DNA from: an uncultured Elusimicrobia bacterium
GTDB taxonomy: Bacteria > Elusimicrobiota > Elusimicrobia > 2-01-FULL-59-12
Reading direction: 5' to 3'
NCBI GenBank assembly: GCA_963702895.1
Contig: OY969767.1
Coordinates: 1,376,001 to 1,440,000, forward strand
Length of the DNA stretch: 64,000 nucleotides
In this document: piece by piece, positions 1 through 64,000 of the stretch
How the letters are laid out: each line of letters starts with the position of its first letter
How positions within the stretch are numbered: position 1 is the first letter of the stretch
Translations under genes and position numbers: made by a program
Notes under the pieces: model-generated
What the model saw: the letters and a program-made list of their open reading frames with translations, nothing else
Databases searched by the model: none
What the model was told of the DNA's origin: nothing

Positions 1-864
1 AGGGACATCCCCCGTGCACAAAAGGGAACCGGCGCGCCCCACACGAATGGCATCACGAAGAAGATATTCCGCATTTCCCTCAGGCTCCAGACCCAGGGGA
101 TAAGGAAGCGTGATACTGGCCAGGGGATCGCCGAGGAGTTCCTGGCGCTTCAGGCCAAGGAAGTCTTCGTAGATCGAAACGGCAGGGCGATGGTCCAGCT
201 GATAGACCACGCGCCCCAAAGACCGCGTGACTTTTCGCGGGCGCCCCACGGGCAGCCACCCGTGGCGCACGCCAACGCCCAGGCGGATCTCGCGTGAAAA
301 TTGCACGCCCACAAGCCCATCGGTGAGCACTTCGTCGTTGTAGTACTGAAATGTTTTTTGAAAGTAAAAATCATCGCCCGCGCTTGCGCCAGCGACAGAC
401 ACGCGCCGGTCGAGCCTGTTCTTGAGGCCCGCAAGGACTTCCGAGCCGCTCGCCGTGAGCCCGTCAAAGAAGACGAGCATCGATCCCGCAGGGCGGTGGA
501 GCTGTTGTTGGAGAGCGGTGGCCAGGCGTTCCCCCGCGGCAAAAGGCTCGACGGAGAGTTGCCTCTCGACACTCGTGACGCAGCGCCCTTCGCCGAGCAT
601 GAGGCCGATGACGGTCACGGACCTCCTTTTAGGCCCGGCGGTCATGATCCCACCGGCATCGGTACAACCGATGAGCGGCGCCGGACCCGCGACCGAGCGC
701 ACGGCCTTGAGCATTCGGGGATCGGCGAACCGAATCGATGAGAAAACGATCGTGAGGTCGGGCGCGCGCCCTCCCAGGTGCGCCACCACCTCGCGCGCGG
801 CCTCCTGTCCCGCCGCAAAGATATCCGCTTCCGAGCTGGCCCCGACGCCCATCACCACGCTCAT
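1..864 (-). CDS. FIST-domain signal transduction protein (3' end runs off window)
   Basis: Manual translation from ATG at 864 (overlaps the kinase stop): MSVVMGVGASSEADIFAAGQEAAREV...PDLTIVFSS...LIGCTDAGGI, typical of the FIST N domain. Absent from the ORF track because it is truncated. Confidence 0.8.
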   Translation of the reverse strand, partial: MSVVMGVGASSEADIFAAGQEAAREVVAHLGGRAPDLTIVFSSIRFADPRMLKAVRSVAGPAPLIGCTDAGGIMTAGPKRRSVTVIGLMLGEGRCVTSVERQLSVEPFAAGERLATALQQQLHRPAGSMLVFFDGLTASGSEVLAGLKNRLDRRVSVAGASAGDDFYFQKTFQYYNDEVLTDGLVGVQFSREIRLGVGVRHGWLPVGRPRKVTRSLGRVVYQLDHRPAVSIYEDFLGLKRQELLGDPLASITLPYPLGLEPEGNAEYLLRDAIRVGRAGSLLCTGDVP

Positions 865-2321
865 GGAAGAGCCTCCTGGGGACGTTCATCAGGAGGGCGG
901 ATCTCTTTGTCATCGTTGAGAGGAAGCGTAAAGAGAAACCGGCAGCCTTCATGGGCTTCGCTCTCGACCCAGATTTTTCCTCCATGGAGATTGATCAAGG
1001 CGCGGCAAATAGACAAGCCGAGGCCTGTGCCAGGGTTTTTACGGTTGGTTTCATTATCCAGACGATAAAACTTTTCAAAGATCTTCTCCTGCTCGGCAAA
1101 GGCAATCCCTTGGCCTTCATCCTTCACTTCGATGACCACCCCGCCCTTTTGCTGACGCCCGGCGACCCTCACGCAGCTCTGTTCAGGGGCGTATCGCAAG
1201 GCGTTGCCCACCAGGTTGATCAGGACTTGCTCCAGTTTGTCGGGGTCTGCGACCAGACGCGGAAAGTCCGCCGGGAAATCCAGCACGAGACGGACATGCG
1301 AGGCTTTCACGGAAAGCGTCTCGAAGACACGCCCGACGATCTCCGGCACCGAGAGGCGACACCACTGGAATTCCATTCGGCCAGACTCGATGCGCGAGAT
1401 GTCCAAAAGCTCATTGATTAAGCGCGTCAAGCGGTCGGTCTCTTCATTCAACACGCTCAAGTAAACGCGCCGCTTTTCATCCGGGATTTCCTTGTCGTAA
1501 TGATAGAGCGTCACGATGAATCCTTTGATGGCCGTCAAGGGTGTTCGCAGCTCATGCGAGACCAGTGAAATAAAGTTCGACTTGACTTGATCGAGTTCGC
1601 GCAGGCGTTCATTGGCCTCCATCAGGTTGCGCGTCCTTTCTTGGACATTTTCTTCCAAGGTGAGGTTCGCCTGCCCCAGCGCCTCATAGAGACGTGAATT
1701 CTCAACGGCCGTCGAAGCCTGCGTGGCATACATCGCGTAGAAATGACGTTCCGATTCGCTCAGCCGCAGGGTCACATGGGTGCGAGCGCCGATGATGAAC
1801 CCGATGAGACGCGACTTAATTCGCATCGGCAAGAGCAGAAGACTCGACACCTCCAGTGACTTGAGGAGTTTTCCCCAGACCGAGGGAGCGAACAGAGACG
1901 TCTGCAAGTAAACGTCCTCCTGTAAAAGTGCCGGCATCAGCAACTCCTCAAAGTTTTCCAAGAGAAGTGTATATTCATGGCTTGAGAAACCCGTATAGGC
2001 GCTTTGCATCGGACGACGCGAGTGTTGGTCCAAAAAGACAATGCCGCTCTTTTCAAAGTCGAGATCACGCGCCATCGATTCTGAAATCGCGCTCAGAATC
2101 AGCTCGAGATCAAACGTGGAATTGATGCTGGAACCAATGCGGTGCAGGGCATGCAATTGCGAGATTTGCTCATCAAAGCGTTCGTTGGCTTTGTGAAGCA
2201 GATAGTCCGTCCGAATCAAGGTTTTGGCCGTGCGGTCGAGCTCCTCGTAAGCTTTCTTGAGATCGCTTAGTTTGGACTTGTTAGAACGCAGAGTTCTTTT
2301 TGACTTGATATTTCGACTCAT
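861..2321 (-). CDS. GAF-domain sensor histidine kinase
   Basis: GAF-like region, H-box SHELRTPLT, N-box NLVGNA and G-box GTGLGL. Confidence 0.92.
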   Translation of the reverse strand: MSRNIKSKRTLRSNKSKLSDLKKAYEELDRTAKTLIRTDYLLHKANERFDEQISQLHALHRIGSSINSTFDLELILSAISESMARDLDFEKSGIVFLDQHSRRPMQSAYTGFSSHEYTLLLENFEELLMPALLQEDVYLQTSLFAPSVWGKLLKSLEVSSLLLLPMRIKSRLIGFIIGARTHVTLRLSESERHFYAMYATQASTAVENSRLYEALGQANLTLEENVQERTRNLMEANERLRELDQVKSNFISLVSHELRTPLTAIKGFIVTLYHYDKEIPDEKRRVYLSVLNEETDRLTRLINELLDISRIESGRMEFQWCRLSVPEIVGRVFETLSVKASHVRLVLDFPADFPRLVADPDKLEQVLINLVGNALRYAPEQSCVRVAGRQQKGGVVIEVKDEGQGIAFAEQEKIFEKFYRLDNETNRKNPGTGLGLSICRALINLHGGKIWVESEAHEGCRFLFTLPLNDDKEIRPPDERPQEALP

Positions 2322-2354
2322 TATTTAAAAGTCTAGCCTCTGTCCGAAGGCATT

Positions 2355-4352
2355 TCAACGCTTTTTTCGAACGGACATTTGTTGAATCTCCTTGATTTTA
2401 TCGCGAAAAACAGCAGCCAACTCAAACTGGAGGCTCTCGGCGGCTTCCAACATCTGTTTCTCCAGGTACGCCAGGAGCAAGGGGACTTGATCAGGATGCA
2501 GATGTGGATCAACAGGGAAGGCGAAGAGATGCTTCATATGGGCCCCATAGGCTTGAATCTGAAACTCCTCGAGCTCCTGGATCGATTTTTGAACGGTCTG
2601 CGGGGTGATGTGGTGCTCCTTGTTATAGGCGAGCTGCTTTTGGCGCCTTCGATCCATTTCCTTAAGCGCCCGTGTCATGGACCCCGTCCTTTTGTCCGCA
2701 TAAAGGATGACCCGGCCCTTCACGTTTCTGGCAGCACGACCGCAGATCTGGATCAGGGTCGTTTCGCTGCGGAGGAAACCTTCTTTATCCGCGTCCATGA
2801 CGGCCACGAGGGACACCTCCGGCAGGTCCAAACCCTCCCGCAAGAGGTTGATCCCCACGAGCGCGTCGAAATTGCCCTTGCGGAGGTCTTTTAGGATTTC
2901 GATGCGCTTGAGCACCTCAATATCGGAATGAAGATAGCGAACGCGCAATTTTTTTCCTTTGAAGAAATCCGCGAGGTCTTCCGCCATACGTTTCGTGAGC
3001 GTGGTGACCAGGACCCGTTCATGGCTGGCAGCGGTCTCTTGGATCTCGCGCCAAAGATCATCCACTTGGCCCTCAATCGGGCGGATCTCCACGGCGGGAT
3101 CGACGAGACCGGTGGGACGAATGACCTGCTCGACAATAGCGCCCCCGGTCTTGTGGAGCTCATAAGGGCCGGGCGTGGCGGACACATAAAGGGTCTGAGG
3201 CACGAGCCTCTCAAACTCGCTGAATTTCAAAGGCCTGTTATCGAGCGCCGAAGGCAACCGAAAACCGTAATCCACCAGGGTCTGCTTGCGTGAGCGGTCC
3301 CCCTCATACATCCCGTTGATTTGAGGGACCGAGACATGGGACTCGTCAATCACGAGGAGGAAATCGCGAGGGAAGTAATCCAGAAGGCAGGCCGGCCGCT
3401 CACCCGGCGCGCGGCCAGAAAGATGGCGCGAATAATTTTCAATCCCGCTGCAGAAACCCATTTCGAGCATCATCTCCAGATCAAACCGTGTCCTCTGCTC
3501 AAGACGTTGGGCTTCGAGGAGTTTCCCCTGGCTCTTCAAGAACGTGATTTGCTCTTCCAGCTCCTTGCGGATTGACGCCGCAGCGGCTTCCAATTCCGGT
3601 CTTGTGCTGACGAAATGCCGGGCAGGGTAGATATAGACGCGCTCCTTCTCGGCCAACACGTCTCCCGTGACGGGATGGATTTCTTTGATGCGCTCAACCT
3701 CATTGCCCCAGAGTTCAACGCGCAATCCGGTTTCAAGGTAAGCGGGAAAGATCTCGAGGGTATCGCCCTTGACACGGAATTTTCCGCGGGAGAACTCCAC
3801 CTCGTTGCGCTCATAATGGATGGCGATCAGGCCCTGCAGGAGCTCTTCACGGGCCATGGACTTGCCCTTCTCAACGCTCACGCACATCGCTTTATAGTTT
3901 TCCGGAGAACCTAAACCATAAATACAAGAGACGGAAGCGACAACAATGACGTCCCGGCGCTCCAGGAGCGAGCTTGTCGCCTTCAGACGCAGACGATCGA
4001 TGTGGTCATTGACCGAAGAGTCTTTTTCGATGTAGGTGTCCGAGGCAGGCACATACGCCTCCGGCTGGTAATAGTCATAGTAGGAGATGAAATACTCGAC
4101 GGCGTTTTGCGGAAAGAATTGTTTGAACTCGGCGTAGAGTTGAGCCGCCAGGATCTTGTTGGGAGACAAGACGAGCGTCGGACGATTGACCCGGGCGATG
4201 ACATTGGCCGCGGTAAAGGTCTTCCCGCTGCCCGTGACCCCCAGGAGCACTTGGTGTTTCGCGCCTTCGTTTAATCCCTTGACCAATTCTTCGATGGCGA
4301 AGGGTTGGTCGCCCGAAGGCCGGAACGGTGAAACGAGCTCAAAATCAGCCAT
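2355..4352 (-). CDS. uvrB: Excinuclease ABC subunit B
   Basis: [31 protein letters not shown] and C-terminal UVR motif. Confidence 0.98.
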
Positions 4353-4369
4353 GCCCTATTATAGAAGGC

Positions 4370-4731
4370 TAGCCGGGAATCTGCAGTTGTCGTCATCCCG
4401 GTGAAAACCGGGATCCAGTCCATCGTCGTTGAACTGGTCCCCGGCTTTCGCCGGGGTGACGGCACTAAAAAGGCTAGCCGGGAATCTGCAGTTGTCGTCA
4501 TCCCGGTGAAAACCGGGATCCAGTCCATCGTCGTTGAACTGGTCCCCGGCTTTCGCCGGGGTGACGGCACTAAAAAGACTAGCCGGGAATCTGCAGTTGT
4601 CGTCATCCCGGTGAAAACCGGGATCCAGTCCATCGTCGATGTACTGGATACCGGCTTCCGCCGGTATGACGGCACTAAAAAGACCAGACGTGTCAGTTGA
4701 TTAACCACGGTCACCCGAACTTTTCGGGCTA
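4370..4731. repeat. MITE-like element holding three tandem 105-bp units, each with a REP-like palindromic doublet
   Basis: Units start near 4370, 4475 and 4580. Each has GTCATCCCGGTGAAAACCGGGATCCA...CCGGCTTYCGCCGGKRTGAC. Ends are TAGCCGGGAA and TTTTCGGGCTA. Confidence 0.85.
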
Positions 4732-4769
4732 AGCGTGCTTCTTCGGTGACAAGGGAGGAGTGTGGGGCT

Positions 4770-5150
4770 CTAAGCGTCGGGGTATTTTTCCAGGGTTTGG
4801 CGTATGAGCGACAAAAGCTCATCCAGGTCGACGGGTTTTTTGATATGCGTGACGCGGCCCATCGCTTCGACGGTCGGGAAGACCTTGGCGGAGACCTCAC
4901 CGGTGAGCAGGATGATGGGGATGCCTTGGGAGTCCTGCTGAGCGCGGATCATCTCAGCGGCTCGGATGCCGTTGGTCATCGGCATGTTGACATCCAGAAG
5001 AATGAGGTTTGGCTTTTTCGTCCTGGCCAGATAAACCGCGGCCTGACCGTCATAGCCTTCGAGGGTCTTGAAACCCTCCTGCTGCAAGCCTTCCCTCAGA
5101 AGATTGACGAGGGAAGGGTCATCGTCGATGATCAGGATGGTGGCGGACAT
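4770..5150 (-). CDS. Single-domain response regulator
   Basis: ILIIDDD...LLDVNMP...LT...KP receiver motifs. Confidence 0.92.
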   Translation of the reverse strand: MSATILIIDDDPSLVNLLREGLQQEGFKTLEGYDGQAAVYLARTKKPNLILLDVNMPMTNGIRAAEMIRAQQDSQGIPIILLTGEVSAKVFPTVEAMGRVTHIKKPVDLDELLSLIRQTLEKYPDA

Positions 5151-5167
5151 AAGCAAGCAATGTTAGC

Positions 5168-6229
5168 TCAGTCTGAGCTCCTCGTCAAATGGCTGACGAG
5201 TCTTTCGGCCGCGCCGGTGCTCCACTCCTTGGGACCTGGGCCGGGTTTCGGCCCTGGCCGCTGGAGCAAGAATTCAACCAAGCGAGCGGGGGACAGATCA
5301 TGCTCAAGGACCATCGCCCCAAGCCCCGCGTCAACGAGGACTTTCGCGTTGCGGACCTGATGGTCGTCAGTGGCGAAGGGATAGGGAACAAGCAGAGCCG
5401 GGCGCTTGGCCACCAGAAGTTCGGCGATCGTCGACGCCCCGGCCCGACAGATCACAAGATCGCATGCCGCATAAGCACTGGCCATCTCATGACAGTAAGG
5501 AAGGATGTGGGCGACGCAAGGCAAATTCTGGTAAAGCTGCTCGACCCGTTTGTAATCGGTCCCTCCCGTGACATGGAGCACCTGGAACTTGACGCCTTTG
5601 CGAAGGAGATCATTCCACGCCTCGATCACGACAGTATTGAGTTTCTGCGCTCCGAGGCTCCCTCCGAAGACCAGATACGTGGTCGTCTCAAGTTCGAGGC
5701 CGAAGCATCGCCTGCCGGAGGTCCGGTCCACCTGGCCCATCTCGGAACGAATGGGAAGACCGGCGACCCAGGTCTTCGTTCGTGGAAAAGCCCCGAGGCT
5801 CTCTTCAAAGCTCACCGCCACAGACGAAGCGACGTGTCCAAGAAGCCTGTTCGCGAGTCCCGGCACGACATTTTGCTCATGAATTAAACTCTTCATCATC
5901 AGCAGGCGCGCCAGAAGGACCGCCGGCACGGAAAGATATCCCCCCATGCCAACGACCCCGTCGGGTCTGTGGCGCAGGAAAAAGAGGAGAGCCTGAAGTG
6001 TTCCCAGAATAAACCGGAAGGGAAAGCTCAGGAGCGTCACGCCCAAGGAGCGAGGGAAGCCTTGGCCAGAGATCTCATGGACGGGAAAACCTTCCTTCTC
6101 AAGAATAGCCTTGCCCAGATCGCCGCGTCGGACCATGAACACCACCTCGTGTCCCACGAGCGCCCTCGCCAGAGCGATCCCGGGATAGAGGTGCCCGCCC
6201 GTGCCGCCCGCTACGATGACAAACCTCAT
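5168..6229 (-). CDS. murG: Lipid II GlcNAc transferase MurG
   Basis: GGTGGHLYP, HEQN, GGSLGA, RAGAST. Start set at the ATG overlapping the ftsW stop. Confidence 0.95.
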   Translation of the reverse strand: MRFVIVAGGTGGHLYPGIALARALVGHEVVFMVRRGDLGKAILEKEGFPVHEISGQGFPRSLGVTLLSFPFRFILGTLQALLFFLRHRPDGVVGMGGYLSVPAVLLARLLMMKSLIHEQNVVPGLANRLLGHVASSVAVSFEESLGAFPRTKTWVAGLPIRSEMGQVDRTSGRRCFGLELETTTYLVFGGSLGAQKLNTVVIEAWNDLLRKGVKFQVLHVTGGTDYKRVEQLYQNLPCVAHILPYCHEMASAYAACDLVICRAGASTIAELLVAKRPALLVPYPFATDDHQVRNAKVLVDAGLGAMVLEHDLSPARLVEFLLQRPGPKPGPGPKEWSTGAAERLVSHLTRSSD

Positions 6230-7365
6230 CTGCGCCTCCGTCGTCGGGAAGCGGTGGGCTGCGGGGGACGTTGGGCCACCGCCTGCGAAGAAATATTGAG
6301 GAGAATGCCGGCCGCGGCGAGCGTAATGATCAACGAGGACCCTCCAAACGAAACAAAGGGCAAAGGCAATCCTTTGGTGGGAAGGAGCCCGCAGGCGGCG
6401 CCCATATTGATGGCGGCCTGAAAGAGGACCCAACAGGTAATGCCGGCCGCCATCAGCTGTCCAAAAAGGTCAGGGGCTTTTCTGGCCACCTTCCATCCTC
6501 GCAGCCCCCAGGCGACAAAAAGCAAGACCACCCCCAGAGCGCCCACGAAGCCTAACTCTTCACCGATGACGGGAAAGATGAAGTCCGTATGAGGGTCCGG
6601 CAAATACAGCATCTTGAGTTGTGAGGCGCCCAACCCCTTTCCGAAGAGTCCCCCCGAACCAAAAGCCATGAGCGACTGTGTCAGCTGATAACCCGTACCG
6701 CTGGCGGTGGCCCAGGGGTTGAGAAAGGTTGTGAGCCGTTTCAAACGATAGCTCACGTGGAAAAGCTCGTAATAGAGAGGCACGGCCGCAAGTCCGGCGA
6801 GCGCAGCGAGATGCAAAACCCGCGCACCCGAGAGAAAGAGCAGGATGATGCCCGTCGCCACGAGGAGGATCGGCGTCCCCAGGTCTGGCTCTTTGAGGAT
6901 GAGAGCACTCACAAGGCCAAGCATGGCGATCGGCGGCAAAAAACCTTTCCGGAAGTCCGTGATTTGACTCCGGTGCCGGTCGAGGAAGTCGGAGAGCCAG
7001 ACCAGGGTGGCCAACTTCGCCAGCTCCGACGGCTGCACGTTCATAAACCCAAGCGGGATCCAGCGCCGGGCCCCCTTGACGACAGGCCCCACGACCAGGA
7101 CGACGACCAAGAGAACGACGGAGATGACGAGCAGGGGCATCGCGGCCTTCTGCCACCTGTGATAATCGATTCGCATGCAGACCAGAAGCGTCATCAGACC
7201 GAAGACGTCCCAGAGGAGCTGCTTGCGAAGGAAAAGGTACGCGGACCCAAAGCGCTCTTCGGACATCCCCGCGCTCGCCGAAAAGACCATGACGAGCCCC
7301 AGACCCAAGAGCAAGAAGGTGAGAAAGAAAAGCGGTCGGTCAATATGGAACAGCTGTTTTTTCAT
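6226..7365 (-). CDS. ftsW: SEDS peptidoglycan polymerase FtsW
   Basis: GARRWI, QPSELAK, PDLGT, PHTDFIF, LPFVSFGGSS; dcw context. Confidence 0.95.
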   Translation of the reverse strand: MKKQLFHIDRPLFFLTFLLLGLGLVMVFSASAGMSEERFGSAYLFLRKQLLWDVFGLMTLLVCMRIDYHRWQKAAMPLLVISVVLLVVVLVVGPVVKGARRWIPLGFMNVQPSELAKLATLVWLSDFLDRHRSQITDFRKGFLPPIAMLGLVSALILKEPDLGTPILLVATGIILLFLSGARVLHLAALAGLAAVPLYYELFHVSYRLKRLTTFLNPWATASGTGYQLTQSLMAFGSGGLFGKGLGASQLKMLYLPDPHTDFIFPVIGEELGFVGALGVVLLFVAWGLRGWKVARKAPDLFGQLMAAGITCWVLFQAAINMGAACGLLPTKGLPLPFVSFGGSSLIITLAAAGILLNISSQAVAQRPPQPTASRRRRRR

Positions 7366-8678
7366 CGAAGCTGAAGGACCAGCGTCTTAAAATCCCGGCC
7401 CCGCTCTTCGTAATTCTGATACTGGTCAAAGCTGGCGCAGGCGGGGGACAGAAGCACGACATCACCCTCGCGCGCGAGCTGCCCGGCGCGTTGAACCGCC
7501 CTGGGCATGGTCCGCACATGCTCCACCGGCACCACACCACCGAGCTCCCTGGCAATGCGGCGGGCGTCTTCCCCAATGAGGAGCAAGTGCCGTACTTTTT
7601 TTTGGACGGGCCTCTTGAGCGGCGCATAAGGGGACCCTTTGCCTTGCCCCCCCATGATCAACACGAGCGGCTGTTCAAAGGAATCCAAGGCGACGCGCGT
7701 GGAATCCACATTGGTGGCTTTCGAATCGTTGACGTAGCGCACTCCGTTGAAGGTCCGCACCCATTCCAGGCGGTGCTCCACGCCCGGGAAAGACGTCAGG
7801 ACTTGACGAAGAATGTTCTGGGAGACGCCGCCTGCCGTCGCCATGGCGACGGAGGCCAGGATATTTTCGATGTTATGGGGGCCCGGCAAGAGCGTCTGGA
7901 GTCGCCACCGGGCACGTCTGCCCCCCCAACGGATGACCAGGTCGCGCTTCGACCAAAAGACGCCGGAGCGCAGCGTCTTGGTTCGGCTAAACCAAAAAAG
8001 GCGTGCCTGACAGGACCGGGCAAGACGCCGGCACCAGGGATCGTCGGCATTGAGCACACAGACCTCACGGGCGCTTTGATTTTCAAAGATCTTGCCCTTG
8101 GCTCTGGCATAAGCGCGCATCGTCCCATGATGCTCAAGATGATCCGGCGTAATGTTTAAAATCGCGGAGATCTGCGGCCGGAACGCGTGGATGTTTTCGA
8201 GCTGATAGCTGGACACCTCCGCCACGACTGTGTCACGGGGCTTGCTCTTTTGAACAAGATCGGAAAGAGGCGTTCCAATATTGCCTCCCACCCAGGTGCG
8301 TTGTCCTGCGGCTTTAAAAAACTCCCCGACCAAAGTGGTCGTGGTCGTTTTACCATTGGTGCCGGTGATCGCCAGAAGCTGACGGCAGGCCAGATGCCGA
8401 TAAGCCAACTCCAGCTCACTCCAAAGGGGCACCCGGCTTTGCGCCGCCCGCTGAAGGATCGGGAGATGCGACGGGACGCCCGGGCTGCGTACGATCAGGT
8501 GGCTTTGGAGCAGACGCGTGGAATGTTTGCCGGATTCAAAGGCGACCTGCGGCGGAAGTTTCCCTTGGATCTTGCCGCGTTCACTGAGGAAGACTTGAGC
8601 ACCAAGCCGTCGCAAGAGCCGGACGGCCGCCAGCCCCGATCGCCCAGCACCGATGACCCCGACCTTGAGCCCTTTCAT
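7362..8678 (-). CDS. murD: UDP-MurNAc-L-Ala--D-Glu ligase
   Basis: GTNGKTTT, EVSSYQL, NDSKATN, LSPACASFDQY. Confidence 0.96.
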   Translation of the reverse strand: MKGLKVGVIGAGRSGLAAVRLLRRLGAQVFLSERGKIQGKLPPQVAFESGKHSTRLLQSHLIVRSPGVPSHLPILQRAAQSRVPLWSELELAYRHLACRQLLAITGTNGKTTTTTLVGEFFKAAGQRTWVGGNIGTPLSDLVQKSKPRDTVVAEVSSYQLENIHAFRPQISAILNITPDHLEHHGTMRAYARAKGKIFENQSAREVCVLNADDPWCRRLARSCQARLFWFSRTKTLRSGVFWSKRDLVIRWGGRRARWRLQTLLPGPHNIENILASVAMATAGGVSQNILRQVLTSFPGVEHRLEWVRTFNGVRYVNDSKATNVDSTRVALDSFEQPLVLIMGGQGKGSPYAPLKRPVQKKVRHLLLIGEDARRIARELGGVVPVEHVRTMPRAVQRAGQLAREGDVVLLSPACASFDQYQNYEERGRDFKTLVLQLR

Positions 8679-8687
8679 GCTGGATGA

Positions 8688-9766
8688 TTATCGCAGTTTG
8701 AGTGAGGCGAGCGCGATCAACGCGAGAACAATCGCGATAATCCAGAACCGGATCGTGACTTTGGATTCCGGCCACCCGAGAAGCTCAAAATGATGGTGGA
8801 GGGGCGCCATTTTGAACACACGACGCTTATGGACACGGAAGACGTAGACTTGCAGGAGGACGGAGAGCGCCTCCGCAACAAAGACACCGCCGACGATAAC
8901 GAGCAAGAGTTCTTGTTTAACCATGAGTGCCACCACGCCAATGGCCCCGCCGAGAAATAAGGAGCCTGTGTCACCCATAAAGACTTCCGCCGGGTGCGCG
9001 TTATACCAGAGAAACCCGAGACAGGCCCCAATGAGCGCCGCAAGGAATACGCTGAGCTCTCCCGCCCCGGGTACGGGGACGATGCGCAGGTATTCCGAGA
9101 ATTTCGCGTGACCGGCGAGATAGGCGAAGATGCTGTAGGTGAGCGCCGTGATCACAAGCGTGCCGCAGGCCAGGCCATCCAGACCATCGGCGAGATTCAC
9201 CGCATTCGAGGACCCAATTAAGACAGCGATGCTGAATGGAATGTAGAGCGAACCCAGATAAACGAACCAGGCCTTGGAGTAGGGAATGCCCACGGAGGTG
9301 GCGTAGGCGGCATTCGGAGGGTCGAGGTAGAGATAGGCAGCCACAGCCAGCCCCAAGAGGAGCTGCACGCCCATTTTAATCGAAGGTGTAAGGCCGTCCT
9401 TTCGGCTCTCCCTGGCTTTGAGAAGATCATCCACATACCCCAGCAGACACAAGACCGTGCAGGTCACCAGGCACACCAGAACAAACCGGTCGGACAGGCG
9501 CGCCCACAACAAGCAGGAGCTCGCCATCGCCAAATAGATGATGAGACCGCCCATTCCAGGCGTGCCCGCTTTTTTTGATGCTGGGCCGGCGTATCGGCCC
9601 GCACCTTGTAGGAGCGTTGGCCCTTCAGCCAGCGGATGACGGGCGGTGCGACGAGCATCGAGACGATCAAGGAGGTGAGGAAAGCACCCGCCGACCGAAA
9701 GGTGATGTACTGGAAGATATTGAGCGGCGAAAAGAAAGGCTTAAGAAGATAAAGATGATAAAGCAT
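8688..9766 (-). CDS. mraY: Phospho-MurNAc-pentapeptide transferase, split by a 1-nt frameshift at an A7 tract (9570-9576)
   Basis: ORF 9464-9766 gives the N-terminus (FQYITFRS) and ORF 8688-9554 the rest (NLADGLDGL, FMGDTGS, MAPLHHHFE). One extra A restores HQKKAGTPGMGG. Confidence 0.92.
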
Positions 9767-11141
9767 GGGTGACCTCTTCGAGTTTCATACGTCGCGACGC
9801 TTTAAAGAGTATGGCGGTCTTGGTTTCATTTGCAAGGGCTTGCTGAAGGGCCTCGATCAGCTTCACTTTCTTCCGGTAGCGCTCGACAGCGCCTTTGAAA
9901 TGGGCCGCGAGGGCGCCTTCCTGAATATACCGGGCGTCTCGTCCATAAAGATACAGGCGCTCAAGCGGCCACGGGGCCAGCCACTGCCCAAGCTCCCGAT
10001 GTTCCTGCGGGGCCCCGGGCCCGAGTTCCCGCATATCGGAAAGCACCAACCACTTGGGGCGATCGGGGTAACTGCGGCAGAAGCTTTCGATCGAGGCCCT
10101 CATGGAAGAAGGGTTCGCGTTGTAAGCGTCATTGACCAGCGTGATCTGCGCGCGGGTCGTACGGACTTCCATACGCATCGCTGTCGACTTGAACTGTTGG
10201 AGTCCCCCGACGATCATGTCGGGCGAAATCCCAAGCGCATAGGCGAGCGCCGCCGCCGCAAGGGCATTTTGGACCTGAAGGACCCCGCTCACCTGAAGCA
10301 CGACAGGATAGGCGGCGGAGCCGAGCTTGAGCGTAAAACGCAGCGGCGAGGGATAGGCCACAATCGCTTCGGCTCTCACGTCCGCCTCAGGCGCAAGGCC
10401 ATACGTCACGACGCGGCGCGCCAGAGCCGGCCGGCATTCTTTTAAAAGAGGATCATCCAGGTTGATGACCGCGATGCCGTCGTGCGGGAGGGCGTCGAAG
10501 AGCTTGCGGTTTTCTCGCACGACACCTTGCGGGGTTTTAAAGGACTCCAAATGGTCCTTACCGACGTTGGTGATCAGAGCCACCTGAGGCCGGAGCAGAT
10601 CGGCCAGAAGATCCATATCGCCAGGCATGGAAGTTCCCAACTCCAGGAGGGCGTAACGGTGGTCCGGTTCCCACTCTGTGAGCATCAAAGGAAGACCGAT
10701 ATGATTGTTGAGGTTCCCGCGAGTGGAGAGCGTTTTTCCGGACCTTTGGAGGATGAGCGCCAGCATATCCTTCGTGGTGGTCTTGCCGTTGGAACCTGTG
10801 AGCCCGATAAAGAGCGTGTGGTCCGCTTGGCTCCTGACCATGCGCGCCGTGTCCTGGAGGGCCTTCAGTGTATGGCCCACCTGAATCACATGGGTGGTCC
10901 GGTCCACATCAAAGTCCAAACCCGCTTCCAAGCGATCGACCACGAGCGCCTGGGCCCGCTTGCGGGAGGCCACTTTCAGAAAGCGGTGTCCATCGAACCG
11001 GGGTCCGCGGAGCGCAAAGAAAATATCCCCGCTTTGAAGCGTTCGTGTGTCAATGGAGACTTTCCGGCAGGGCGTTTGGGGATAACCCAGTACGAGACGC
11101 CCGCCCGTGGCCTTGACGATCTCTTGCACGCACACGTTCAC
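9741..11141 (-). CDS. murF: UDP-MurNAc-tripeptide--D-Ala-D-Ala ligase
   Basis: TGSNGKTTTK, NLNNHIGLP, NDAYNANP, KASR. Confidence 0.95.
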   Translation of the reverse strand: MNVCVQEIVKATGGRLVLGYPQTPCRKVSIDTRTLQSGDIFFALRGPRFDGHRFLKVASRKRAQALVVDRLEAGLDFDVDRTTHVIQVGHTLKALQDTARMVRSQADHTLFIGLTGSNGKTTTKDMLALILQRSGKTLSTRGNLNNHIGLPLMLTEWEPDHRYALLELGTSMPGDMDLLADLLRPQVALITNVGKDHLESFKTPQGVVRENRKLFDALPHDGIAVINLDDPLLKECRPALARRVVTYGLAPEADVRAEAIVAYPSPLRFTLKLGSAAYPVVLQVSGVLQVQNALAAAALAYALGISPDMIVGGLQQFKSTAMRMEVRTTRAQITLVNDAYNANPSSMRASIESFCRSYPDRPKWLVLSDMRELGPGAPQEHRELGQWLAPWPLERLYLYGRDARYIQEGALAAHFKGAVERYRKKVKLIEALQQALANETKTAILFKASRRMKLEEVTHALSSLSS

Positions 11142-12613
11142 GCGAGGGTCTCCAGGAGTTGGCGCACCACGAGCCGATCATCGAAAGGGACCGTTCGATC
11201 CGACAGAATCTGATAATTCTCGTGGCCTTTGCCGGCCACCAGCACCAGGTCCCCTTCGGTGGCAAGCGCAATGGCTTTCTGGAGGGCCTGTTCTCGGTCC
11301 AAAATGATTTCGTAGTGGTTCGACCGCACGCGGCGCACACCGACCTCCACGTCCAGAGCAATCCGACCAGGATCTTCACTGCGGGGATTGTCGGAGGTGA
11401 CGATGACTTCGTCACTCATCTGGGCAGCCGCCTCGCCCATCAACGGACGTTTCGCCCGATCTCGGTCCCCCCCACAGCCAAAGACGGTGATCAAACGCCG
11501 GGGATTGAGCTTGCGCAGGGCGGCCATCGCTTTCCGCAAGGCGTCTTCGGTATGAGCATAATCCACCACGACCGTAAATCCCCGCCGGGAGGGGATGCGC
11601 TCCATGCGCCCTGGAACCATCGACACCGTTTCAAGCCCTTCGACAATATCGGGGACGGCAAGGCCCTGAGACAAGGCCACCCCGGCGGCGGCGAGCGCGT
11701 TCATCACGTTATAGTCGCCCACCAGCGGCAGTCGCACAGGATGGTTGCCGCTCGGGGTGCAAAGGAGGAACCGGCTGCCCGTCGCCTCACAGACCAGGTC
11801 TTTCGTCGAGAGATCAGCGGGGCCGGTCAATCGGTAGAGAAGCTTGGGGACCCGGGCTGATCCGAACCCTTTCTGGACCCAAGGATCGTCGGCATTGAGG
11901 ACCGTGCACCGCGGAAAGGCCTTGGAGGATCGAGGTCCAATCGACGTAAAGAGCTTGGACTTTGCCGCGGCATAGGCCTCCATGGTCTTGTGGAAGTCCA
12001 GATGATCCTGGGTGAGATTGGTCAAGACCGCGACATCGAAATCGACGCCTTCCACGCGCGAGAGCTCCAATGCATGGGAGGAGACCTCCATGATACAGGC
12101 TTGGGCGCCCCGTTGGAGGATGTCGGACAAGAAACGCTGGACATCGCTCGCAAAAGGTGTGGTGTTCGGAGCCGGCATACTTTCATTTCCAAAACGGTAA
12201 TTGATGGTCCCGAGCACGCCTGTCGGCCACCCGACATGACGGAAGATGGATTCCACAAGATAGGACGTTGTCGTCTTCCCATTGGTTCCGGTAATGCCGA
12301 CCAGGCGAAGCTTGGACGAGGGGTTGTCCCAGAACCGGACGGAGACGTGCGCCAGGGCCTTGAGGGCGTTGGAAACCTGGACCCGCGTGACAGAACCCGG
12401 GACCACCTCTCCCTCCGCCAGAACAGCAGAAGCTCCCGCTTTCACCGCTCGATCGATGAAGGCCCGTCCATCCTGATGGACTCCCTGAAGGGCGACAAAG
12501 AGCGAGCCTTTCTTGATTTTCCTGGAGTCAAAAGCGATGTCCTCCACGCCAACCTGGGAGGACCCCCGCACATCACAGGGCAGGCCCTGAAGGAGAAATT
12601 CGAGGGTTTTCAT
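11138..12613 (-). CDS. murE: UDP-MurNAc-dipeptide--meso-DAP ligase
   Basis: GTNGKTT, MEVSSH, DYAHT, GCGGDRD, DNPR. Start MKTLEF is coupled to the ftsI stop. Confidence 0.95.
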   Translation of the reverse strand: MKTLEFLLQGLPCDVRGSSQVGVEDIAFDSRKIKKGSLFVALQGVHQDGRAFIDRAVKAGASAVLAEGEVVPGSVTRVQVSNALKALAHVSVRFWDNPSSKLRLVGITGTNGKTTTSYLVESIFRHVGWPTGVLGTINYRFGNESMPAPNTTPFASDVQRFLSDILQRGAQACIMEVSSHALELSRVEGVDFDVAVLTNLTQDHLDFHKTMEAYAAAKSKLFTSIGPRSSKAFPRCTVLNADDPWVQKGFGSARVPKLLYRLTGPADLSTKDLVCEATGSRFLLCTPSGNHPVRLPLVGDYNVMNALAAAGVALSQGLAVPDIVEGLETVSMVPGRMERIPSRRGFTVVVDYAHTEDALRKAMAALRKLNPRRLITVFGCGGDRDRAKRPLMGEAAAQMSDEVIVTSDNPRSEDPGRIALDVEVGVRRVRSNHYEIILDREQALQKAIALATEGDLVLVAGKGHENYQILSDRTVPFDDRLVVRQLLETLA

Positions 12614-14349
12614 CAGCGACGGCCTATGATCCGGGCGGTGGCGACGGGGGCCAGCGATTCGGAGGGGATCTTGAGGTAAGGCGCCGCATGTTTCAGGATC
12701 CGCGAAAACAGTGGCGCGGCTTCGGAGCTGCCCCAATAGTTGACACGAGGCTCATCGAGGAAAACGCCGATCACCAGGCGCGGCCGATCGAGTGGAGCAA
12801 AACCGCAAAAGGAGGCGATATAGAGAGAGTCCGAATATTCGCGTGTGCGTGGGTCGATCTTTTGGGCCGTGCCTGTTTTTCCCGCCACGCGGAGCCCCTC
12901 GACATGGGCGGCCTTGCCGGTACCCTCTTCGACGACCGCTCTAAGGATCGAGCGCATGATGGCGGCTGTTTGTTGGGAAACGACCCGTCGAATGGGAGGG
13001 GCGGCCGTCCATTCCTGGTACTGGCCATGTTCATCGATGACGCCCTTGTAGAGACGCGGCTCGTAGAGCAGTCCGCCATTGGCAAGGGCACTGAAGGCAT
13101 TGACGATCTGAAGAGGGGTGGCACCGACTTCTTGGCCGAAAGCGATCGTCTCAAGACTGGAGAGGTGCCACTGCTGCGTGGGCCGAAGAATGCCAGCGCC
13201 ATCGCCCGGGAGACCGCATCCCGAAGGCATGCCGAAACCAAAAGCTCTTGAATAGCGATAGAGGGGGTGTTTCCCCAGCTTGCGGGCGATCTTGGCGGTA
13301 CCGATATTGGACGAGTGGCTGATCACTTCAGAAAACGTCAACCATCCATCCTTTTCATGGTCATGAATGGTTCGTCCGGGAATATCCCATTCGCCGTTTT
13401 CGCAGAAGAAATTGTCTTTGAGCGAAGCGGCACCTTCTTCCAGGGCGGCCGCCGCGGTGACAATTTTGAAGGTGGAGCCGGGCTCAAAGACATGCTCCAC
13501 CGCTGGGTTTTTCAGGTGCTCCGGACCATAATCGGAGGGCTGCAGGGGACTGCCCCAGACGTTGGGGTCAAAAGAAGGCGCCGTGGCCATCGCGAGGATT
13601 TCGCCGGTCTGCGGGTCCTGCACAATCACAGTCCCGCTTTTCGGGCGTGAGAGTTTCATTTGGTCGGCCAGTTCCTGCTCCACAATGGTTTGCAGGGTCC
13701 GGTCCAGCGTCAACACCACCGATTGGGGCGGCAGGTCCGGTTTCGTCGCCACCGGAGACTGGCGCTTCTTCGCGAAGGTCCATGACTTGAAGATCGTGGG
13801 TGTCCCTTGACGGCTGAGCCACCGCTCCGTCATGAGCTCGACACCGGAGAGCCCTTTTTGGTTGTCGCCCACAATACCCAGGACATGCGCGGCCAGCGAC
13901 TCCTCGGGATAGAAACGTTTCGTGTCCGAAGCGACGCTGATGCCGGGGCGTTTGAGGGATTTTATTTTGATGGCCGTGTCCGGATCGAGTCGCCGGGCGA
14001 GCCACACAAAGCGCTTGCGCTGGGTGAGCTTCTGATAAAGGACCTCGAACTTCTCCTGGAGGAGCGGCGCCAAGATTTTCGCGGTCTCCAGGGGGTCCGT
14101 CACCCGGGCAGGGTCGGCATAGCAGGCCCCGCCGTGCAGGCTCATGGCCAGCGTCGCTCCGTTCCTGTCGAGGATCGCGCCTCGTGGGATGATTTCTTGC
14201 AGACGCTGGGCGCGCGTATTTTCACGATCGACGCGCTTCTGGAGCGACGCGTGGCAATAGATCTGAAGATAACCCAGGCGCAGCGCGACAAAGGCGAAGA
14301 ACGCGAGGGACGCGACGCGCGTCATCCAGAGCCTGGTATTTCGGATCAT
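12613..14349 (-). CDS. ftsI: Class B penicillin-binding protein
   Basis: RGAILDRNG, EPGSTFK (SxxK), SSN, KTGTAQ. Confidence 0.93.
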   Translation of the reverse strand: MIRNTRLWMTRVASLAFFAFVALRLGYLQIYCHASLQKRVDRENTRAQRLQEIIPRGAILDRNGATLAMSLHGGACYADPARVTDPLETAKILAPLLQEKFEVLYQKLTQRKRFVWLARRLDPDTAIKIKSLKRPGISVASDTKRFYPEESLAAHVLGIVGDNQKGLSGVELMTERWLSRQGTPTIFKSWTFAKKRQSPVATKPDLPPQSVVLTLDRTLQTIVEQELADQMKLSRPKSGTVIVQDPQTGEILAMATAPSFDPNVWGSPLQPSDYGPEHLKNPAVEHVFEPGSTFKIVTAAAALEEGAASLKDNFFCENGEWDIPGRTIHDHEKDGWLTFSEVISHSSNIGTAKIARKLGKHPLYRYSRAFGFGMPSGCGLPGDGAGILRPTQQWHLSSLETIAFGQEVGATPLQIVNAFSALANGGLLYEPRLYKGVIDEHGQYQEWTAAPPIRRVVSQQTAAIMRSILRAVVEEGTGKAAHVEGLRVAGKTGTAQKIDPRTREYSDSLYIASFCGFAPLDRPRLVIGVFLDEPRVNYWGSSEAAPLFSRILKHAAPYLKIPSESLAPVATARIIGRR

Positions 14350-14627
14350 AGCTGTATGCCGATGCGCCGCGTCGCGGGCAAGGGGCCCATGGACCGTTCC
14401 TTCGCGACCGCGTCTAAGCGGCTGGGTGAGACGGCCTGATGGATTTGTGTTTGCCGAAGGCCGTTTTGATAAGTCAACCGGTCCACTTCAGCGCGCATGC
14501 TGGACAGATGTCTTCCCAGACGCTGCGCCTGGACATGTTCCCACACCCTCAGCATGAGCACGGCCAGGACGAGGACGCAGAGTTGGACCCACTTCTTCAT
14601 GTTCTCCCTGTCTCGCGCGTTCTTCAT
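14346..14627 (-). CDS. ftsL: Cell division protein FtsL-like
   Basis: Short TM plus coiled-coil protein between rsmH and ftsI; ATGA overlap with rsmH. Confidence 0.7.
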   Translation of the reverse strand: MKNARDRENMKKWVQLCVLVLAVLMLRVWEHVQAQRLGRHLSSMRAEVDRLTYQNGLRQTQIHQAVSPSRLDAVAKERSMGPLPATRRIGIQL

Positions 14628-15559
14628 AAGTGTTCCAACGCCCTGAGCTTCGCGCTGCGGGACCGGGGGTTCGTCTGGACCTCCGTCTCGCTGGGGCGCA
14701 CGGGCTTTCTTTGCAAAAGTCTGCCCCAAGGCTTCCGGTGACACACACATTGAGGAAACCTCGGCGGGCATACACAGCCCTTGACCGCGGCTTGAAAGGC
14801 GGTCTTGACGCGACGGTCCTCCAAAGAGTGGAACGAGATCACCGCCGCTCGCCCCCCGGGAGCCAAATGCTGTTCAAGGCCGTCCAGAGCGGATTGCAGA
14901 TTGGCGAGTTCGCCGTTCACCGCGATACGCAGGGCCTGGAAGCACCGGGTGGCAGGATCCATTCGTTGCAGCGGCGTTGACGTGGTCTTGCGGATGAGCT
15001 CCGCCACCTTCCAAGCGTCATTGCTCAGCGTATGATTTCGGATCGCCTGCGTCAGCGCACGCGCGATCTTTCGCGCCTGGGGTTCTTCCCCATACTCGCG
15101 GAACAACCGCGCGAGCTCCTCTTCGGAGGAATGCGTCAAGACTTGCCAGGCGGTCTGTGTCAAAGACTGGCTCATCCGCATGTCCAGCGGCCCCGGACGC
15201 AGGAAACTAAAGCCCCGGTCCGAGTCCTGGAGCTGCATGGAGGAGAGCCCCAAGTCCAGAAGGATCCCGTCGGCTGTCTCACGACCCCTCTGAGACAGAA
15301 CAGACGGGAACTGGGCATAACTGGCCGCGACCCCTTCGAAGCGTTCGCCAAAACGGGCAAGACGCGTGGTGGCATGGTCCAGGGCCTCGGTGTCCCATTC
15401 AAGGCCCAAGACCTTCATACCCGGGTAGCGCTCCAAGAGCCTTTCGGAATGCCCCCCCAGACCCAACGTCCCATCGATCACCAACGCGGGACCCGGAAAC
15501 GAAAAAAGCTCAACGACCTCCTCCGCCAGGACGGGGACGTGCTCGTGGACCACGCTCAC
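14624..15559 (-). CDS. rsmH: 16S rRNA m4C1402 methyltransferase
   Basis: HVPVL, DGTLGLGGHS, DLGLSSMQL, ISFHSLEDR, NPRSRSAKLR. Confidence 0.96.
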   Translation of the reverse strand: MSVVHEHVPVLAEEVVELFSFPGPALVIDGTLGLGGHSERLLERYPGMKVLGLEWDTEALDHATTRLARFGERFEGVAASYAQFPSVLSQRGRETADGILLDLGLSSMQLQDSDRGFSFLRPGPLDMRMSQSLTQTAWQVLTHSSEEELARLFREYGEEPQARKIARALTQAIRNHTLSNDAWKVAELIRKTTSTPLQRMDPATRCFQALRIAVNGELANLQSALDGLEQHLAPGGRAAVISFHSLEDRRVKTAFQAAVKGCVCPPRFPQCVCHRKPWGRLLQRKPVRPSETEVQTNPRSRSAKLRALEHL

Positions 15560-16005
15560 AGCGCCAGTTGCGGTGCGACTTTTTCGAAACTGACTCGCGC
15601 CACTTTGCTGTAACGGCTCCAGTGTTCCCGGGACCACAATTCGACGTGTCGTAAAACCCCCAAAATGACCACCTGGCGCTTCAGGCCGGCATAGTCCTTT
15701 AAATGCTGAGGGATCAGAATCCGGCCTTGCGCATCGATCTCGGCTTCACAGGCCGCGGAAAGCAGCACCCGCTTAAACGCGCGCTCCTGCGCTTTGTCCT
15801 TCAAGGCAAGCGCGTCCAGTTTCGCGGCCAGGTGGTCCCAATATTTTATCGGAAAAAGAAACAAACACCGCTCCAGGCCCTGGGTCAGCACGTAATCGGC
15901 GCCATGGGATTTTTCGCGGAAATGCGACGGAAGAAAAAGCCTGTTTTTGCCGTCCAGGCCGTGCTCGTACTGCCCGAGGTAACGATAGACTCTACTTTCC
16001 ACCAC
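15556..16005 (-). CDS. mraZ: Transcriptional regulator MraZ
   Basis: GQYEHGLDGKNRL and DAQGRILIP repeats; first gene of dcw; start codon uncertain. Confidence 0.93.
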   Translation of the reverse strand: MVESRVYRYLGQYEHGLDGKNRLFLPSHFREKSHGADYVLTQGLERCLFLFPIKYWDHLAAKLDALALKDKAQERAFKRVLLSAACEAEIDAQGRILIPQHLKDYAGLKRQVVILGVLRHVELWSREHWSRYSKVARVSFEKVAPQLAL

Positions 16006-16016
16006 TTTTCCCCACT
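15991..16016 (-). promoter_or_regulatory. Probable MraZ-binding direct repeats
   Basis: Minus strand AGTGGGGAAA-AGTGGTGGAA-AGTAGA: GTGG-type boxes with a 10-bp period just downstream of the promoter. Confidence 0.65.
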
Positions 16017-16023
16017 GGGCTCT

Positions 16024-16052
16024 AGTATACCCCCCGAGGGAGTTTCTGTCAA
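16024..16052 (-). promoter_or_regulatory. Sigma70-type promoter of the dcw operon
   Basis: TTGACA (16052-16047), 17-bp spacer, TATACT (16029-16024) on the minus strand. Confidence 0.8.
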
Positions 16053-16093
16053 CGGCCCCGGCGCGTGCCAGAGGTGATCACGCGCCACACGGC

Positions 16094-16128
16094 AGAAAGG
16101 CCTCCCACCGTGGAGGGTGGAAGGCCTT
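16094..16128 (-). terminator. Probable terminator hairpin downstream of rnpB
   Basis: AAGGCCTTCCACC...GGTGGGAGGCCTT stem with a short T run. Confidence 0.5.
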
Positions 16129-16137
16129 AAGGAAAGT

Positions 16138-16970
16138 GAAAGCTGCATTCTATACACCGAATTCTGTACGGCAACGGCAAACGTCGTAAATGGTAAATGG
16201 TGAAGGAGGAATGGTGAAGAGTTCGATAGAACATAACGATTCACCATTTTCTATTTACTATTTACGCCGTCTGCCGTCACCGTCGAGCGCCATTCTTCTG
16301 GGCGACGACCTCGAGTGCGGACGAGCCGGGACCAGCTCTCCTCGAACCCCGGGAACGGCAAACGTCGAAAATAGAAAATGGAAAATAGCACTTTCTCATC
16401 TCTCTATTTTCGATTCTCTATTTTCGCCGTATGCCGTTCCCGGCATCTTGCTCCGGATGGGGTTTGCCTTGCTCCCTTCGTTACCTCAGGGACGGTGAGC
16501 TCTTACCTCGCCATTTCACCCTTACCCGTCACGACCAACTCAGGGTTCAGAGCTCAGAACTCAGAGAGGGCGATGGTTTTATAAGAATCATCCTTATCTC
16601 TGAGCTCTGAGTCCTGAATTCTGAGCTGGCCGTTCCAGGCGGTGTATTTTCTGTGGCACTTTCCGTTGAGAACGGCAAACGTCGTAAATAGTAAATGGTG
16701 AATCGTGAACAGTATTTGCGCATGCTCCTACTCACTATTTTCTATTTACTATTTACGCCGTCTGCCGTTCCCCCCCTGGCTTGCGCCAGGCATCCTGCCC
16801 ATGGAGTTCGGACTTTCCTCCCACCTCCGCTCATTCTTGCGCTTCGCGCGGCGATGAGCTACGGTGGGCAAGCCCCCCCTATAAAAAAGGGGCCTGCCCG
16901 CCATAGCTCTGCCGCAGCGCGTTAGCGCTAAGAGCGGGCGGAGGCGGGCGGCGCTCCGAATGCAGCTTTC
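16138..16970 (-). ncRNA. rnpB: RNase P RNA (type A-like) with five large hairpin insertions
   Basis: P1 from GAAAGCTGCATTC/GAATGCAGCTTTC. Conserved blocks in order: GAGGAAAGTCCGAACTC, GAAAGTGCCACAGAAA, AGGGTGAAA...GGTAAGAGC, GGCAAACCCCATCCGGAGCAAG, AGAAGAATG, ACAGAATTCGGTGTAT. Follows the zinc-ribbon gene. Confidence 0.93.
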
Positions 16971-16990
16971 AAAGAGCGAACAACAAAAGC

Positions 16991-17707
16991 TTAAGCAGCC
17001 GGGACTTCTTCGAGATAAACGATGCGCGAGCAGGACTCGCAGCTGACGATCTTATGGCCGCGGCGCAATTCAACGATCAGGTTTTGTGAGACCTTCATGT
17101 GGCAGCCGGAACATTGCCCTTTGAGAATCGGGACCACCGTGGCCCCGCGCTTGCCGTTGCGCAGCGTGGAATACTGGTGGGCCAGGGGCTTCGCGAGGGA
17201 GGCCAGCGCCTGCGCGCGCTCGGCTTGCTTGGCCGCGATGGTTTTTTCGAGCTCTTTGCCCCTGGCTTCCCATTCCAAAATCTGTTGCTGGAGCGTTGTT
17301 TCGTGACCTTGGGAGTCCGCCTCTTTTTGCTTCCAGACTTTGGTCGCCTGGTCGATCTGCTCCATCAGCTGCAAAATTTGGTCTTCGAGCGACGATTTGA
17401 CCTGCTTGGCTTTATCAATCTCGCCAAGCAAGGCTTTATAGGCTTCGTTGGTTTTGATGGCATTCAGGTCCGTCGAATGCTTACGAATGGCCGTTTCCTG
17501 GACGTCCAGGTCCAGCTCCTTCTGCTTCTTCGTGAGCTGAAACTGGTTCAGCTCTTTCTTCGCAGACTCCAGCGCCGTTTTCTCTGCCTGGATCTCCCCC
17601 TTTAAGCCGGCGACCCTGCCAGGGACTGACGCCAGTTCATTTTGAAGCCGGTCCAACTCGAGATCCCTTTCCTGTAGGGACAAGAGCAACTTGATGTCGT
17701 CTTTCAT
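16991..17707 (-). CDS. Coiled-coil protein with C4 zinc ribbon (DUF164-like)
   Basis: Long coiled coil, then CSGCHM...CESCSRI. Confidence 0.88.
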   Translation of the reverse strand: MKDDIKLLLSLQERDLELDRLQNELASVPGRVAGLKGEIQAEKTALESAKKELNQFQLTKKQKELDLDVQETAIRKHSTDLNAIKTNEAYKALLGEIDKAKQVKSSLEDQILQLMEQIDQATKVWKQKEADSQGHETTLQQQILEWEARGKELEKTIAAKQAERAQALASLAKPLAHQYSTLRNGKRGATVVPILKGQCSGCHMKVSQNLIVELRRGHKIVSCESCSRIVYLEEVPAA

Positions 17708-17804
17708 TGAGGGATGTCATTTTATCTTATCACCCGCGCCATCACCAGCCCCGGAAGCGGGGTGGGGAGTTGGAGACATTCCCCAAGTTATGCATAATTC
17801 GCCC

Positions 17805-18551
17805 ATGAGCATGGTCTTTCTGTTCTGGCTGAGCGCCCTTTATACCCTGGCTCTCTTTAGCGCACAGTTCGCCGAATTTCTTACCGCGGGTCGACTTCAC
17901 GTTCAGCTTGCCACAGCCAATGCTCTGTATCTTGCTCTTCTATCAACCTATGTCGGAGGAAAAGAGATCAAACGCTGGACGGTCGGCTTCAAACCCAATG
18001 AACAAGGCGTGTCCACAGAGCAGGGTCAGCGTGCTCCCTTTCGGCTTAAAGGCGAATGGTTTGTGGGGCTTTGGGTTCTTTTTCTGCTCGCCGCCAATCT
18101 GGGGTCGGAGATCTGGCCCGCACGATTTGCCTACCCCAAAGGATTGACCCTCATTGCGTTTGAAGTCCTGGGGTTTTATATCGGCTCCAGCGCCTCCCGC
18201 TGGCTGAACGACCGGATCGAGGAAAGGGCGCATGTGGAGCTTGAGCAACAGCTCGAGGCCGAAAGCGGGAAGGGAAATGCGCGATCCGCATCTTCCGTAT
18301 CTCCCGTCACAAGCCCACGCCTCAACCGTAAGCGTCTACGCTACGAGAAAGCGATCCTTGAAGCGGTACACCGCAAAGGAGGCCTGCGGCGCCAAGAGAT
18401 CGAAGCGCTTCTTGGACTTTCGCGGGCGGCTTCCTTGCGCATTATCGGCCATCTCATGGAGAAAGGTTTGCTCAAGCGTACCGGCGAGCCGGGCGACCCC
18501 GACACGTTGTATCAAGCTGATTCAGATCTCCATCCAGCTGCTCGTTTTTAG
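17805..18551 (+). CDS. Hypothetical membrane protein with C-terminal winged HTH
   Basis: Four hydrophobic segments (two repeats of a YxG motif), then LRRQEIEALLGLSRAASLRIIGHLMEKGLL; start uncertain. Confidence 0.65.
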   Translation: MSMVFLFWLSALYTLALFSAQFAEFLTAGRLHVQLATANALYLALLSTYVGGKEIKRWTVGFKPNEQGVSTEQGQRAPFRLKGEWFVGLWVLFLLAANLGSEIWPARFAYPKGLTLIAFEVLGFYIGSSASRWLNDRIEERAHVELEQQLEAESGKGNARSASSVSPVTSPRLNRKRLRYEKAILEAVHRKGGLRRQEIEALLGLSRAASLRIIGHLMEKGLLKRTGEPGDPDTLYQADSDLHPAARF

Positions 18552-18742
18552 CCCAACCTGCTCACTTTTTCAGTTGAAGCTGCTCGTTTTGGAAGGCCAA
18601 CCTGCTCACTTTTCGAGGAAGCTGCTCACTTTTTTGAGCTGAAGCTGCTCGTTTTAGAAGTCCAAGCTGCTCGTTTTTCGAGGAAGCTGCTCACTTTTTT
18701 GAGCTGAAGCTGCTCGTTTTCAGAGGGGACCTGCTCACTTCT
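18536..18742. repeat. Array of ten CTGCTC(GT/AC)TT motifs, 20-23 bp spacing
   Basis: CTGCTC at 18538, 18558, 18580, 18602, 18622, 18645, 18667, 18687, 18710 and 18731. Confidence 0.9.
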
Positions 18743-18894
18743 CGCGGAGGGCGTCGTGGGGACGGCGCATCGTGGGGCGTAGAGGATTCGAGCGCCACAC
18801 AACAGGCGCTCGCCCGCCGGTCCTGTGGCGGGCGAACCTCTGGCTTCCATCGTGTGAGGACGTTCGCCCTGAACGATTGAGAACCATGCCAAAG

Positions 18895-18969
18895 TGGTGG
18901 GCGCTACAGGATTCGAACCTGTGACCCCTGTCGTGTGAGGACAGTGCTCTACCGCTGAGCTAAGCACCC
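18895..18969 (-). tRNA. tRNA-Val(CAC)
   Basis: GGGTGCTTAGCTCAGCGGTAGAGCACTGTCCT-CAC-ACGACAGGGGTCACAGGTTCGAATCCTGTAGCGCCCACCA cloverleaf with CCA encoded. Confidence 0.95.
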
Positions 18970-19484
18970 AAATTGATTCTCAATCACCGTTTGATGACAA
19001 TGAGCATTCAGGGCGAACGCTCCCGCCTACGACTTGCGGGACCAACACGCTATAAGGAATTATGGAAGCACACGTCTACCGCTGTCCCGTCCAATATTTG
19101 AGACCGCCTCTGGCGGGCAGGATCGTCGGGGCAATCCCAACTCGATCGCTCGACGAGGCGATCTCAAACAATAGTAGTGTTGTTGCTTTCAACTCCAATG
19201 CTTGTGAAGGCGTATTTTACTTAATAAAGAGAAATGTAAATGGATAACGTGACCAGAGCGGCCAATGTTTCAACGAGTTGCATACGAAGGAATTATCATT
19301 TTCGTCGGGAGGAAAGACCCTCCCGGAGTATGGAAATAAGTGTATTTGATACGTGTTACAGGGAGACTTCTTCATTGAAACAAGAACGTAAATTATAGTC
19401 CCAGCCCTAACGCCGACAGACTTCTATTTTTCGTGGGTATTATGCTCAAACTAAATAGTACCGTCGAAGTCCCTTTGAGCAGGG

Positions 19485-19823
19485 CTAGTTGGGCCAGCGA
19501 ATCAGCTTACCCGGTAATGGGAAGACTGGCTTTTTCGACCACGCTTCTTGGAAGGCACGGGCATAGGCTGAGCCGCGCTGCTGAGGGAGGGTGATCAGAA
19601 TAACGCTGATATTCGGAAATTTCTTAAGTGCCTTCGCAGCGGATTCGCTGAAATCTTGATCTTTTGTGAGAATGCAAATAACCCCGGCAACGGCAGCCAT
19701 CTTTACCAACTCGCCGTTGCTCAATCTTTGCCAGCCACGTTCTGCGGTGGTTTCAGCAGGAATTCCTAGCGATTGAAAGATCGGCGCTAGTTGGCGAGGT
19801 AGATTGTGATCAAGCAGCCACAC
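19485..19823 (-). CDS. DUF5615 PIN-like putative toxin
   Basis: LLDHNLP...LSNGEL...ILTKDQDF. Confidence 0.82.
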   Translation of the reverse strand: MWLLDHNLPRQLAPIFQSLGIPAETTAERGWQRLSNGELVKMAAVAGVICILTKDQDFSESAAKALKKFPNISVILITLPQQRGSAYARAFQEAWSKKPVFPLPGKLIRWPN

Positions 19824-20040
19824 GATGCATCTGCTGGGCGGCGAATTTGAGGATTTCAGGAACGGATTCTGGGGGAAATCCCGGATAATCGTCGGCGATT
19901 TCCTGTGCCAACATGCCGATAGAGAGACATTCCAAGACCTGGGCTACGGAGATACGCGTGCCTTTAATAACAGGCTTTCCTCCAAGCAGGTCCGGGTGAT
20001 GGACGATCCATTGAAACCCTTTATAGGGTCGAGTTTGCAT
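19810..20040 (-). CDS. DUF433 putative antitoxin
   Basis: GGKPVIKGTRISV...EIADDYP. Confidence 0.88.
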   Translation of the reverse strand: MQTRPYKGFQWIVHHPDLLGGKPVIKGTRISVAQVLECLSIGMLAQEIADDYPGFPPESVPEILKFAAQQMHRVAA

Positions 20041-20484
20041 AGCTATATTCTACCTTTTCAAGGAAGCACTCTAGCCAACCGCTGTTTCCGAATCTCAATT
20101 ACTTACGTCACCAAGTTGCGTCACTAGGAAAGAGACTTGGGGATACGGCAGGATACCAAGATTTCTTACTCCTCAATGATGGTCTACCTAAAGATACCTC
20201 AGAAATAATTTAAATAAATGCCTGAGGATGGCACTCTACCGCTGTCCCGTCCCCCATACCCGCACCCCGAAGGGGAGCTGAAAGAGCCGGGACAATCCCA
20301 ACTCTATGGCTCGCGAAAGCGAGCTTCAACAGTGGATGGGATGAGTGAACGCCCCGCGCTGCGCCCAATTTCTGCTTTCTGCTCTCTGCTTTCTGCCCTG
20401 AATTTATTGGGCCCGCCAGGACTCCCCGCCACTACGTCATGGCGGGCCCGCCAACGTCTTAGTGGCGGGGAACCTGGGAAAGAT

Positions 20485-20558
20485 TGGGCCCGGAAGGACT
20501 TGAACCTTCAACCCTCCAGTTATGAGCCGGACGCTCTAACCGATTGAGCTACGGGCCC
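20485..20558 (-). tRNA. tRNA with CAT anticodon, probably Ile2 (lysidine)
   Basis: GGGCCCGTAGCTCAATCGGTTAGAGCGTCCGGCT-CAT-AACTGGAGGGTTGAAGGTTCAAGTCCTTCCGGGCCCA; no CCA encoded. Ile2 versus Met is inferred from the acceptor stem. Confidence 0.9.
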
Positions 20559-20639
20559 TTTACAACCAGCTCAGAACTCAGAAGGCAGAGTTCAGAAATA
20601 TTCACTGGTTGCCAAATCTGCGTCGACGCATTTTACAAA

Positions 20640-20990
20640 TTAATTAATAAACCGAAGCGTCAACGGATAGCGCACGGATTCGCCTTTGTTCGCCCGAAGG
20701 CCCGCGCGGATGACGAGCAGGATATGCCCAATCAGAACCAGCGGCAAAAGGACAAACCCGATCAGAATGTAACAAAGCAAGCCTGCCACAAGAGCATAGA
20801 CCGTCACGGAAAGATTAAAATTCACGGCCTCTTTCCCCTGCTCTTGCAGAACAGGATCGCTCTTCCTCTTGAGGAGCCAGATCAACAGAGGAACCAGGAC
20901 ATTCCCCAGAGGTATCCCAATGTACAGGGAAAGTCCCGCGAGGTGACAGATCATGCTCCAATTGACGGTACTTTGTGTTGGTTCTCCCAT
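20640..20990 (-). CDS. DUF4870 membrane protein
   Basis: WSMICHL...PLLIWL...QGKEAVNFNLS...RYPLTLRFI. Confidence 0.85.
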   Translation of the reverse strand: MGEPTQSTVNWSMICHLAGLSLYIGIPLGNVLVPLLIWLLKRKSDPVLQEQGKEAVNFNLSVTVYALVAGLLCYILIGFVLLPLVLIGHILLVIRAGLRANKGESVRYPLTLRFIN

Positions 20991-21934
20991 GACGTTTCTC
21001 CTTTGACTGAGTGTAGCACATCGGCAAGATTCACCCCGCCGTTGAGCCAGTCGAGTGGCGGTCTCTGCATTTGCCCCAAAGGACATAGGCGTGAAACACC
21101 AAGCCCCTGCAGGTCTCGTTCGAGCTGTTCCTGCCGACCAGTCTCGCCCGCATAACCCACGCAAGAAAGATGCGGCGCGAGGGTTCGCATCTTGTCGAGC
21201 ACATCCTGCCAGCGCTTGAACCCTTCCAGGCGTGGTGCCACCTCCAGTGCGGCCCCCAAGGCCTGCCACTGACTCGGGTCCAAATTTTCCACAAAGATCA
21301 CCTGCGGTGACAAGCAGCCCTGGAGCCGAAAGGGTTCAGCATCAGCGATGATTCGGTCCATCCAGACGTTCGAGAGTTCCTTTTGGGCTTCTTCAAAGAC
21401 AACCCCGACGCTCAGTTGATGACCATACCCAACAAAGCGTGTCCCAGCAGGCACAGAGGCTTGGACGAGCCGAAGGGTCTCATCGGACCCATAGGCCACC
21501 ACGACATCAAAGTCGCACAACAACGTTTCACTCCACGCCACGATGTCGACTAATTCTGAGAGTCTTTCATCCATACGCTCAAGCGACTTCTTCCATGCCA
21601 TTGGAAAGACAGGCTCCCGAAACGATGGTTTAAGGGCCACCTTCCAACCCGATAGGAGGCTTAGCACAACCCCATGGACCCAGGCGGTAAAGGCGTTCGC
21701 CGGCAAGATATGGAGGACCGTTCGTCCGACGTTCGACGTCCGACGTCCCGACATCCATTGGAGGAGTTTCTCACACGTAAGTTCTTCAAAACAACTCGCA
21801 AGCGCGCGCTCGATCGAACGGCGGCTATAGCCAGTTGAAACTTGAAGGGCCTGGATCGTTTCCGACCGGAAGGCGTCGTCCGGATTCAGCCATCGCTCCG
21901 CAACCTGACCCAAATATTCTATCCGATGGTTCAT
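20951..21934 (-). CDS. LuxC-like acyl-CoA reductase (shortened)
   Basis: HILPAN, LKPS, AYGSDET, YGHQLS, QGCLSP, GVSRLCPLGQMQRPP. Confidence 0.8.
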   Translation of the reverse strand: MNHRIEYLGQVAERWLNPDDAFRSETIQALQVSTGYSRRSIERALASCFEELTCEKLLQWMSGRRTSNVGRTVLHILPANAFTAWVHGVVLSLLSGWKVALKPSFREPVFPMAWKKSLERMDERLSELVDIVAWSETLLCDFDVVVAYGSDETLRLVQASVPAGTRFVGYGHQLSVGVVFEEAQKELSNVWMDRIIADAEPFRLQGCLSPQVIFVENLDPSQWQALGAALEVAPRLEGFKRWQDVLDKMRTLAPHLSCVGYAGETGRQEQLERDLQGLGVSRLCPLGQMQRPPLDWLNGGVNLADVLHSVKGETSWENQHKVPSIGA

Positions 21935-22986
21935 GTTCGATAGGCCTCCGCCGATAGCGAACAACCCCGGACCTCAGCATTCGGAGCCCGACCAAGCAGA
22001 TGAAAAGCGTCGGACGTCGAACGTCGGACGGACGTTCCAAGGTCCTCCGTCTGAACAGCCATCACGGAATCCACATTGGCCAGGTCAAAATGCCGCAAAA
22101 GGCCGGTTTCGCCTTCCTTGGCGAGTCCACCCGTCACCGAATCCACAACGATGGTTCGCGTCCAAGGAGGTCCTTGGAGAGAGGAAGTCCCCCCTCGTCC
22201 ATAGAATTGAGAACTGAGCTCACACATTCCATATTCATTAATGCATGCTTCTTCTGGGATGCCCAGGGATACTGTCACTTGCTGCACAAATTCTGGCCTG
22301 GTCACCTGGCGTTTCTCTGTTTTCATTCCCCCCGTATCCATCAACCGGCTGCCAGGAGGAAGACGAAATATCTTTCCCGTCTTGCTTAGATAATCAAAGA
22401 ATTTCAGGAAGCTAATCGTTGTGCCCAAGAGAGCCACCGGCACTCCGGTACTTTCCGACTCGCAAAGTTTCCGGAAGAGTTGTGTCTCGAGGAGAACACC
22501 TCGTTCGATGAAGGTGCCGCTACCGGGTGTGCCAAATTTGCGCTTGACGACCTCCAGCATCCAACTCAAGGAAGAGTGCGGGGCCTCCGCTGGAGCCGGC
22601 GCTAACACCAGCATGGGCAGGCGCGCCTGGTCCGGCAAGACTTGAGATGAGAAAAAGCTCTCAAGCGAGCTCTCGTAGTAGCGAAGTGTCCGAAGATAGT
22701 GTTGGCTCCGGGACGATGAGGTCGTGCCGCTCGAACGAAACACCGCCGCCGCTTGGGCCACAGGAAAGGTGGCCAGCTCAGAGGACTTAAAGGCGGACAC
22801 GGGAACCGCGGGAATTTCCTGCCAGGTCTGGATCCGCACCGGACTCAGACCCTGCGCGCGGCAAAAGGCCTGATAGGGTTTGTTGCGCGCAAACTGATAG
22901 GCAAAAAGTTCAAGGGCGACAGACTCAAAATCACCCGTGCCCGTGCGCAAGAATTGCTCGATACGCTGTCCAAGGCTTTCGGTCAT
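21931..22986 (-). CDS. LuxE-like acyl-protein synthetase
   Basis: IPAVPVSAFK, FRSSGTT, MDTGGMK, EYGMCELSSQ, DLAN, QTEDLG, LLGR...RGCS. Confidence 0.85.
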   Translation of the reverse strand: MTESLGQRIEQFLRTGTGDFESVALELFAYQFARNKPYQAFCRAQGLSPVRIQTWQEIPAVPVSAFKSSELATFPVAQAAAVFRSSGTTSSSRSQHYLRTLRYYESSLESFFSSQVLPDQARLPMLVLAPAPAEAPHSSLSWMLEVVKRKFGTPGSGTFIERGVLLETQLFRKLCESESTGVPVALLGTTISFLKFFDYLSKTGKIFRLPPGSRLMDTGGMKTEKRQVTRPEFVQQVTVSLGIPEEACINEYGMCELSSQFYGRGGTSSLQGPPWTRTIVVDSVTGGLAKEGETGLLRHFDLANVDSVMAVQTEDLGTSVRRSTSDAFHLLGRAPNAEVRGCSLSAEAYRT

Positions 22987-24458
22987 ACGGTTTTTATGCC
23001 GTCACCCCGGCGGAAGCCGGCCCTCCACACATCCGGCGGGCCGTCCGCCCTGCCGTGTGGCGGACGGGGTCCATCATTGTCGGCAAAGAATGGATAGATC
23101 CCCCGCTTACTACCGCGGGGGATGACGGCGAACAGTACCTCACAGAGAATATGGGTTGCCAATTTTAAATCATTTCCTGAAATGGTCAGCGGCGGCGTGA
23201 GGGTGAGCACATTGCGCCGGACTCCTCCGGACAAGACGATGAGCCGCTTCTTGAGCGATTCGGTGACCACCCGCGCGGCAAGCCTGGGTGCCGGCGTGAG
23301 GGTTTTCTTGTCTTGGACCAATTCGATGCCGATCATAAGCCCCAGACCGCGCACCTCTCCCACACAGGGATGATCGGCCAAGGCGTCCTGGAGTTCCCTG
23401 AGCCACGGTTTGCCCACACGCGAGGCCCGCTCGGCCAGCTTCTTCGCTCGAAGTTCCTTCAGCGTCGCAAGCGCCATCGCACATCCCAGGGGATGGCCCA
23501 GAAACGTGCTCGTATGGATGGCCTCGCCATCCGACGGCGGCCACGCGTCCATCGCGGCCCGTGTGCCCAGGCAGGCCGAAAGAGGAAAACCATTCGTCAG
23601 CGCTTTACCGACGCAGACAAGGTCCGGGTCGACGCCAAAATGATCCACCGCCAAAAACCGGCCGGTCCGGCCGGTGCCAGAAAAGATCTCGTCGTCGATC
23701 AAGAGCAGCTGATAGCGCCTCGCGAGCGCTCGCAAACCCCGTAGAAACACGGGGCCGGCGACGCGCACGCCGCCCCGGCCTTGCACGGGCTCCACGATAA
23801 TCGCTCCAAAGGGCCCGGCGGGATGTTTCCCTTGCTTGAGGAGGCGCTCTAAGTTCTCAAGGCACCGCTCGGCAGAGTTCCCGCGGAGCTCATCGGGGAA
23901 TGGCGAAAGCGCGCACCAGGCGGGCAGTTGATCTTGGAACGGATTTCGAAAATCTTCTCGATCGCACAACCCGAGGGTCCCGTAGCTCAGCCCATGGTAG
24001 GCCCCATCGAAAGCGATCACACCTTTCTTGCCTGTCGCCAGGCGCGCCGTTTTGAGGGCAGACTCCACCGCTTCCGCGCCGGAGCTCGAAAGGATGGCGA
24101 GCGGAAATCGTCGCGAAGTGGCCACGCTCAAGGCCTCAAGGAGCTGAACTTTGACCGCATTGGGATGCACGTCGCCCATGCCATGCCACATCTTTTGGCT
24201 TTGTTTTACGATAGCGCGCTGGACGCAAGGTGCCCCGTGACCCAACCCGGCCACACCGAAGGCGCTCGTGAGGTCGAGATACCGAGTGCCGTCCACGTCC
24301 CTCACCCAGGAGCCTGCGGCGGACTCCCAGAACACGGGAAAGTCATCCGAGAGGTAGGTGATATTCCTGGACTCGACCCGGCGCAGCCGCCGCGCAAGCT
24401 GTCGGGATTTCGGACCCGGAAGGCGACTAGGGTGAGCGAGCGAAGTGAGTCGATTCAT
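22983..24458 (-). CDS. Class III PLP aminotransferase; C-terminus extended through a palindromic repeat
   Basis: SGAEAVE, AYHG, EPVQGRGG, DEIFSGTGRTG, GKAL, HTSTF, RGLGLMIG. Confidence 0.92.
   Translation of the reverse strand: MNRLTSLAHPSRLPGPKSRQLARRLRRVESRNITYLSDDFPVFWESAAGSWVRDVDGTRYLDLTSAFGVAGLGHGAPCVQRAIVKQSQKMWHGMGDVHPNAVKVQLLEALSVATSRRFPLAILSSSGAEAVESALKTARLATGKKGVIAFDGAYHGLSYGTLGLCDREDFRNPFQDQLPAWCALSPFPDELRGNSAERCLENLERLLKQGKHPAGPFGAIIVEPVQGRGGVRVAGPVFLRGLRALARRYQLLLIDDEIFSGTGRTGRFLAVDHFGVDPDLVCVGKALTNGFPLSACLGTRAAMDAWPPSDGEAIHTSTFLGHPLGCAMALATLKELRAKKLAERASRVGKPWLRELQDALADHPCVGEVRGLGLMIGIELVQDKKTLTPAPRLAARVVTESLKKRLIVLSGGVRRNVLTLTPPLTISGNDLKLATHILCEVLFAVIPRGSKRGIYPFFADNDGPRPPHGRADGPPDVWRAGFRRGDGIKTV
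22998..23129. repeat. REP-like palindromic element inside the aminotransferase 3' end
   Basis: GCCGTCACCCCGGCGGA...GGGGGATGACGGC; inner ~55 bp matches about 51928-51984. Confidence 0.8.
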
Positions 24459-24525
24459 CGACGGTATTTTATCTTAAAAAACATACGGGGACGTTGGTAA
24501 CTTACCAACGTCCCCGTGTGTCCTG

Positions 24526-25910
24526 GAGTTACCATCAAAAGTGCTGGAAATAGGTTCTGAGGCAAGGAAGGATTTGCCTTAGGAATAGATAACGGCGTAC
24601 CCTTTCGTTGAACCAAACAAACCTGTCCGTTCAAGCGGACAATAAACGAAAAGGAGACGCCGTTATGAAGACCATTGTAAACGTGAAAGGCTGCGAACAC
24701 AAAGAGAGCATGCTGGATTATCTGGCCCGAGAGGGAGCGCGCAAAATGCTGGTGGAAGCCCTGGAGGAAGAAGTGACGATGTATCTGGAGCGGCGGCGCT
24801 ATGAGCGGGCGAAGAGCCTGGAGAAAGGCTATCGCAACGGAACCCGGGAGCGGAAGGTGACAGTTTTGGGAGCAGGTTTAAAGCTCTCGGTGCCGCAAGT
24901 CGACGGGGGCGAGTTTGAGTCGAGCATCTTGCGTCCGTACCAGCGGCGAACCGAGGGTGTCGAGGAGTTATTCCGGCGGCTGTACCTGGAGGGGCTCTCG
25001 AGCCGGGACTTTGAGCCGGCGATGCGAGCACTGATCGGGGATGGAGCCACCTTATCAGCCAGCACGATCCTGCGTTTATCGGCGAAGTTTCAATCGGACC
25101 TGGCCACCTTCAGCCGCCGGGACTTATCCGAAACGCGTTACGCCTATGTCTGGGCGGACGGCGTGTACTTGAAGGCCGGGCTGGAGAAAGAGAATACGGC
25201 GCTTTTAGTGTTGGTTGGCGTGAATGCCGATGGGAAGAAAGAGCTGATTGCTCTGATGGAAGGCTACCGGGAGAGCCGGGATTCCTGGAAGGAAATCTGG
25301 CGAGGGGTGGCGGAGCGTGGAATGCCCGCTCCGCTCTTGGTTATCGGCGATGGGATGGGTGGGCTCTGGGAGGCGGTGGCGGAGGTCTATCCGACCGCCA
25401 AAGATCAACGGTGCTGGAAGCACAAGATGCGCAACGTCGTGGATAAAGTGCCGAAGGCCAAGCAAGAGGAGGTGCTCAACCGTCTGCGCGTAGCGTATCA
25501 GGCGGAGCGTCGAGAAGACGCGGAGAATCACCTGGCCTTGTTAGCCGAGGACCTGGAGATTCGCTACCCGAAGGCGGCGGCTTGTATCCGGAAGGACCAT
25601 GACGCCTTGCTGCGCTACTTCGACTTTCCGAAGGAGCACTGGGTGCATTTAAAGACGAGCAATCCGATCGAGTCGGTCTTCGCGGGGGTCCGATTGCGAA
25701 CTCGCGTTGTGCGGCGGTTTCAGAAATCTCGCACGGGAGTAGCGTTCGTCTACAAAATCATTGAACGCCTGGCGCAATTCTGGAAGCCGATTGAGAAGCC
25801 GGAATTGGTGATGGGATTATTCGTCGAACGAGAGAAGCTGGAGGTAGCGGCCTAAGAGACTTTCGACCAAAGGGGCGCCGATCGATTTCCATCACATTTG
25901 ACTAAAGCTC
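24526..25910 (+). mobile_element. IS256-family insertion sequence
   Basis: Imperfect 25-bp TIRs (GAGTTACCATCAAAAGTGCTGGAAA vs rc GAGCTTTAGTCAAATGTGATGGAAA); 9-bp target duplication TGTGTCCTG at 24517-24525 and 25911-25919. Confidence 0.92.
24665..25855 (+). CDS. IS256-family transposase
   Basis: GYRNG, LYLEGLSSRD, WADGVY, IGDG, QRCWKHKMRN, TSNPIES; AAAGGAG RBS. Confidence 0.95.
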   Translation: MKTIVNVKGCEHKESMLDYLAREGARKMLVEALEEEVTMYLERRRYERAKSLEKGYRNGTRERKVTVLGAGLKLSVPQVDGGEFESSILRPYQRRTEGVEELFRRLYLEGLSSRDFEPAMRALIGDGATLSASTILRLSAKFQSDLATFSRRDLSETRYAYVWADGVYLKAGLEKENTALLVLVGVNADGKKELIALMEGYRESRDSWKEIWRGVAERGMPAPLLVIGDGMGGLWEAVAEVYPTAKDQRCWKHKMRNVVDKVPKAKQEEVLNRLRVAYQAERREDAENHLALLAEDLEIRYPKAAACIRKDHDALLRYFDFPKEHWVHLKTSNPIESVFAGVRLRTRVVRRFQKSRTGVAFVYKIIERLAQFWKPIEKPELVMGLFVEREKLEVAA

Positions 25911-26027
25911 TGTGTCCTGGGCCGTCGATACCCATATTTTATGGGTCTTTTAGGCCCGTATTTTTGGCCTTCCCTACTATATATTCATTGCCGGAAACCC
26001 CCTATTATTAAGGAGACTAGATCTTCG

Positions 26028-29000
26028 ATGATTCCCTTTATATTTCAGCGATTTGTCGCACTTCTCCTGGTCCCCTCCCTTCTCGTGGACCCGCTCACGG
26101 CGGCTGCCTTATCCAATGAAAGTCCGAGACCTGTTGACTTGGCTGCCGCACGCGGCGTCAATTTCCTCAACCAAGCCTTAATGGAGAGGCTGACAGGCGC
26201 TGAATTCCATCCTGCCGCATCGCCAAAACATATCAGTGTCGTGAAGGATTTAATTCAAAGATTGAGGGAAGCCGCGAAAGGGAAAGTTCAGGGCGGGTCG
26301 TCAACCGATCATCCGTCCTCTGGTAAGGTCGGCCATGGCGATACCGCAGGCTCCGTTAACGGAAATGGTATGTCGCGGCGTGATTTGCTGAAGCAATCTG
26401 CGCTGGCTTTGATGGTTCAGAACCTTCCGGCAGCGGCTCAAGCGGCTCTCGAGGCAGTCCCCATGAAGAGGCGCACGGCTTTTATCCAATTTCTCAGTGC
26501 CTTTCAACAAACACTTGAAGCCTTGCCGCGCGAGGTGAGAGACTACCATCAGGACCCCGACCTCCAGATGGGTGCCGGCAAATTCGGAGAGTTGGCAGAC
26601 GCGATCAGATCCTTGCGCGCTCAAGGAGCTTCGTCAGGGTTCAGCTCGGGCGCGTTGGGGGATTTGCAGGACATCTTTAAATTTTTGCAAGGGTCCGTTC
26701 GTCAACAGGTGGCGTCTCCGGAGTGGCAGACCCGATTTGCTCCAGAGACGCTCAGGATGCTCCAACTCGCAGCCTCGTCACCGAATGACTTTGAGCTGGA
26801 ATATCGTGTCGGCCTCTCCTGCCGCTGGCTGGAAAGCAACGGTATACAGGTAAGCCGTGAGGCAGCCCTGCAATCCGCGCGCGACGCTGTGGTGACGGGG
26901 CAAGAGCCACTTGGCGACTACCTTCAGAAGTGGCTTACGCCGCTCGTTTCAGAGCGTGTCGCGCCTACGGTCGCGCAGGAGGCGCAGCAATTGGCTCGCC
27001 TCGGCGCAAACCCAATTCAAACGGCGGATGCTTTTGCCGTGGAATTCATCCGTGAGTTCCAAAAACATCCTGGCAACGCTTTCTGGCCGAATCCGGATAA
27101 ATTCCAGAAATATGTTCATGGCCAGGCGCGGCTCAAGGCGTTAGATGCGTTCCGCAGCAGCGTCAGCGAATTGGGGACGACCCTGGCGAAGGCTGGGGTC
27201 AGAATCGACGGCGGATTTGTGTCAGCATACAGCAATGACGACTGGGGTTTTAACAAATGGATGAAGGATCCCGCTGCCTATATCCAAGAGATCCGAAGAA
27301 TCACTTGGACTTCGCATGTCCGCGGAATGATGTTACAGCGGCTCGAAGAAAAACGGTCACGCTACAACCACGTCGCCTACCAGCGATTGAGAGACAGCAT
27401 CTTTGACATCCAGGACGAGGGCCTCGATCTGGACGCGGACCCCGACACGCTGTTCCACCAGCTCGAGTCCGCCATGGACGCGGAAGGAATCAACCGTCTC
27501 CCGGCAATTCCCGCGAACCGCGTGCCGCCTCCAATGTCCCAGGTTAAGGCACCCGGCGGCGTGCCCGCGGATCTGGATTCGCTCGTCAAGGACATTGCCG
27601 AGAGAGCGACAGCGACGGATGTCGAGGTCCGGGTCTTTATGGATGCGAAGGGGGCCGTCCGGTTTTTCGACATCCGCCCCTTGGATCCAAACGTGAGAGG
27701 CTTGCTGAGGACCCTGAGAGGCGCAGACCTCCCGTTCCTGAAGAAGAGGAACGGCCGCCCAGGGTGGCGTTACGGAATGCGCATCTCAAAGGGGACGCCT
27801 GCCTCAAAGATCAAATCGCGTCTCTTGTCGGGACTCGATTCTGGCCTCTGGCTGGACTTTTACACGGCGCCGCAGCATGACGGATCCCGCCTCCTCCCAG
27901 CTCAAGAGCCGCAAGCGAGCGAACCACTTTTAGCGCCCCGGATGAGCATTTTCAGCGGCCCCGAGTGGTTTGAACGGTGGGGCGCCCCCCTGGAAAGCGT
28001 GATGGTGGGCGCTCTGGCCAGCGGGATCCCGGCGCTTCTGCTTCTCCTTGTGGGCGTGGACTCAAGTGCTCCGACTGTCCTAAACGAGGCCGTCTTGTTG
28101 CCCGCGATGGCTTTGCTGATCTTGACCTTGGGCCAATGGTTGGCCGTTGACCTGTATAGCGGGCGGCATCCTTTGGATCGAAGGGAAGCATGGGACCGGT
28201 TGATCCGAAATGGCACATGGCTTCGGACTCCGCCGCAGAAGGTGCACGGTTGGGCCACGCGCATTGCCCTGGGCGCTGGCGCCGCGGCGCTGCTCCTGCA
28301 GGCCACGCCGGTACTACCCCTCAGCCTGGCGTCCTACCTCGCCGTCGTCGCAGGGACCTACACGCTGACCCATCTGGCCGTTCATTTCCACCACAATCTC
28401 ACCCACGACAGCGACTTGCGCATGAGCCTTCGTCCGGCCGTACGACCTCCGCTCAATATCCCGATCATGGAATCCCTAAGAGAGCGATGGAAATCGATTT
28501 TGATCGCCGCGCTGTCTCCTCTTCCGTTTTATCTCATCCCCAGAATTATACAGAGACTCATGAAATGGCCGTTTCCTTCGGATCTGGAATTTATGATCAC
28601 ACTTCTGTTCGGTTTTGCGATCGGCATGGCGGGCATGATCATCTATGAAACAGCCGCGCATACGCTGAAATCTCAACGTGGGGCGGGGACCGAACCTTCG
28701 GGACCCTTGGTGACCCAGGGCTTATATCAATGGGTCCGACACCCTATTTACATGGGTTATTTCCTTGCCTACGGCGGAATCCTGTCGATGTTCAGCTCTC
28801 TGATTACCACCGTGCCCTTATTTGTCGTTCTCCCTTCGGTGGTCTACTACTGTGTCGACAAAGCGGGCGCGGAAGAGACCCACTTGCATGCTCGGTTCGG
28901 CGATTTATATCGTGATTACGCGCGCCGCACCCCTTCCTTTTTCCCCTTCCGGCTGCCACGGCTCCGTCTGATGTCGGCAACGGCTCCCGCGGTCGACGGC

Positions 29001-32000
29001 CAACACGAAACTCAAGACCCGGATTCCGAAATCGCCGTTGAGGAGAAGCCTCTCGTCATCATGGCCGAAGATGACCGCCTGCGCCGGCCGCGTATCTTTG
29101 ACGAGATCACAAAATTCCTTGGTGATGCCTATGCTTATCGCGTCTGCAACGATGGGCTTGAAGCGTGGAAAGTCATTGAGGACGCTATAGCATCCGGCCG
29201 CCCCATTGCCCTTCTCGTCACCGACATCTCCATGCCCGGAATTTCGGGATCGGAATTGACGGCACGTCTGCTCGCGTTGCACCCATATGTCCCCATCATC
29301 ATTCATACCACCGAAGCTATGGACGACCTCAGACAAGCGTTCATGGACCCCCGCGTTCGAATCGTTGCCAAAGAAAATTACGCTGGCCTTCGAAGCGATA
29401 TTGCGGAACTTCTGAAGTTGCCCCCCAACGCCGCGGTCGGTAGCGCGGATTCAGCTCCGATGCCGCAGGATGACCCATCACCCGCCAAAAAGACAACTGA
29501 ACCGGCCGCGGGGACTCCTGCAACTCCTGAGCCATCGTCCACAGAACCACAAGCATGGTTGTCGTCGTTCCACGACCAAACCGAAGTCTGGGTGTTCTTC
29601 TTGATCGGCGCCTCCCTGCTCGCGGCCCAAGGTCACATCTTCCCGGTGACCGCGGACTCCGAGACGATGCCTGTGGGTCTTCCCGTGTTTCTTGGATTGG
29701 GGCCCCCTTACAATTTCATTGTCGGTGCTTTTGATCGGGCCCTCCGCCGGATTTTTCCACCTCTGTTTTCGGGACCGGCTGAAGCGTTCACAAATCTGAC
29801 GCCGGAATGGTTTCGAGCGTCCTACAGCGCTTGGCTGCAAACTAAGCGAGGCCGTGCGCTCACGACGGAGGAAGAAACTGAAATTGATCGGTTTGCGCGA
29901 CTCTTGGCTCCCCCGCTGAATCCCATACGCGCAGAAAAACCGACCTGGAAGGACGAATGGAACTCTGCGTACCGGTACATTTTTTTAGGGCAACCTTTGG
30001 ACCTCAAGTCAAAGCGCGCACCAGCGGAAAACGCGACCTCCCTTGGTGAATTGAACGACGCGCTGAAGATTATCGACGGCTACCCCCGCCTATGTTTAAC
30101 GGCTGCCCCCTTGGCGTTTAAGATCCTTCAGGCGCGGGGCTTTTCCGTTCGAAGGGTGAGACGGACGAGATTCGAGGGGATCGTTGAACACGAGTATGTC
30201 GAAGTCGAAGTGGCGGGGCAGTGGCTCATTGTTGATTTGGTGGCGAGCCAATTCGGCATCTTGCAAACCTGGGGTGTTGTCGCGATCCCGAAAGAAATCG
30301 CGACATCCGAGCCTGCCGTGCAGATCTACACGTACGGGGAAGCGGTCGTAAAGGAACAGGCCTTGCTGCCATCCAACCCTGAGACCCCAGGTGTTAGCGA
30401 TAGCCGCGATCTCATCGGACTTGACGCGGTACGGTTTGTTCTATCGAATCAGATGGGACGGAGACTCCCCGAGACCACCATTCAAGAATTGACCAGCTAC
30501 ATCGAAGACTTCTTAAGGGCGCATCAGCTGGAATGGTTGCTGGACCGTGCCAGCATCACGGAGACACGACAGGGGGTGCGGGACAGCACCTCGGAGCTCC
30601 ATGCAGGGCACCAAAACCAAAACAGCCTCGACTGGGTCGAACCCGCGCTGGCTGCGCGCGGCGCCTCCAGGGACACGATCTACCAGCTCAGGTACACTCT
30701 GCCTGGACGATCTCCTCGTAACACTCACGCCGTTTATGAAGCGGTGTCTGCTCTCCTGTTGACGCTCGTGCCGGATGACGTGCCAGTCTATCGCTGGATC
30801 GAGCCCGCCCATGCTGGCCTCCCGGGCGGCGACAGCATGCGAAGCTATTGGGCCGTTGCAACGGCCCAAAACAACAAAGACTTTGCCCATTCAGGCCGTA
30901 TCCTTCTTAAAAGCTATTTTGGACGCCTCAGGCAGACAGGCGTCTTGGTTGACGATACGGGCGTTGACTTCCCAGCCATCTCTCTGATCCATGATCGAAG
31001 AAACGGCCTTGTTTCGCATGAGGTTGTAACTCCTCAACTCGTGCAACCTGGTCCCACCGCATCCACGCTTTCCTCTGCTTTCTCAATACTGGCGGTCTGG
31101 TTGCCCATCCTGATCGGCGCCTCCCTGCTCGCGGTCCAGATGGCATCCGGCCAGTTCTTCCCGGGAGCCGCACAACCAGAAGCCCTGCAGGCGGGCGGCG
31201 CGGCCATGGGGCTGGGCTGGCTCTTCTTGCGTTTGATGGATCTGGTCTCTGCGCCTGAAGGACGCCACGTGGATCCAAGCCCGTCCAGGACGGCGAAAAC
31301 CCAGGCGGCCGATCTGGGAATAGTCTTCAAGCCCCATCTGCTTGAACAATTGCGATATGCGCTCCAAGGCCCCCGTATCGAAGTTTTGAAACGGTTGTTG
31401 GAGTGGGCGGAAGGGTCCGAACTGCGAGGATTGTATCTTCGCACTACCCTGATGCAGCTTGTCGAGGACAATCCCTCATTCGGGGATCGCTTTCATCAAA
31501 AAACGCTTGCCTTGTTCCGGGAGCTGCGCTCGACACCGACACGTTCGACGGTGCAGTACCTGGCATCCCTATTCACGAAAGACAGTACCGCAGGGGTATG
31601 GCTAAAAAACAACCGGATATTCTTGTGGGACGCCACTCACACCTTCGAAGGTCGAATCAATGTGCGGTATTCCCTAAGCTCCGGCCAACGTCAAGCCTTG
31701 GTCGGCGATCTTCTTGTCCCGGAGTCCGGCTCCACCTTCCTGCTGGAATCGGTCCGGGAGGTCTTGAACGACAACCGTATTGGCGATGACGATTTGAACT
31801 ATCCGCTGCAGGTAACAATGATTCAGGAAGGGCTTCGTCAAAAGGTTTACGCCGTGTTCGTCGAATTGAAGGACGGCCGAATGGCGCCGTTTGTCATATC
31901 GGTGCCCCAGAGCGTGAAGCAGAACAACATGGTCAGGAAGGAATTCGAATACTTGCGCCTCCACATAGGTGATCCGCATGCTTTGAGCGTCCTTCGATTA

Positions 32001-32972
32001 GGGTCTGTCAAGCTGGGCGGCACTAAATTCTATGTTTACAGCAGTCTTTTTCTTGACCGATATTCCGAAGTGGTCTACCACCACCGGAGGGCTGGTCTCT
32101 TTCAAAGTAGCCCGGGAGCGTTTCTAGCAACATCCTCGCAGCCACCCCAAACGGTGAGGCTGACCCCCTACGACGCAGCGCGAGTTCTTTCCAAAATTGT
32201 CGCCGTCCTGGTTCATTTTTATGATCCGGAAAAACGCACCATGCTGGGCGGAGTTGATGTGCCTGCCGGAGATTTCAACTTCCCGGATTCCGCGTTCCTG
32301 GATTTCGAGCCGCGAACAGCCACCGTCATTGACACAGACCAACCGGTGAAACTGATCGCCTGGCGGTCCATCGCCCATGGGGTCGACCCAGCAGCATTTA
32401 TTGATTACGTCCTGAGCCTGCGCTATTTGAATTCCAATCCCAGGCTCATTGATTTTGACAGCAACCTCAAAATCGGTGTCCTTGCAGGATTGCGAAGCGG
32501 GCTGATTGCGCGGTACGGATACGAGGAAGGCCAGCGAATACTAACACGCTGGTTCCAGGCGTATGCTGATGCCGTTGATCAGGACCGGTTTATAGAAAAT
32601 GGATTTTTCCAACTTGATGCGCTGCACGGATTCCTGGAGCAGCTCACGGCTCCCAACTCCGGGAAAGCCGGCCCTCGACCCGAGCCGGCGGTTCGCTCTT
32701 CCCGCGCCGGCAAGCTTATCGGCATCCTCTTGATCGCTGGTGCCGCGGCTGCCGCACGTCACGCTGTCCCGGGAATCATCGACATCGGCGCGGGTTCCGA
32801 TTTGATCGGCCGGATTGCCGGGACAGACCTGTTCGCTGGCTCGGCAGTTACTCAGGCCGGCGGCTTGGGCGTGGCGTTGGGCTTGCTCATGGCTTATGGC
32901 CTGGGCGCGCTGAGCCGCCGCTTGGCAAAGAACCATCCCGCTCGTCAACGGGCCTTGGGGCGGGCGGCATGA
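26028..32972 (+). CDS. Giant multidomain membrane protein 1 (~2310 aa)
   Basis: Uninterrupted ORF; AAGGAG upstream of ATG 26028. Clear motifs: ICMT/PEMT-like methyltransferase (VRHPIY...EE..L..RFG..Y..Y) and receiver domain (AEDD, TDISMPG). Tentative: Cys-His-Asp transglutaminase-like, ART-like and kinase-like regions. Confidence 0.85.
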   Translation: MIPFIFQRFVALLLVPSLLVDPLTAAALSNESPRPVDLAAARGVNFLNQALMERLTGAEFHPAASPKHISVVKDLIQRLREAAKGKVQGGSSTDHPSSGKVGHGDTAGSVNGNGMSRRDLLKQSALALMVQNLPAAAQAALEAVPMKRRTAFIQFLSAFQQTLEALPREVRDYHQDPDLQMGAGKFGELADAIRSLRAQGASSGFSSGALGDLQDIFKFLQGSVRQQVASPEWQTRFAPETLRMLQLAASSPNDFELEYRVGLSCRWLESNGIQVSREAALQSARDAVVTGQEPLGDYLQKWLTPLVSERVAPTVAQEAQQLARLGANPIQTADAFAVEFIREFQKHPGNAFWPNPDKFQKYVHGQARLKALDAFRSSVSELGTTLAKAGVRIDGGFVSAYSNDDWGFNKWMKDPAAYIQEIRRITWTSHVRGMMLQRLEEKRSRYNHVAYQRLRDSIFDIQDEGLDLDADPDTLFHQLESAMDAEGINRLPAIPANRVPPPMSQVKAPGGVPADLDSLVKDIAERATATDVEVRVFMDAKGAVRFFDIRPLDPNVRGLLRTLRGADLPFLKKRNGRPGWRYGMRISKGTPASKIKSRLLSGLDSGLWLDFYTAPQHDGSRLLPAQEPQASEPLLAPRMSIFSGPEWFERWGAPLESVMVGALASGIPALLLLLVGVDSSAPTVLNEAVLLPAMALLILTLGQWLAVDLYSGRHPLDRREAWDRLIRNGTWLRTPPQKVHGWATRIALGAGAAALLLQATPVLPLSLASYLAVVAGTYTLTHLAVHFHHNLTHDSDLRMSLRPAVRPPLNIPIMESLRERWKSILIAALSPLPFYLIPRIIQRLMKWPFPSDLEFMITLLFGFAIGMAGMIIYETAAHTLKSQRGAGTEPSGPLVTQGLYQWVRHPIYMGYFLAYGGILSMFSSLITTVPLFVVLPSVVYYCVDKAGAEETHLHARFGDLYRDYARRTPSFFPFRLPRLRLMSATAPAVDGQHETQDPDSEIAVEEKPLVIMAEDDRLRRPRIFDEITKFLGDAYAYRVCNDGLEAWKVIEDAIASGRPIALLVTDISMPGISGSELTARLLALHPYVPIIIHTTEAMDDLRQAFMDPRVRIVAKENYAGLRSDIAELLKLPPNAAVGSADSAPMPQDDPSPAKKTTEPAAGTPATPEPSSTEPQAWLSSFHDQTEVWVFFLIGASLLAAQGHIFPVTADSETMPVGLPVFLGLGPPYNFIVGAFDRALRRIFPPLFSGPAEAFTNLTPEWFRASYSAWLQTKRGRALTTEEETEIDRFARLLAPPLNPIRAEKPTWKDEWNSAYRYIFLGQPLDLKSKRAPAENATSLGELNDALKIIDGYPRLCLTAAPLAFKILQARGFSVRRVRRTRFEGIVEHEYVEVEVAGQWLIVDLVASQFGILQTWGVVAIPKEIATSEPAVQIYTYGEAVVKEQALLPSNPETPGVSDSRDLIGLDAVRFVLSNQMGRRLPETTIQELTSYIEDFLRAHQLEWLLDRASITETRQGVRDSTSELHAGHQNQNSLDWVEPALAARGASRDTIYQLRYTLPGRSPRNTHAVYEAVSALLLTLVPDDVPVYRWIEPAHAGLPGGDSMRSYWAVATAQNNKDFAHSGRILLKSYFGRLRQTGVLVDDTGVDFPAISLIHDRRNGLVSHEVVTPQLVQPGPTASTLSSAFSILAVWLPILIGASLLAVQMASGQFFPGAAQPEALQAGGAAMGLGWLFLRLMDLVSAPEGRHVDPSPSRTAKTQAADLGIVFKPHLLEQLRYALQGPRIEVLKRLLEWAEGSELRGLYLRTTLMQLVEDNPSFGDRFHQKTLALFRELRSTPTRSTVQYLASLFTKDSTAGVWLKNNRIFLWDATHTFEGRINVRYSLSSGQRQALVGDLLVPESGSTFLLESVREVLNDNRIGDDDLNYPLQVTMIQEGLRQKVYAVFVELKDGRMAPFVISVPQSVKQNNMVRKEFEYLRLHIGDPHALSVLRLGSVKLGGTKFYVYSSLFLDRYSEVVYHHRRAGLFQSSPGAFLATSSQPPQTVRLTPYDAARVLSKIVAVLVHFYDPEKRTMLGGVDVPAGDFNFPDSAFLDFEPRTATVIDTDQPVKLIAWRSIAHGVDPAAFIDYVLSLRYLNSNPRLIDFDSNLKIGVLAGLRSGLIARYGYEEGQRILTRWFQAYADAVDQDRFIENGFFQLDALHGFLEQLTAPNSGKAGPRPEPAVRSSRAGKLIGILLIAGAAAAARHAVPGIIDIGAGSDLIGRIAGTDLFAGSAVTQAGGLGVALGLLMAYGLGALSRRLAKNHPARQRALGRAA

Positions 32973-33023
32973 TCCAACTCCTTGCCCGGACCCTTCGCAG
33001 AGATGCAGAAAATCCAGGTTTTT

Positions 33024-36000
33024 ATGCATAGGACCATCCGAAGATCCGCTGCCGTCCTTTTGATTGTCTGCTTGGTGGTCGATCCGGCAACGGCGGCCGC
33101 TTTTTCGAGCAGCCCCCCCCTCTTGCCGCGGCCGTTGGCCAAAAGGTGCCCTCCCATTCCGCGTTTGAAACCCAAGCCCTGACTTTGGTCCTGGCGGCCA
33201 GCATCTTCTTCGGCGCGGCGCTCCATTCTCCCGGGCATCCGCCGGTGGCCAAGACCGTCGCGATGCTTCCGGCGGAAGATCGGACCCGCTCCCTGGGCGC
33301 CAGGCGAAAACGCAGGCCCCGGGGTCCGCGTTCTGCGGACGATGTTGCGAGGGCTCGTCCCCAACGGGTCAGATCAACAGCGGCAGATTTTGTGAGGCAA
33401 CAAGCCGCTGCCGGTCGCCTCGCCGAACTCCCCTATCGTCACAAGCTGATACTGACGGAACGATTCATCAAAGGGACATCTACGAAGAGGTTTGCTGTTC
33501 TTCATGACATGACAGTAACGGCGGTCATAAGCGCAACCAGAACAGCCTTATTGGAATTGCGTCGATTGGTCAAGCCCGCCGCAGTTGAGCCCGCAGGATC
33601 TGGAGATAACGGTCGCGCCGCACCCGCGCCTTCGGTCACGCACGCAGCAGACGCTGGAAACGCTGCCGGAACATCTCTTCCGGCAATTTCTCAGGATCAG
33701 CAATCCATCCTCGTCATATACCCTAACCTGAAACTCCTCCGCATCATGCATCCACCTGTCAAATCTGCATTGGATGATAACGGGCAGGACAGCCTGAGCC
33801 AGTTGACCGTACCTCAAGACCCTGAGCTTTTGGACAAATTGGGCATCGATCCTACAGAGCTTCACATCGTCATTGCCGGATCAACAGTGGATGTGCTGAA
33901 GATCCCCTCCAGCGATTGGTGGGTTTCTCACGACCCTCAAGTAGAGCAAGTCAAATTTCTTTGGATTCTGGTGCGCTCCTTGACCAACGAAAAGGGTTTG
34001 GTCGTGATCTCCCCGTGGAGTGATATCACCGATGCTCGCACGCAACTTCAAGCACTGAAAAAGGCTTATTCCTTGACGGGGCGAATAGAACGCTCCCCGC
34101 AAAATGACTATCCGACGCGCGACAAAGACGTCATCGTACGGCGGCGGGTGCGAGTCCTGGCCGTTGGGCCTGACTCGGACGCACCGTCGGAAACCGCGTT
34201 TCAACTCTTGAGAGTCAACACGAATCCAAAGTTGAAAGAAAAGGCAGATTTGGACTGGAAAGTCATCCAAACCCTCCAGACCTTCCAGGGAGACAGGCTC
34301 TCAGAGTTATGGGATGTGCTGAAGGCTCAAAAGATCCAATGCGATCTGGACAGCTTAAGGGCCAGCTTAAAGCGTATCACGACTCTCACAAATGCTGCAC
34401 CTAATGAGATTCAAAGGAGCAGGGAGTTTGATCGGGGCCCAAAGAGGCAGAGGACCCGCTTGCCCGCACAGAAACCGCTGATCTTTAAATCGGACTTGTC
34501 GGAAGAAGCCCTTGCTGCCTACACCGAAAAGGTTCCGGTTTTCGAGCGTCAGATTACGTACCAAGAGTTTGTGACACAGAACTATGACCCCGATCGCCGC
34601 TTGGAGGAGATTACACGTCAACTTCCTGGGTGGAACTCCCCTGATCGTGTTTCCATCCCGATACTTGTTAACCATCTTCTGAAGAATGCATTTTTCCCGT
34701 TTCCGGACCGGTCCAATGACCGGCAAGCTCACGTGTCCATGGAAATCAGCATGCTTGAGCCGTCGGATCCAGAAGAGCCCAGGGTCGTGAATATCCGCAT
34801 CCGTCAACCTTCGAGCACGCAGGCGGATTGGAATCGGTTGGAAGTCAATCATCGTGGATGGGTGAATCATGATCTCTTTTATTTCGCTCGCCCCGAATTG
34901 CGCGGCGACGAAGGCGCTCTGAGACCCGCTGGTCCTTCAAATCCAGCCGGAACAGGTCATGGGCTTTTGTTAGTCGCCCGGGTCTTGGCTGAGACACCTG
35001 CCTTATTGAAATTCACGCGCAGTTCCGATCCTCCATACTCCTTACAAACCGATCTGTACATCGCGTTAAGGGACCGCGGGACGCCCCGCCCGAACGTCTC
35101 GGCCGGCAGACTGGCGATCTGGCTCCCCTTCCTGCTTGTCGCGGCCGCCGCAGCACAGATCGTGCTAGGCCACTTCTTGCCGGAAGCCGGTCAGCCGGCC
35201 TTGCCTGTCCTGCAGGCCGGCTTCTCGAGCATTCTCGGGCTGGGAGCATTGCTGACAGCGGCCTTTCAGCCGCGATACGCCCCGGAAGGCGGCGGGTCAG
35301 GCTCCGGAGATAGCGCACCGGCCAGCGGTGTTGCCGCAACGGACGTCGTGAGCAAGCTGCAAATATATGGCGTCCCGGTTGAAACGGATTCGCGCGGTAC
35401 TTACGTGTCCCCGTCGCAAATGCCCCAGGCACCCTGGGTGATGGACCGCATGCGGGATCCGGAACAAGGAGCCCTCTATCCCATCCATGATATCCCCTCC
35501 CTGACGCTGAGTTTTCCACTGCATGAGCTCCCGGCACTTTCCAGGGACAGCCTTTCGATAAACTCAAGCGGTGTGTTCCTCGGCTTCGTAAATGAACTGG
35601 ATCATCCTGTGGCCATTAAAGTTTTGAACCGAGATCAGGGAGATACGGAACTCATGAACGCTCAAATCCTTGGCCGGATTGGGGGCAACCCCGCTTTCTA
35701 CGGCGTGATTCGCCTCTCCGACGGAGGGCTGGCCTATGCCATGCAGGCGGTTCGCTGCCTCCCCCTGGCCGAAAGCCTCGATTCGCAAGACAAGCAGTAC
35801 TTGGCTGAACGTGAGCTCCTGAAAAAACGCGCGATGACCCTGGCCGGCATATCGCTGATCGCATTTCGCAGAACACCGGAAGGCCACGCCATCGGCATCG
35901 ACGCGGGGGATGCCGGCGTCGTCGATGCAATAACCTACGGCCGTTACATCGCTGAACGGACCGCGGCCGCCCCCAAACGGAACGTCTGGATGCCGATCCT

Positions 36001-39000
36001 GATCGCCGTGAGCGCGGCCGCGCACATGGCGCTGGAGCACCTTCAATCTTCGATTCTTGGGTTTGGTCTGCTCAACGGACCGATCGACATGGCCGGGTTA
36101 GATTGGTTCGCCGAAGCGATGGTCTCTCAGGCGGGCGGGCCGGCGATCGCGCTGGGCTTTCTCGCTTGTGCTTTGTTTCAGAGGCTATGGGCGCCGGCTG
36201 ATCGCGGGTACGGCTCGGGCGACACCAGCCCTACCACTACACCAGCCGAGAATGCCACTTCGCCTGCCCCGACCTTCCGGTCGGCCGGGGAATTGTTCGG
36301 AAGCACTGTTCTCGACAGGCACCCGGGTGCCGCGTTGGGTGATCCGGCGCCGGAAGCAACCCCCTCGCCAGGATACACCCGGCCTTTGGACCAAGCCACG
36401 TTGGATCGGGTGGCCGCTCTTTTGGAACGCCGGGGACTTGGTTTTCTGCGACGCGTTGTGGGCATCACCAGGGTCCAAGTGACGGAAAAGCACGCTGCTC
36501 TTTATCTGATTAGGTCCACCATCCAACACCTTCTATTCACGAAGTCGATTTTCCAGGAAATTATCGTTCCGGATTTCGAGACCAACAAGATGCTCACGAG
36601 GATCCTCGCCCGCCTCCATGAACTGTTCGACCCTGTGACTCTGCTCAACAGCTTGTCGCAAACGGATGTCTATCAGGACTTGCCCGAACCGATCCGCCAG
36701 CGCTTGGCGGAGGCGCGCAAGCAGTTACCGCCTTCAAGAACGATGTCGGAGTCGAATCAAGACACGCTCCGGCTCATCGTCACAATCGGACTCTTGCACG
36801 AGCTCGGCAGGGTCATCTGGGATTGGATGCGACAGCTGGGGGATGATCCGCCAGGCATTGACGAGGAGGAACTGGCTGCCGACAAGCTGAACGAGTGGAG
36901 ACGACTGGCAGACGCGGCGGACCCGGACCTCTTGTGGGTCCGCGCCGCACTCAACGCGTACGGGCCGGGCCGACGCGAAGATGGCAGCAACACTTTTCCC
37001 GCCCAGCTCTTTGCCGAAAAGTTCGCCGTGTGGGCGTATCCGCCATTGTCCCGTTACTTTGGCGTGAAGCTTTCCGAAAAAGAGACCCAATTCTTTGACG
37101 AGCTTGCCATTTTCCTTCAAGCCACGACGGCGCAGCCCGGCCCCATTGTGCCGGCCGGCGTGTCAGACTTCTCGGTTGACATATTCATCGCCGGCGTGGT
37201 GCTGGATTCCCCCGAGGGGGAGAAGGTCGCAGCGGCGAGCAAGGCGTATCATGCGGCCAAGGAGGTCGTGACGCGATTACAGAATCAACACCGTTCCAAA
37301 GGTCACTCACCTATTCACGGGGACAGAGACCTCGAGGAAAGGACTCTTGTCGCCCGTACCCGGGACATGCAAACACGAGAGCGTGAACTGCGCGAGGCTT
37401 TGGCCGCTGCCGCCCATTCGGAGCAACCGCATTACTTCAATGGCGTGCTGAACGCGCTGGTGAGGTTGTTTGTCGCCGGCCAATTGCCCGCGGACGACCA
37501 CACGTTCGAAGACTTTCTGCGGCAGAACCGGGAGGTCAAAGAGAGCCAGGATGCGTGGATCCAGGATCACCGGGACAGCGAAGAGGGCGTCTTCAGCCTT
37601 AAGACATTACGGTTCGTTGCGTGGAAAGCCGTTCATGCAGCTCTATTGACGAAACTGCATCGGGATAATGGAGAGGCCATGTGGCACGCCCTGCAAAGAG
37701 TCGAGCAAAGGCTTAAGGCGTTACCGAAAAAGGAACGAAGCGAGCTCATCAAAGACAAAGCATTCATTGAAGGTGTGAAGAGCTATGCCCGCAAGGCTGG
37801 CGCCGATGTGCACGCAGAGTGGAACAGTACCTCTCAGGAAGGCATCGCCGGCGTGGTCATAGGACCCTCCCAGACCAACCGATCAGCTGTCGCGAGGAGC
37901 GACGCGGCCCCCGCCGCTGGCGATACGGCAGGCGATGAGAAGGTCAGCATCTCTCTGGATGGGGCCGCCACCCTAAGGACCCGCTCTAGCGCGCTCGCCA
38001 TTCAAGATCTGTTGCACCCTGCCATTCCCATCCGTGTGATGAACGACGAAGCGGGACGGCTGGTCTCCGGTCGAACACAACTCTGGACGGTCTGGGACAC
38101 TCCATTGGATAAGTTTGAGACCGATCTCGACTTTCATATTTTGACGTATCTCAAGACTCTTTTGGAACGTTATCCGGGCCGCCGGATCACGGTCGTGGAT
38201 TGGGGGTGCGGATCGGGGAAGGCGATCAGCGAACTTGCCCGCCTAGCCAAAGAGTTGAGCCCCAACCTCCGACTCATCGGTTATTCGGACCAGATTTACC
38301 GTGATTGGAATGAGGCTCCGGAGAATGTCACTTTCATTCTGGACACAGCAGACCAGCTGCCTGGTTATTTCAATGATGGAGACATTGACCTCGTCGTCAG
38401 TCATCACGGATTCTCCAAGCTCGGGGCGGACTATATTGGGCACCTGCGCCAGATGCACGGCCGAATGGCACCCCATGGAATCATTCGCCATCACAATGCG
38501 GGCTGGAGCATCAGAATCCATCAGGCACTTCCCGAGTACAGCATCCGATACTTTCCCTCGAAATGGCGGCGTCATGTGATTGAATTTGCCCCACTCCTGG
38601 TTCATTTAGACCCCGCACTCGCGTTGGACCAAGAGGCCCGGAGAGGAGAAAAGCACGCTTCTCCTACCCCAAAGGCAAATGAGACTCAGACTCAGCCCGC
38701 GCCCTTTCTTCTGCAGGCGATTGAACACCATCAGCCAGACGACACGTTTCCCCTTATCCATCTTCGCTCCAGCAAGACGAAGGAACCTTTCCAAATACGA
38801 CTTCGGCAATGGAATCCTTTGGATTTTAGTATTGAAGCTTCGGGCCGCCCCATCGGGGAGCTCAGGCTGAAACGGCTGTCCAATGCATTGGAGCTCAGCA
38901 GGATTCAACTGTATGAAAGATATGAACGCCGCGGTATTTCGGACGCCGTCATCCAGTGGCTTTCCGGTCAATTGGATGAGCGGCACCCCGCGCTCGAGCT

Positions 39001-40426
39001 CTCCACCCGCAAAGCGAATGTGCGGTCCAGTCTCGTGCGCCATTTCAGCGACGTGCAAATACGAACCCACGCGGGATACGTGCCCTTATCAGATCTTACA
39101 GGCCGGCTCCAGTTCGGCTTCAAGCGCCTTCGACGCTTCCGCGCCATGCAGCCAAAACAGCCAATTGACGAACCATCGGTTGCCACGCCGACATCCGACA
39201 TCAGCCTCAAGACCACCAGCATTTTTGTCGCAGGGATCCTGCAGGCCCCCCTGTGGGGGTATGGTCTGAGCCATATTCTTAGCGGGACTCCGGGTCTTTC
39301 CATGGGACACCTGCTCATTGGCGCAGGGTGGTCTTCGCTTCCCATCGCGACAGCTCTTTTTCTGACTGGCGGCTTTCTGGCGGCCGTGATTCCACTATCC
39401 CCTCCGAATCCTGCGGACAAGGTCCGCCTGTTGGGCTCTCAAGGGAAATGGCCGGGGGATGCGCTCCTTGAGGAGCTGGTCCGACTCGTGCAAAAAAAGC
39501 CGTCTATGAAGCAGCAAGATATTCAGTGGAGGGGTTACCGGATCACCGAGATCCTTTGGCAAATTCTCGATCAGCACCTGGGTTTTGACGGCCACACCAT
39601 TATCTACCCGGCCGGCGGGGCTGATGGATTGCCATCACGCTTTGCGGACACGATTGTGCTCAATCGCGACAGACTGGAGAATCAAGCACGCGAGACTTTC
39701 AGTCTGCCCAAGCCTGGGACACACCGTCTCACCTATCTCACGCTGGACGCGGCCAGTCCTGCCAATTACAACCAAGTCCGCTCCGACATCAAAACCCCGC
39801 AAACAACGTTACTGCTCAAGGGTCTCGAATGGATGCTCCCAACATCGAAGTTCTTTGTTCGGCGTTTGCGCGCGATTTGTAATGTCTTGCAACCGAATCG
39901 GGTGATCATCCTGCGCCGTGAGGATGCCGCTGCCGTGGTGCCTGTTCTTGCCGGCCTGGGCTATCGAGAGCGGACGGATTGGATTGATCGGACGCGCAAG
40001 AGAGTTCTTGAAGCGATCTTTAACTATATGTCCATATCGGTGCTGGATGAGGTTCAAACGCCATCCGGCCCCACGTTCATGATCCCCAATACAATCAGAC
40101 TGTTTGAAAGGAATAAGGGTCAACAGACCATGGCCGATCGAACGCCGCGGCATCGGGCCAATCGAAAGACAATCGCGCTTTTGGCCGCGGCGACACTCGA
40201 CGGCGGGCTCTTGGCCTGGGGCTGGGGCCACGTTCTTGACGGAGCGCAAATGCCGCTCGTCACCCAGGCCGCGTTCCTGGCGATGCCTACGTTCTCGTTG
40301 AGCACCGCCGCAGCGCTCTTCCTGGCCGGCGGCGCGCTTGTGTCGATCATAACGAAACAGACTCGTATATCGAGAGAATTTAACCGCCCATCTCGCACAC
40401 CCAGCCCGTTTCGCCAAGCCGCTTAA
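33024..40426 (+). CDS. Giant multidomain membrane protein 2 (~2470 aa); leader joined through a 1-nt frameshift near 33101-33120
   Basis: Leader MHRTIRRSAAVLLIVCLVVDP lies in a different frame from main ORF 33146-40426. Motifs: sigma-r4-like HTH, HATPase-like (LLKNA...GTGHGL), kinase-like (VAIK...ID), HELG zincin-like, SAM MTase (DWGCGSG), GNAT-like. Confidence 0.82.
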
Positions 40427-40526
40427 ATCACCCCCATCTTCGACTTCTCCGTAGCCGCACAGCCCGCACGAAACGCTTCAACAGGAAAAGATATAATCTT
40501 ACTGATGCGACTTTTTGGAGGTGTCT

Positions 40527-40742
40527 ATGTTTGATCGAATCACGTTTGACGCAAACATTATGGGCGGACGAGCCTGCATTCGCGGAATGCGGATTCCTGT
40601 TTCGGTGATCGTCGGGCAGGTGGCGCATGGAGCGACAGCCCGAGAAATCCTGAAAGGCTATCCTGACCTCAAAGAAGAAGACATCAAGCAGGCCATGGAA
40701 TATGCCGCCTGGCTGACTCAGGAAGAAGTGCACACGGCCTGA
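40527..40742 (+). CDS. DUF433 putative antitoxin
   Basis: MGGRACIRGMRIPV...YPDLKEEDI; GGAGGT RBS. Confidence 0.9.
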   Translation: MFDRITFDANIMGGRACIRGMRIPVSVIVGQVAHGATAREILKGYPDLKEEDIKQAMEYAAWLTQEEVHTA

Positions 40743-40751
40743 GGACGAACC

Positions 40752-41111
40752 ATGCGGTTTCTGGCTGATATGTGCGTCTCCCTGGAAGTCGTCGAGTGGC
40801 TCCGACAGCAACAGCATGACACCAAGCATCTCCGAGAGGAAAACCTTCACAGGCTGCCGAATGGAGACATCTTCAAGAAGGCGGCCGCAGAAAATAGGAT
40901 CCTCCTCACCTTTGATTTGGACTTCGGAGAAATCGTAGCGCTGGCGAAAGGAAACCAAACGGGCGTTATTTTGTTCAGGCTCTACGACACGCGGCCCGTG
41001 CATGTGATCGAACGCCTAAAGGTCCTCCTAGCTGATGCTCCTCCCGCCCTCAACAACAGCATCATTACTGTTGAAGAAACCCGCTACCGAATCCGCCATT
41101 TCCCCACTTGA
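40752..41111 (+). CDS. DUF5615 PIN-like putative toxin
   Basis: MRFLADMCV...RILLTFDLDFGE...GVILFRL. Confidence 0.9.
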   Translation: MRFLADMCVSLEVVEWLRQQQHDTKHLREENLHRLPNGDIFKKAAAENRILLTFDLDFGEIVALAKGNQTGVILFRLYDTRPVHVIERLKVLLADAPPALNNSIITVEETRYRIRHFPT

Positions 41112-41355
41112 CATCGCACCCCATAGCCCAAGCCAGTCGCATCGCCTGAACAGCGCTATTCCAGACTATTCCGCAGTCTATTGAAGAATAGTCATGACTA
41201 TTCTTCAGTGTTCCTCGCGGTCAATAAACGGCCCAACCAAAACCATGGGCCCTTTGGCCCGAAATTAATGGCCGTTCGCACCATTTATCCCCTTCTCAAA
41301 ACGCTTTAGAATCAAGTGATGGCTCGAACGCGCGCCCGCGCGGGTTCGAGCGCCT

Positions 41356-44300
41356 ATGCCCAAATCGCTGATCCGCATCGTCGCGCTGATACTCGTCCCG
41401 TGCATGCTCCTGGATCCGAGCTCCGCGTTCGCGGAGCTCGCCCGCCCCGCTGCGTGGCGGGCGCCATTCCCTGCAGGCGTTTCCCTTGCATCCCCACAGG
41501 CGACTCATGCCGCATTACGACTGGACTCTTTTCCGTTCGGTATCCAAGCCCTGGTTCCACCCAGCTGGCTGAGCCGTCCGATATCCTGGATCCAAAGAGC
41601 GAGTGAGCTGGCCCGCCAAGCAAGCAGGAATCGGTTCCAGGTGCGATGGACGTCTCTAGCAGGATCTCCATTCAGTTTCCCTGTTCTGGGTACGGACGAG
41701 CGACCCATTCGCCCGGTTCAATTCAGCGTATCCCAGAATGAGATCGGCGGCGGGCAGGACGGTACGGGCCAGATCGTAACGACACCAAGCGGCTCTCGCT
41801 TCCAGGTGTTCGACACCCCGCAAACCATGGCCGCCGCCCAGGCCGGTGAAATCGCGGAAATCATCCATGCCAATGATGCCGCCGGCCGGATCACCATCCT
41901 GATCCTGCCAACGGGCTCGACGCCAATCCCTGTCTACCACGAACTGGTCCGCCTGTACCAGGCGCGGCAGCTTTCCTTCCGAAACGTTCATACGTTTAAC
42001 ATGGATGAATACTACCCCGGACCGCAGGCTCCCTGCGCTTGGGCTCAGCACCCACAAAGCTACCGCCGATTTATGGATGAGCTCTTATTCTCAAAAGTGG
42101 ACATCCCTCGGGCAAATATTCATTTTCTTAACGGCCAGGCCGCCGACCCGGCAGCAGAGGCCGCTCGCTATGAACAGGAGTTTCGGGATCTCGCTCCAAA
42201 CGGCGCCGACCTGGAGTTGGGTGGTGTGGGAAGCCGGGGGCATGTGGCCTTCAACGAAGCGGTGGTTCACCTAACGGATGACTTTCTCCAGCGCCTCACG
42301 AGCAAGAATCGGGAAGCGCTAGGTCTGTCCAATGATTTCGCCTTAGAAGTAACGGCCGGCCACGAACTTGCTGCTTTGGCGATGATTCTACAAGGTCACT
42401 GGAATTTCCGGGAAGGCGAGACTTTCGTCCGCTGGCTTCGAGCAAGGATCAAGACGACGGGTCGCATCACGGAGGAAAGCCTCCAGAAATTGGCGGAAAG
42501 GCTTCGCCGCCAGCGCGTCACCATTGGCTGGAATCCCGATTCCCCTGATGCCAAGGACATCCAGGATTTCGTCAATCAAGCCAGTGCAAGATTCGGCTTT
42601 CCGATTGAACTGGCCGACCTCAGAAAACTTGATGATTCCCAGACACACCTACGGGAACTGGCTTTATCCACCGTGGTCGACAATTCCGTTCACTTCGCTG
42701 AGCCCGCCGACATTCCCACCCAGGCTCTCACGATGGGCCTGGGAACGCTGAGGCATTCGCAGCGGACCCGCATTCTCGCTTCGACACCCAACAAAATCCC
42801 GCCGCTGGAACAGGTTGCCGCCGGCCCTGTGTCTGAGCAAGTCCCTGTCACCGATGTCCTGCGCCATCCCGACACCCGGTTCCTGGTGACCCAGGCGGCC
42901 ATCCCGCCCACGGTGCGCACTGCCCTTGCAAGAACATCGGGTTTGGTATTGAACTCCCAACCCGAAACTCGAAACCCGAAAGCCGAATCCGGGACCCCTG
43001 CAGCGCGCGACACCAAGCTTTACACTCATCCCATCGCTGTTATGGCTCTCGCCTGGATGGCAAGTTCCCACTTTTATAGCTGGGACCCGGCCGGGACAGG
43101 CCTCCTTCTACTTCTGACAATCGCACCTTTAATGGCTTGGCAAGGAAGGATCTTCCGCGGCAAATCCGGCATGAATACGTTCCGGAGACTCGATGCATTG
43201 CTGAGGCATTTGAGGGGTCTTAGTTATGCTCGCTGTCGTGAACTCTTAGCAACCGGTCTCGACCGGTTCGTGCCGCCGCGCCGGAAACATAGACAGCGGG
43301 AGTTCCCGGCAATCGCCCTCCCCGCCGCCGCGCCAGGAAATCCGTTCCAATTGCGCCCCCCCACCGCCGTAGAGCTGGCGTTCCCCAGTCGGTATGAGAG
43401 CGCCGTTCACGCTAAGTTTGTGGGGAACGACCCCTACGATGATCGAACCAGAGCCATAGTCCAGGCCCACGCCACCGCGGCGTATGTGGACTTGATGAGA
43501 GAAATTTTCAAACGGACAGGCGGGACCTTGCGCGGAGTTTCGTTTCTTGAACTGGGCGCCGGGCTCGGTGCCATAGTGGACGTTCTGCGAACAAGAGCGG
43601 GTGTCGATGCTCAAGGCATCGAGGTCCGCCGGGAGTTTGTTCAATTCGCTAGGGATCATGGGGTGCCGCTTATTCAAGGGACACTGCTGGAAGTGCCCCT
43701 TGAACTGGCGGGAAAAACGTTCCAGATCACCTTTTCCAGGCAACTGCTGGATGCTATAGAGACGACTGATCGGGCCACCGAGGGCCCCATGCCCTCCCAA
43801 GTGACCCATGAAGAAGAACTCCGCGTCTTGGCCACGATCGCGGCGCTGACCGCCCCCGGAGGATGGAGCATCCATCAAACATATAGCTCCAACCCTATTC
43901 CCTTTACTGATGAAGAACTGACGCAGGCCGGGTTTCAGATTGTGTCGATGAACCCAAGGCGAACGATGATGGTGCTTCGCCGGTTGTCCGATCCGCCGCC
44001 TTCGAGCCCGGTACGGAGGCCTGAGGCCGCAGAAGAAACAATTAAACCTGAAGGAAAGAAGGGCCCCAGCCTTTACACTCATCCCATCGCTCTTATGGCT
44101 CTCGCCTGGATGGCAAGTTCCCACTTTTATGGCTGGGACCCGGCCGGGATTTTGCCGCTGCTCCTCTTGCTTGTGCCGCTGATGGCCTGGGGTCCGGGTC
44201 GTTATCGGCAATGGATGACCTCCCTTTCCGGGAGAGGGCCAAGATACAAGGCGAAGCAATGGGAACGGAAATTGGATGAAGATCTGAGGCGCCTGAGAGG

Positions 44301-47300
44301 AAAGGGAAGTAAAGCCGGAACCTTGCCATTTGAACTTTATCCCGGTGCCGATGCAGGGGCTCGGAAGCCTGCATCCCCTCGCCCGGCCCGGCCGGCCACC
44401 CAGCTGCCCGAAGCGGTCCCGGTCTCTGACCCCTCGGTGTCGCTCGACCTCGCCCCGGCTGCCGCGGTTTCCCTGGCACCGGCTGCCGCGACCGCCGTCT
44501 CGCCGCCTAGCCCTATCGCCGATTCGCCGCCTCCATCCACCGATGGCTCGCCGACCCGCCGGCCCGCCGACCCGCCGACTCGCCGCGTCGCCGCATTGGA
44601 CGTCGACCCCGCCGCGCCGGCGACAAGCCCGTTCCGGCCGTGGCGGTGGATCGCCGCCGGCATCGCAGTCGCCGCGGTCGTTGCCGCCCTGCATTTCGGC
44701 CCGACAACGTTCAGACAATTCCGGGACGGGTCTTCAACGCCGCGCCCGTCGTCGTCCGCGAGTCAGGACTACGTCTATGAGCCCGGGCCGGCGTCCGAAA
44801 CCACACACGACCGCGTCCGTACCATGATGGGACCGTACTACGGCATGGATCTTCAGGGACATCGGGCGGAATCCGGAGAACCCCGGGCCGATGCGGGAGC
44901 TCCCTCGCAGCCCCCCGCGCTGAACCCATTGGAGAACATTGCAGACATACAGCTGAGCGGTCATGCCGCGAATGAAATGCTGATGATGGCATTCGCGAAC
45001 ACGATGGAAGACGGCGGCGTTTTATCCCACGCGGGACGAATTGACTTCGTGCCCTCGGATAAACTCACGAAAGAACGCACCAAAGTCACGCTGATTTTGC
45101 CCGCATTGCGCCAGGGCCAGGCGATGCGCATGCCCATTCCCCTCAACCGCCGGGTCGATCCCCTGAGCATCTCGGACCCACGCCTCTGGGTTGACGCCCA
45201 GGGCTGGCTCACGGCCCGGGAGGATACCCCCCCGCTCACCGTGACCTTTGATTGGATCACGACCTTGGAAAACGGCTCCTTCCGGGCGAACTTCCCCGTG
45301 ACACCCTGGATGGAGCGGGAATTCCAAGATATTCCGCCGGAGGTTCGAAGGGACCTTGACCGCGCTCTAGGGCTCGATGAACATGGACGCGCGAGCGTCC
45401 TGGCCGGCGTGGTTGAGAAATACCTCGGCTACAACCAGCAACAGAGAGTTCAACTTCGTCGGGGGACGTGGAATCGTTTCATTGGAGAAGTTCTTGAGAC
45501 GGAAGGGCGGTTTAAGGGCGATTGCGACGTCTTGGCCACCGTCGGTTGGATCTGGGCCAGGTATCTTGGACTTGATGCTGTCATGGCAGCCGGCCGGAAC
45601 AACAGGGGCGGGGGCTCACGGTCCGGAACGAACATGTCCCACGCCGTCATGGTCATCCGGATCGGCGGCAAGTGGCTCGAATTCGACCCTTCCAAATGGG
45701 CGCCGCCCGTCGCCAGTGAAAGTCTTGCGCCTGACCAGCCCTCCGCCGACGGGAAACGGCTGGATGCCGGTCCCATGCCGACACCGCTCAAGCCCTCACC
45801 CCAGTTTGTCGCTACCTTTATCCCGAACCCCGAGCTTTTCCCGCCACCTCGAACGGGACCACCCGCCAGTGCAAAGCCTACCGCGGAGCGACCCGTTCCG
45901 CCCGGCGTGGGTCAGGAATCACCGAAGACCGAACCCGGCGCCAAAGTGGGGCCTGCCGAGAAGCCCGCGAGCGCCAAGAAACCCGCGAGCACCGAAACCC
46001 CCGCCAAGCGGCCCAGCACCTACCGCGTTCAGCCCGGCCAGAGTTTCAACGATATCGCGCGCTTGATATTCACGGATGAGAAATATCCCTACCCGGCGGC
46101 CTTGGATCTGATCGTGGACAACATCAACCACACGATCGGCGGCGACCCCGACCGCCTGATGGCAGGAGTCGACCTCATCGTACGGCCTACGAGCGCGTAT
46201 TCTAGTCCTGTAGCAGGGATGGATTGGGAATGGGGCCTCCATCGAAAATATGGACGGGCCTGGTATGAGCGGCGCCATGCCTTGCTGCAGCAGGCGCTGA
46301 CCCGGGAAAGTCAACGCCCGTCACCCTATACTTCGGAATACCAATCGGAACTGCGGGCGCGCGCGGGCGCCCGGTGGCGCTCGATCGAATTCGACATCCT
46401 TGCCATCAACGACATCCTGAATTGGATCGAACAACGCTTCGGGGTCAGATTCCAACGAGTTGACCTTATGCAGGCGATGGCTCAAACCATGGAGCGCAGT
46501 CAAATCATCTTGAAGCTGACGTCAACCGGCCGTTCAAAATCCGGAACGACCGCCGCCCCGAAGCAGACGGCCGACGGGGAATCGGCGAAACGGAGAAGCG
46601 GTGAACCGGCGGACTTGCCTCTGGGCCATTCCACGAAAACAAGTCCGGACGACCGACTCATCGCTCCGAAGAGCATCACTCCCCTCATGGCAGGCCTGCT
46701 CCAGGCTCCGCTGTGGTGGTGGGGGCTGAGCCACCTGCTGGGCGGGCCGCAGACACCGCTCCTGACCCAGGCCGCCTTCCTGGCCCTTCCGGCCATCCCG
46801 CTCGGCGCCGCCCTGGCCCTGTTCGCGGCGGGGGTCGTGGTGGCGGGGATGGCGGTTTTGGGGAGAAAGGTTCTGAAGCAAACCAGACCCGAGCGCATTG
46901 AAATACAACTGACCCCAATGGACAGACCCTATCAATTGGATCTCGTCAAGTCAGGTGGCAGCCATTCCCGGGGAGATTTGATTCGTCTCGATTTGGAGGA
47001 AATGCGGCTCGAAGCGCACAAGACCGGCGTACCCGGCCGTATGGCTGTTCGTCGAGTCTACCTCGAAGAGCTTGGACACGCTGTTGACGCGCGCCGCTTC
47101 GTCAGAGAAGGGCGGCCTCTTAGCGGCTTTGTAAGACCCAACTCACCTTTACAGACGTATTGGGACCACCACAATCCCAAAGACCCTGAGCATGACATGA
47201 AGGAGCTAGTGGCGGGTCTCAGGCACATCCTGTTTGCGCAAACCCCCTTTGAGGCGGAAAGAGCCCTCATAAAATTATCGCAGGTAGCCAATGATCCGAC

Positions 47301-50300
47301 CGACAGCCACTATTGGGGCGGACGCTTCGCCCTTGAGAGGATTCTCCAACGCATCGACGCAGGGCGAGGCGAGAGGGTGGATGATCTGACAAACTATTTG
47401 CCACGCCTCATCTATGGGTCAGGGGCGTTCCCGGACCTGCCTACGCTGCGTTTACTGGCGAAAGAATTATGTATCGAAAACCTGCGGGACTATCCGCCTG
47501 ACGGAGACGGTCTCCCTGCGCTGAGCGCGGATGGGTCCCGGATCGACGTTCCGGATGAGACCCAACAAGCTTTGGCAACGGTGTGGCGCGCATTCGAGAC
47601 TTACACGGGAAAATCATTGGCCGATGACGCGGTCCCCACGCCGGAACATGTCCGACATTCACAAGCGGCGAGGAGCGGGCTGCCTGGGTTTGACCGAACG
47701 GGCCATTCTATTCATGACCCTGGTCTTGCGCAAGGGAGAAAGATGGTTGGTATGGTCATCGCCGGCCTGCTCCAGGCTCCGCTGTGGTGGTGGGGGCTGA
47801 GCCACCTGCTGGGCGGGCCGCAGACACCGCTCCTGACCCAGGCCGCGTTCCTGACGATGCCGGCCATCCCGCTCGGCGACGCCCTGATCAGCTTCGCCGT
47901 GGGCGCGGCGTGGATCGTGGTGGCGGGGATGGCGGTTTTCGGGTCAGGGGCGCCCGCTCCGGGGCAGGAAGGGGTTTCCGGTCCTGTCTCGCCGGGACCG
48001 TCTTCCAATACCGCGGCCGCCGTCCGGAGGTCCTTCGAAGCGCAGGCTCGAGTACTGGCCGGTATCCCCACCGTGACCGAATTTGAAGCTAATTTCCCAG
48101 GCACGATACGTCGCGTCGATCTTGGACCAGGCTATTCGAATTCGTTACGAGCCGGAGAAGTTCCTAAGATCGATTTCACGCGTCGAATACAGGGAAGAGT
48201 CTACCAGCCACCACCGGCGTCGGAAAACGATTGGCCGAAATGGCTGGACCTGTACGTCGAAAAAGACGCCCAGGCGCTTGTCGTGAGGCTGATGAGAGCG
48301 GGCTTTCGCCCCGATTATTCCAACGCTTACGGAGATGGCCTGAAAGGAGTGTGGTGGACCCGAACCAGCCACCATACTGACACCGTCGGTTCCAACGCAA
48401 CAAATACGTTCTTTACTCCATTGACAGAGGAGGATTATCTCGCGCCGGACCAAGGCGAACATCCGGGCGAGACTCCTAACGACCCAGGAGCGCCTGTTAC
48501 ACCAACAGAACCTCCCTTGAATTGGATCGAAAAGAATGACGCAGCCCTCGAGCAACTGAGTCCCATCGACCGTCAGCTTGTCGATGCCATTCTCCAAGGC
48601 GCCTTACACGGCGATGCTGAACTGCTTGCCCAGTACCCAGAAAAAGTTTATATCGATCCTATTGAAGTTGGACGCTCGGATGAAGGCCGAACAATCTTTC
48701 TCAAGCTTGAAACGAGCATCCTAGTAGAAGGCCGCTACCTCACACACCTGCGATTCAAAGGCGCTCGCCCCCATAAAGGGCGCTACGGGCAGGGGAACCA
48801 AGTCGCCTATCTCGGACGTCGGGGCCATGTCGAGCGGCCTGTAACGGTCGATCAGGAAGGGCGATTGACGGTTTTTGCCGGTCAACTTGACCCCATGGGA
48901 GGTATGCGCCGTATCGGGGCTGCCAACGAATACGCTTTGATGCAAAGCGAAAACAGCCAAGGCGCCTATCGCACGGACGTGCCGATCGGCTGGGGCATCT
49001 TCCCTGGATTTGCATTTGAAAACGAACCTCTGGGCTGGGCGATCGCAGGGATGGAAGGGCCCGACGTTCGAATAAACGGGCGTCGTCAGAATCAGCTGAT
49101 CCTCCGGTCGCGCACGAACGACCCTTATGGGATGATTGAACTGTCTCAGGAACAGTCGCAACACCTCGCCAGGCTCATCGGTGAGAGCATCTGCGCTTAT
49201 CATCAAAAAGGCCGTTATCACCGCTACCCCCATTTTGGAAATATCGGCGTGGCCTACGATACTGTCACCCGTTCCATCCGTTCTGTTGTTCTGCGGGATT
49301 TGGAGACCTCCGTCCGGAAAGACAGCCTGAGCGGATCTCCGAAAGAAATTGAGAACCAAATCATTGCTTGGCGTTTCCGGGATGTGATTCGGTTGATCTA
49401 TCAGTTCTCCTTCAGACCACGGCCCAATGACCCGCTCATCGGCGCCCTCTTGCGCGGATACTTCCCGGAAGGGACTCTAAGAAATGATGATCTTCAGGCC
49501 CTGCTTGTGACCATTTGCCGTCCCAACTTTCTCGATGATTACGCATCCTTATTCTACGACGATGAGACGCAAGATCTCTCGAATTTGATCGACACTCTCG
49601 ACATCCAATCTCATCCTAATTATCAGCATCTTTGGAACGCGATCAGACAATCCATGGCGAGCCAGCCCGCCACTCCTGAAGGGAATGACGGTTCGGCGAC
49701 TCAAGAACATCCGGGTCGCATTGATCCGACGGGCTTGCGCCGCGTGCTCCCGGCAATCGCCCTCCTGGCCGCTCTTCCCTGGACCTACGGCTTCACTTCG
49801 ATCAGCGGCTCTCCCGGATCCGGCGCCGCGATCCCGCTCGGCGCCGCCCTGGCCCTGTTCGCGGCGGGGATCGCGGTCCTGATCTCAGGGAATTCCCCTC
49901 GAAAACGCAAAATACTAACTAAGGCGGCGAGCCATAAGGCAGGAAGGCAAAAGCCGGTGAGTGGCGATGCACCGGGTCCTTCGCGTCACGTTTACCCTGA
50001 CCCCGTCGTCATGGAGAAAAGTCGTTACGATCTTCCAAAGAGTTTGAAGTCCTGGTCTTGGCTCGCTCGCAACAAGGACCAACGTCAATGGCTGCGGGAC
50101 GTATTCCTGCCGAGACTCTTGGCGACTCAAAACCTCCGCGCTCCAGGACAAATCAAGGTCGTAGACCTTGGCGTAAGCACCGGAGAAGTCCTCGCCCGAA
50201 CTTACTATGAGATTTTCCAGCATCTCATAGAAAACACCTTGAAGGGAACATGGAAGGCCAGGATGGTAGGTGTTGATAGGGATGCGACCGTGCTGGCGGA

Positions 50301-51876
50301 AGCCCGTCTTCGGATAAGCGGCAAGCACCCTTTCAATGATATCTCGATCTCTGGCCCTACCATTGAAAAACCAACCCCCTACTCGGCGGCCGTGGTGGAT
50401 TTCTTAAACAGCGACCCGGCGGCCTTTCAATCCAGCGTGCAGCTGGAGCAGCTCGACATCACCGACCATGATTCGCTGGACCCCGTTTTAGACGGTGTCG
50501 ACCTGATCATGGTCAACCACGTCATGGAATATTTGCACCCGGCGGACGTAAAGCCCTTCTTGCAACACCTGTACCAGAAGGCCCCGCAAGCCTGGTTGGC
50601 CATGGAAAATGAATACAGTACTCCCGCCGAAGCTCACCACCGCCAATGGATACCTTATCAGCCGACGCATTTGCCGGGCTTTCGCCCAACGGATTCAGGA
50701 AGCAGCTCACTTCCCGGCGAGAACACACCCCGGTCAGCGGCTGTGGTCGGCATCTTCGCCAGCTGGCTCGCGCTCAGTCAGGCCGCATCCTCCGCTCACC
50801 TCCCCAGTAGGTTGGAATCCCTGCTTTCATTCTTCTATTCGATATCGCCGCTCTTTCCCTGGCTCATGCTCGCCGCGACAGCGGTCTGGCTGGCGGGCAC
50901 CTTTGTCGCGCTGAGAACTCTTTGGAGGCACCCCTCTCGGGTGCCGAGCATAAGACAGGGCGGTACGGCTTCGCCCAGCCCGGCCAGAGCGCTCACTTTT
51001 CGGTACTATTCCGAACTGACCCCCGGACAAAAAGCTGATGTAACGCTAGCTTCATTAATCAGAAGGTTAGGAGCAAGACGTGAGGTGCACGTCTACGATA
51101 CGAAACCATTGGGCAGCCGGTGGGGCCAATTGCCGATCCTCACCCGGTGGAGCCTGCGCCGTTTCACGCGTAACCTGACCCCTGATCCGACAACACTCAG
51201 ACTCGATGCTCTCGTCGCCTATCGTGGAGACATTCCCATGGGTGTTTACGCGTTCATCGATCTCGGTCCAGATCGTCAAATTGTTATGGACAACGGCATC
51301 TACATGGACGCCGACCAGAGGCAGAACGGATACGGTGGAAAACTCACGAAGGAACTCCTCAGCAGGCTGGCAGAGCGCGGGTACAGAATGTTCGTTTTGG
51401 GACCGCCTTTGGGAACGGCTGAAGCGGAGGGGCTCCGTCGGTGGCTGAGCGCTGCCCCAGGCGTTGAAACGCGGGGCAGAACAACCATCGTCCATCTCGC
51501 TAACTACCGAACAAACACCGCCAATTCCCAAGCCGCCGGCAAACCCAAAGGCAAAACAAACGATTCCGCCCCGGAAGCGGAGCCCGCTGACGCGCCGCGC
51601 GGCATAAAGCTTCGCAGTTCCGCGCTGGCCGGCGCTCTCGCCAGCGCGATCGCGCTCAGCCAGGCGCCGTTTGCCCCCCAACTGCCGGATTGGCTTTCTC
51701 CCCTCTTCAGCACGGCGAGTTCGCTGGCGCCGCTCGTTCCCTGGGTGGGGATGGCCGCCGTGATCGGTTGGCTTTTACGGCCAGCTCTGACTCGCATGCT
51801 GTTGAAGGCCCTTCCCCGCCTGCGCGGCAGTCGTTCATCCCGAGCCATCCATCATCACCTTCGAGCCGCGGCCTGA
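41356..51876 (+). CDS. Giant multidomain membrane protein 3 (3506 aa)
   Basis: Uninterrupted ORF. NagB-like domain (PTGSTP, TFNMDEY, GHVAFNE, ALTMG), SAM MTase (LELGAGLG), transglutaminase (GDCD...HA...W..FDP), LysM (YRVQPGQSF..IA), zincin-like (EELGH), kinase-like (HRYPHFGN...D), CheR-like (DLGVSTGE), GNAT. Confidence 0.88.
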   Translation: MPKSLIRIVALILVPCMLLDPSSAFAELARPAAWRAPFPAGVSLASPQATHAALRLDSFPFGIQALVPPSWLSRPISWIQRASELARQASRNRFQVRWTSLAGSPFSFPVLGTDERPIRPVQFSVSQNEIGGGQDGTGQIVTTPSGSRFQVFDTPQTMAAAQAGEIAEIIHANDAAGRITILILPTGSTPIPVYHELVRLYQARQLSFRNVHTFNMDEYYPGPQAPCAWAQHPQSYRRFMDELLFSKVDIPRANIHFLNGQAADPAAEAARYEQEFRDLAPNGADLELGGVGSRGHVAFNEAVVHLTDDFLQRLTSKNREALGLSNDFALEVTAGHELAALAMILQGHWNFREGETFVRWLRARIKTTGRITEESLQKLAERLRRQRVTIGWNPDSPDAKDIQDFVNQASARFGFPIELADLRKLDDSQTHLRELALSTVVDNSVHFAEPADIPTQALTMGLGTLRHSQRTRILASTPNKIPPLEQVAAGPVSEQVPVTDVLRHPDTRFLVTQAAIPPTVRTALARTSGLVLNSQPETRNPKAESGTPAARDTKLYTHPIAVMALAWMASSHFYSWDPAGTGLLLLLTIAPLMAWQGRIFRGKSGMNTFRRLDALLRHLRGLSYARCRELLATGLDRFVPPRRKHRQREFPAIALPAAAPGNPFQLRPPTAVELAFPSRYESAVHAKFVGNDPYDDRTRAIVQAHATAAYVDLMREIFKRTGGTLRGVSFLELGAGLGAIVDVLRTRAGVDAQGIEVRREFVQFARDHGVPLIQGTLLEVPLELAGKTFQITFSRQLLDAIETTDRATEGPMPSQVTHEEELRVLATIAALTAPGGWSIHQTYSSNPIPFTDEELTQAGFQIVSMNPRRTMMVLRRLSDPPPSSPVRRPEAAEETIKPEGKKGPSLYTHPIALMALAWMASSHFYGWDPAGILPLLLLLVPLMAWGPGRYRQWMTSLSGRGPRYKAKQWERKLDEDLRRLRGKGSKAGTLPFELYPGADAGARKPASPRPARPATQLPEAVPVSDPSVSLDLAPAAAVSLAPAAATAVSPPSPIADSPPPSTDGSPTRRPADPPTRRVAALDVDPAAPATSPFRPWRWIAAGIAVAAVVAALHFGPTTFRQFRDGSSTPRPSSSASQDYVYEPGPASETTHDRVRTMMGPYYGMDLQGHRAESGEPRADAGAPSQPPALNPLENIADIQLSGHAANEMLMMAFANTMEDGGVLSHAGRIDFVPSDKLTKERTKVTLILPALRQGQAMRMPIPLNRRVDPLSISDPRLWVDAQGWLTAREDTPPLTVTFDWITTLENGSFRANFPVTPWMEREFQDIPPEVRRDLDRALGLDEHGRASVLAGVVEKYLGYNQQQRVQLRRGTWNRFIGEVLETEGRFKGDCDVLATVGWIWARYLGLDAVMAAGRNNRGGGSRSGTNMSHAVMVIRIGGKWLEFDPSKWAPPVASESLAPDQPSADGKRLDAGPMPTPLKPSPQFVATFIPNPELFPPPRTGPPASAKPTAERPVPPGVGQESPKTEPGAKVGPAEKPASAKKPASTETPAKRPSTYRVQPGQSFNDIARLIFTDEKYPYPAALDLIVDNINHTIGGDPDRLMAGVDLIVRPTSAYSSPVAGMDWEWGLHRKYGRAWYERRHALLQQALTRESQRPSPYTSEYQSELRARAGARWRSIEFDILAINDILNWIEQRFGVRFQRVDLMQAMAQTMERSQIILKLTSTGRSKSGTTAAPKQTADGESAKRRSGEPADLPLGHSTKTSPDDRLIAPKSITPLMAGLLQAPLWWWGLSHLLGGPQTPLLTQAAFLALPAIPLGAALALFAAGVVVAGMAVLGRKVLKQTRPERIEIQLTPMDRPYQLDLVKSGGSHSRGDLIRLDLEEMRLEAHKTGVPGRMAVRRVYLEELGHAVDARRFVREGRPLSGFVRPNSPLQTYWDHHNPKDPEHDMKELVAGLRHILFAQTPFEAERALIKLSQVANDPTDSHYWGGRFALERILQRIDAGRGERVDDLTNYLPRLIYGSGAFPDLPTLRLLAKELCIENLRDYPPDGDGLPALSADGSRIDVPDETQQALATVWRAFETYTGKSLADDAVPTPEHVRHSQAARSGLPGFDRTGHSIHDPGLAQGRKMVGMVIAGLLQAPLWWWGLSHLLGGPQTPLLTQAAFLTMPAIPLGDALISFAVGAAWIVVAGMAVFGSGAPAPGQEGVSGPVSPGPSSNTAAAVRRSFEAQARVLAGIPTVTEFEANFPGTIRRVDLGPGYSNSLRAGEVPKIDFTRRIQGRVYQPPPASENDWPKWLDLYVEKDAQALVVRLMRAGFRPDYSNAYGDGLKGVWWTRTSHHTDTVGSNATNTFFTPLTEEDYLAPDQGEHPGETPNDPGAPVTPTEPPLNWIEKNDAALEQLSPIDRQLVDAILQGALHGDAELLAQYPEKVYIDPIEVGRSDEGRTIFLKLETSILVEGRYLTHLRFKGARPHKGRYGQGNQVAYLGRRGHVERPVTVDQEGRLTVFAGQLDPMGGMRRIGAANEYALMQSENSQGAYRTDVPIGWGIFPGFAFENEPLGWAIAGMEGPDVRINGRRQNQLILRSRTNDPYGMIELSQEQSQHLARLIGESICAYHQKGRYHRYPHFGNIGVAYDTVTRSIRSVVLRDLETSVRKDSLSGSPKEIENQIIAWRFRDVIRLIYQFSFRPRPNDPLIGALLRGYFPEGTLRNDDLQALLVTICRPNFLDDYASLFYDDETQDLSNLIDTLDIQSHPNYQHLWNAIRQSMASQPATPEGNDGSATQEHPGRIDPTGLRRVLPAIALLAALPWTYGFTSISGSPGSGAAIPLGAALALFAAGIAVLISGNSPRKRKILTKAASHKAGRQKPVSGDAPGPSRHVYPDPVVMEKSRYDLPKSLKSWSWLARNKDQRQWLRDVFLPRLLATQNLRAPGQIKVVDLGVSTGEVLARTYYEIFQHLIENTLKGTWKARMVGVDRDATVLAEARLRISGKHPFNDISISGPTIEKPTPYSAAVVDFLNSDPAAFQSSVQLEQLDITDHDSLDPVLDGVDLIMVNHVMEYLHPADVKPFLQHLYQKAPQAWLAMENEYSTPAEAHHRQWIPYQPTHLPGFRPTDSGSSSLPGENTPRSAAVVGIFASWLALSQAASSAHLPSRLESLLSFFYSISPLFPWLMLAATAVWLAGTFVALRTLWRHPSRVPSIRQGGTASPSPARALTFRYYSELTPGQKADVTLASLIRRLGARREVHVYDTKPLGSRWGQLPILTRWSLRRFTRNLTPDPTTLRLDALVAYRGDIPMGVYAFIDLGPDRQIVMDNGIYMDADQRQNGYGGKLTKELLSRLAERGYRMFVLGPPLGTAEAEGLRRWLSAAPGVETRGRTTIVHLANYRTNTANSQAAGKPKGKTNDSAPEAEPADAPRGIKLRSSALAGALASAIALSQAPFAPQLPDWLSPLFSTASSLAPLVPWVGMAAVIGWLLRPALTRMLLKALPRLRGSRSSRAIHHHLRAAA

Positions 51877-51886
51877 CCCGAGAGAT

Positions 51887-52100
51887 TAGCCGGGAAACTG
51901 CAGTTGCCGTCACCCCGGCGGATTGTTAGCCGGCCCTCCACACATCCGGCGGGCCGTCCGCCCTGCCGTGTGGCGGACGGGGTCTATCACCGTCGTAAAC
52001 GGAATGATGGATCCCCCCCTTACGACCGGGGGGGATGACGGTACAAAAAAGTCCCGACGTCTCAGTCAATAAAGAACGTTCAACAGAACTTTTCCGGTTA
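51887..52100. repeat. MITE-like element with REP-like doublet, homologous to 4370-4731
   Basis: TAGCCGGGAAACTGCAGTTG...GACGTCTCAGT...GAACTTTTCCGGTTA matches the ends of the 4370 element. Confidence 0.75.
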
Positions 52101-52111
52101 GGTAAGCTCCT

Positions 52112-52275
52112 CGAAGATTAGGCAGGCCCCCCCCAGAAAGATTAGGTAGGTTGTCCGAAAGATTAAGCAGGATGACGGAAAGAATGATACGGCTCCTCGA
52201 AGAATGAGACGCTTGCTCCGGAAAGAATGAGACGGTTGGCAGAAAGAATGAGACGGTTCCTGGGAAAAGACGAAC
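52112..52275. repeat. Array of 7-8 degenerate motifs (AAGATTAGGCAGG / AAGAATGAGACGG), 20-24 bp spacing
   Basis: AAG cores at about 52114, 52138, 52159, 52180, 52200, 52223 and 52244. Confidence 0.8.
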
Positions 52276-52374
52276 CGGGAAAAGTTCTATTGAGCTTGTT
52301 GTATCGGCTCCGGGGTCTGAAACAAAGTTCTAAAAAGTGTTCCGCTGGGCCTGGCCCCAAGTTCAGACTTAGCG

Positions 52375-52839
52375 CTATGACGCGTCCGGGGTGATACCTT
52401 TGACGATGTCGCGGACTTCAGTCTTTCGGCGCTCCATTTCATCACCAAGCTTGTTGAGTCCCTCTGAATCCAGGACCCGCTCCGAAAGCGGGAATAGCCC
52501 CTCTTCTTCCTTCGAAAAATGCGTCTCAAGAAGCACTCTCACCTGGAGGGCATAAGACCGCCATTCCTTGCTTTTGGCCGCATGCCCCAAGCGGAGCTGG
52601 GTCAGGAGCTCGTTGATATCTTTGTGTTCCTGAGCGATTTCGTCGGAGAGACGCCGCAAGGACGACTCCTTCTGCAGCGCCGGCAGGAAAATAGCGTCTT
52701 CAAACCAGGCATGGCCGACTACGGTGCGGTGCAGCGTGCTGGCGATCTCCCCAAATCGCGGGTTTTCGGGATGAAAAGCTTCCATCACCTTGCGAATGAG
52801 CCGGTGGTCGGTGAGGAGTTTGTCGGTTGCTTTGGTCAT
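52375..52839 (-). CDS. Hemerythrin (HHE) domain protein
   Basis: L..DH, H...E...FLP, EH, HFSKEEEGLFP. Confidence 0.85.
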   Translation of the reverse strand: MTKATDKLLTDHRLIRKVMEAFHPENPRFGEIASTLHRTVVGHAWFEDAIFLPALQKESSLRRLSDEIAQEHKDINELLTQLRLGHAAKSKEWRSYALQVRVLLETHFSKEEEGLFPLSERVLDSEGLNKLGDEMERRKTEVRDIVKGITPDAS

Positions 52840-53192
52840 GACTTGGCAGGCGGCTCCCCCGGTTTCACCATGACGAGAAGCATTTTGAATCGTTTGACCG
52901 CCTTCAGGGCATGCGGGTGGTTGGCCGGCATCATGAAGATTTCCCCCTTACGCACCCGTACGGGCTTTCCGGAGATGGAGATCTCGGCCTCGCCGTCAAG
53001 AAGATACACCAGCGCGTCATAGGGCGCCGTATGCTCGCTTAACTCCTGAGCTTCGTCAAAGGCGAAGAACGTGACGCTGCCGGTCGGCTTCTGGATGAGT
53101 TTGCGGCTGACGATGCTTTCGGTTTGGTAGTCCGACCAATCGACGAGGGGCGCGGGCTGCGTACAAAGATCTTCGATGCGCTTGTTATCCAT
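52836..53192 (-). CDS. Cupin domain protein
   Basis: FAFDEAQELSEHTAPYDA...MPANHPHAL. Confidence 0.88.
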   Translation of the reverse strand: MDNKRIEDLCTQPAPLVDWSDYQTESIVSRKLIQKPTGSVTFFAFDEAQELSEHTAPYDALVYLLDGEAEISISGKPVRVRKGEIFMMPANHPHALKAVKRFKMLLVMVKPGEPPAKS

Positions 53193-53262
53193 AGGATATG
53201 CCTTGAATAATGAAGATTCCTTTCGTTCCTGATTGATGCAATTGATGACTGCGGTGTTTAGT

Positions 53263-53340
53263 GCCGTCACCCCGGCGAACGCCGGGGTCTATCGAATATC
53301 GAAGGAAAATAATGGATCCCGGCTTTCGCCGGGATGACGT
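53263..53340. repeat. REP-like palindromic doublet downstream of rpoD
   Basis: GTCACCCCGGCGAACGCCGGGGTC...GGATCCCGGCTTTCGCCGGGATGAC. Confidence 0.8.
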
Positions 53341-53361
53341 CAGCTGCAGTGCTCCGGCTGA

Positions 53362-55104
<1,743 letters not shown>

Positions 55105-55112
<8 letters not shown>

Positions 55113-56910
55113 GTAAGGAAGCCTCCCTCGAAATGTTCAAATCCGGTTTGGAACCTTTGAGTCGACGTGAGAGGCTGTTGTAGTGCTGTATCTTTTGGGC
55201 ATCTTGCGGCAGGCGCCCCTCAATCATCGCATCAATGTCCTGCTTTAAATCTTGCCATTCCTGATGCTCCTGGCTCTTGCGCCAGCTTTCCATCAGCTCC
55301 TGCATCAGCGCCGCGGGCTTTGTGTACTGGCGGTCCTGCATGAGCCTGGCTGAGAGCCAATCGCGCGTATTCTCAGGAAGCGCGCCGAGGAGATCCGCGA
55401 GAGGGAACGTCCCCTCCGCCGCTTGGGTCCGTGCCATCTTCCAGACTTCCGCGCACGGGGGAGTCCGCCAAGCTAAGGAGTCCAGCATCGTTCTCCCCTC
55501 GTCGGAGGGATGTCGCAGGAATAAAACGAGGAGCTCCTCCTCGAGGGGAACGATCCCGGGCAGCGCCTCCGAGGGAGCGCTCGCCGTCGTCGGTGTTGGG
55601 GGACGACGATCTGTTTCGAGCCGCATGCGCTTCATTTGCTGGCCAAGGACCGACTTTTCGACCCTCAAGACGTTGGCCAAGCGGCCCAGATATTCATCCT
55701 GCAGCAGGGGGTCCTTGATCTTATGGATGACCGGCAGGACGTCCTGCGCGATCGCGAGCTTGGTTTCCGGAGCGTAACCGGGATGCCGCTTTTGTGCGGC
55801 CGCGATAAAATAGTCCATAAACGGCATCGCCTTCTCGAGATACTGCATCAGAGACGCGTGTCCCTCCTTCACGAGAATCTCATCCGGGTCGAGCCCGCCG
55901 GGAAGCGTGACCGTATCGACGGTGAAGCCGTCTGCGACCAACAGCTCGCCGCCGCGAAGCGTCGCCTGGGCCCCCGCCGCATCGGGATCAAAGAGGAGGG
56001 TCACGCGGTCCGCATAGCGGCGCAATATTCTCACATGATCTTCGGTCAAGGCTGTTCCCAAGGTGGCCATGGTCTGGAGCAAGCCATATTGATGGCAGGT
56101 CACCACATCCATGTAGCCTTCCAGGATCACCGCATGGCGCTCCTTGCGCAAAGTCGCCAGGCCCTGAAAAAGACCGTACAAATGCCTGCTCTTCGAGTAG
56201 ACCGGCGTTTCCGAAGAGTTGATGTATTTGGGCATGGCGTCCCCCATGGCCCGGCCTCCAAAGGCCACGGTGCGTCCCTGGACATCGGTAATGGGAAAGA
56301 TGATGCGGTTCCAGAAAGCGTCGTAGATGCGGTCGCCGCCTTCTTTTCTTCGCACCAGGCCCGCCTTCTCGAGGCGATCGATGGGCCAGCCCTTGCGGGA
56401 AGCCGCGTCACGCAGCGCGCAGCCCGAAGCCGGCGCGAAGCCGATCAGAAAAGAACGAAGCGTCTCGGGGGTCAGGCCGCGCTTGGCCAAGTAGAGGCGC
56501 GCGGCCTCCGCCTCTTGAGACTCCATCAGGTGGCGATGGTAAAACGTGGCGGCGTCTTCGAGCAGCCCGTAGAGGTCCTGTTTTTGGCGGGCATCGGCGG
56601 AGAGGTCTTCGCGATGGTCGGTTTCAATCGTCACCCCCACGCGCGCCGCGAGTTTTCGGATGGCCTCCGGGTACGACAGGCCTTCGGTCAGCATCAGAAA
56701 TTTGAAAGCGTCGCCGCCCACGCCGCAGCCAAAGCATTTGAAGACGCCCATCTCGGGATTGACGTTGAACGAAGGCGTCCGCTCTTCATGAAAGGGGCAG
56801 CGGGCCATAAAATTACGGCCTCGCTTCTTGAGCGTGGGCACGTGCTCGCGCACAAGTTCAGCCAGATTCAAGCTCTCCCGGATCCGGGCGATGGTTTCTT
56901 CTGGAATCAT
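55105..56910 (-). CDS. dnaG: DNA primase
   Basis: CPFHEERTPSF...CFGC zinc finger, FGGR, KYINS, EGYMD, DPD. Confidence 0.97.
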
Positions 56911-56983
56911 TTTTATAGAGGGGAGAAGGGGGAAGGGCGATGAGAGACGGGTCTCCTCTCACCCCTCGCCTCTCACTCCTCGG

Positions 56984-57430
56984 TCAGCCTTTTAGTAATT
57001 GTTGAACGAACTGCTGGGCCAGTTTTCCATCGGCCCGCCCCTTGATTTGGGGCATGAGGGCCGACATCACTTTGCCCATGTCCTGCGGACCTTTGGCGCC
57101 CGCAGAAGCGATCGCCGCCTGCACCAGGCTCTTGAGCTCGTTTTCGCTCAGCGGCTCGGGAAGATAAGCTTTCAAGACGTGAAGCTCCGCCTCTTCCTTG
57201 GACACAAGGTCCTGGCGCCCTGCCTTTTCATACTCCGCCATGGACTCTTTGCGGCGCTTGGCTTCGGCCTGGACGACCTCGAGGATTTCCCCTTCCGGAA
57301 GGGTCTTCTTTTTTTCCACTTCCTTGTACCGGATCGCCGAGACGAGCATCCGCAAGGTGGACATGCGGACGCTGTCCTTTTTCTTCATGGCTTCGAGAAG
57401 TTCTTTGGAAATCTGATCCAAGCTCAGCAC
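56984..57430 (-). CDS. GatB/YqeY domain protein
   Basis: AMK..D...TLRML, RKES, YLP, DMGKVM, GRADG. Confidence 0.92.
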   Translation of the reverse strand: MLSLDQISKELLEAMKKKDSVRMSTLRMLVSAIRYKEVEKKKTLPEGEILEVVQAEAKRRKESMAEYEKAGRQDLVSKEEAELHVLKAYLPEPLSENELKSLVQAAIASAGAKGPQDMGKVMSALMPQIKGRADGKLAQQFVQQLLKG

Positions 57431-57439
57431 GCGGGCACC

Positions 57440-57631
57440 CTATCCCTTCATCATGCGGCGCCGCATCTTGCGACGCGCCTCAAGCGCCTTTTTCTTACGC
57501 CGGACGCTCGGCGGTTCGTAATATTCCCGCCGTTTGATTTCCTGCATGATCCCGTTGCGCTCGCATTCCTTTTTGAAACGACGAAGCGCTTCCTCAATCG
57601 ATTCATTCTCTCTTACTTTAATGACGACCAA
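57440..57631 (-). CDS. rpsU: 30S ribosomal protein S21
   Basis: [15 protein letters not shown]...REYYEPPS. Confidence 0.96.
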
Positions 57632-57731
57632 AGTCCCACCATCCTTTCATCACACCGATGACAGATAAAATCCCTGGGGCGAAAAGGAGGACGCCTTTGT
57701 TTCCCCTCGTCCCTACTGACGGATCCCGTAC

Positions 57732-58088
57732 TCAGCCCGGAGGCCAGCGGAGTGGACGACCCGCTAAAACGTGATAATGGAGATGTCCGACGGCTTGTCC
57801 GGAATCCTTCCCATGATTGACGACGGTCCGAAAACCTTTTTCTGCAATATTCTCTTGCCTGGCGACCCTTTGAATCGTGCGATGCAGGTCGAGCAAGCCG
57901 TCTTTGTGCGACGGCTCTAAAGCCATCAAATTATCGATATGCGCTTTCGGTATAACCAGAATGTGGACAGGCGCTCCGGGGTGGATATCGCGAAATGCCA
58001 GTGACTGATCGGTTTCCGCAACGATGGTGGCCGGAATTTTTCTAGCCACAATGCCACAAAACAAACACGCTTCTCCAGCTCCCGCCAT
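57732..58088 (-). CDS. HIT family (HinT-like) protein
   Basis: CLFC, AFRDIHP.APVH, GQAV.HLHYH. Confidence 0.93.
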   Translation of the reverse strand: MAGAGEACLFCGIVARKIPATIVAETDQSLAFRDIHPGAPVHILVIPKAHIDNLMALEPSHKDGLLDLHRTIQRVARQENIAEKGFRTVVNHGKDSGQAVGHLHYHVLAGRPLRWPPG

Positions 58089-58105
58089 TGGAAGCCGGTA
58101 TTATA

Positions 58106-58384
58106 TCAGGATTTCGTTGAAAAGATGCGCTGAAGCAGACGTTCTGCGAAGGGCATATGGCGCCGCAAAAGGAAGGGCGCCGCAAGCGGTATTCCGACTT
58201 CGAGAAACCTTCCCAGGATGCCGCCCCGAGTGACAAAACTGAGCGCCAGGCGCGCCCAGGCCGGCATCTTCATCCCGTACTCATCGAGCATCCGGAAGGG
58301 GTAGGAGGAAAGCCTCGTGGCCCTTCGGCCCCGAAGCCGGTCCAGGAGCGCCGAGCGGCTTAGGATAAAATTTTCTGAATCCAA
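58106..58384 (-). CDS. Small hypothetical protein
   Basis: ORF fills the gap in the operon and overlaps the upstream gene. Confidence 0.5.
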   Translation of the reverse strand: MDSENFILSRSALLDRLRGRRATRLSSYPFRMLDEYGMKMPAWARLALSFVTRGGILGRFLEVGIPLAAPFLLRRHMPFAERLLQRIFSTKS

Positions 58385-58737
58385 TGGATGGTCTCCTGGA
58401 GTTCACGTTGGGTCGAAGCAAAGGGAGGCCCCACACGCTTATCGCGCCGTGCCAAGCGATAAATCACGAAGGCGATCACAAAATAGAGGGCCCCAAAGAT
58501 CAGCGCCGAAAGACTTAAAGGCAGGCCAAGCTTCATCAGACCGCCAATGAGCGCGACCTGCAGCACGATAAAGCCGGTCAGCACAAGGACCAAGATACAG
58601 GCGGCGCAAACGAGGCGCTTCGTGACCCGCTCCGTTTCGTAACGCAATTCGAGCGATGCCAGTTCCACATGATCGGAAAGCTGTCCCGCGACCTCTTTCC
58701 AGATGGTCTGGCGCTCGGGTGGACCGTTCTCAGTCAT
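58360..58737 (-). CDS. YqjE/holin-X-like membrane protein
   Basis: HVELASLEL, two TM segments, then PF..T..EL. Confidence 0.75.
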   Translation of the reverse strand: MTENGPPERQTIWKEVAGQLSDHVELASLELRYETERVTKRLVCAACILVLVLTGFIVLQVALIGGLMKLGLPLSLSALIFGALYFVIAFVIYRLARRDKRVGPPFASTQRELQETIHWIQKILS

Positions 58738-60103
58738 AGATCAAATCTATCCCTTCAGGAGGGTAAATGCAATCGATAAATTCGCCTTCGCGCGCGCCCT
58801 CGGGCGCGCGGGCCCGGACATAGCGCTCCGTATAGCCCGTCCCATCGGATTCTACAAGAAGCCGAACGCTTCGACCCACAAACATCTCGGCATAGCGGCG
58901 ACGCAGCGTTCGGTCCAAGGCCACCATCGTCCGCGTTCTCTGCGCTTTGACTCGCGGATCCACATGACCCGACAGACGCTGGGCGGGCGTCCCGGGCCTC
59001 ACCGAATAGCGGAACGCATGGATGCGGCTCAACCCCTCTTCCTCGAGGAGCTGCAGGGTGCGCTGAAATTCTGTTTCCCCCTCCCCCGCAAAACCGACGA
59101 TGATGTCCGCTGAGAGCGCCACCTCCGGTATGCGGGACTTGATCCAGCGCACCCGGTCCCGGTAATCCTGAGAACTGTACCAACGTCCCATGCGCTTGAG
59201 CACGGCATCATCGCCGGATTGAAGCGGGATATGAAAGAAGGGGCAAAGTTTGGGGTGCCGCGCCGCGAGCATCACGAGCTCGTCCGGAATCTCGGTGACC
59301 TCAAGGGAGGACAGACGTATCCTGAAATCTCCAGGCAACTCAAGCAAAGCTTTAAGAAGTCTCTCAAATGTCCATTGTTGTTGGAGAAATTTTACGTCAT
59401 TCCGGCGAAAGCCGGAATCCATCATGATGGACCCCGGGTCTCCACAAGTCCGGCGACCCGGCCCGCCGGGTGTTTGGAGGGCCGGCGTCCGCCGGGGTGA
59501 CGAGATGGAATCATCAGTTCCACCATATTGATAGCGACCCAATCGAACTCCTGTCAGGACAATCTCACGAAAGCCTTTGTCAATCAAATTGCTGGCCTCT
59601 GCGCGGATTCGCTCTGGCGATCGACAAATGAGATTCGGCCTCACGGAGGGGATGATGCAGTACGTACACTTCGCATCACAACCGTCCTGGATCTTGATAT
59701 AGGCGCGCGTTCGATCAGCAAGGGCCGTCACGCCGCTCCTGGCGGCCTCCTGGACACAGGCCGTGGGCACGCCCAGGGCTATGGCGATCATGGGCTTCTC
59801 ATGGTTCCCATAGACTTCCACCCGGGGGGAGATCTGGCGCAGCTCTTCTGCCGCGCGCTCCGCGTAGCATCCGGTCACCACCACACGAGAGCCCTTTAGT
59901 TCACGCAAGAGTTTGCGGATGAGCTGCCGGCAGGAGCGATCGGCGCCCGAGGTGACGGTGCAGGAGTTCACGATCGCAATGTCGGCGGGCTGGCTCCCGG
60001 GGACGACACGGTATCCACCCAGGCGAAACTGCTCCCGGAGTTCTTCGGTTTCATACTGGTTGACCTTACACCCGAAGGTATGAAAAGCGATGGAGGGTGT
60101 CAT
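58730..60103 (-). CDS. mtaB: tRNA methylthiotransferase MtaB-like, with an in-frame repeat insertion
   Basis: TFGCKVNQYE, NSCTVT, VTGCYA, KIQDGCDAKCTYC, HIPLQSG. Confidence 0.9.
   Translation of the reverse strand: MTPSIAFHTFGCKVNQYETEELREQFRLGGYRVVPGSQPADIAIVNSCTVTSGADRSCRQLIRKLLRELKGSRVVVTGCYAERAAEELRQISPRVEVYGNHEKPMIAIALGVPTACVQEAARSGVTALADRTRAYIKIQDGCDAKCTYCIIPSVRPNLICRSPERIRAEASNLIDKGFREIVLTGVRLGRYQYGGTDDSISSPRRTPALQTPGGPGRRTCGDPGSIMMDSGFRRNDVKFLQQQWTFERLLKALLELPGDFRIRLSSLEVTEIPDELVMLAARHPKLCPFFHIPLQSGDDAVLKRMGRWYSSQDYRDRVRWIKSRIPEVALSADIIVGFAGEGETEFQRTLQLLEEEGLSRIHAFRYSVRPGTPAQRLSGHVDPRVKAQRTRTMVALDRTLRRRYAEMFVGRSVRLLVESDGTGYTERYVRARAPEGAREGEFIDCIYPPEGIDLIYD
59396..59501. repeat. REP-like palindromic element inside mtaB
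   Basis: GTCATTCCGGCGAAAGCCGGAATCCA...GCCGGGGTGAC. Confidence 0.85.
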
Positions 60104-61038
60104 TCGCTTTCGTGATGGCTGGCTTGGTCTTTGATGGCAAGAGAAAACAAAATCGATATGGCCAAGACCAGTCCGACCACCCCCAACGATACACCAATCG
60201 GGATCTTATAGAGGTCTGCCAGAAGCATTTTGACGCCGATGAAGACGAGCACAATGGCGAGGCCAAAGCGCAGGAAACGAAAATAGCCGATGAGACCATG
60301 GATCAAGAAGTAGAGGGCGCGCAGACCCAGGATCGCCAGAATATTGGAGGAGAAGATGATAAAGGGGTCATTCGAAATCGCCAGGACTGCCGGTATGGAA
60401 TCAATCGCAAAAATCAGATCGGAAACTTCGACCACCACCAGCGCAGCGAACAAGGGCGTGGCATGCCACTTGCCTTCGAGCCGGGTGAGGAAGTGGTGCT
60501 CATCCAGTTGGGTCGTGACCGGCATGAAACGCCGCAAGAGCTTCAGGACCCCGTTGTGCTCCGGGTGGATGGCATCCGGGTTGTCCCGGAACATCTTGAG
60601 CGCCGTGATGATGAGCAGGCCGCCGAAGACATAGAGCATCCAGTGGAAGTAGTGCAAGAGGGTCACGCCCGCAAAGATGATCACGAAGCGCATCCCGATG
60701 GCTCCCAAGACGCCCCATTTGAGCACGCGGTGCTGGTAGCAGTCGGGGACGGAGAAGAATTTAAAGATCATCACGAAGACGAACATGTTGTCGACGCTGA
60801 GCGACTTCTCAATGAGGTAGGCGGCAAGAAACTCAAGAGCGCGCTCGTGCCCCATGGCCGCATCAATGATGCCGGCAAAAGACAGAGACAGGACAAGCCA
60901 GAGGAGACTCCACAAGGCCGCTTCTTTGAAGGAAACCACATGGGCGCCCCGGTGACTCTTGAGACCCATATCGACGATCAACGCCACGATGACCACCACC
61001 ACGAAGAGCGCCCAGAGCCAAACATGGACATCCATCAA
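60100..61038 (-). CDS. TerC/Alx family membrane protein
   Basis: EKSLSVDN, DLIFAIDSIPA, SNILAILGLRALYF. Confidence 0.93.
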   Translation of the reverse strand: MMDVHVWLWALFVVVVIVALIVDMGLKSHRGAHVVSFKEAALWSLLWLVLSLSFAGIIDAAMGHERALEFLAAYLIEKSLSVDNMFVFVMIFKFFSVPDCYQHRVLKWGVLGAIGMRFVIIFAGVTLLHYFHWMLYVFGGLLIITALKMFRDNPDAIHPEHNGVLKLLRRFMPVTTQLDEHHFLTRLEGKWHATPLFAALVVVEVSDLIFAIDSIPAVLAISNDPFIIFSSNILAILGLRALYFLIHGLIGYFRFLRFGLAIVLVFIGVKMLLADLYKIPIGVSLGVVGLVLAISILFSLAIKDQASHHESE

Positions 61039-61039
61039 A

Positions 61040-61759
61040 TTATTCCCCTCTTTCGGCCAAGAGTTGTGCCAGTGCGACGAGCCCGGCGGTTTCGGAACGG
61101 AGCAAGAGAGGCCCCAGGGTCACAGGCCGTACGCCATGGCGCTGGGCCAGCTCAACTTCAGCGGCCTCCCAGCCCCCTTCGGGCCCAATGAAGAGCGAAA
61201 TCCGATCACAAGGACGGTAGGCTTGACGAAGCGTCACGGTCGTTTCTTTTTCCCAGGGGATGAACGAGAGGCCCTCACGAGGCACCGTTTGAAGCGCCTC
61301 CTGCAAGGAAACAGGACGTCCAATCTCCATCACACTCGAACGTCCGCATTGCTTCGCCGCGGAAAGGGCAATGCGCTTCCAGCGCTCAAGTGCGCCTGCT
61401 CTTCCCGGTTTGATGAGGGTCCGCGCGGTGAGAAGCGGGACCAGTCGCGACGCTCCTACTTCACAGGATTTCTCGACCAGCCAGTCCCACCGGGGACCCT
61501 TCACCAACGCCTGATAAAGGACACAGGACGTCTTCGGAAGCGCGGCCGCGCGGCTTTCGGACAGAATCGCGCCTTCGATACGATCGGCGCTGATACTCTC
61601 AATGCGTCCGCGGTAGGAAAGATCTGCCCCGTCGAAGAAATCGATCACGTCCCCCACCTTGTGTCGAAGAACCTGTGCCGCGTGCCGGGCTTCCGAACCC
61701 AGCATCACAAAGCGTCGGTTTTTGATTTGTTCCGGCGGGACAAAAAAGCGAGAGCTCAT
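61040..61759 (-). CDS. rsmE: 16S rRNA m3U1498 methyltransferase
   Basis: H...VLR, EKSCEVG, AAKQCGR, IGPEGG, LG..LLRSETA. Confidence 0.93.
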   Translation of the reverse strand: MSSRFFVPPEQIKNRRFVMLGSEARHAAQVLRHKVGDVIDFFDGADLSYRGRIESISADRIEGAILSESRAAALPKTSCVLYQALVKGPRWDWLVEKSCEVGASRLVPLLTARTLIKPGRAGALERWKRIALSAAKQCGRSSVMEIGRPVSLQEALQTVPREGLSFIPWEKETTVTLRQAYRPCDRISLFIGPEGGWEAAEVELAQRHGVRPVTLGPLLLRSETAGLVALAQLLAERGE

Positions 61760-61830
61760 AGGCGCGGGTTTCCCGCCCCCCACATTTCTGGCAGACCGTC
61801 CCTTCCGATCATAAATACGGTAGGGGACGC

Positions 61831-62026
61831 TAACCCGAAATCTTCAGCATAGGGGTTCCGTCCGTCTGATCCAGTTGCACTTATTAATCCCCTCTCCCGC
61901 CGCCAGGTGGGAGAGGGTGAAGGGTGAGGGCACAGCCTCATCTTCCGACGCAGACCTGCCCTCACCCCCGCCCTCTCCCGCGTTCCGCGGGCGAGGGGGT
62001 TACATAGAACCGAAGATTTCCGGCTA
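61831..62026. repeat. MITE-like element carrying a CCCTCTCCC/GGGAGAGGG-type palindromic doublet
   Basis: TIRs TAACCCGAAATCTTC and GAAGATTTCCGGCTA (13/15 match); internal CCCCTCTCCC...GGGAGAGGGTGAAGGGTGAGGG...CCCTCACCCCCGCCCTCTCCC. Confidence 0.7.
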
Positions 62027-62052
62027 ACGGCCGCGGTGAATGACAATATGTA

Positions 62053-63189
62053 TTAGCCTCTTCCAAATATTTTGCGGAGGACACTTTCGTCGTACTGCTC
62101 CGGTTTTTCGCCGAGCGTCTTGGCGAACTCCCGCAAGAGTTCTCGCTGCTTGGAGCTTAGATCTTTCGGTACATCGACGATCACCTTGACGTATTGATCT
62201 CCCTGGCCTCGCCCTTCAAGACGCGGCATCCCGCGGTCCCGTAGTCGAAAAAGGGCGCCGTTCTGTGTCGCAGGCGGGATCTTCATCGTCACAGGCTCGT
62301 CCATGGTTTCCACATGGATCTCACAGCCCATCGCCGCTTGCGGGAAAGAGAGACGCTCTTCAACGTAGAGATCATCTCCATTGCGGACATAGCGCTTGTC
62401 GGTCGTCAGATGGATCACGACATAGAGGTCGCCGGAAGAACCGCCGCGAAAACCGGCATGGCCAGCCCCGGAAATACGAAGGGACGTCCCTTCCCTGACG
62501 CCCTGGGGAATTCTGACCGTCAGGGTCGCGTCCTTCTGCGCAGCGCCCATGCCGCGACAACTTGGGCAGGGAGAGGGATTCACCATCCCCTCACCGCGGC
62601 AGGTGGGACAGCTCTGCTGCATCATGAAAAAGCCGCGTTGGCTCCGGACCTGCCCTGTTCCATGACAAGACTTGCAGGTGACGGCCGAGGTGCCGGGTTT
62701 GGCGCCGCTGCCGCCGCAGTGCTCGCACTTTTCAAGGCGGGATAAACGGACAGGTTTCTTGGCGCCTTCGTAAGCCTCGCGAAGGGTGATATCGACTTCA
62801 AGCGCGACGTCCTCGCCGCGCGAGGTGCGGGAGCTTCGGCGTGAGCGGCCGCCAAAGGCATCGGCACCGCCGAAGATATTGCCGAGAATATCGCCCAGGT
62901 CGACGTCGCCGAAATCCGTGGAGAAGCCGCCAAAACCTCCGGGACCTCCCGCGCCGGCACCCGAGACGCCGGCGTGACCAAAGCGGTCATAGGCCGCCCG
63001 TTTATTCGCGTCCGAGAGGGCCTCGTAGGCCTCATTGATGGACTTGAACTGGGCTTCGGCGGTCTTATCCCCCGGGTTTTTGTCCGGGTGATATTTAATC
63101 GCCTGACGCCGATAGGCAGCCTTGATCTCGTCCTGGGAGGCGGATTTCGTGACGCCTAAGAGATCGTAATAGTCTCTTTTTTCCGCCAA
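62053..63189 (-). CDS. dnaJ: Chaperone DnaJ
   Basis: J domain HPD, G/F region, four CxxCxGxG repeats. Confidence 0.97.
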   Translation of the reverse strand: MAEKRDYYDLLGVTKSASQDEIKAAYRRQAIKYHPDKNPGDKTAEAQFKSINEAYEALSDANKRAAYDRFGHAGVSGAGAGGPGGFGGFSTDFGDVDLGDILGNIFGGADAFGGRSRRSSRTSRGEDVALEVDITLREAYEGAKKPVRLSRLEKCEHCGGSGAKPGTSAVTCKSCHGTGQVRSQRGFFMMQQSCPTCRGEGMVNPSPCPSCRGMGAAQKDATLTVRIPQGVREGTSLRISGAGHAGFRGGSSGDLYVVIHLTTDKRYVRNGDDLYVEERLSFPQAAMGCEIHVETMDEPVTMKIPPATQNGALFRLRDRGMPRLEGRGQGDQYVKVIVDVPKDLSSKQRELLREFAKTLGEKPEQYDESVLRKIFGRG

Positions 63190-64000
63190 TTACTTCTTCC
63201 CTTCATCGACGACTTCTGCGTCCACCGCCTCGGGGCCGCCATTGGTCGGGCCCTGGGTGGCGCCACCGGAGGGAGCTTCCTGGCCGGCCTTGGCTTTGGC
63301 GGCCGCTTCCTTATAAACGACTTCGGCCAGCTTGTGAGACGCCTTCATGAGTGTCTCTTTGGCCTTCTTCAAGCTCTCCACGTTGCCGCTTTTGAGGGCC
63401 TCTTTGGCTTCCGACAAGGCCCTGTCGAGTTCCAGGCGCTCGTCCCCTGAGACTTTGTCGCCATGGTCTTTGACGGATTTTTCTGTGGCATAGACCAGAC
63501 CATCCAGCTCGTTCTTGGCCTCGATCTGATCACGGGTCTTTTTATCTTCCTCCGCGAACTGCTCCGCCTGCTTGACAAACTTATCCACCTCGTCCTTGGA
63601 AAGCTTGCTGGGGGAGGAGATGCGGATGGACTGCTCCTTGTTGGTGCCAAGGTCTTTGGCGGTGACGTGGAGGATGCCGTTGGCGTCGAGGTCAAAGGAA
63701 ACCTCAATCTGCGGCATGCCGCGGGGCGCGGGCGGAATCCCGTCCAGGATGAACTTGCCCAGAGAGACATTGTCTTTGGCCATCTGGCGCTCCCCCTGGA
63801 GCACGTGGATCTCCACAGACGACTGATTGTCCGCCGCCGTCGAGAAGACCTGAGATTTCTTGACGGGGATGGTCGTATTCCGATCGATGAGCGGCGTGCG
63901 CACGCTGCCCAGGGTCTCAATGCCCAGGGTGAGCGGTGTCACATCCAGGAGCAGCACGTCCTTCACTTCACCCGTTAAGACCGCCGCCTGGACCGCCGCG
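63190..64000 (-). CDS. dnaK: Chaperone DnaK (C-terminal part; 5' end outside window)
   Basis: [33 protein letters not shown]. Confidence 0.97.

Follow-up and report, generated by a model that had tools for sequence, protein, structure and literature searches.

The RNA of bacterial RNase P is a textbook ribozyme that keeps to a narrow size range. The extension of its P12 helix by heptamers (STRR) is already known in cyanobacteria: STRR heptamers inside the rnpB gene of heterocyst-forming species reportedly lengthen P12, if modestly, an observation said to go back to Vioque in 1997. To our knowledge, the insertions of the nuclear RNase P RNA of Candida glabrata are not repeat-family hairpins. 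That RNA measures 1149 nt and is called the "largest RPR described" in the passage of PMC3001073 that treats it. For the CPR bacteria, the part of Lui et al. 2021 (PMC8172020) on RNase P RNAs speaks of diverged molecules with "large extensions of helices". Outside RNase P, ORF-bearing 23S intervening sequences (IVSs) with S23p are recorded for Leptospira, Coxiella and Brucella, and the IVS stem that RNase III removes from the Coxiella 23S rRNA is 28 bp long, according to the section of PMC4990558 devoted to them. Finally, heptamer repeats in convergent pairs are described from Xanthomonas and Nostoc, as G-rich and intergenic sequences that are discussed as quadruplex formers in the relevant portion of Rehm et al. 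2015 (PMC4692102). Among the literature matches listed for Elusimicrobia rnpB, for heptamer- or MITE-bearing RNase P RNA and for S23p hairpin repeats, we found no description of the case that we present here.

This case lies in a 64,000-nt stretch of DNA, which we call the window, from the closed genome of an uncultured Elusimicrobia bacterium (2.72 Mb, one contig, 98% complete). An earlier reading of its letters alone, the sequence-only reading, had proposed an rnpB gene with all its conserved blocks in place but more than doubled in size, and both points are borne out, since the gene runs over 833 nt from the 5' strand of P1 to its 3' strand. The landmarks of its core, and the hairpin that follows it, are these:

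16138..16970, minus strand: rnpB, bacterial class A RNase P RNA (RF00010 match, P1-P4 covariation, alignment with 8 family members)
16958..16970, minus strand: 5' strand of P1, GAAAGCUGCAUUC (partner 16138-16150 in the MFE fold)
16138..16150, minus strand: 3' strand of P1, GAAUGCAGCUUUC (MFE fold and covariation)
16820..16830, minus strand: 3' strand of the P3 base (partner 16938-16948; both-side changes in 10/11 pairs)
16807..16811, minus strand: 5' strand of the P4 core, CCGAA (partner 16157-16161, UUCGG; 5/5 pairs kept in 9 sequences)
16308..16310, minus strand: GGU between the 3' strand of P16 and the 3' strand of P15 (read from the sequence)
16099..16126, minus strand: terminator-like hairpin 3' of rnpB, an 11-bp stem followed by UUUCU (read from the sequence)

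We assign this gene with high confidence to the bacterial class A RNase P RNAs. The RF00010 model (RNaseP_bact_a), whose gathering score is 100 bits, matches the window at 16247-16888 on the minus strand with 123.2 bits (E 3.1e-37), a score obtained despite 513 nt of inserts, and the same gene scores 117.2 bits when the whole genome is searched. The ends of this match lie within the inserts of P3 and P19, since the model is unable to span either. For comparison, the longest RF00010 match in the 146 other genomes of our phylum sample is 520 nt, and relatives with a compact RNA score about 200 bits. In the specificity domain (P10-P14), model positions 104-213 are aligned at high posterior probability, these stretches are invariant in the family alignment, and P13 and P14 covary. 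The core blocks are free of change across the nine family members, and the helices covary: the proportion of cells that are paired in the nine sequences is 97% for P1, 100% for P2, 90.5% for the P3 base and 100% for P4, with double-sided changes in 7 (out of 13), 4, 10 and 1 (out of 5) pairs, respectively. When P1-P4, P8, P13 and P14 are taken together, 95.9% of the cells are paired, vs 39-46% with slid partners, and double-sided changes affect 30 of the 50 pairs. The P4 pairing is the pseudoknot that we take to build the catalytic centre. The GG of the GGU is present in 9/9 aligned sequences, at the position that presumably corresponds, by the function known for E. coli M1 RNA, to the motif that binds the tRNA 3'-CCA in class A RNAs. 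As for the terminator-like hairpin, its T run is short and a simple terminator scan missed it; a hairpin and a T run are found in relatives at the equivalent place 3' of rnpB.

The gene is very probably the only one of its kind in this organism. The sequence-only reading had asked for a search for a second rnpB or for HARP, and neither turned up: the count of rnpB in the 2.72-Mb genome is one, the sole extra match being a sub-threshold one of 19.6 bits over 73 nt, and the best PIN_5/HARP score in the genome is 20 bits, below the family cut-off of 27. The protein partner rnpA is encoded at genome positions 86123-86446 (95.9 bits). A single copy, the presence of rnpA, the lack of HARP and a conserved, covarying core together argue for a working and essential rnpB and against a decayed duplicate, and the RNase P RNA that it encodes is predicted to be active.

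The additional length comes from five long hairpins, which cap P3, P9, P12, a lineage-specific hairpin of J15/16, and P19:

16831..16937, minus strand: P3 insert, a GC-rich (64%) hairpin of about 50 pairs (fold of -88.4 kcal/mol)
16671..16769, minus strand: P9 insert, a heptamer hairpin of the ACGGCAKACGGCG + AAAUAG family (fold, period 7)
16531..16633, minus strand: P12 insert, a hairpin of NCUCAGA (CAGAGCU) heptamers (fold, period 7)
16354..16438, minus strand: J15/16 insert, a heptamer hairpin of the P9/P19 family (fold; orthologues in relatives)
16173..16277, minus strand: P19 insert, a heptamer hairpin of the P9/J15/16 family (fold, period 7)

These positions are, to our mind, secure. Together the inserts amount to 513 nt, and their removal leaves 320 nt, as had been estimated. 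The five intervals first delimited in the sequence-only reading each fold on their own into one long hairpin (-88.4, -41.8, -59.6, -37.5 and -39.6 kcal/mol), and all five hairpins reappear when the complete RNA is folded (-436.3 kcal/mol; z of -17.8 relative to 20 shuffles), so that the palindromic nature claimed for them stands. The interval given there for P3 (16824-16944) takes in 7 bp of P3 proper. Alignment with relatives upholds its helix assignments for P3, P9, P12 and P19; the one labelled P15/16 has to be corrected, as this insert belongs to the J15/16 hairpin, on the 5' strand of the internal loop between P15 and P16, where it caps the short stem formed by CCGGG (16439-16443) and CCCGG (16349-16353).

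The division of the inserts into three types, one of them with three members, is likewise confirmed. The 14-mer AACGGCAAACGTCG has 3 exact copies in the 2.72-Mb genome, 3/3 of them inside rnpB, and the arms of the P9, J15/16 and P19 inserts are 92-97% identical over 28-37 nt. The P12 insert is a hairpin of CAGAGCT heptamers. In both arms of these four inserts the autocorrelation at period 7 reaches 0.48-0.69; the P3 insert, with no more than 0.23-0.32, is of a different, non-periodic type. Extension of a helix by tandem heptamers and their complements, as in STRR, thus describes 4/5 inserts and not that of P3. The stems are made of 25-50 near-continuous pairs interrupted by single mismatches only (38 pairs in the 97 nt of the P9 element proper, 16672-16768, and 40 in the 104 nt of the P19 element proper, 16174-16277). 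At its base the element is closed by GC-rich clamps (ACGGCAKACGGCG / CGACGUUUGCCGU), its interior is AU-rich, and the whole of it is an inverted repeat. There is no consistent target-site duplication, of the kind expected from a MITE or transposon, across the five junctions, a TGCCGT repeat being found at the 3' junction of P19 only.

The P3 insert stands apart in other respects. It has no relatives in its own genome (the best non-self blastn match is 21 nt long, E 0.015), it is missing in 6/8 aligned relatives, and the two others (G004 and G007) have other hairpins there. Lacking both relatives and a heptamer period, it is not accounted for by an origin from the element family.

Relatives of the insert arms are found by blastn at a dozen other loci of the genome, and two of these connections are particularly telling. 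A cassette at genome positions 811545-812362 encloses a PF05635 (S23p) gene, at 811665-811979, between ACGGCAWACGGCG + AAAATAG arms like those of the P9, J15/16 and P19 inserts, and a second one, at 1170443-1171077, encloses a PF05635 gene with CAGAGCT units as in the P12 insert. The arms of the latter insert match genome positions 2180426-2180458 (97% over 33 nt) as well as arrays adjoining the S23p gene at 1170686-1170982. In G008, a family member, the P12 insert of rnpB likewise has units in common with an S23p cassette of the same genome. The arrangement is general: there are 10 PF05635 genes in the genome of the window, and flanking inverted repeats above the 99th percentile are found for 6/10 of them and for 15/29 of those in relatives, vs 4/400 random intervals. 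The copies in rnpB are short (83-107 nt) and gene-less, with no S23p/PF05635 ORF in their loops. We regard these family relations as well established. Since the full-size copies enclose genes for S23p, the "23S rRNA intervening-sequence protein", four of the five rnpB inserts would be gene-less hairpins of the IVS type. The likeness to rRNA intervening sequences that the sequence-only reading had suggested turns out closer than expected, and its view of an essential ribozyme colonised by hairpin elements gains support from the loci elsewhere in the genome and from the other heptamer hairpins found at the same tips in related genomes.

The distribution of these hairpins is far from uniform. Four of the 191 long hairpins that one uniform detector counts in the genome lie in the 833 bp of rnpB, which make up 0.03% of the genome; chance would put 0.058 there if one ignores the preference of hairpins for non-coding DNA. 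The gene is a hairpin hot spot beyond chance. A further 8/191 are found at most 50 bp 3' of tRNA genes, vs a random mean of 0.77. Inverted repeats of at least 14 nt are absent from the organism's own 16S (1551 nt) and 23S (3011 nt) rRNA genes, and its tmRNA has no insert (369 nt for a model of 374 positions).

We can now compare this locus with the described systems. The cyanobacterial STRR may be considered, by analogy, as its closest precedent and also as a precedent for retention. In both, a class A RNA has a peripheral helix made longer by 7-nt units in tandem and the complements of these, and unrelated repeats occupy the same place in close relatives (here G000, the genome of the window, and G003 vs G002). 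However, one site is concerned in cyanobacteria, while here there are five, with 513 extra nt and in another phylum, to which are added the copying between sites of one gene and the link to S23p cassettes. With the 23S IVSs, the locus has in common an extended stem-loop that stands in place of a small loop at a helix tip of an essential stable RNA, and hairpin families that enclose S23p/PF05635 genes; it differs in that the host is rnpB, the organism's own 16S and 23S being devoid of any, and in that no ORF is carried by the copies in rnpB. What marks an IVS is its excision by RNase III, and the label is applied here from sequence and fold. The heptamers of Xanthomonas and Nostoc are likewise dispersed 7-nt arrays set in inverted pairs able to form stem-loops, but no tie to stable RNA genes or S23p genes is drawn in the portion of PMC4692102 concerned. 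The Candida glabrata RNA, although eukaryotic, is a conserved core inflated by large peripheral insertions and as such another precedent for retention. The CPR RNAs are also of class A and are under-scored by standard models since helices such as P15 are extended; in the part of PMC8172020 that describes them, no connection is made between these extensions and repeat families or intragenic copying. What is new here is that four of the five inserts consist of 7-nt tandem units, that they belong to S23p-cassette families, that copying took place within the gene, and that different heptamer hairpins occupy these sites in relatives.

The relatives also suggest in which order the inserts came. Their rnpB genes, within the family, range from 373 nt (in G009) to 651 nt, and insert sites and families vary from genome to genome in their alignment. 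The J15/16 copy recurs in at least five relatives, which makes it old: with orthologues in G003, L101, L124, L132 and L138 that are 72-92% identical, six rnpB genes spread over two or more sub-lineages have it. No change is seen in its 21 basal pairs, in contrast to P14 and similar native helices, which vary freely. Nevertheless, the conservation of its 3' arm is partly built in, because four of the six were retrieved by an exact 18-nt pattern from that arm, and with compensatory changes in 0/27 pairs the conservation of structure is not separable from that of sequence. At this site, AAAATAG units are found in G000 and G003 and CCTCACR units in G002, while G001, which like G002 belongs to the genus of our bacterium, has a short plain hairpin and no element.

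The P9 and P19 copies, for their part, arose by copying inside the gene, a conclusion we hold with little doubt. In the window they are 80% identical to each other, whereas the P9 copy shares only 58-59% identity with its counterparts in L101 and L124, and these two are 87% alike. The L101 gene has a P19 copy that matches its own J15/16 copy without a single difference over 69 nt, and the copied unit there takes in the flanking stem, so that it looks like a helix replacement. The copying within rnpB thus appears to have happened independently in two lineages. L101 is a metagenome contig, and identical copies could be an effect of assembly, yet their flanks differ and fit rnpB.

The explanation that we favour, with moderate confidence, is that of one working class A RNase P RNA whose helix tips have been replaced by hairpins of heptamer elements, copied within the gene and mostly retained. 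The catalytic and specificity cores would be those of an ordinary class A RNA, and five peripheral tips (P3, P9, P12, the J15/16 hairpin and P19) would have given way to long hairpins, four of them being gene-less copies of the inverted tandem-heptamer elements of the genome, whose full-size forms enclose a gene for the S23p/PF05635 four-helix bundle in the same design as the ORF-bearing 23S IVSs. The J15/16 copy would have come first, and those of P9 and P19 later, through copying of a hairpin from tip to tip inside the same gene, independently in at least two lineages. As the insert sites are solvent-exposed tips, we propose that folding and activity of the ribozyme core are normal. It is the fate of the hairpins that lowers our confidence in the whole. 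We lean slightly towards most of them staying in the mature RNA as helix extensions that point outwards. Stems of 25-50 pairs are as large as those taken out of 23S rRNA by RNase III, and an RNase III gene is present at genome positions 868696-869073 (131 bits), which argues against retention; trimming by this enzyme is a serious possibility, although not the one we would bet on.

Carried to its end, such trimming would make the inserts true intervening sequences: RNase III would cut each stem, nothing would be rejoined, and the mature RNA would be assembled from as many as six fragments, which the GC-rich stem bases left behind and tertiary contacts would keep together. We hold this for plausible but less than probable. 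Reconstitution of the E. coli M1 RNA from fragments is possible, and breaks in its peripheral loops are tolerated. The inserts are in the same element class as the ORF-bearing 23S IVSs, their stems have single mismatches only, and GC-rich clamps around an AU-rich interior would suit the keeping together of fragments. However, a cyanobacterial rnpB with heptamer extensions of P12 appears as one band, a naturally fragmented RNase P RNA is not found among the literature matches listed, and the assembly of a low-abundance RNA from six pieces would be costly. On the side of fragmentation, IVSs do take the place of helix tips, and RNase III cuts them out with no subsequent rejoining of the ends, as stated in the section of PMC4990558 on these elements. 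In a bolder version, which we find rather doubtful, heptamer cassettes of the S23p type would home to the helix tips of stable-RNA genes and be excised by RNase III, leaving a ribozyme of up to six pieces that base pairing alone would hold. The targets would be 23S rRNA in other bacteria, and in this one rnpB and the regions just 3' of tRNA genes.

The hairpins, or at least the old one of J15/16, could also be selected parts of the enzyme, for instance as a docking place for S23p-type proteins or other factors. This seems unlikely to us. The persistence of the J15/16 copy in six genes from at least two sub-lineages, its invariant basal pairs, the strength of the rnpB hot spot and the hairpins just 3' of tRNA genes, i.e. 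of RNase P substrates, all point this way. Against it, the 3'-arm conservation is partly an artefact of retrieval in four of the six, of two genomes from the genus of our bacterium one (G001) does without the element and the other (G002) has an unrelated heptamer hairpin at this site, G009 manages with its 373-nt RNA, and sites and families change between genomes, as is also reported for the cyanobacterial STRR.

Still less credit can be given to the idea that hairpins already present were lengthened on the spot through replication slippage and strand switching. Tandem units are prone to slippage, the number of heptamers differs between orthologous copies, and the arms of one copy can differ by one unit. 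But non-repetitive arm sequences of 13-37 nt are common to different helix tips and to loci hundreds of kb off, and the 69 nt of L101 are identical at two sites, so slippage may resize the arrays and is disfavoured as an account of their origin. That the locus should be a decaying pseudogene or an assembly artefact, as its unusual length and two draft assemblies of the same genus that end inside or beside rnpB might suggest, is next to impossible with a single-copy gene, rnpA at hand and no HARP, every core block and the pseudoknot intact, and the same element at the same site in independent assemblies.

Under the preferred reading, that of a working RNA with mostly retained hairpins, an 833-nt molecule with an intact core gives a measure of the peripheral RNA that RNase P can tolerate and of the five positions open to it. 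The molecule further links three things that are poorly explained, namely the dispersed heptamer repeats, the very large S23p/PF05635 family and the intervening sequences of stable RNAs, and the copying of hairpins from tip to tip in one gene, twice independently, offers a concrete handle on how such elements move. This rnpB is moreover a direct test case for the natural fragmentation of an essential ribozyme, as in some rRNAs. On the practical side, standard annotation by covariance models misplaces the ends of such genes, and some relatives score below threshold.

Public RNA data add one observation. None of the 24 runs that matched holds this organism (at most 0.07 of the sampled words each). 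At 85% likeness, the reads of runs X1, X2, X4 and X5 cover only core blocks and come from the RNase P RNAs of other organisms; the inserts are uncovered, and these reads are uninformative on expression or processing here. One contig from X1 (176 nt, depth 3.2) is identical to positions 16441-16512 and differs at 4 places from 16276-16351; the 89 nt that separate these two blocks in the window are reduced to 28 in the contig. It hints at a presence/absence polymorphism and probably stems from a close relative whose J15/16 hairpin is short.

The RNase P RNA gene (rnpB) of the window is of bacterial class A, and five long hairpin inserts, placed by alignment with compact relatives (the 373-nt rnpB of the related genome G009), cap four of its helices and one loop hairpin.

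Features of the rnpB region (window coordinates; the five insert rows rest on the alignment with compact relatives)
16991-17707: CT398-like zinc-ribbon gene, upstream of rnpB
16138-16970, minus strand: rnpB (Rfam class A model match and P1 ends)
16831-16937, minus strand: P3 insert
16671-16769, minus strand: P9 insert
16531-16633, minus strand: P12 insert
16354-16438, minus strand: J15/16 insert, carried by a short stem (CCGGG/CCCGG) of the P15-P16 internal loop, 5' strand
16173-16277, minus strand: P19 insert
15556-16005: mraZ, downstream of rnpB
18898-18969, minus strand: ordinary tRNA gene, 69 bits
20485-20558, minus strand: ordinary tRNA gene, 72.5 bits

The gene scores 123.2 bits (E 3.1e-37) with the Rfam bacterial class A model, whose gathering score is 100, and the match ends at 16888 and 16247, inside two of the inserts, since insertions of 100 nt close to its termini are more than the model can span. 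The true ends are set by P1, in which 7 of 13 pairs show compensatory change, the minus-strand 5' end being GAAAGCUGCAUUC and the 3' end its complement GAAUGCAGCUUUC. The whole 833 nt fold at -436.3 kcal/mol (z -17.8, 20 shuffles), and P1, the P3 stem and each of the five long hairpins appear in this structure. Each of the five intervals that the sequence-only reading had delimited folds alone to a single hairpin (-88.4, -41.8, -59.6, -37.5 and -39.6 kcal/mol), and its assignments to P3, P9, P12 and P19 were right, while its "P15/16" is refined by the alignment to the J15/16 hairpin, a place where several relatives also have one. The GGU motif by which class A RNAs bind the CCA end of tRNA is in place at 16308-16310, and P18 is missing in the window lineage, both in the sequence and in the alignment. 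In three relatives (loci L039 of G010, L060 of G002 and L042 of G022) P13 has gained two small hairpins, and P13 of the window is untouched.

Several observations indicate a working gene. In a genome that is a single contig of 2,724,539 bases (98% complete), the search for a second rnpB returned nothing but a sub-threshold match of 19.6 bits over 73 nt. [quoted passage not shown] In an alignment with eight same-family rnpB genes of defined P1-to-P1 ends, the core blocks are all in register and the extra sequence of the window falls at gap positions. We counted on it a hand-written structure comprising P1, P2, the P3 base, the P4 pseudoknot, P8, P13 and P14: 95.9% of the cells are paired (39-46% with slid partners), two-sided changes affect 30 of the 50 pairs, and none of 500 shuffles reached any observed measure. 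The gene lies between the zinc-ribbon gene and mraZ-rsmH, and relatives have the same neighbours. The stretch from the upstream stop codon to rnpB showed no promoter-like site, which suggests that rnpB transcription may start inside the zinc-ribbon gene or be shared with it. In the window 20 nt separate the stop codon of that gene from rnpB, and the order zinc-ribbon gene, rnpB, mraZ is kept in the loci of at least nine relatives. In the same-genus G003 (locus L029), the 5' end of rnpB is immediately preceded, within 150 nt upstream, by GGCAGATC-type units of about 14 nt in an inverted array.

Four of the five inserts are connected by their sequence to the cassettes of S23p genes (PF05635, the 23S rRNA intervening-sequence protein family). 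In the P9, P12, J15/16 and P19 inserts, each arm shows a strong 7-nt periodicity of 0.48-0.69, other periods being at about 0.25; the P3 insert, rich in GC, is without it, and relatives of that insert sought in the own genome gave none. Three inserts (P9, J15/16 and P19) have the common arms ACGGCA(G/U)ACGGCG...CGACGUUUGCCGU and form one family, as had been proposed from the sequence: the genome has three exact occurrences of the 3'-arm 14-mer, every one within rnpB. Looser relatives of the arms exist at about a dozen further loci. The genome has 10 PF05635 genes, all over the cut-off, and inverted arrays of 7-8-nt tandem units flank 6 of them and score beyond the 99th percentile set by 400 random intervals, a mark that 4 of the 400 pass; in nine related genomes, 15 of the 29 PF05635 genes have such flanks too. 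In particular, the ACGGCAWACGGCG and AAAATAG arms of the three rnpB inserts recur in the cassette at genome 811545-812362 (blastn, 91-94% over 34-35 nt, E 4e-8 to 3e-6), and the one at 1170443-1171077 is made of CAGAGCT units, as in the P12 insert. In G008 the rnpB P12 insert and one of its own S23p cassettes also have units in common, and a G004 cassette has the ends ACGGCAGACGGCG...CGTCGTTTGC. By these common arms and units, the rnpB hairpins belong, as members without a gene, to the element class whose gene-bearing form makes up the ORF-bearing intervening sequences (IVSs) of 23S rRNA (PMC4990558).

In the 811545-812362 cassette (L048:1381-2198), the minus-strand S23p gene lies between one left and one right arm of the ACGGCAWACGGCG and AAAATAG family, three more direct left-arm copies, about 110 bp apart, stand between gene and right arm, and a CAGAGCT-type hairpin follows at 812424-812480. 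Directly after the S23p gene at 1170686-1170982, 5-6 tandem 120-bp units (L051:1855-2515, genome about 1171040-1171700) each hold a CAGAGCT heptamer hairpin and a stretch resembling the 3' end of a tRNA gene. On two other Elusimicrobia-type contigs (L104:1050-1130 and L146:895-985), gene-less AAAATAG-family hairpins adjoin a small conserved lysine-rich gene; the family thus reaches beyond rnpB and beyond this genome.

rnpB is a hot spot for such structures. One uniform detector, which asked for 24 or more ungapped pairs (wobble counted) and 85% or more paired, found 191 long hairpins in the genome, and 4 lie within rnpB when 0.058 are expected by length (Poisson tail about 5e-7). No inverted repeats of at least 14 nt were found in the 16S and 23S, and the tmRNA, of normal length, has no inserts. 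Eight of the 191 are no more than 50 bp from a tRNA gene, mostly just 3' (random mean 0.77, maximum 4 in 200 trials, with a random placement that takes no account of how hairpins in general favour non-coding DNA), and they may be terminators or the mark of a preferred target. The examples listed here lie 5-36 bp past tRNA gene 3' ends.

Examples of tRNA-flanking long hairpins (genome coordinates, outside the window)
1180884-1180988
1653250-1653363
1909496-1909633
2184201-2184328
2271073-2271175

By the established structure of bacterial RNase P, the five insert sites, which are helix tips or a loop hairpin, would be on the outside of the class A architecture. With its core intact and its inserts so placed, the enzyme should fold and act as normal. 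As to the fate of the hairpins, we lean towards their retention in the mature RNA: cyanobacterial rnpB reportedly keeps its heptamer P12 extension (Vioque, 1997), and a yeast RNase P RNA of 1149 nt exists (PMC3001073). Trimming by RNase III is a possibility we hold more tentatively; the hairpins are of the IVS class, with 25-50 pairs, the genome has an RNase III gene, and this enzyme removes comparable stems from 23S rRNA (PMC4990558). Any other outcome seems quite improbable.

The lengthening of rnpB extends to relatives, in which the extra length is mostly due to heptamer-type hairpins at P3, P12 and P19.

rnpB lengths in the family, measured P1 to P1 (G numbers are relatives' genomes)
Window: 833 nt
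G007: 651 nt
G004: 598 nt
G008: 566 nt
G006: 525 nt
G010: 525 nt
G003: 469 nt
G005: 440 nt
G009: 373 nt

In G022, from another family of the same class, the contig breaks off after at least four copies of one element, which sit at P3, at P12, in the P15 region and at P19. In the phylum sample, 147 of 151 genomes have an RNase P model match, the longest besides the window being 520 nt (G004).

The J15/16 copy is found at the same site in G003 and in four metagenome rnpB genes (L101, L124, L132 and L138), with 72-92% identity. These four came from 46 loci matching an 18-nt pattern of the J15/16 3' arm; the others are mostly apparent chance matches, with a copy of the family lying outside rnpB at L104 (and apparently L108). 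The P19 copy of L101 and the J15/16 copy in that gene are identical over 69 nt, and the former brought the flanking stem along. The P9 and P19 copies of the window are 80% alike, whereas the window P9 copy is just 58-59% like those of L101 and L124, a pair with 87% likeness between them. These patterns show that hairpins have been copied between helix tips of one rnpB gene, at least twice independently, and this could have occurred by duplicative insertion, gene conversion or something RNA-mediated. Repeat hairpins that lengthen a peripheral rnpB helix are already known; what is new here is the five insert sites and the 2.2-fold size, as well as the phylum, the tie to S23p cassettes and the copying within the gene. 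The literature searched, with PMC8172020 covered by passages of its text, gave no published description of such an rnpB. In the same genus, the hairpins of G001 at P12, J15/16 and P19 are short and plain, and G002 holds at J15/16 a heptamer hairpin of unrelated sequence. A metatranscriptome contig from a public RNA sequencing run (176 nt, depth 3.2) matches both flanks of the J15/16 insert almost perfectly (window 16276-16512), with 28 nt in place of the window's 89, and terminates exactly at the P19 insert edge; it could come from a strain without the J15/16 insert or from a reverse-transcription skip.

Follow-up and report, generated by a model that had tools for sequence, protein, structure and literature searches.

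How giant multi-enzyme membrane proteins are targeted, oriented, processed and removed is a question for which the uncultivated, probably host-dependent bacteria that encode them have so far offered no handle. The window analysed here (64,000 nucleotides of an uncultured Elusimicrobia bacterium) raises this question for three adjacent genes, G1, G2 and G3. As judged from their sequences, these are members of a family of modular membrane proteins, restricted to one lineage, with a common leader and a common tail.

The three giant open reading frames are real and co-oriented, all on the + strand (Table 1), as the first-pass annotation had proposed. BLASTP between the giants matches only hairpin and tail segments, in agreement with its description of mostly unrelated bodies. 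The proposed lengths stand for G1 and G3. On the other hand, G2, described as one protein of ~2470 aa, is interrupted, and its body has 2,426 aa. A C8 run at 33113-33120 parts the G2 leader from the body, and one additional C would join the two frames. Since a G6 homopolymer run in the window likewise breaks the frame of rpoD, the G2 break is a probable assembly indel, and G2 is probably an intact gene broken only in the assembly. Two 151-nt contigs from a DNA sequencing run span 33136-33441 only; the C8 run is outside their reach.

Table 1 Features of the giant-gene array (positions in the window; hairpin entries are predicted)
Feature	Positions	Strand	Remarks
IS256/Mutator-family transposase	24608..25855	+	directly 5' of G1; Pfam Transposase_mut 8.6e-73; context, outside the giant proteins
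G1	26028..32972	+	2,314 aa from leader Met; ORF open from 25941; leader HMM 1.1e-11
G1 leader	26028..26108	+	Ser where most members carry Cys
G1 multi-span ICMT/PEMT-like membrane methyltransferase region	27990..28949	+	Pfam ICMT 4.1e-6; NCBIfam isopcys_mtase 3.3e-9; PDB 5v7p 7e-5; hydrophobic segments
G1 response-regulator receiver domain	29058..29348	+	Pfam Response_reg 9.6e-8; PDB matches
G1 hairpin type A, copy 1	29580..29705	+	
G1 hairpin type A, copy 2	31059..31253	+	DNA repeat D6
G1 last cargo domain	31308..32705	+	resembles stand-alone clusters, hypothetical and DUF6206-like
G1 tail	32703..32972	+	type A hairpin, basic stretch, ...LGRAA-stop
G2 leader	33025..33120	+	out of frame with G2 body; ATG at 33025; leader HMM 2.2e-14
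G2 body	33146..40426	+	GTG start
G2 hairpin type A	35102..35269	+	
G2 hairpin type A, long loop	35978..36175	+	
G2 class I SAM methyltransferase	38186..38488	+	Pfam Methyltransf_11 1.2e-4, above its cut-off
G2 hairpin type B	39200..39406	+	
G2 tail	40166..40426	+	type B hairpin, basic stretch, ...FRQAA-stop
G3 5' region	41230..41355	+	-10-like TTAGAAT; GC-rich palindrome ending 9 nt before ATG
G3	41356..51876	+	3,506 aa
G3 leader	41356..41436	+	leader HMM 3.6e-12
G3 NagB-like (glucosamine-6-phosphate deaminase) domain	41797..42894	+	NCBIfam nagB 5e-46; PDB 7lqn 5.8e-33
G3 hairpin type C, copy 1	43048..43143	+	DNA repeat D4, 95% DNA identity
G3 class I methyltransferase	43498..43893	+	Methyltransf_23 1.2e-5; matches under Pfam cut-offs
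G3 hairpin type C, copy 2	44071..44199	+	
G3 single hydrophobic helix	44641..44706	+	after Pro/Ala/Ser-rich spacer
G3 hairpin type B, copy 1	46675..46866	+	DNA repeat D1
G3 hairpin type B, copy 2	47740..47952	+	
G3 candidate protein-kinase-like (SelO/Kdo-like) cargo	47983..49725	+	lead only; Atlas 0.90 and 0.80
G3 hairpin type B, copy 3	49735..49896	+	DNA repeat D3, 94%
G3 hairpin type D, copy 1	50731..50922	+	
G3 tail	51619..51876	+	type D hairpin, basic stretch, ...HLRAAA-stop

The 5' element of G3, composed of the -10-like motif and the palindrome, is common to four other family genes. The palindrome has a folding energy of -23.3 kcal/mol with a z of only -1.7, and an Rfam search of this region and of 11 other family 5' regions matched no family and no riboswitch. 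No secretion genes adjoin the array. Copies of the IS that precedes G1 adjoin 4 of 12 giant-gene islands. Apart from this IS256-type transposase, the neighbourhoods of the giant genes contain no recurrent direct neighbour family; a large two-component-like cluster among the neighbours is generic.

The homology of the leaders is borne out by profile A1 and by HMM matches in the own genome (E 1.8e-14 to 2.7e-6). The leader spans ~27 residues and is nearly invariant (M-[PN]-K-x-L-x-R-[IL]-V-A-L-L-L-V-P-C-L-x-A-D-P-x-T-A-x-A), a conservation that, like the percentages that follow, is circular, the sequences having been picked with the leader profile itself. In nearly all public matches, the alignment to the profile begins at residue 1. 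Sec-type signal peptides have a basic n-region, an h-region of 7-15 residues and small residues at -3 and -1. Likewise, the leader has a basic n-region (K 79%, R 95%), a short core of 13-14 hydrophobic residues and an A-x-A sequence (after D-P, A in 79%, any residue, then A in 51%), and the genome carries three SPase I genes. In contrast, the leader departs from a lipobox ([LVI][ASTVI][GAS]-C, with an invariant Cys): 85% have Pro at -1, and the Cys, present in 91% of the public set, is absent from G1 (Ser) and from 3 further own-genome members. Of 89 family proteins, 47 have a further hydrophobic segment no more than 160 aa from the leader, and a second hydrophobic helix with an RKRRPR basic cluster lies right after the G2 frameshift. 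No second hydrophobic segment separates the leader from the cytoplasm-type cargo behind it (NagB, REC, ADK, MTase) in G3 and in the family proteins P0042, L045, L052 and L029. Such cargo is exported unless the leader fails to cross the membrane.

The recurring hydrophobic linkers noticed earlier fall into four hairpin sequence types, A in G1 and G2, B in G2 and G3, C and D in G3 only, so that types are common to adjacent genes only. According to hydropathy and one low-confidence model, these linkers are predicted two-helix hydrophobic hairpins with basic C-flanks. In the AF2 model of type B (pLDDT 60), helices of 22 and 27 residues are joined by a short loop helix. The C-flanks contain 48 K/R versus 11 D/E in 210 residues, whereas the N-flanks contain 26 versus 24, against a protein-wide background of ~11% for each class. 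Known domains fall between the hairpins, as had been expected, and the view of the proteins as modular and membrane-threaded is upheld, with an orientation that we infer from hydropathy and flank charge. Hairpin copies within G3 share 85-95% DNA identity, although the cargo on either side is unrelated. In addition, the internal hairpins are homologous to the tail modules (type A to the G1 tail, B to the G2 tail, D to the G3 tail). The possibility that internal hairpins are cryptic C-termini was rejected by motif count, the terminal [KR]-x(1-3)-[AS]-A motif occurring in 2 of 11 internal modules versus a 17% background. HMMs of types A-D were searched against all ORFs of 100 aa or more in the own genome and against those of 40 loci from relatives (L026-L065), and matched G1-G3 only, an outcome that the first-pass annotation had named as speaking against its reading.

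All three proteins carry the hydrophobic-basic-AA tail first described, ending RAA (G1), QAA (G2) and AAA (G3), and follow the rule hydrophobic-x-x-[A/S]-A-COOH, an end that in the family often comes behind a final hairpin with its basic stretch. In the own genome, the 13 strong leader genes all end in [AS]A, as compared to 88 of 2,070 background ORFs (at least 120 aa). An [AST]A end is present in 23 of 31 complete leader ORFs from relatives. Among the public clusters, 31 of 43 proteins with 300 aa or more have it versus 5 of 100 fragments below 300 aa, which provides an internal control. In the non-redundant union of leader proteins, 65 of 83 have this end, against a background of ~4-5%, and 18 do not. 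Position -5 is hydrophobic in 50 of the 65 tails, -4 and -3 are Arg-rich, and 16 tails end in SA. A hydrophobic segment lies within the last 90 aa in 25 of the 65 (background 182/1,174). Since the terminal Ala codons and the stop codons vary and no 3' DNA is shared, selection acts on the protein sequence of the tail.

The own genome (98% complete) contains 13 strongly leader-positive genes, encoding 587-12,935 aa. Among the other genomes searched, 9 of 10 from the same family have the leader, whereas all 20 from 12 different families of the class lack it. In a library of 1.84 billion proteins, the leader profile matched 250 protein clusters at E of 1e-3 or below, and a word-index search with the profile returned 4 own proteins and one other. 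Leader, hairpins and tail co-occur. None of 12 relatives, of which three belong to the same genus, has an orthologue of G1, and a search of whole G1 against a contig collection (own genome left out) gave one irrelevant ICMT fragment only.

The cargo assignments of the first-pass annotation survive in part. Pfam, NCBIfam and PDB sequence searches give significant matches for the ICMT-like, receiver, class I methyltransferase and NagB domains. The transglutaminase core (E 0.015), the GNAT domain (E 0.06) and a second G3 methyltransferase (E 0.0023) are weak matches only, and the kinase-like domain is a lead only (Atlas SelO/Kdo, 0.80-0.90); an AF2 single-sequence model of G3 2210-2790 was unusable (pLDDT 34.5). 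The HATPase-like, zincin-like and CheR-like assignments and the LysM of G3 find no Pfam match at E of 5 or below; unlike G3, another family member contains a significant LysM. The G3 NagB match is in two parts (query 8-166 and 288-365, corresponding to G3 residues ~148-305 and ~428-505) split by ~120 unmatched residues, and the NagB sequence motifs are kept in an alignment to solved deaminases. The last cargo domain of G1 is 28% identical to an ORF of a relative (G006), and a word-index search with G1 residues 1790-2255 returned zero matches. As first proposed, the cargo does not form a pathway, and the mixture of folds extends across the family. Most of the cargo, which comes in interchangeable blocks, is of cytoplasmic type (MTase, REC, NagB, TIM, FBPase, ADK, PfkB, RmlD, iPGM, a ClpB-like AAA+ domain, HTH/GerE/sigma-r4), and some members contain extracytoplasmic-type SLT, LysM, GH16, trypsin or S8 domains. 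With phmmer, stand-alone homologues of the cargo are strong for TIM (9.6e-39) and GlgA (5.1e-19), weak for PfkB, NagB and His_Phos (E 2e-4 to 1e-3), and were not found for FBPase, MT28, GHMP and REC.

The tail recalls a known class of signals. The ssrA tag and ssrA-like degrons are read by ClpXP, and also by ClpAP, FtsH, Lon and the periplasmic Tsp; in the membrane anti-sigma factor RseA, a VAA end is exposed after cleavage. As in these degrons, Ala-Ala-COOH follows neutral or basic, moderately hydrophobic residues, here in a part of a membrane protein that is predicted to be cytoplasmic. In each giant, R or Q precedes the terminal AA. The organism's own tmRNA tag, GEPELALAA, ends in ALAA, and the genome encodes ClpX, two FtsH-like proteins and one S41 peptidase. 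However, the ending is gene-encoded here, neither added nor exposed by cleavage, about a quarter of the tails are Ser-Ala, and the hydrophobic residue is at -5, as compared to -3 in ALAA. The potent C-terminal pentapeptide degrons of an E. coli screen depended on ClpXP; 91% of the top 100 had a terminal Ala-Ala, and they carried a neutral to positive charge with moderate hydrophobicity (PMC10862746). The ends of G1-G3 may mimic an ssrA-type ClpXP degron; taken jointly with the whole explanation below, we hold such a degradation role as tentative, with slightly less than an even chance. It is counter-intuitive that so costly a protein should carry a constitutive degron.

Several known systems share parts of this architecture. 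Polyvalent proteins of phages and conjugative elements, reportedly described by Iyer et al. in 2017, are very long single chains of unrelated enzymatic domains that vary fast between relatives; they are soluble and reside in mobile elements. Our proteins resemble them in chain length, unrelated domains and rapid variation, but have a leader, membrane hairpins and an AA tail, and their genes are chromosomal with only IS nearby. Sortase LPXTG, exosortase PEP-CTERM and T9SS CTD substrates also couple an N-terminal to a C-terminal signal, with many paralogues per genome in one lineage, and many family members here have a comparable C-terminal hydrophobic helix and basic cluster. Unlike those substrates, the tails contain no LPXTG- or PEP-like motif before the helix and no folded C-terminal domain, and the conserved element is the extreme C-terminus. 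A further likeness is to the very long multi-enzyme membrane proteins of Omnitrophota, of the 'Archaeovorin-type' and 'multi-enzyme metabolic cluster' classes, in two preprints (10.1101/2023.11.21.568195; 10.64898/2026.06.07.730766). According to these texts, the Omnitrophota giants are also patchworks of unrelated domains (methyltransferase, receiver, HATPase, GNAT, starch synthase, SLT, glycolytic enzymes) with a signal peptide, many transmembrane helices at roughly constant density and sequence-unique bodies, for which cleavage is suspected, not demonstrated. G1-G3 likewise intersperse many unrelated Pfam domains with transmembrane helices. On the other hand, the Omnitrophota proteins measure 10-147 kaa, whereas the leader/tail family spans 0.35-13 kaa; G1-G3 (2.3-3.5 kaa) lie below the catalogue threshold of at least 10,000 aa, and one own-genome member reaches 12,935 aa. 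In addition, G1-G3 have no SecA-like or C39 domains, and what defines the present family is a specific, conserved leader together with an [A/S]-A C-terminus; term searches of the main texts of the two preprints found neither of them described.

Our preferred explanation, held with a little less than even confidence, is that G1-G3 are membrane-stapled modular proteins, targeted by the leader and ending in an ssrA-like degron. The leader would take the nascent chain to the membrane early, and the hairpins would staple the long chain onto it. Most SAM-, acetyl-CoA-, phosphoryl- and DNA-dependent cargo would be kept at the cytoplasmic face, and odd-numbered spans would put the few wall-directed domains outside. 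The charge distribution suggests that the basic tail past the last helix is cytoplasmic; its Ala-Ala end could be read by ClpXP or FtsH, so that the turnover of such costly proteins would be built in or conditional. The genes would grow and diversify by duplication and recombination at hairpin-coding DNA, and each species would therefore have its own mosaics.

Against membrane stapling, the leader resembles a Sec signal peptide, and SLT, LysM, GH16, trypsin or S8 cargo occurs in some family members. Both points would suit exported, surface-displayed or prey-directed effector strings, in which a cleavable Sec- or lipoprotein-like leader would let the chain be threaded out, the hairpins would re-anchor it, and the cargo would act in the periplasm, on the surface or in host or prey cells. 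The L-V-P-C sequence is lipobox-like at -3, -2 and +1, no hydrophobic segment parts ADK, NagB, REC and MTase domains from the leader in some members, and at least part of the cargo is an extra enzyme set that duplicates stand-alone genes, strongly for TIM and GlgA. The preprints take Omnitrophota giants as SP+TM proteins tied to predation (10.1101/2023.11.21.568195; 10.64898/2026.06.07.730766), the latter favouring a bulk outside on the basis of DeepTMHMM (Nielsen & Lui 2026, bioRxiv). We nevertheless consider export rather unlikely. SAM-, acetyl-CoA-, ATP- and DNA-dependent domains would be without substrates outside the cell, the basic hairpin C-flanks and C-terminal tail suit the cytoplasmic side, the array has neither secretion genes nor a recurrent neighbour besides IS, and the lipobox fails at its Pro and, in G1 and 3 other own-genome members, at a missing Cys. 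It is less probable still that leader and tail form a two-ended address, rather than a degron, for a dedicated sorting or assembly machine, by analogy with a signal peptide and a C-terminal sorting signal. The two signals are strictly coupled, multi-copy per genome and lineage-restricted, and the helix followed by a basic stretch resembles sortase/exosortase-type signals; however, there is no conserved motif on the N-terminal side of the last helix and no conserved neighbour gene was found. Searches for sortase (PF04203) and exosortase (PF09721) found neither in the genome, and none of six peptidases co-distributes with the leader.

These six peptidases, three SPase I and three rhomboid paralogues, also bear on the polyprotein that had first been proposed, in which cuts at or near the hairpins would release separate membrane-anchored enzymes, each unit being a domain with its hairpin. 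Cleavage is proposed for Omnitrophota giants in West-Roberts 2023 (10.1101/2023.11.21.568195), internal hairpins are homologous to terminal tail modules, known domains lie between them, and some family members contain trypsin, S8 or M50 domains. However, none of the paralogues tracks the leader across 31 genomes or is restricted to leader-positive ones (the smallest SPase I paralogue is in only 4 of 10 family genomes), and sortases and exosortases are again absent. G1-G3 have no protease Pfam match at E of 5 or below, the four hairpin types have no common motif after helix 2, and the internal modules lack an excess of the terminal motif. With no protease domain, cleavage motif or co-distributed peptidase, cutting at the linkers is not supported and appears improbable. 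Finally, the long mosaic frames might be non-functional accretions lasting without selection in an IS-rich accessory region, as the IS directly 5' of G1, the missing G1 orthologue and the frameshift of G2 could suggest. This is very hard to reconcile with open frames of 2,300-3,500 codons, far past chance, with a leader and tail conserved as protein over 83 proteins while codons vary, with the intact NagB motifs of G3, and with an rpoD frameshift that makes the G2 break probably an assembly error.

A bolder version, which we regard as a long shot, combines these elements. The leader and the Ala-Ala end would form a two-ended code that assigns a swappable set of surplus enzymes and regulators of cytoplasmic type to an AAA+ machine bound to the membrane. 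This machine would grip the C-terminal tail and pull the hairpin-stapled chain through, leading either to stepwise processing into membrane-anchored units or to envelope hand-over into a partner or prey cell. If so, giant-protein biology in this lineage would run on a degron-like export or processing signal.

Overall, a nearly invariant leader coupled to an ssrA-like Ala-Ala end offers an experimentally testable handle on the fate of giant proteins. The repeated hairpin DNA suggests a mosaic build-up by recombination at hairpin-coding sequences, and profile A1 together with the tail rule provides a sequence signature with which the whole family can be catalogued in metagenomes.

G1, G2 and G3, three neighbouring giant genes of the window, belong to a set of mosaic membrane proteins that is defined by a leader of about 27 N-terminal residues and by a C-terminal [A/S]-A tail, and that is restricted to one GTDB family. 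In their own genome (contig G000:C1), the leader HMM finds 13 genes (587-12,935 aa) at E<=2.7e-6 and, weakly, a further fragment. All 13 strong matches end in [A/S]-A (AA in 10, SA in 3), against a background of 88 of the 2,070 own-genome ORFs of at least 120 aa, a count that includes the family itself and IS copies. Terminal Ala codons and stop codons vary among the leader genes and the downstream DNA is without conservation. Therefore, the constraint acts on the protein.

Nine of the 10 other genomes of this GTDB family contain matches to the leader profile (3-31 each); the tenth (G007), which has none, is 95% complete. No match was found in any of 20 genomes that represent 12 further families of the same order or class. 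Among 40 leader ORFs fetched from relatives, 31 have a true stop, and these end in AA in 19 cases and in [AST]A in 23. In addition, 250 proteins among 1.84 billion cluster representatives match the profile at E<=1e-3, nearly all from residue 1. Within the best 150 of these 250, an [AST]A end is found in 31 of the 43 proteins that come from outside the own genome and reach 300 aa and, as an internal control, in only 5 of 100 fragments shorter than 300 aa. The non-redundant union set, which takes in 14 own genes (one of them the weak leader fragment, paired with a separate 1,029-aa ORF), has this end in 65 of 83 cases. Of these 65, 50 have a hydrophobic residue at position -5; Arg is frequent at -4 and -3, 48 have A and 16 have S at -2, and -1 is A. 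The leader consensus, drawn from 149 sequences chosen with the profile itself, is M-[PN]-K-x-L-x-R(95%)-[IL]-V-A-L-L-L(99%)-V-P(85%)-C(91%)-L(93%)-x-A-D(91%)-P(97%)-x-T-A-x-A.

Coordinates of the features discussed, on the window or on the own-genome contig
Feature	Sequence	Position	Strand	Remark
RNase P RNA, class A	window	16247-16888	-	
LuxC/LuxE-like cluster	window	20951-24458	-	
IS256/Mutator-family transposase	window	24608-25855		
G1	window	25941..32972	+	2,314 aa from leader Met at 26028
G2 leader ATG	window	33025		
C8 run	window	33113-33120		
Public-read coverage	window	33136-33441		one run
G2	window	33146..40426	+	2,426 aa from GTG start
5' module of G3	window	41230-41355		
G3	window	41356..51876	+	3,506 aa
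rpoD, two ORFs	window	53362-55136	-	
G6 run in rpoD	window	about 53974-53979		
Five-gene giant island	G000:C1	730476-807850		78 kb
tmRNA	G000:C1	2034607-2034975		
Second class of large ORFs	G000:C1	about 2,189,000-2,232,000		and other sites
Signal peptidase I paralogue	G000:C1	2592792-2593214	-	141 aa

The first-pass annotation had described three co-oriented giant ORFs with mostly unrelated bodies, recurring hydrophobic linkers and a varied enzyme cargo, and this description is largely borne out. G1 and G3 were confirmed at full length; the G2 of about 2470 aa is interrupted. Its leader lies in a different frame from its body, and one additional C in the C8 run between them would fuse both into about 2,467 aa. 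Phase variation at this run may account for the break. However, rpoD in the same window is also split, at a G6 run within the conserved sigma region 2 sequence, most likely by an assembly homopolymer error. Hence homopolymer indels occur in the assembly, and the break in G2 is most likely one of these. The coverage from public reads lies downstream of the C8 run. The rpoD split is a caution for further frameshifts in this genome.

By BLASTP, the bodies of G1-G3 are related to each other only in their hydrophobic modules, as the annotation had it. Some of the proposed cargo has significant domain matches. G1 contains an ICMT-like region (Pfam 4.1e-6, NCBIfam 3.3e-9, match to PDB 5v7p) and a receiver domain (Pfam 9.6e-8), and class I methyltransferases were matched in G2 and G3, the latter below Pfam cut-offs. 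The G3 NagB-like domain (NCBIfam 5e-46, PDB 5.8e-33) aligns with solved deaminases in two parts separated by about 120 unmatched residues, with the conserved sequence blocks present within the aligned stretches. Matches to a transglutaminase core (0.015), GNAT (0.06) and a second G3 methyltransferase (0.0023) are weak, and the HATPase-like, zincin-like, CheR-like and G3 LysM assignments received no support from the domain search of G1-G3. The kinase-like assignment of G3 2210-2790 is a lead only, with Atlas feature matches to SelO (0.90) and Kdo/InaA (0.80) and an unusable AF2 model. No G1 orthologue was found in 12 relatives (three of the same genus, 73-89% complete), where matches are at the domain level only.

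Across the family, the cargo is mixed. Own-genome members carry TIM, class V FBPase, PfkB, RmlD, starch synthase, SLT, LysM, sigma-70 region 4, aldo-keto reductase, histidine phosphatase, DnaJ, HTH, HD and methyltransferases. With phmmer, most of the domains tested have a separate stand-alone homologue. Strong matches exist for TIM (9.6e-39) and for GlgA (5.1e-19); those of PfkB, NagB and His_Phos are weak (E 2e-4 to 1e-3), and FBPase, MT28, GHMP and REC gave none. Pfam matches at 1e-5 in 19 of 37 relatives' ORFs scanned include adenylate kinase, iPGM, NagB with REC, a ClpB-like AAA+ domain, PPDK, PrmA-like MTases, HTH/GerE, Bac_transf, Lactamase_B, trypsin, HATPase, HEAT and TPR. In the public set, 17 of 43 proteins have matches at 1e-6, among them NagB, GH16, trypsin, S8, an ARMT1-like phosphatase, HATPase, HAD, MTases, HTH and HEAT.

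Fourteen hydrophobic modules over G1-G3 sort into four sequence types (A is shared by G1 and G2, B by G2 and G3, and G3 alone has C and D), and internal linkers and C-terminal tail modules are drawn from the same types. The search for other giant ORFs with linker HMMs, suggested by the annotation, found types A-D in G1-G3 alone among own-genome ORFs of at least 100 aa and the ORFs of 40 relatives' loci. Because of this, the linker grammar is architectural and not a single sequence family. In G3, the coding DNA of module copies is 85-95% identical while the neighbouring cargo is unrelated, which suggests recent duplication, gene conversion or recombination at these sites. The AF2 model of type B (5-sequence alignment, pLDDT 60) has two long helices of 22 and 27 residues with a short-helix loop between them. 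The 15 residues after modules hold 48 K/R versus 11 D/E, and the 15 before them 26 versus 24; each class makes up about 11% of the whole proteins.

The annotation had further proposed a polyprotein cut at the linkers. This reading is not supported. The domain search of G1-G3 revealed no protease domain, hairpins are not followed by a common motif, and 2 of 11 internal modules carry the terminal motif versus a background of 17%. Sortase and exosortase are both absent from the own genome, and none of its three SPase I and three rhomboid paralogues tracks the leader across the 31 genomes compared. In the window, the array is flanked by neither protease nor secretion genes. Separately, a tiny signal peptidase I paralogue has good matches in 4 of 10 other family genomes and none outside the family.

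Directly upstream of G1 lies an IS256/Mutator-family transposase. Copies of this element occur at 4 of the 12 giant-gene islands, each no more than a few hundred bases from a leader-family gene and in three cases 5' of it; the other copies are at about 91.7, 808.0 and 1731.9 kb of the own genome. Upstream of the window's IS, a small cluster encodes a LuxC-like acyl-CoA reductase, a LuxE-like acyl-protein synthetase and a class III aminotransferase. The window's RNase P RNA matches end to end with 642 nt for a 367-position model and therefore has large insertions. Five family genes (G3 and those at loci L072, L071, L077 and L075) share a 5' module made of an upstream GGGCC...TTGGCCC box, a TTAGAAT -10-like box and a GC-rich palindrome, TCGAACGCGCGC..GCGCGTTCGA, that stops 8-9 nt short of the ATG. 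This module has no Rfam match and no obvious Shine-Dalgarno sequence.

Other giants occur in this genome. The five in the 78-kb island (4,068, 12,935, 3,018, 1,536 and 1,730 aa) share an [AST]A end; the leader HMM matches only two, and the other three may carry diverged leaders. About a dozen large ORFs (1.0-1.65 kaa) form a second class ending in ...GAKKTG[KQ]VVVI[KR], and giants of 13,707, 8,601, 6,682 and 4,698 aa have neither leader nor AA tail.

Giant multi-enzyme proteins rich in transmembrane helices are known from Omnitrophota (West-Roberts 2023; Nielsen & Lui 2026). The passages found by term search in the main texts of both papers describe no conserved leader or C-terminal end, two features that set the G1-G3 family apart, and these texts mention no degron, hairpin or polyprotein. 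Cleavage was proposed for the Omnitrophota giants in the main text of West-Roberts 2023 and is not mentioned in that of Nielsen & Lui 2026. In titles and abstract beginnings, we found no description of a leader/tail family of this kind.

The membrane-threaded arrangement also put forward by the annotation is supported in outline, and the proteins may act as effectors on prey or host cells, as it suggested. Given their basic C-flanks and two-helix form, the modules would be hairpins with entry and exit both on the cytoplasmic side. Most of the cargo would then lie on the membrane's cytoplasmic face, a location that fits its need for SAM, acetyl-CoA, ATP, phosphoryl donors or DNA. Of 89 family proteins, 47 have a further hydrophobic segment no more than 160 aa from the leader, and the simplest complete case is G2, with leader, second helix and an RKRRPR cluster in that order. 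On the other hand, the leader looks like a Sec signal, which counts against cargo stapled to the cytoplasmic face. So do three other observations: G3 and several relatives place NagB, REC, ADK or MTase after the leader and lack a second hydrophobic segment there, domains of wall-directed or secreted type occur in some members, and for long Omnitrophota proteins the DeepTMHMM calls in the main text of Nielsen & Lui 2026 favour SP+TM.

As for the tail, terminal Ala-Ala is found in 91% of the top-100 pentapeptides among potent E. coli ClpXP degrons, peptides of neutral to positive charge and moderate hydrophobicity, according to the main text of PMC10862746. The family C-terminus fits these rules. 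The tmRNA of the own genome carries the tag peptide GEPELALAA, and genes are present for ClpX, for two FtsH-like proteins and for one S41 peptidase. On these grounds, we infer that the tail may be an ssrA-like handle through which AAA+ proteolysis or extraction acts on the family.

Follow-up and report, generated by a model that had tools for sequence, protein, structure and literature searches.

The genome of an uncultured Elusimicrobiota bacterium (2.72 Mb, 98% complete) encodes three neighboring giant proteins in which unrelated, mostly cytoplasmic-type enzyme-like domains are separated and followed by hydrophobic cassettes. The sequences of these cassettes favor, at somewhat better than even confidence, a reading in which they are membrane-anchoring helical hairpins that hold the cargo domains at the cell membrane. 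The giants are members of a lineage-specific, previously unnoted family of large patchwork proteins. Its members share a leader of the signal type followed by a QAL module, hydrophobic clusters the size of a hairpin, cargo of cytoplasmic type, and an AA at the C terminus.

The genes lie in a stretch of 64,000 nucleotides (the window), within an insertion that also holds an IS256-like transposase, a two-gene pair (40528-41110), a hemerythrin gene, and a small ORF. No phage or conjugation family was found among 25 scanned ORFs of the window. The genome as a whole has 33 ORFs of at least 1400 aa, which make up 12% of its DNA. The features of the giant genes are as follows, with cassette extents defined by hydropathy.

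24459..53361, unstranded: insertion of about 29 kb, as compared with three relatives that lack this DNA
25941-32972, plus strand: giant ORF1, 2343 aa, carrying cassettes A1-A3
29580..29723, plus strand: cassette A1, ORF1 aa 1214-1261, without QA and more divergent than any other A copy
31059..31253, plus strand: cassette A2, ORF1 aa 1707-1771
32697..32915, plus strand: cassette A3, ORF1 aa 2253-2325, at the C terminus ahead of a basic tail of 18 aa that ends in AA
33025..33137, plus strand: ORF2 leader, in a frame other than that of the body, with leader-HMM matches at E 8.1e-7 and 4.8e-6
33146-40426, plus strand: body of giant ORF2, 2426 aa from a GTG, carrying cassettes A4, A5, B1, and B2
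35096..35272, plus strand: cassette A4, ORF2 aa 651-709, with AlphaFold2 (AF2) helices at aa 651-677 and 686-711
35981..36193, plus strand: cassette A5, ORF2 aa 946-1016
39200..39406, plus strand: cassette B1, ORF2 aa 2019-2087
40169..40357, plus strand: cassette B2, ORF2 aa 2342-2404, at the C terminus ahead of a basic tail of 22 aa that ends in AA
41356-51876, plus strand: giant ORF3, 3506 aa, carrying cassettes C1, C2, B3-B5, D1, and D2
43018..43146, plus strand: cassette C1, ORF3 aa 555-597
44068..44199, plus strand: cassette C2, ORF3 aa 905-948
44650..44706, plus strand: lone hydrophobic helix outside all cassette families, ORF3 aa 1099-1117
46675..46875, plus strand: cassette B3, ORF3 aa 1774-1840, with AF2 helices at aa 1770-1795, 1801-1810, and 1816-1842
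47740..47958, plus strand: cassette B4, ORF3 aa 2129-2201
49729..49896, plus strand: cassette B5, partial, its middle part missing, ORF3 aa 2792-2847
50731..50922, plus strand: cassette D1, ORF3 aa 3126-3189
51616..51792, plus strand: cassette D2, ORF3 aa 3421-3479, at the C terminus ahead of a basic tail of 27 aa that ends in AAA

Combined, the giants comprise 8275 aa with 14 cassettes, one lone helix, and one ICMT-like block, and each has a cassette as its last unit (A3, B2, and D2). A first-pass annotation had placed about 14 such cassettes in four families, and the hydropathy extents agree with its coordinates to within a few bases. Its grouping is likewise borne out: A has five copies, B five (one partial), and C and D two each. 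Because hhalign probabilities between families are below 1%, four is a fair family count. Mean column identity within the family alignments is 43% for A, 50% for B, 71% for C, and 66% for D.

The probable start of ORF1 is the leader at 26028. Between the ORF2 leader and the ORF2 body sits a run of C (about 33113-33121), and the frame break at this point is probably a homopolymer assembly error. The rpoD gene shows a comparable break, in a G run at about 53975. ORF1 also has a Tat-signal-like stretch that stays under the cut-off of every model.

The cargo of ORF1 includes an ICMT-like multi-TM block and a receiver domain, and that of ORF2 includes a SAM-methyltransferase domain. ORF3 carries a NagB-like domain (NCBIfam nagB, E 5e-46), two supported SAM-methyltransferase-like segments plus a weak third, and, likewise weak, a transglutaminase-like core and a GNAT domain, such that up to four SAM-methyltransferase-like segments (one weak) occur in the three proteins. 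Similarity among 19 cargo segments was never significant (best E about 0.02). In the ESM Atlas, the clusters nearest to ORF3 aa 2201-2805 are nameless; a SelO-bearing cluster (35% of members) at rank 18 with a score of 0.91 offers a lead only. ORF1 aa 58-686 reaches a top score of 0.79 there, with low recognition.

Helices and flanking charge of the cassettes

Against an overall density of lysine plus arginine of 0.110, the 15 aa ahead of a cassette have 0.148, the cassette itself 0.021, and the next 15 aa 0.219. High values on both flanks with a low value inside fit in-out-in membrane hairpins. In 11 of the 14 cassettes, the 15 aa that follow the last helix contain three or more K/R residues, and the C-terminal cassettes A3, B2, and D2 have five, four, and five of them, respectively. 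For hydrophobic clusters in other members of the family, whose median span is 61-65 aa, the values before, inside, and after are 0.141, 0.057, and 0.154 (35 clusters of ten other members in the same genome) and 0.143, 0.054, and 0.168 (21 clusters of 13 members in relatives).

These features suggest a structure in which helix 1 would enter the membrane from the cytoplasm in the manner of a signal anchor, a short uncharged loop would lie outside, and the second, Gly/Ala-rich helix would return, with the basic stretch stopping transfer. Given that the putative hairpins lie between and after unrelated, mostly cytoplasmic-type enzyme-like domains, each such domain would be stapled to the inner face of the membrane at both ends. 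The repeats and their limits, the charge pattern, the uniqueness of the cassettes, the DNA copying, and the wider family are observed; insertion, the in-out-in topology, and the anchoring role are inferred. The earlier suggestion that the cassettes are repeated internal translocation signals comes near to this reading, in that each resembles a signal-anchor plus a stop-transfer helix.

Several observations count against hairpins. The upstream flank is only slightly richer in K+R than the background, and all three giants have signal-type leaders. If such a leader exports the segment that follows it, the NagB-like and methyltransferase domains of ORF3 would not be cytoplasmic unless the count misses a helix in between. 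The lone helix farther along ORF3 may switch the membrane side of the chain.

The cassettes had also been described as paired helices. AlphaFold2 yields two helices for type A (pLDDT 61) and, for type B (pLDDT 57), a short helix between two long ones; confidence is low for both models. The Kyte-Doolittle threshold (1.6 over 19 aa) is missed by the first helix of every type B cassette and of both type D cassettes, and by the two helices of C1. This marginal hydrophobicity of several helices suggests that some cassettes could be single-span or interfacial. Indeed, because only one helix exceeds the threshold in most cassettes, one can envision that only the strongly hydrophobic last helix spans the membrane whereas the weaker helix is interfacial, in which case cargo would alternate between cytoplasm and periplasm and the cassettes would be repeated translocation signals in the strict sense. 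ORF3 aa 1118-1776 would suit a periplasmic location, as it combines the weak transglutaminase-like core with a stretch that by eye looks LysM-type, and the lone helix precedes it. However, the K/R residues after the last helix in most cassettes imply a constant out-to-in direction, which requires a second crossing per cassette, and cofactor-dependent cargo of cytoplasmic type is found on both sides of cassettes. We therefore consider alternating topology quite improbable.

Pro/Ser/Ala-rich flanks, as previously reported, exist on average, with a P+S+T+A+G fraction of 0.455 upstream and 0.424 downstream versus 0.371 overall, but of the 14 flanks on each side only two upstream and three downstream lie above the 90th percentile for random windows. 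A Pfam search with the 14 cassettes (E up to 1) gave only subthreshold matches to TM parts of unrelated membrane proteins. In the alignments, inspected by eye, polar residues are conserved, including a His after helix 1, a Gln, and a Trp run in type B, which is a hint of something more specific than plain anchoring.

The QA motif and possible processing

Many cassettes carry a QA dipeptide, which the first-pass annotation suggested may be a protease site. An enrichment is present in the counts: QA occurs at least once in 10 of the 14 cassettes, and 12 instances in 838 cassette residues compare with 47 in 7437 residues outside (Fisher p 0.016). Composition predicts 5.05 in the cassettes, and shuffles within cassettes reach 12 in 0.2% of trials. 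However, the copies are paralogues and only four aligned QA columns are independent, located in type A ahead of helix 2, in type B within helix 1 and ahead of the second helix, and in type D where helix 1 ends; type C has no QA column. Moreover, QA is also over expectation outside the cassettes (47 versus 33), and the enrichment of MA in cassettes exceeds that of QA.

A role for QA as a protease site is not supported. The dipeptide lies within hydrophobic helices or at their margins, and its position differs by family. The original proposal held that QA frequencies in linkers no higher than background would speak against it, and in ten other members of the wider family QA is present at observed/expected ratios of 1.22 inside hydrophobic clusters and 1.19 outside. 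Nor was a 3C-like or other clear processing protease found in the three proteins. Pfam searches of the whole proteins and 18 cargo segments (E up to 0.5) found no chymotrypsin-fold peptidase family, although nine of the 18 segments matched no family and three more gave chance-level rows only, so that a very divergent protease could escape. SecA_DEAD, C39, S8, and metallopeptidase processing domains had no Pfam hit in the giants. The sole processing-protease candidate is the transglutaminase-like core of ORF3, which is of the Cys-protease type and weak (E 0.002). QA looks like an inherited trait of the cassette copies, a helix-start or helix-end motif, and not like a shared cleavage signal.

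The giants might nevertheless be membrane-bound polyproteins from which each unit of cargo, hairpin, and basic tail is released by a cut in or beside the cassette, at the outer face of the membrane, to give many anchored or free enzymes. Small-Q-A or Q-A-G-G sites would be used in the cassette families of the window and other sites elsewhere in the family, and the C-terminal AA would mark finished ends. Candidate cutters would be signal peptidase I, acting at a small-Q-A sequence after helix 1, or a rhomboid acting at the top of the Gly-rich helix 2. Every ORF ends in a cassette, and cargo plus cassette looks like a unit. By the site rules for signal peptidase and for rhomboid/GlyGly-type substrates, we read the T-Q-A of type B, which follows a helix breaker, as having the spacing of a signal-peptidase site, and the Q-A-G-G of type A, which heads a Gly-rich helix followed by basic residues, as resembling a rhomboid/GlyGly-type substrate. 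The genome has three rhomboid-family hits (contig positions 125624, 1283669, and 1823529), and the weak Cys-protease-type core of ORF3 could be counted in favor as well. Cleavage of TM-rich giants has also been suggested for Omnitrophota (bioRxiv 10.1101/2023.11.21.568195).

Against such processing stand the searches for sorting machinery. An NCBIfam scan of all 14 cassettes, with E allowed to reach 10, listed a single sorting-signal model, MYXO-CTERM on A3 (E 7.9; 7.3 bits versus a cut-off of 15.85). Genome-wide, sortase (PF04203) and exosortase (PF09721) had zero matches each, and the best rhombosortase score (TIGR03902) was 35.3 bits versus a cut-off of 84, which leaves generic rhomboids only. 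In addition, QA is missing from four of the 14 cassettes, precedes Pro at four sites, and is unenriched in the ten other members, and the hairpins of the family are mostly unrelated to each other. We also considered whether internal cassettes mimic the AA end of the C-terminal ones. This idea was dropped, as AA occurs by eye within about 22 aa after the helix in four of 11 internal cassettes, near the rough expectation of about a third. On this evidence, a polyprotein is unlikely.

Local copying of cassette DNA and the wider protein family

Within a family, parts of some copies are nearly identical as DNA. C1 and C2 share 79 nt at 97% identity, in which 24 of 27 codons are identical and the differences comprise zero synonymous and three nonsynonymous changes. 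B3 and B4 share 188 nt at 88% identity, with 93-100% by 30-nt windows in the first ~90 nt; identity is ~0.25 directly upstream of the patch and decays across ~100 nt downstream. The last helix of B5 has 50 nt at 94% in common with B3. Short patches of such identity with sharp edges show recent local copying. Families A-D probably arose recently in this way or by gene conversion, as patches of 80-190 nt were duplicated inside the three neighboring genes and from one gene to another.

This pattern raises the question of whether the repeats matter mainly as DNA, such that the in-frame patches are recombination joints that delete, duplicate, or swap cargo while the peptide is merely tolerated. Consistent with this possibility, the spacings of B3/B4 (1071 nt) and C1/C2 (1053 nt) are both multiples of three, the cargo between patches is unrelated, and tandem repeats of 7-8 nt occur in spacers adjoining cassettes. 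Yet the hairpin-sized clusters are largely unrepeated across the family, which indicates a peptide feature that is independent of DNA repetition. Eight short contig pieces from one metagenome run of very low coverage, five of them identical and 151-171 nt long, contain no joint across a module. The rest of the 2.72-Mb genome contains no copy of cassette DNA, and for this reason we rejected the idea of a genome-wide mobile DNA repeat. A mainly DNA-level role appears distinctly improbable.

Related cassettes were sought more widely. Among 1.84 billion representative proteins, the type B profile matched only ORF3, ORF2, and two tandem-repeat proteins, which were judged spurious on account of their many weak stretches (71 in one of them), and it matched none of 40 relatives. 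Whole ORF3 found only itself among proteins of 1928-6136 aa, and neither ORF1 aa 1200-2343 nor ORF3 aa 545-975 had a match among shorter proteins. Across 400 other Elusimicrobiota genomes, type A gave seven weak hits. The best was judged spurious, as it is antisense to a long plus-strand ORF that looks by eye like a ComM/Mg-chelatase-type ATPase, and the other six (E 0.003-0.009 per genome) are at about chance level over 400 genomes. Type C matched none of these 400 genomes and type D matched one, weakly and with a stop inside. Metagenome scans with cassettes B3 and A2 found none.

The giants are nonetheless part of a larger set of proteins. An HMM built from 11 seeds for the leader, which a QAL motif follows ~30 residues later, recognizes ORF1 (2.8e-19), ORF3 (1e-14), and the out-of-frame leader of ORF2 (8.1e-7); ORF1 and ORF3 are themselves among the seeds and match partly by construction. 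This genome has at least 13 family members, of which those outside the locus are dispersed over the chromosome, and each of three relatives has 14 or more matches. The C terminus is AA in all three giants, in 11 of the 13 members in their own genome (the other two end in SA), and in six of ten complete members from relatives. For comparison, AA ends 44 of 1358 ORFs of at least 300 aa, a count that includes the family and nine IS copies. Cargo of other members includes Sigma70_r4, HTH_3, DnaJ, PfkB, an RmlD-type epimerase, an aldo-keto reductase, and HD domains. Family-wide, 86 hairpin clusters were found in 27 proteins, of which 71 are singletons and only six groups are repeated. Such diversity is more in keeping with generic anchoring than with a site that is specifically recognized.

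By analogy with secreted proteins that insert into foreign membranes, one could propose that the bilobed hydrophobic segments enter the membrane of a host or prey and that the domains act in another cell. Signal-type leaders, two-lobed units of ~60 aa, the lineage-specific expansion of the family, and a cargo repertoire of kinase-like, methyltransferase, acetyltransferase, transglutaminase-like, WD40, HEAT/TPR, and J domains would all be compatible with exported effectors. However, the sole run found to contain the locus DNA is labelled a freshwater sediment metagenome, in which its share is small (0.07); no RNA run was listed for the locus. Furthermore, the Sigma-70 region 4 and HTH domains of other members do not suggest eukaryotic targets, and chlamydial Inc proteins, the model for this reading, are not known as Sec-leader proteins. 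We judge export of this kind to be highly improbable. If the hairpins only anchor, as we favor, the family would represent membrane-tethered enzyme arrays built by gene patchwork.

Comparison with known systems

Sorting signals such as LPXTG, PEP-CTERM, GlyGly-CTERM, and MYXO-CTERM resemble the three C-termini in their order of motif, hydrophobic helix, and basic residues, and in type A the Q-A-G-G lies directly before the helix. The cassettes differ in that no model matches them and no sortase, exosortase, or rhombosortase over cut-off accompanies them. The unit of the giants also has an extra first helix, occurs internally as well, and is followed by a tail of 18-27 aa ending in AA, whereas the tails of known sorting signals are typically shorter.

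Chlamydial Inc proteins contain a bilobed unit of two hydrophobic helices joined by a short loop, with both flanks on the same side of the membrane, and the putative two-helix unit of the giants would be analogous. Inc proteins are small, carry one such unit, and are substrates of type III secretion, whereas here three to seven units recur in giant proteins with Sec-type leaders.

The replicase polyproteins of positive-strand RNA viruses are anchored to membranes and cleaved at Q-small sites by 3C-like proteases. They share with the giants the alternation of enzyme domains, such as methyltransferases, with hydrophobic hairpins and the recurrence of Q-small dipeptides. In contrast, the giants are encoded on a bacterial chromosome and have no detected 3C/chymotrypsin-like protease domain, and their QA lies within hydrophobic helices instead of at exposed junctions and is not general to the family. 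Were the hairpins cut after all, the locus would be a rare bacterial polyprotein system and would mirror the viral replicases in a cellular setting, with one gene supplying several enzymes that are each anchored individually.

Polyvalent proteins of phages and conjugative elements join many unrelated enzymatic domains, including methyltransferases and peptidase-like domains, in one polypeptide, and release of the units by processing has been proposed (Iyer et al. 2017, PMC5512222). The giants similarly join many unrelated effector-type domains and sit in accessory DNA, namely the 29-kb insertion with its IS256-like transposase, although other family members are chromosomally scattered. They differ in that no metallopeptidase processing domain was found in them and no phage or conjugation gene among the scanned window ORFs. 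Hairpins between domains are not a theme of polyvalent proteins, to judge from the main text of PMC5512222, in which the word "transmembrane" has zero occurrences.

A further parallel in architecture is offered by the "Archaeovorin"-type giants of Omnitrophota, very long ORFs in which domains lie among many predicted TM helices and most of the sequence is unannotated (bioRxiv 10.1101/2023.11.21.568195). Post-translational cleavage was proposed for these proteins and not tested. As far as the accessible part of that preprint extends, their cargo is of attachment and carbohydrate-degrading type, in contrast with the cytoplasmic enzyme type found here, and repeated hairpin cassettes, a leader with QAL, and a C-terminal AA are not described there. 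SecA_DEAD, C39, and S8 domains set the two apart as well, as the present giants have no Pfam hit to them. The preprint studied proteins of >10,000 aa, and its giants exceed 30k aa, compared with 2.3-3.5k aa here. What the two share is numerous TM regions interspersed with domains in very long ORFs. Uncultured phyla are now yielding long bacterial proteins in which soluble domains and membrane segments alternate, and the locus described here offers a small, tractable case, with units of 300-600 aa bounded by cassettes of 45-75 aa.

Repeated hydrophobic cassettes in three giant genes

The repeated cassettes that separate the cargo domains of three neighboring giant genes (ORF1, ORF2 and ORF3) are real and occur beyond chance. 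Hydropathy peaks and repeated peptide motifs are present at every coordinate named in the first-pass annotation, and alignments bear out its sorting of these two-helix hydrophobic segments into families A to D.

Giant genes and cassettes in the window (cassette extents set by a simple hydropathy rule)
25941-32972, +, ORF1, 2343 aa
33146-40426, +, ORF2, 2426 aa
41356-51876, +, ORF3, 3506 aa
29580-29723, +, cassette A1
31059-31253, +, cassette A2
32697-32915, +, cassette A3
35096-35272, +, cassette A4
35981-36193, +, cassette A5
39200-39406, +, cassette B1
40169-40357, +, cassette B2
46675-46875, +, cassette B3
47740-47958, +, cassette B4
49729-49896, +, cassette B5
43018-43146, +, cassette C1
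44068-44199, +, cassette C2
50731-50922, +, cassette D1
51616-51792, +, cassette D2
44650-44706, +, lone helix in ORF3 (hydropathy)

Each of the three ORFs is closed by one cassette. Profile-profile comparison of A, B and C plus D found no relation (probabilities below 1%), and the families, as judged from their sequences, appear to follow a common plan without detectable common ancestry. From five-row family alignments, AlphaFold2 predicts a pair of helices for type A (pLDDT 61) and, for type B, two long helices with one of 10 residues between them (pLDDT 57), both at low confidence. One His in the cassettes looks, by eye, conserved. The Pro/Ser/Ala richness ascribed to the spacers holds as a mild trend (0.455 upstream and 0.424 downstream versus 0.371 overall), with two of 14 upstream and three of 14 downstream flanks above the 90th percentile. 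Short tandem repeats with 7-8-nt units are found in the spacer just before cassette C1 (42959-42987) and in a Pro-rich stretch before the lone helix (44549-44585), with a weak one before B1 (39188-39202); one spacer repeat is partly matched by unrelated contigs of X1, a DNA sequencing run containing a small share of this DNA.

Profiles of the four families match only the three giant genes in the 2.72-Mb host genome, where no further copy of the cassette DNA was found. Across 400 Elusimicrobiota genomes, the C profile gave no match, the D profile one weak match with a stop inside, and the A profile seven weak matches; the best of these, the only one examined, was rejected as lying antisense to a long ORF that by eye resembles one for a ComM/Mg-chelatase-type ATPase. 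The B profile had no match in 40 relatives and no credible one when run against 1.84 billion representative proteins. No cassettes were found in metagenome scans with B3 and A2, nor were relatives of the giants or cassettes found by word-based protein searches.

Some copies are closely similar as DNA: cassettes C1/C2 (79 nt, 97% identical), B3/B4 (188 nt, 88%, with the first ~90 nt at 93-100% by 30-nt windows), B3/B5 (50 nt, 94%) and A1/A2 (44 nt, 86%). At its upstream edge every patch drops to about 0.25 identity; on the downstream side the decay takes place within about 60 nt (C1/C2) or over about 100 nt (B3/B4). Cassettes C1 and C2 share 24 of 27 codons, and the changes comprise three nonsynonymous and no synonymous ones. 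This codon pattern, together with the confined patches, argues for recent copying or gene conversion rather than for old duplicates kept by selection on the peptide. We read the repeated cassette sequence as the product of local DNA copying. The copies are spaced by 1071 nt (B3/B4) and 1053 nt (C1/C2), both in frame.

The QA motif and possible cleavage

The dipeptide QA is present in 10 of the 14 cassettes, none of them type C, and Pro directly follows it at four sites. It occurs 12 times in 838 cassette residues and 47 times in the 7437 residues elsewhere (Fisher p 0.016); the cassette count is 2.4 times the compositional expectation, with 0.2% of shuffles as high. However, this count overstates the enrichment, because the copies are paralogues whose sites collapse to four aligned columns, differing in place within the hairpin. 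The lack of QA in type C and the sites before Pro also temper it, as do a stronger enrichment of MA in the cassettes and an excess of QA outside them (47 observed versus 33 expected). The wider protein family offered an independent check: in ten other members encoded by the same genome, hydrophobic clusters are no richer in QA (20 in 3974 aa, O/E 1.22) than the remaining sequence (157 in 26066 aa, O/E 1.19). The motif is real in the window cassettes but is explained by paralogy, and we read it as a family trait of the cassette copies. The QAL placed by the first-pass annotation in the leader, a shared N-terminal signal-type segment, is indeed a motif of the wider family, ~30 residues behind that leader.

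In favor of cleavage at the cassettes, one of them ends every ORF, which makes cargo plus cassette resemble a unit, and some sites look like those of signal peptidase or rhomboids by the general rules for such sites. We nevertheless consider cleavage unlikely, since the hairpins vary too much to share a single recognition site and no protease domain, sorting-signal model or sorting enzyme supports it; the suggestion that QA is a protease site is unsupported.

Cargo and proposed membrane topology

Library matches cover a small fraction of the giants. They comprise an ICMT-like multi-helix block and a receiver domain in ORF1, a SAM methyltransferase in ORF2, and, in ORF3, a NagB-like domain (NCBIfam nagB 5e-46), two further methyltransferase-like segments (one a weak CheR/Methyltransf_12-type match), a weak transglutaminase-like core (E 0.002) and a weak GNAT (E 0.002). 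With Pfam at E up to 0.5, nine of 18 cargo segments matched no listed family and three more gave chance-level rows only (E 0.055-0.33). Comparing 19 cargo segments with one another gave no significant match: the best E is about 0.02, apart from a single stronger match that is an overlap of the chosen segment limits.

ORF2 aa 713-946 (35282-35983) contains, by eye, a V-A-I-K-type kinase motif, and the nearest named Atlas cluster to ORF3 aa 2201-2805 (47956-49770; score 0.91, rank 18) has SelO in 35% of its members; both segments may be kinase-fold cargo. A Tat-signal-like internal stretch of ORF1 (26370-26460, aa ~144-172), which starts at Met and has an A-Q-A site, gave sub-threshold model matches only (TAT_signal E 0.55, hydA 0.016, formate_TAT 0.054) and may be what remains of a fused gene. 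A stretch within ORF3 aa 1118-1776 looks, by eye, LysM-like.

The density of K+R is 0.148 before the cassettes, 0.021 inside and 0.219 after them (0.110 overall), and at least three K/R directly follow the last helix in 11 of 14. Given the positive-inside rule, this basic C-flank suggests that the last helix would always run from outside to inside, in which case the first must run from inside to outside. The cassette would then be a hairpin whose flanks both lie on the cytoplasmic side, an arrangement that would agree with cofactor-dependent, DNA-binding and chaperone-type cargo. A second hydrophobic cluster lies roughly 60-220 aa behind the leader in nine of 13 family members; paired with the leader it could make an initial hairpin that exposes the QAL loop on the outside. 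ORF1 might reach the same state via its ICMT-like block; ORF3 has no helix ahead of the NagB-like domain to close a leader hairpin.

We lean somewhat toward cassettes that serve as membrane-anchoring hairpins in patchwork proteins, a reading drawn from sequence features. The earlier idea of internal insertion signals comes close to this, although its strict form, in which cassettes are single-span topology switches, conflicts with the uniform basic C-flank and earns little credence from us. That the giants are effectors for a foreign membrane lacks supporting context and seems highly improbable.

The wider protein family and its setting

The host genome has 33 ORFs of at least 1400 aa, amounting to 12% of its DNA. 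An HMM of the leader and following stretch recovers 13-14 large or giant proteins scattered over the chromosome.

Family members (contig C1 of the host genome, distinct from cassette C1; otherwise window positions)
C1:750022-788685, example member
C1:93226-100263, example member
C1:222921-228947, example member
C1:1099294-1107171, example member
ORF1, leader at 26028, terminal AA at 32964-32969
ORF2, leader at 33025, terminal AA at 40418-40423
ORF3, leader at 41356, terminal AA at 51868-51873

Members share the signal-type leader, QAL about 30 residues on, hairpin-sized hydrophobic clusters (median span 61-65 aa) and cargo of cytoplasmic type. Those of the host end in AA (11 of 13) or SA (2 of 13), against a background of 44 AA endings in 1358 ORFs of at least 300 aa, family and nine IS copies included; among ten complete members fetched from relatives, six end in AA and one in SA. 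The terminal AA, usually preceded by a basic residue, resembles the last residues of the ssrA degradation tag. The family is lineage-specific: its N-terminal module is present in four of five further genomes from the same taxonomic family, three of which have at least 14 matches each, and gave two weak matches only across the 395 remaining genomes sampled from the phylum. Cargo in nine other host members includes HEAT/TPR, HTH_3, histidine phosphatase, sigma-70 region 4, aldo-keto reductase, Methyltransf_28, HD, DnaJ with WD40, and PfkB with an RmlD-type epimerase.

A sequence comparison of 86 hydrophobic clusters from 27 family proteins left 71 as singletons. Window family A accounts for two of the six repeated groups and families B and D for one each, type C lying below the hydropathy cut-off of this analysis; the remaining two groups are each confined to a single protein. 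Regarding cassettes as DNA-level recombination joints, which is perhaps true in addition, would leave the unrepeated hairpins unexplained, and we see only a slim chance that it suffices. Three giant ORFs of 13,690, 8,533 and 4,695 aa (contig C1, 31591-72663, 1857619-1883220 and 2251949-2266036) are almost without hydrophobic peaks and so appear to be of a different kind.

Elusimicrobiota MAGs supply the nearest DnaG sequences, at 58-74% identity. In three loci of relatives (L010, L011 and L013), dnaG, rpoD, aminotransferase, luxE and luxC are contiguous, whereas the window has about 29 kb (24459-53361) between aminotransferase and rpoD, containing an IS256-like transposase, the three giants, a small gene pair, hemerythrin and a small ORF. 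This difference places the giants in an insertion. The transposase gene has nine copies in the genome, one at 24608-25855, and four of the nine, including the copy before ORF1, have an AA-ending giant gene 86-233 bp away. The small gene pair, two + strand ORFs between ORF2 and ORF3 (40528-41110), resembles, by eye, a DUF433-type antitoxin and a PIN-like toxin.

At 53842-53985 (- strand), the essential sigma factor gene rpoD breaks into two ORFs where a G run in conserved region 2 has slipped by one base; the gene is whole in relatives, which suggests indel errors in the assembly. The ORF2 leader (33025-33146) is in another frame than the ORF2 body, with a C run between. Both breaks are most simply put down to assembly errors in homopolymers; for the leader such an error is probable and a phase-variable tract less likely.

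Theme searches on giant proteins of Elusimicrobia and on bacterial polyproteins with signal peptidase, in literature outside subscription journals, turned up no account of this family, which is a more interesting result than the cassettes themselves. Polyvalent proteins of phages and conjugative elements are close to it, and the main text of the paper on them nowhere mentions transmembrane segments (PMC5512222). Nearest in print are the TM-rich giant proteins of Omnitrophota, for which cleavage is likewise a proposal (bioRxiv 10.1101/2023.11.21.568195).

What the first reader, a model, noticed from the sequence alone, without database searches (positions are those of the whole stretch)
43018..49869. 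Linker cassettes are near-identical at DNA level while the cargo between them is unrelated
Seen: 46693-46775 equals 47764-47846 (83 bp identical); 43018-43096 vs 44071-44149 (79 bp, 2 mismatches); 46795-46833 equals 49831-49869 (39 bp); TGATCGGCGCCTCCCTGCTCGCGG is shared at about 29602 and 31111 in ORF1. The first two pairs bracket a single cargo domain about 1.05 kb apart. Identity at synonymous sites implies recent duplication or conversion. Inference: linkers act as recombination handles that let cargo modules be gained, lost or swapped in frame, as in polymorphic toxin cassettes.
Basis: partly seen in the sequence, partly recalled or inferred. Interest (0 to 1): 0.78.

Follow-up and report, generated by a model that had tools for sequence, protein, structure and literature searches.

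The report
Gene-conversion patches in giant-protein linkers
Inside a giant patchwork membrane-protein gene of an uncultured Elusimicrobiota bacterium, the short hydrophobic spacers between unrelated enzyme domains carry patches of almost identical DNA, best explained by recent copying of one spacer onto another, while their use for swapping domains remains unproven.

Summary
All four repeat pairs lie at the stated coordinates: 83/83, 77/79, 39/39 nt, and the 24-mer twice. With the protein held fixed, 30 synonymous-codon shuffles give longest repeats of only 13-21 nt.

The repeats lie in hydrophobic, membrane-anchor-like linkers that separate mutually unrelated cargo domains in three tandem giant ORFs of 2343, 2426 and 3506 aa. 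Inside the patches synonymous differences are nearly absent. The rest of the same linkers, and older paralogous linkers, are saturated with them. Linker Lc is a three-part mosaic of Ld, Le and Ld. I read this as short-tract (about 50-140 bp) intragenic gene conversion.

The "handles for cargo swapping" idea is only partly supported. Recombination at the linkers is evident, and cargo homologues in relatives sit in other giants. However, no orthologue, strain variant, orphan cassette or read-level deletion could be found, and the linker family is unique among 1.84 billion proteins.

The giants lie in a 28.9-kb island beside an IS256-type transposase. A second giant-gene locus in the same genome shows the same pattern. 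The scan noted this same stretch once more in an overlapping window (e1-1113433). It had no note on other DNA.

The parts
41356..51876 (+). ORF3, 3506 aa. Signal-like leader, then 7-8 unrelated cargo blocks: NagB-like, SAM-methyltransferase, transglutaminase-like (weak), two of unknown family, CheR-like methyltransferase and GNAT-like (weak). Seven hydrophobic linkers La-Lg separate them, and the protein ends ...AA.
33146..40426 (+). ORF2, 2426 aa from this GTG. Four linkers; its last two (2_Lc, 2_Ld) belong to the same family B as ORF3 Lc/Ld but differ in DNA. Its leader lies upstream in another frame (from 33024), joined at a C8 run.
25941..32972 (+). ORF1, 2343 aa. Leader, ICMT-like membrane block, receiver domain and three linkers (1_La and 1_Lb of family D, 1_Lc of family E).
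43013..43096 (+). Patch in linker La (first, weakly hydrophobic helix). 84 nt, 95% identical to the Lb patch.
44066..44149 (+). Patch in linker Lb, partner of the La patch. Together they bracket cargo C2 (methyltransferase, 43162-44070).
46685..46855 (+). Linker Lc. Its 5' part is identical to Ld (83/83), its middle 46792-46841 matches Le (94%), and its 3' end matches Ld again. It is a three-part mosaic.
47756..47926 (+). Linker Ld, partner of Lc. Together they bracket cargo C4 (46882-47751, no family found). Ld carries a 9-nt insertion and a divergent middle.
49828..49877 (+). Second helix of linker Le, 50 nt at 94% to Lc 46792-46841 (39/39 core).
29586..29629 (+). ORF1 linker 1_La. 44 nt at 86% to 31095-31138 (1_Lb), with a 24-nt exact core. 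An older or weaker case of the same thing.
31095..31138 (+). ORF1 linker 1_Lb, partner of 1_La.
40217..40309 (+). C-terminal linker of ORF2 (2_Ld). Same peptide family as Lc/Ld but only 70-72% DNA identity. It serves as the internal baseline for an unconverted paralogue.
24459..53361 (.). 28.9-kb island between the class-III aminotransferase gene and rpoD. It holds the IS256/Mutator-type transposase (24608-25855), ORF1-3, a DUF433/DUF5615 gene pair (40527-41111) and a hemerythrin gene.

Best explanation
The near-identical stretches are short tracts of non-reciprocal homologous recombination (gene conversion, about 50-140 bp). They connect paralogous hydrophobic linker modules within one lineage-specific giant mosaic membrane-protein gene. 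The linkers are the only homologous DNA in a gene whose cargo domains are otherwise unrelated. Repair or recombination templated on a neighbouring linker therefore copies a patch from one linker to another and erases synonymous differences there. The rest of the linker and the cargo keep their own sequence. Shown: the dS contrast, the mosaic structure, and the restriction to linkers. Inferred: the RecA-dependent mechanism, the direction of transfer and the timing. An in-frame crossover between the same patches could delete or duplicate a cargo block, but that is a possible consequence and has not been observed.
For: (1) La/Lb patch: 24 of 24 identical residues use identical codons (10.9 expected from the giants' own codon usage). 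Directly after the patch, the next 9 identical residues share only 2 codons, for Met and Trp. An old, diverged paralogy thus carries a young identical island. (2) Lc/Ld patch: 38 of 42 identical residues share codons (expected 14.9). Lc/Le: 13 of 15 (expected 4.5). (3) Unconverted members of the same family give the baseline: Lc vs 2_Ld 13 of 33 identical codons, Lc vs 2_Lc 11 of 30, 2_Lc vs 2_Ld 6 of 22. (4) Mosaic in the alignment, counted. In columns 13-115 Lc agrees with Ld alone at 69 sites and with Le alone at 2. In columns 116-172 the counts are 2 and 14. In columns 173-192 they are 13 and 0. (5) Identity ends abruptly where linker meets cargo. (6) RecA is present in the genome at 465.7 bits. 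(7) The same pattern occurs in a second giant-gene locus of the same genome with a different linker family: three copies of about 126 nt at 92-95% identity, and 36 of 41 codons identical between two copies, with unrelated flanks. (8) Third-position GC of the B-family patches is 0.92-1.0 against 0.68-0.70 expected from their amino acids (z 2.9-4.2). The second locus gives 0.85-0.90 against 0.74 (z 1.7-2.4). This fits GC-biased conversion.
Against: No donor/recipient polarity or date can be given. The La/Lb patch shows no GC3 excess (0.615 vs 0.70 expected, z -1.0), so the GC-bias argument is not general, and copies of one family are not independent. Both differences within the La/Lb patch are non-synonymous, which is unexpected for a neutral young tract, though n=2. 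No repeats of this kind were found in 8 loci (about 112 kb) of giants from related genomes, so the process is not shown to be general. Those loci come from fragmented assemblies. The assembly carries two apparent frameshifts, one in rpoD and one at a C8 run in ORF2's leader. I could verify only one linker edge with independent data: one 151-nt contig of run X1 crosses 47756, and that run may be the source sample.
Confidence: 0.7

Rival explanations
1. Recombination handles. The conserved linker DNA is used, now or recently, for reciprocal in-frame recombination that inserts, deletes or exchanges whole cargo modules, so the giants are assembled by cassette shuffling. This can coexist with gene conversion. 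The confidence given is for cargo turnover through these repeats being real.
For: Repeat pairs are direct, in frame, and bracket exactly one cargo block (1053 and 1071 nt). The exact stretches of 79-83 nt seem long enough for RecA-type recombination (my recollection of minimal homology lengths, not tested here). Linker families are shared between ORFs (B in ORF2 and ORF3, D in ORF1 and ORF2, E in ORF1 and ORF2) while the cargo is not. C-terminal tail modules and internal linkers belong to the same families, which suggests fusion or truncation at linkers. Single cargo homologues occur in other giants with other neighbours in related genomes (9 of 9 hits of relatives' long ORFs are to one cargo block each, none to a linker). 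The whole locus is an island next to a transposase.
Against: No presence/absence variant was found. No orthologue appeared in 31 relatives or 11 family genomes. The 5.8-billion-protein index returned only the protein itself at similar length and nothing among shorter proteins. Linker family B occurs in 2 of 1,835,955,588 representative proteins, both from this window. Two metagenome scans found nothing. The genome holds no extra copies of the patches and no cargo paralogues except ordinary ICMT-like genes. Cargo GC3 ranges only from 0.575 to 0.705. In relatives some cargo homologues are not bounded by a hydrophobic linker: in G003 L021 the C7-like block follows other soluble sequence directly.
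Confidence: 0.25
2. Recent duplication. A linker, or a linker plus cargo, was duplicated recently, and the second cargo copy was then replaced or diverged beyond recognition.
For: The most similar linkers are neighbours (La/Lb, Lc/Ld, Lf/Lg, 1_La/1_Lb), as tandem duplication would give.
Against: Identity covers only part of each linker. The second helix of La/Lb is saturated with synonymous changes (7 of 9 identical residues use different codons) next to a patch with none. Lc is a mosaic of two different partners. Cargo blocks show no trace of homology, which is incompatible with a duplication young enough to leave 83 identical bases.
Confidence: 0.08
3. Selection on the nucleotide sequence itself: an RNA structure, an internal regulatory site, or a template/variable repeat pair of a diversity-generating retroelement.
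For: None positive. Only the fact that the DNA is more conserved than the protein requires.
Against: RNA folding z-scores of the five patches run from -0.85 to +1.77, so they are no more stable than shuffles. There is no Rfam match at E<=1 in 40000-53500. Family members 2_Lc and 2_Ld encode the same motif with different codons. All three reverse-transcriptase genes of the genome lie outside the window (which spans genome positions 1,376,001-1,440,000), the nearest at genome position 1.96 Mb. The mismatches are not adenine-specific: G/C and A/G in La/Lb.
Confidence: 0.03
4. Assembly or polishing artefact that homogenised paralogous linkers.
For: The assembly contains two likely indel errors, a frameshift in rpoD and a C8 run that separates ORF2 from its leader.
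Against: All three giant frames stay open for 2343-3506 codons. The patches have unique flanks within read length. One 151-nt contig of run X1 matches 47642-47792 exactly across the cargo/Ld edge. The mosaic and the 9-nt indel are not what mis-polishing produces. A second locus shows the same pattern.
Confidence: 0.05

Closest known systems
Gene conversion between modules of assembly-line polyketide synthase genes, including GRINS (Nivina et al. 2021, PMC8256042; abstract and sections 5 and 13 read)
   Same: Near-identical DNA segments lie inside very long modular ORFs. They are more similar than protein conservation explains, are attributed to intragenic gene conversion, and are proposed to speed diversification.
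   Different: PKS modules are homologous to each other, and the converted regions are mostly 0.3-1.4 kb. GRINS are defined as >500 bp with mean absolute GC and TA skews >0.15. Here the tracts are 50-171 bp, sit only in hydrophobic linkers between non-homologous domains, and have GC skew of 0.00-0.18.
Polymorphic toxin systems (Zhang et al. 2012, PMC3482391; only the abstract start in the search listing seen)
   Same: A conserved stretch is followed by a variable domain, with recombination as the diversifying process.
   Different: In those systems a single C-terminal toxin domain is exchanged with standalone cassettes. Here the variable blocks are internal and multiple. They look like ordinary enzymes (methyltransferases, GNAT, NagB-like, receiver). 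No toxin family, no cassette copies and no cargo paralogues were found.
In-frame recombination among direct DNA repeats in Helicobacter pylori cagY (PMC2194252; only the abstract start in the search listing seen)
   Same: Direct repeats lie within one large gene, and recombination between them would keep the reading frame.
   Different: cagY carries dense arrays of repeats, and rearranged alleles were observed. Here there are a few dispersed pairs about 1-3 kb apart around unique domains, and no rearranged allele was seen.
Giant multi-transmembrane patchwork proteins of Omnitrophota and other PVC-group phyla (bioRxiv 10.1101/2023.11.21.568195 and 10.64898/2026.06.07.730766; passages found by term search only)
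   Same: Very long membrane-associated proteins string together divergent enzyme domains, including methyltransferase and GNAT modules. The first preprint notes very large genes in Elusimicrobiota.
   Different: In both texts the terms 'recombination', 'gene conversion' and 'shuffl' occur 0 times, and 'linker' occurs 0 times in the second. DNA-level homogenisation of linkers is therefore not described there. Pfam found no SecA-like domain in the three giants here.

Membership tests
Concerted evolution by intragenic gene conversion | Synonymous divergence is locally near zero inside a paralogous segment whose neighbouring homologous sequence is diverged | tested here: met
   La/Lb: 24/24 identical codons in the patch, then 2/9 just after it. 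Lc/Ld: 38/42. Baseline paralogues: 6/22 to 13/33.
Concerted evolution by intragenic gene conversion | Mosaic ancestry with breakpoints inside the repeat | tested here: met
   Sites where Lc agrees with Ld alone vs Le alone: 69/2, then 2/14, then 13/0 along the alignment.
Concerted evolution by intragenic gene conversion | Paralogues within a genome are more alike than orthologues between genomes | not testable with these tools
   No orthologue exists in any collection searched.
Polymorphic toxin system | Variable C-terminal toxin domain after a conserved pre-toxin region | tested here: not met
   Pfam and NCBIfam find no toxin or delivery family. The variable blocks are internal enzyme-like domains.
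Polymorphic toxin system | Standalone or orphan cassettes carrying a piece of the conserved handle | tested here: not met
   The linker profile hits only ORF2 and ORF3 in the genome. The genome self-comparison shows the patches only inside ORF3. There are no cargo paralogues apart from ICMT-like genes.
Polymorphic toxin system | Cognate immunity gene directly downstream | tested here: inconclusive
   After ORF3 comes a 498-nt spacer, then a hemerythrin gene on the other strand. Between ORF2 and ORF3 lies a DUF433/DUF5615 pair, which is not a known immunity family.
GRINS | Duplicated region >500 bp with >80% identity inside the same gene cluster | tested here: not met
   The longest repeat is 171 nt at 85%. 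Definition taken from PMC8256042 sections 5 and 13.
GRINS | Mean absolute GC and TA skews both >0.15 | tested here: not met
   GC skew is 0.03 and 0.016 (Lc, Ld), 0.0 (Le), and -0.15 and -0.18 (La, Lb). TA skew is 0.19-0.60.
Diversity-generating retroelement (template/variable repeat) | Reverse transcriptase next to the repeats, and mismatches confined to adenines of one copy | tested here: not met
   Reverse-transcriptase genes lie only at genome positions 230 kb, 464 kb and 1.96 Mb, all outside the window at 1.376-1.440 Mb. The mismatches are G/C and A/G.
Giant patchwork membrane proteins of PVC-group bacteria | Very long ORF with repeated hydrophobic segments and many unrelated enzyme domains | tested here: met
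   2343-3506 aa, 3-7 hydrophobic linkers each, and Pfam domains of at least 6 unrelated families. No formal family definition exists, so this is resemblance only.

The most novel reading that the evidence does not exclude
The hydrophobic linkers work as a bacterial counterpart of exon-shuffling junctions. Each unit (cargo plus membrane anchor plus basic tail) would be a former tail-anchored protein. The conserved anchor DNA would let whole units be fused, excised and exchanged in frame between the tandem giants. Gene conversion would keep the handles recombination-competent, and this would be the way these lineage-specific giant mosaic proteins are built. A second locus with its own handle family in the same genome would make it a general property of this organism's giants.
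Probability: 0.15. Interest if true: 0.8.

Novelty: new variant of a known kind. Interest (0 to 1): 0.45.

Why it matters
How bacterial giant mosaic proteins are assembled is not known. Here the only DNA that demonstrably recombines inside such a gene is the membrane-anchor linker between unrelated domains. That gives a concrete and testable route for module turnover, namely in-frame crossover at linkers. It also gives a clean natural example of short-tract gene conversion between non-tandem intragenic repeats, possibly GC-biased. If sister genomes show cargo differences bounded by these patches, the finding would explain how such proteins grow. If they do not, it remains a tidy case of concerted evolution in an orphan gene.

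Tried and rejected
- ORF3 residues 501-3500 against 31 genomes gave non-self matches in 8 genomes, each to a single domain, at 22-35% identity.
- ORF2 against the 11 genomes of the family gave a best non-self match of 39% over 193 aa.
- The 5.8-billion-protein index returned only the protein itself at similar length and nothing among shorter proteins for residues 1650-2350.
- The family-B linker profile against 1.84 billion representatives hit only ORF3 and ORF2.
- Two metagenome-contig scans, with the family-B alignment and with La, confirmed no relative.

Reads: only one run (X1) was listed, with an 0.08 share of words and no RNA holder listed. Laying it gave 13 mostly read-length contigs, 8 of them at least 99% alike. 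There were no joints and no cover over most linkers, so no population test was possible.

Structure: a single-sequence AlphaFold2 model of Lc-C4-Ld (437 aa) had mean pLDDT 45 and pTM 0.26. That is too poor to use, so no fold search was run. The hairpin topology of the linkers therefore rests on hydropathy and on basic residues after the second helix (sequences). It is inferred, not shown.

My first guess that the genome is Omnitrophota was wrong. The seven closest DnaG relatives (50-74% identity) are all titled Elusimicrobiota or Elusimicrobia, and the other 73 of 80 loci are at most 41% identical.

Other checks that found no support:
- RNA-element and Rfam checks found none.
- The retroelement check found none near the locus.
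- Relatives' giants (8 loci, about 112 kb) showed no comparable direct repeats.
- One search failed on a size limit, on a machine error and on a frame with stop codons. Each was corrected and repeated.

Full report
OBSERVATION. 46693-46775 equals 47764-47846 (83/83). 43018-43096 and 44071-44149 differ at 2 of 79 positions. 46795-46833 equals 49831-49869 (39/39). The 24-mer stands at 29602 and 31111. The repeat finder extends the pairs to 171 nt at 85%, 84 nt at 95%, 50 nt at 94% and 44 nt at 86%. Spacings of 1053, 1071 and 3036 nt are multiples of three. Identity falls to background within a few bases at the outer edges. The shared peptides do not explain this. When ORF3's protein is kept and synonymous codons are reshuffled 30 times, the longest exact repeat is 13-21 nt, against 83 observed.

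ANATOMY. The window holds three tandem giant ORFs on the + strand: 25941-32972 (2343 aa), 33146-40426 (2426 aa) and 41356-51876 (3506 aa). Each is a chain of soluble blocks ('cargo') separated by short hydrophobic modules ('linkers') and ends with such a module plus a basic tail. Cargo with a family assignment: a NagB-like domain, three or four SAM-methyltransferase domains, a receiver domain and an ICMT-like membrane block. Weaker matches are a transglutaminase-like core and a GNAT domain. Seven of the 15 cargo blocks scanned match nothing.

Cargo blocks are not related to each other. In an all-against-all BLASTP of 32 segments (E<=0.1), every hit below E=0.01 involves only linkers; only two cargo-cargo hits appear, at E=0.033 and 0.034. 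The best of 105 cargo-cargo Smith-Waterman scores is 62, with z at most 5.0.

The linkers fall into five families:
- A: La and Lb of ORF3.
- B: Lc and Ld of ORF3, the last two linkers of ORF2, and the second helix of Le.
- C: Lf and Lg of ORF3.
- D: 2_La, 1_La and 1_Lb.
- E: 2_Lb and 1_Lc.

Only the second helix of each linker passes a strict hydropathy threshold. A hairpin topology is inferred from the basic residues that follow it. The one structure model was too poor to help (pLDDT 45).

WHAT THE IDENTITY MEANS. Within the La/Lb patch all 24 identical residues use the same codon (10.9 expected). Immediately after the patch the same two linkers remain homologous as proteins, but only 2 of 9 identical residues share a codon, and those two are Met and Trp. 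In Lc/Ld 38 of 42 identical residues share codons (14.9 expected). In Lc/Le the count is 13 of 15 (4.5 expected). Members of family B that lie in ORF2 give the unconverted baseline of 6/22 to 13/33.

Lc is a mosaic (alignment, counts). In its first hundred columns it agrees with Ld alone at 69 sites and with Le alone at 2. In the next 57 columns the counts are 2 and 14. In the last 20 they are 13 and 0. Ld carries a 9-nt insertion there.

A young identical island inside an old diverged paralogue, together with patchwork ancestry, is the signature of short-tract gene conversion. It does not fit a recent duplication of a whole unit. RecA is encoded in the genome. Third-position GC in the family-B patches is 0.92-1.0 against about 0.69 expected from their amino acids (z 2.9-4.2). 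This fits GC-biased conversion, but the La/Lb patch shows none (z -1.0).

RIVALS CHECKED.
- An RNA or regulatory element: folding z-scores run from -0.85 to +1.77, there are no Rfam matches, and ORF2's copies encode the motif with other codons.
- A retroelement template/variable pair: all three reverse-transcriptase genes lie outside the window, the nearest at genome position 1.96 Mb, and the mismatches are not adenine-specific.
- An assembly artefact: the assembly does contain two apparent frameshifts, in rpoD and at a C8 run between ORF2 and its leader. Against an artefact, the giant frames are open, the patches have unique flanks, and one 151-nt contig of run X1 crosses the C4/Ld edge exactly. 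The mosaic with an indel is also not what mis-polishing yields.

CONTEXT. The seven closest DnaG relatives (50-74% identity) are records titled Elusimicrobiota or Elusimicrobia. In 3 of the 4 such loci that reach beyond rpoD (L026, L027, L029), rpoD is followed directly by the class-III aminotransferase gene. In the window the homologous gene lies 28.9 kb away. The intervening island (24459-53361) carries an IS256/Mutator-type transposase, the three giants, a DUF433/DUF5615 pair and a hemerythrin gene.

The giants have no orthologue anywhere I could search. Linker family B exists in only two of 1.84 billion representative proteins, both from this window. Two metagenome scans found no relative.

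Same-genus genomes do encode smaller proteins of the same make, with a similar leader, hydrophobic modules and an ...AA end. Their linkers do not align with those here. Nine BLASTP hits link nine long ORFs from nine loci of the relatives to the segments here. All nine are to single cargo blocks at 22-42% identity, and none is to a linker.

THE HANDLE HYPOTHESIS. What is shown is that homologous recombination acts on the linkers, and that scaffold elements (leader, linkers, tails) are shared while cargo is not, both among the three paralogues and across relatives. That makes module exchange at linkers a reasonable model.

What is missing is any observed exchange:
- no variant, no read joint and no spare copy of a handle;
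- no cargo paralogue that could be a cassette;
- only mild compositional differences among cargo.

In one relative a cargo homologue is not bounded by a linker at all.

A SECOND CASE. A genome-wide self-comparison, followed by translation of 22 selected short repeat pairs, found one other locus of this kind. It has a different linker peptide, present at the C-terminus of a 12,935-aa giant and twice in the adjacent 3018-aa giant (genome positions 788483, 792252 and 796153). The copies are about 126 nt at 92-95% identity with razor-sharp edges and unrelated sequence between them. 36 of 41 codons are identical between two copies. The process is thus not a one-off in this organism. I found nothing comparable in 8 loci (about 112 kb) of relatives' giants.

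COMPARISON AND VERDICT. The nearest described phenomenon is gene conversion between modules of polyketide synthase genes, including GRINS (PMC8256042). The tracts here fail the GRINS definition on length, and mostly on GC skew. They also join non-homologous domains. Two preprints on giant proteins of PVC-group bacteria describe the architecture, but by term search they describe no recombination at linkers.

The finding is a real and clean case of intragenic concerted evolution in an unusual setting. I class it as a new variant of a known kind, of moderate interest. A bolder reading, linker-mediated module shuffling, can be tested with long reads or sister genomes.

Noticed in passing
G000 genome coordinates 788483-788609, 792252-792378, 796153-796278 (outside the window): Second locus with the same pattern. 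A different linker peptide is repeated three times across a 12,935-aa and a 3018-aa giant, about 126 nt at 92-95% identity with sharp edges and unrelated cargo between the copies.
   Followed up: partly
window 53362-55112 (- strand): The housekeeping sigma factor gene rpoD is split into two ORFs by a frameshift between the ORF ends at 53841 and 53964. Relatives have one ORF of 573-590 aa. This is probably an indel error of the assembly.
   Followed up: partly
window 33024-33146: ORF2's signal-like leader lies in a different frame from the body of ORF2. The frames meet at a run of eight C at about 33112-33119. This is either an assembly indel or a slippery homopolymer.
   Followed up: partly
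window 40527-40742 and 40752-41111 (+ strand): A small gene pair between ORF2 and ORF3: DUF433 (83.7 bits) followed by DUF5615/PIN-like (80 bits). It has the look of a toxin-antitoxin pair inside the island.
   Followed up: partly
window 24459-53361: The three giants sit in a 28.9-kb insertion between rpoD and a class-III aminotransferase gene. These two genes are adjacent in 3 of 4 related Elusimicrobiota loci. An IS256/Mutator-type transposase gene (24608-25855) lies at one end.
   Followed up: yes
window 32961-32972, 40415-40426, 51865-51876; also L018 and L021: Most proteins of this make end in two alanines after a basic or polar residue. This holds for ORF1-3, for two ORFs of G001 and one of G003, and for the 12,935-aa giant of the second locus; its 3018-aa neighbour ends SSA. 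It could be a conserved C-terminal signal or degradation tag.
   Followed up: no
linkers of ORF1-3, e.g. window 46700-46790, 40250-40290, 32850-32880: A short motif (aliphatic or Thr, then Ser/Thr/Leu, then Gln-Ala, then Gly/Ala/Pro) precedes the hydrophobic helix in most linkers of all five families. This hints at a shared recognition or processing site.
   Followed up: no
window 51877-52374: The spacer after ORF3 contains several imperfect copies of a 15-20-nt unit rich in GAAAGA/TTAGG-like words.
   Followed up: no
window 46687-46833, 47758-47904, 49828-49878: Third-codon-position GC of the family-B patches is 0.92-1.0 against 0.68-0.70 expected from their amino acids. The La/Lb patches show no such excess.
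   Followed up: yes
G000 whole genome: A 2.72-Mb genome with stop-to-stop frames of 13,707, 12,935, 8601 and 6682 codons, and many intragenic tandem repeats in them.
   Followed up: no
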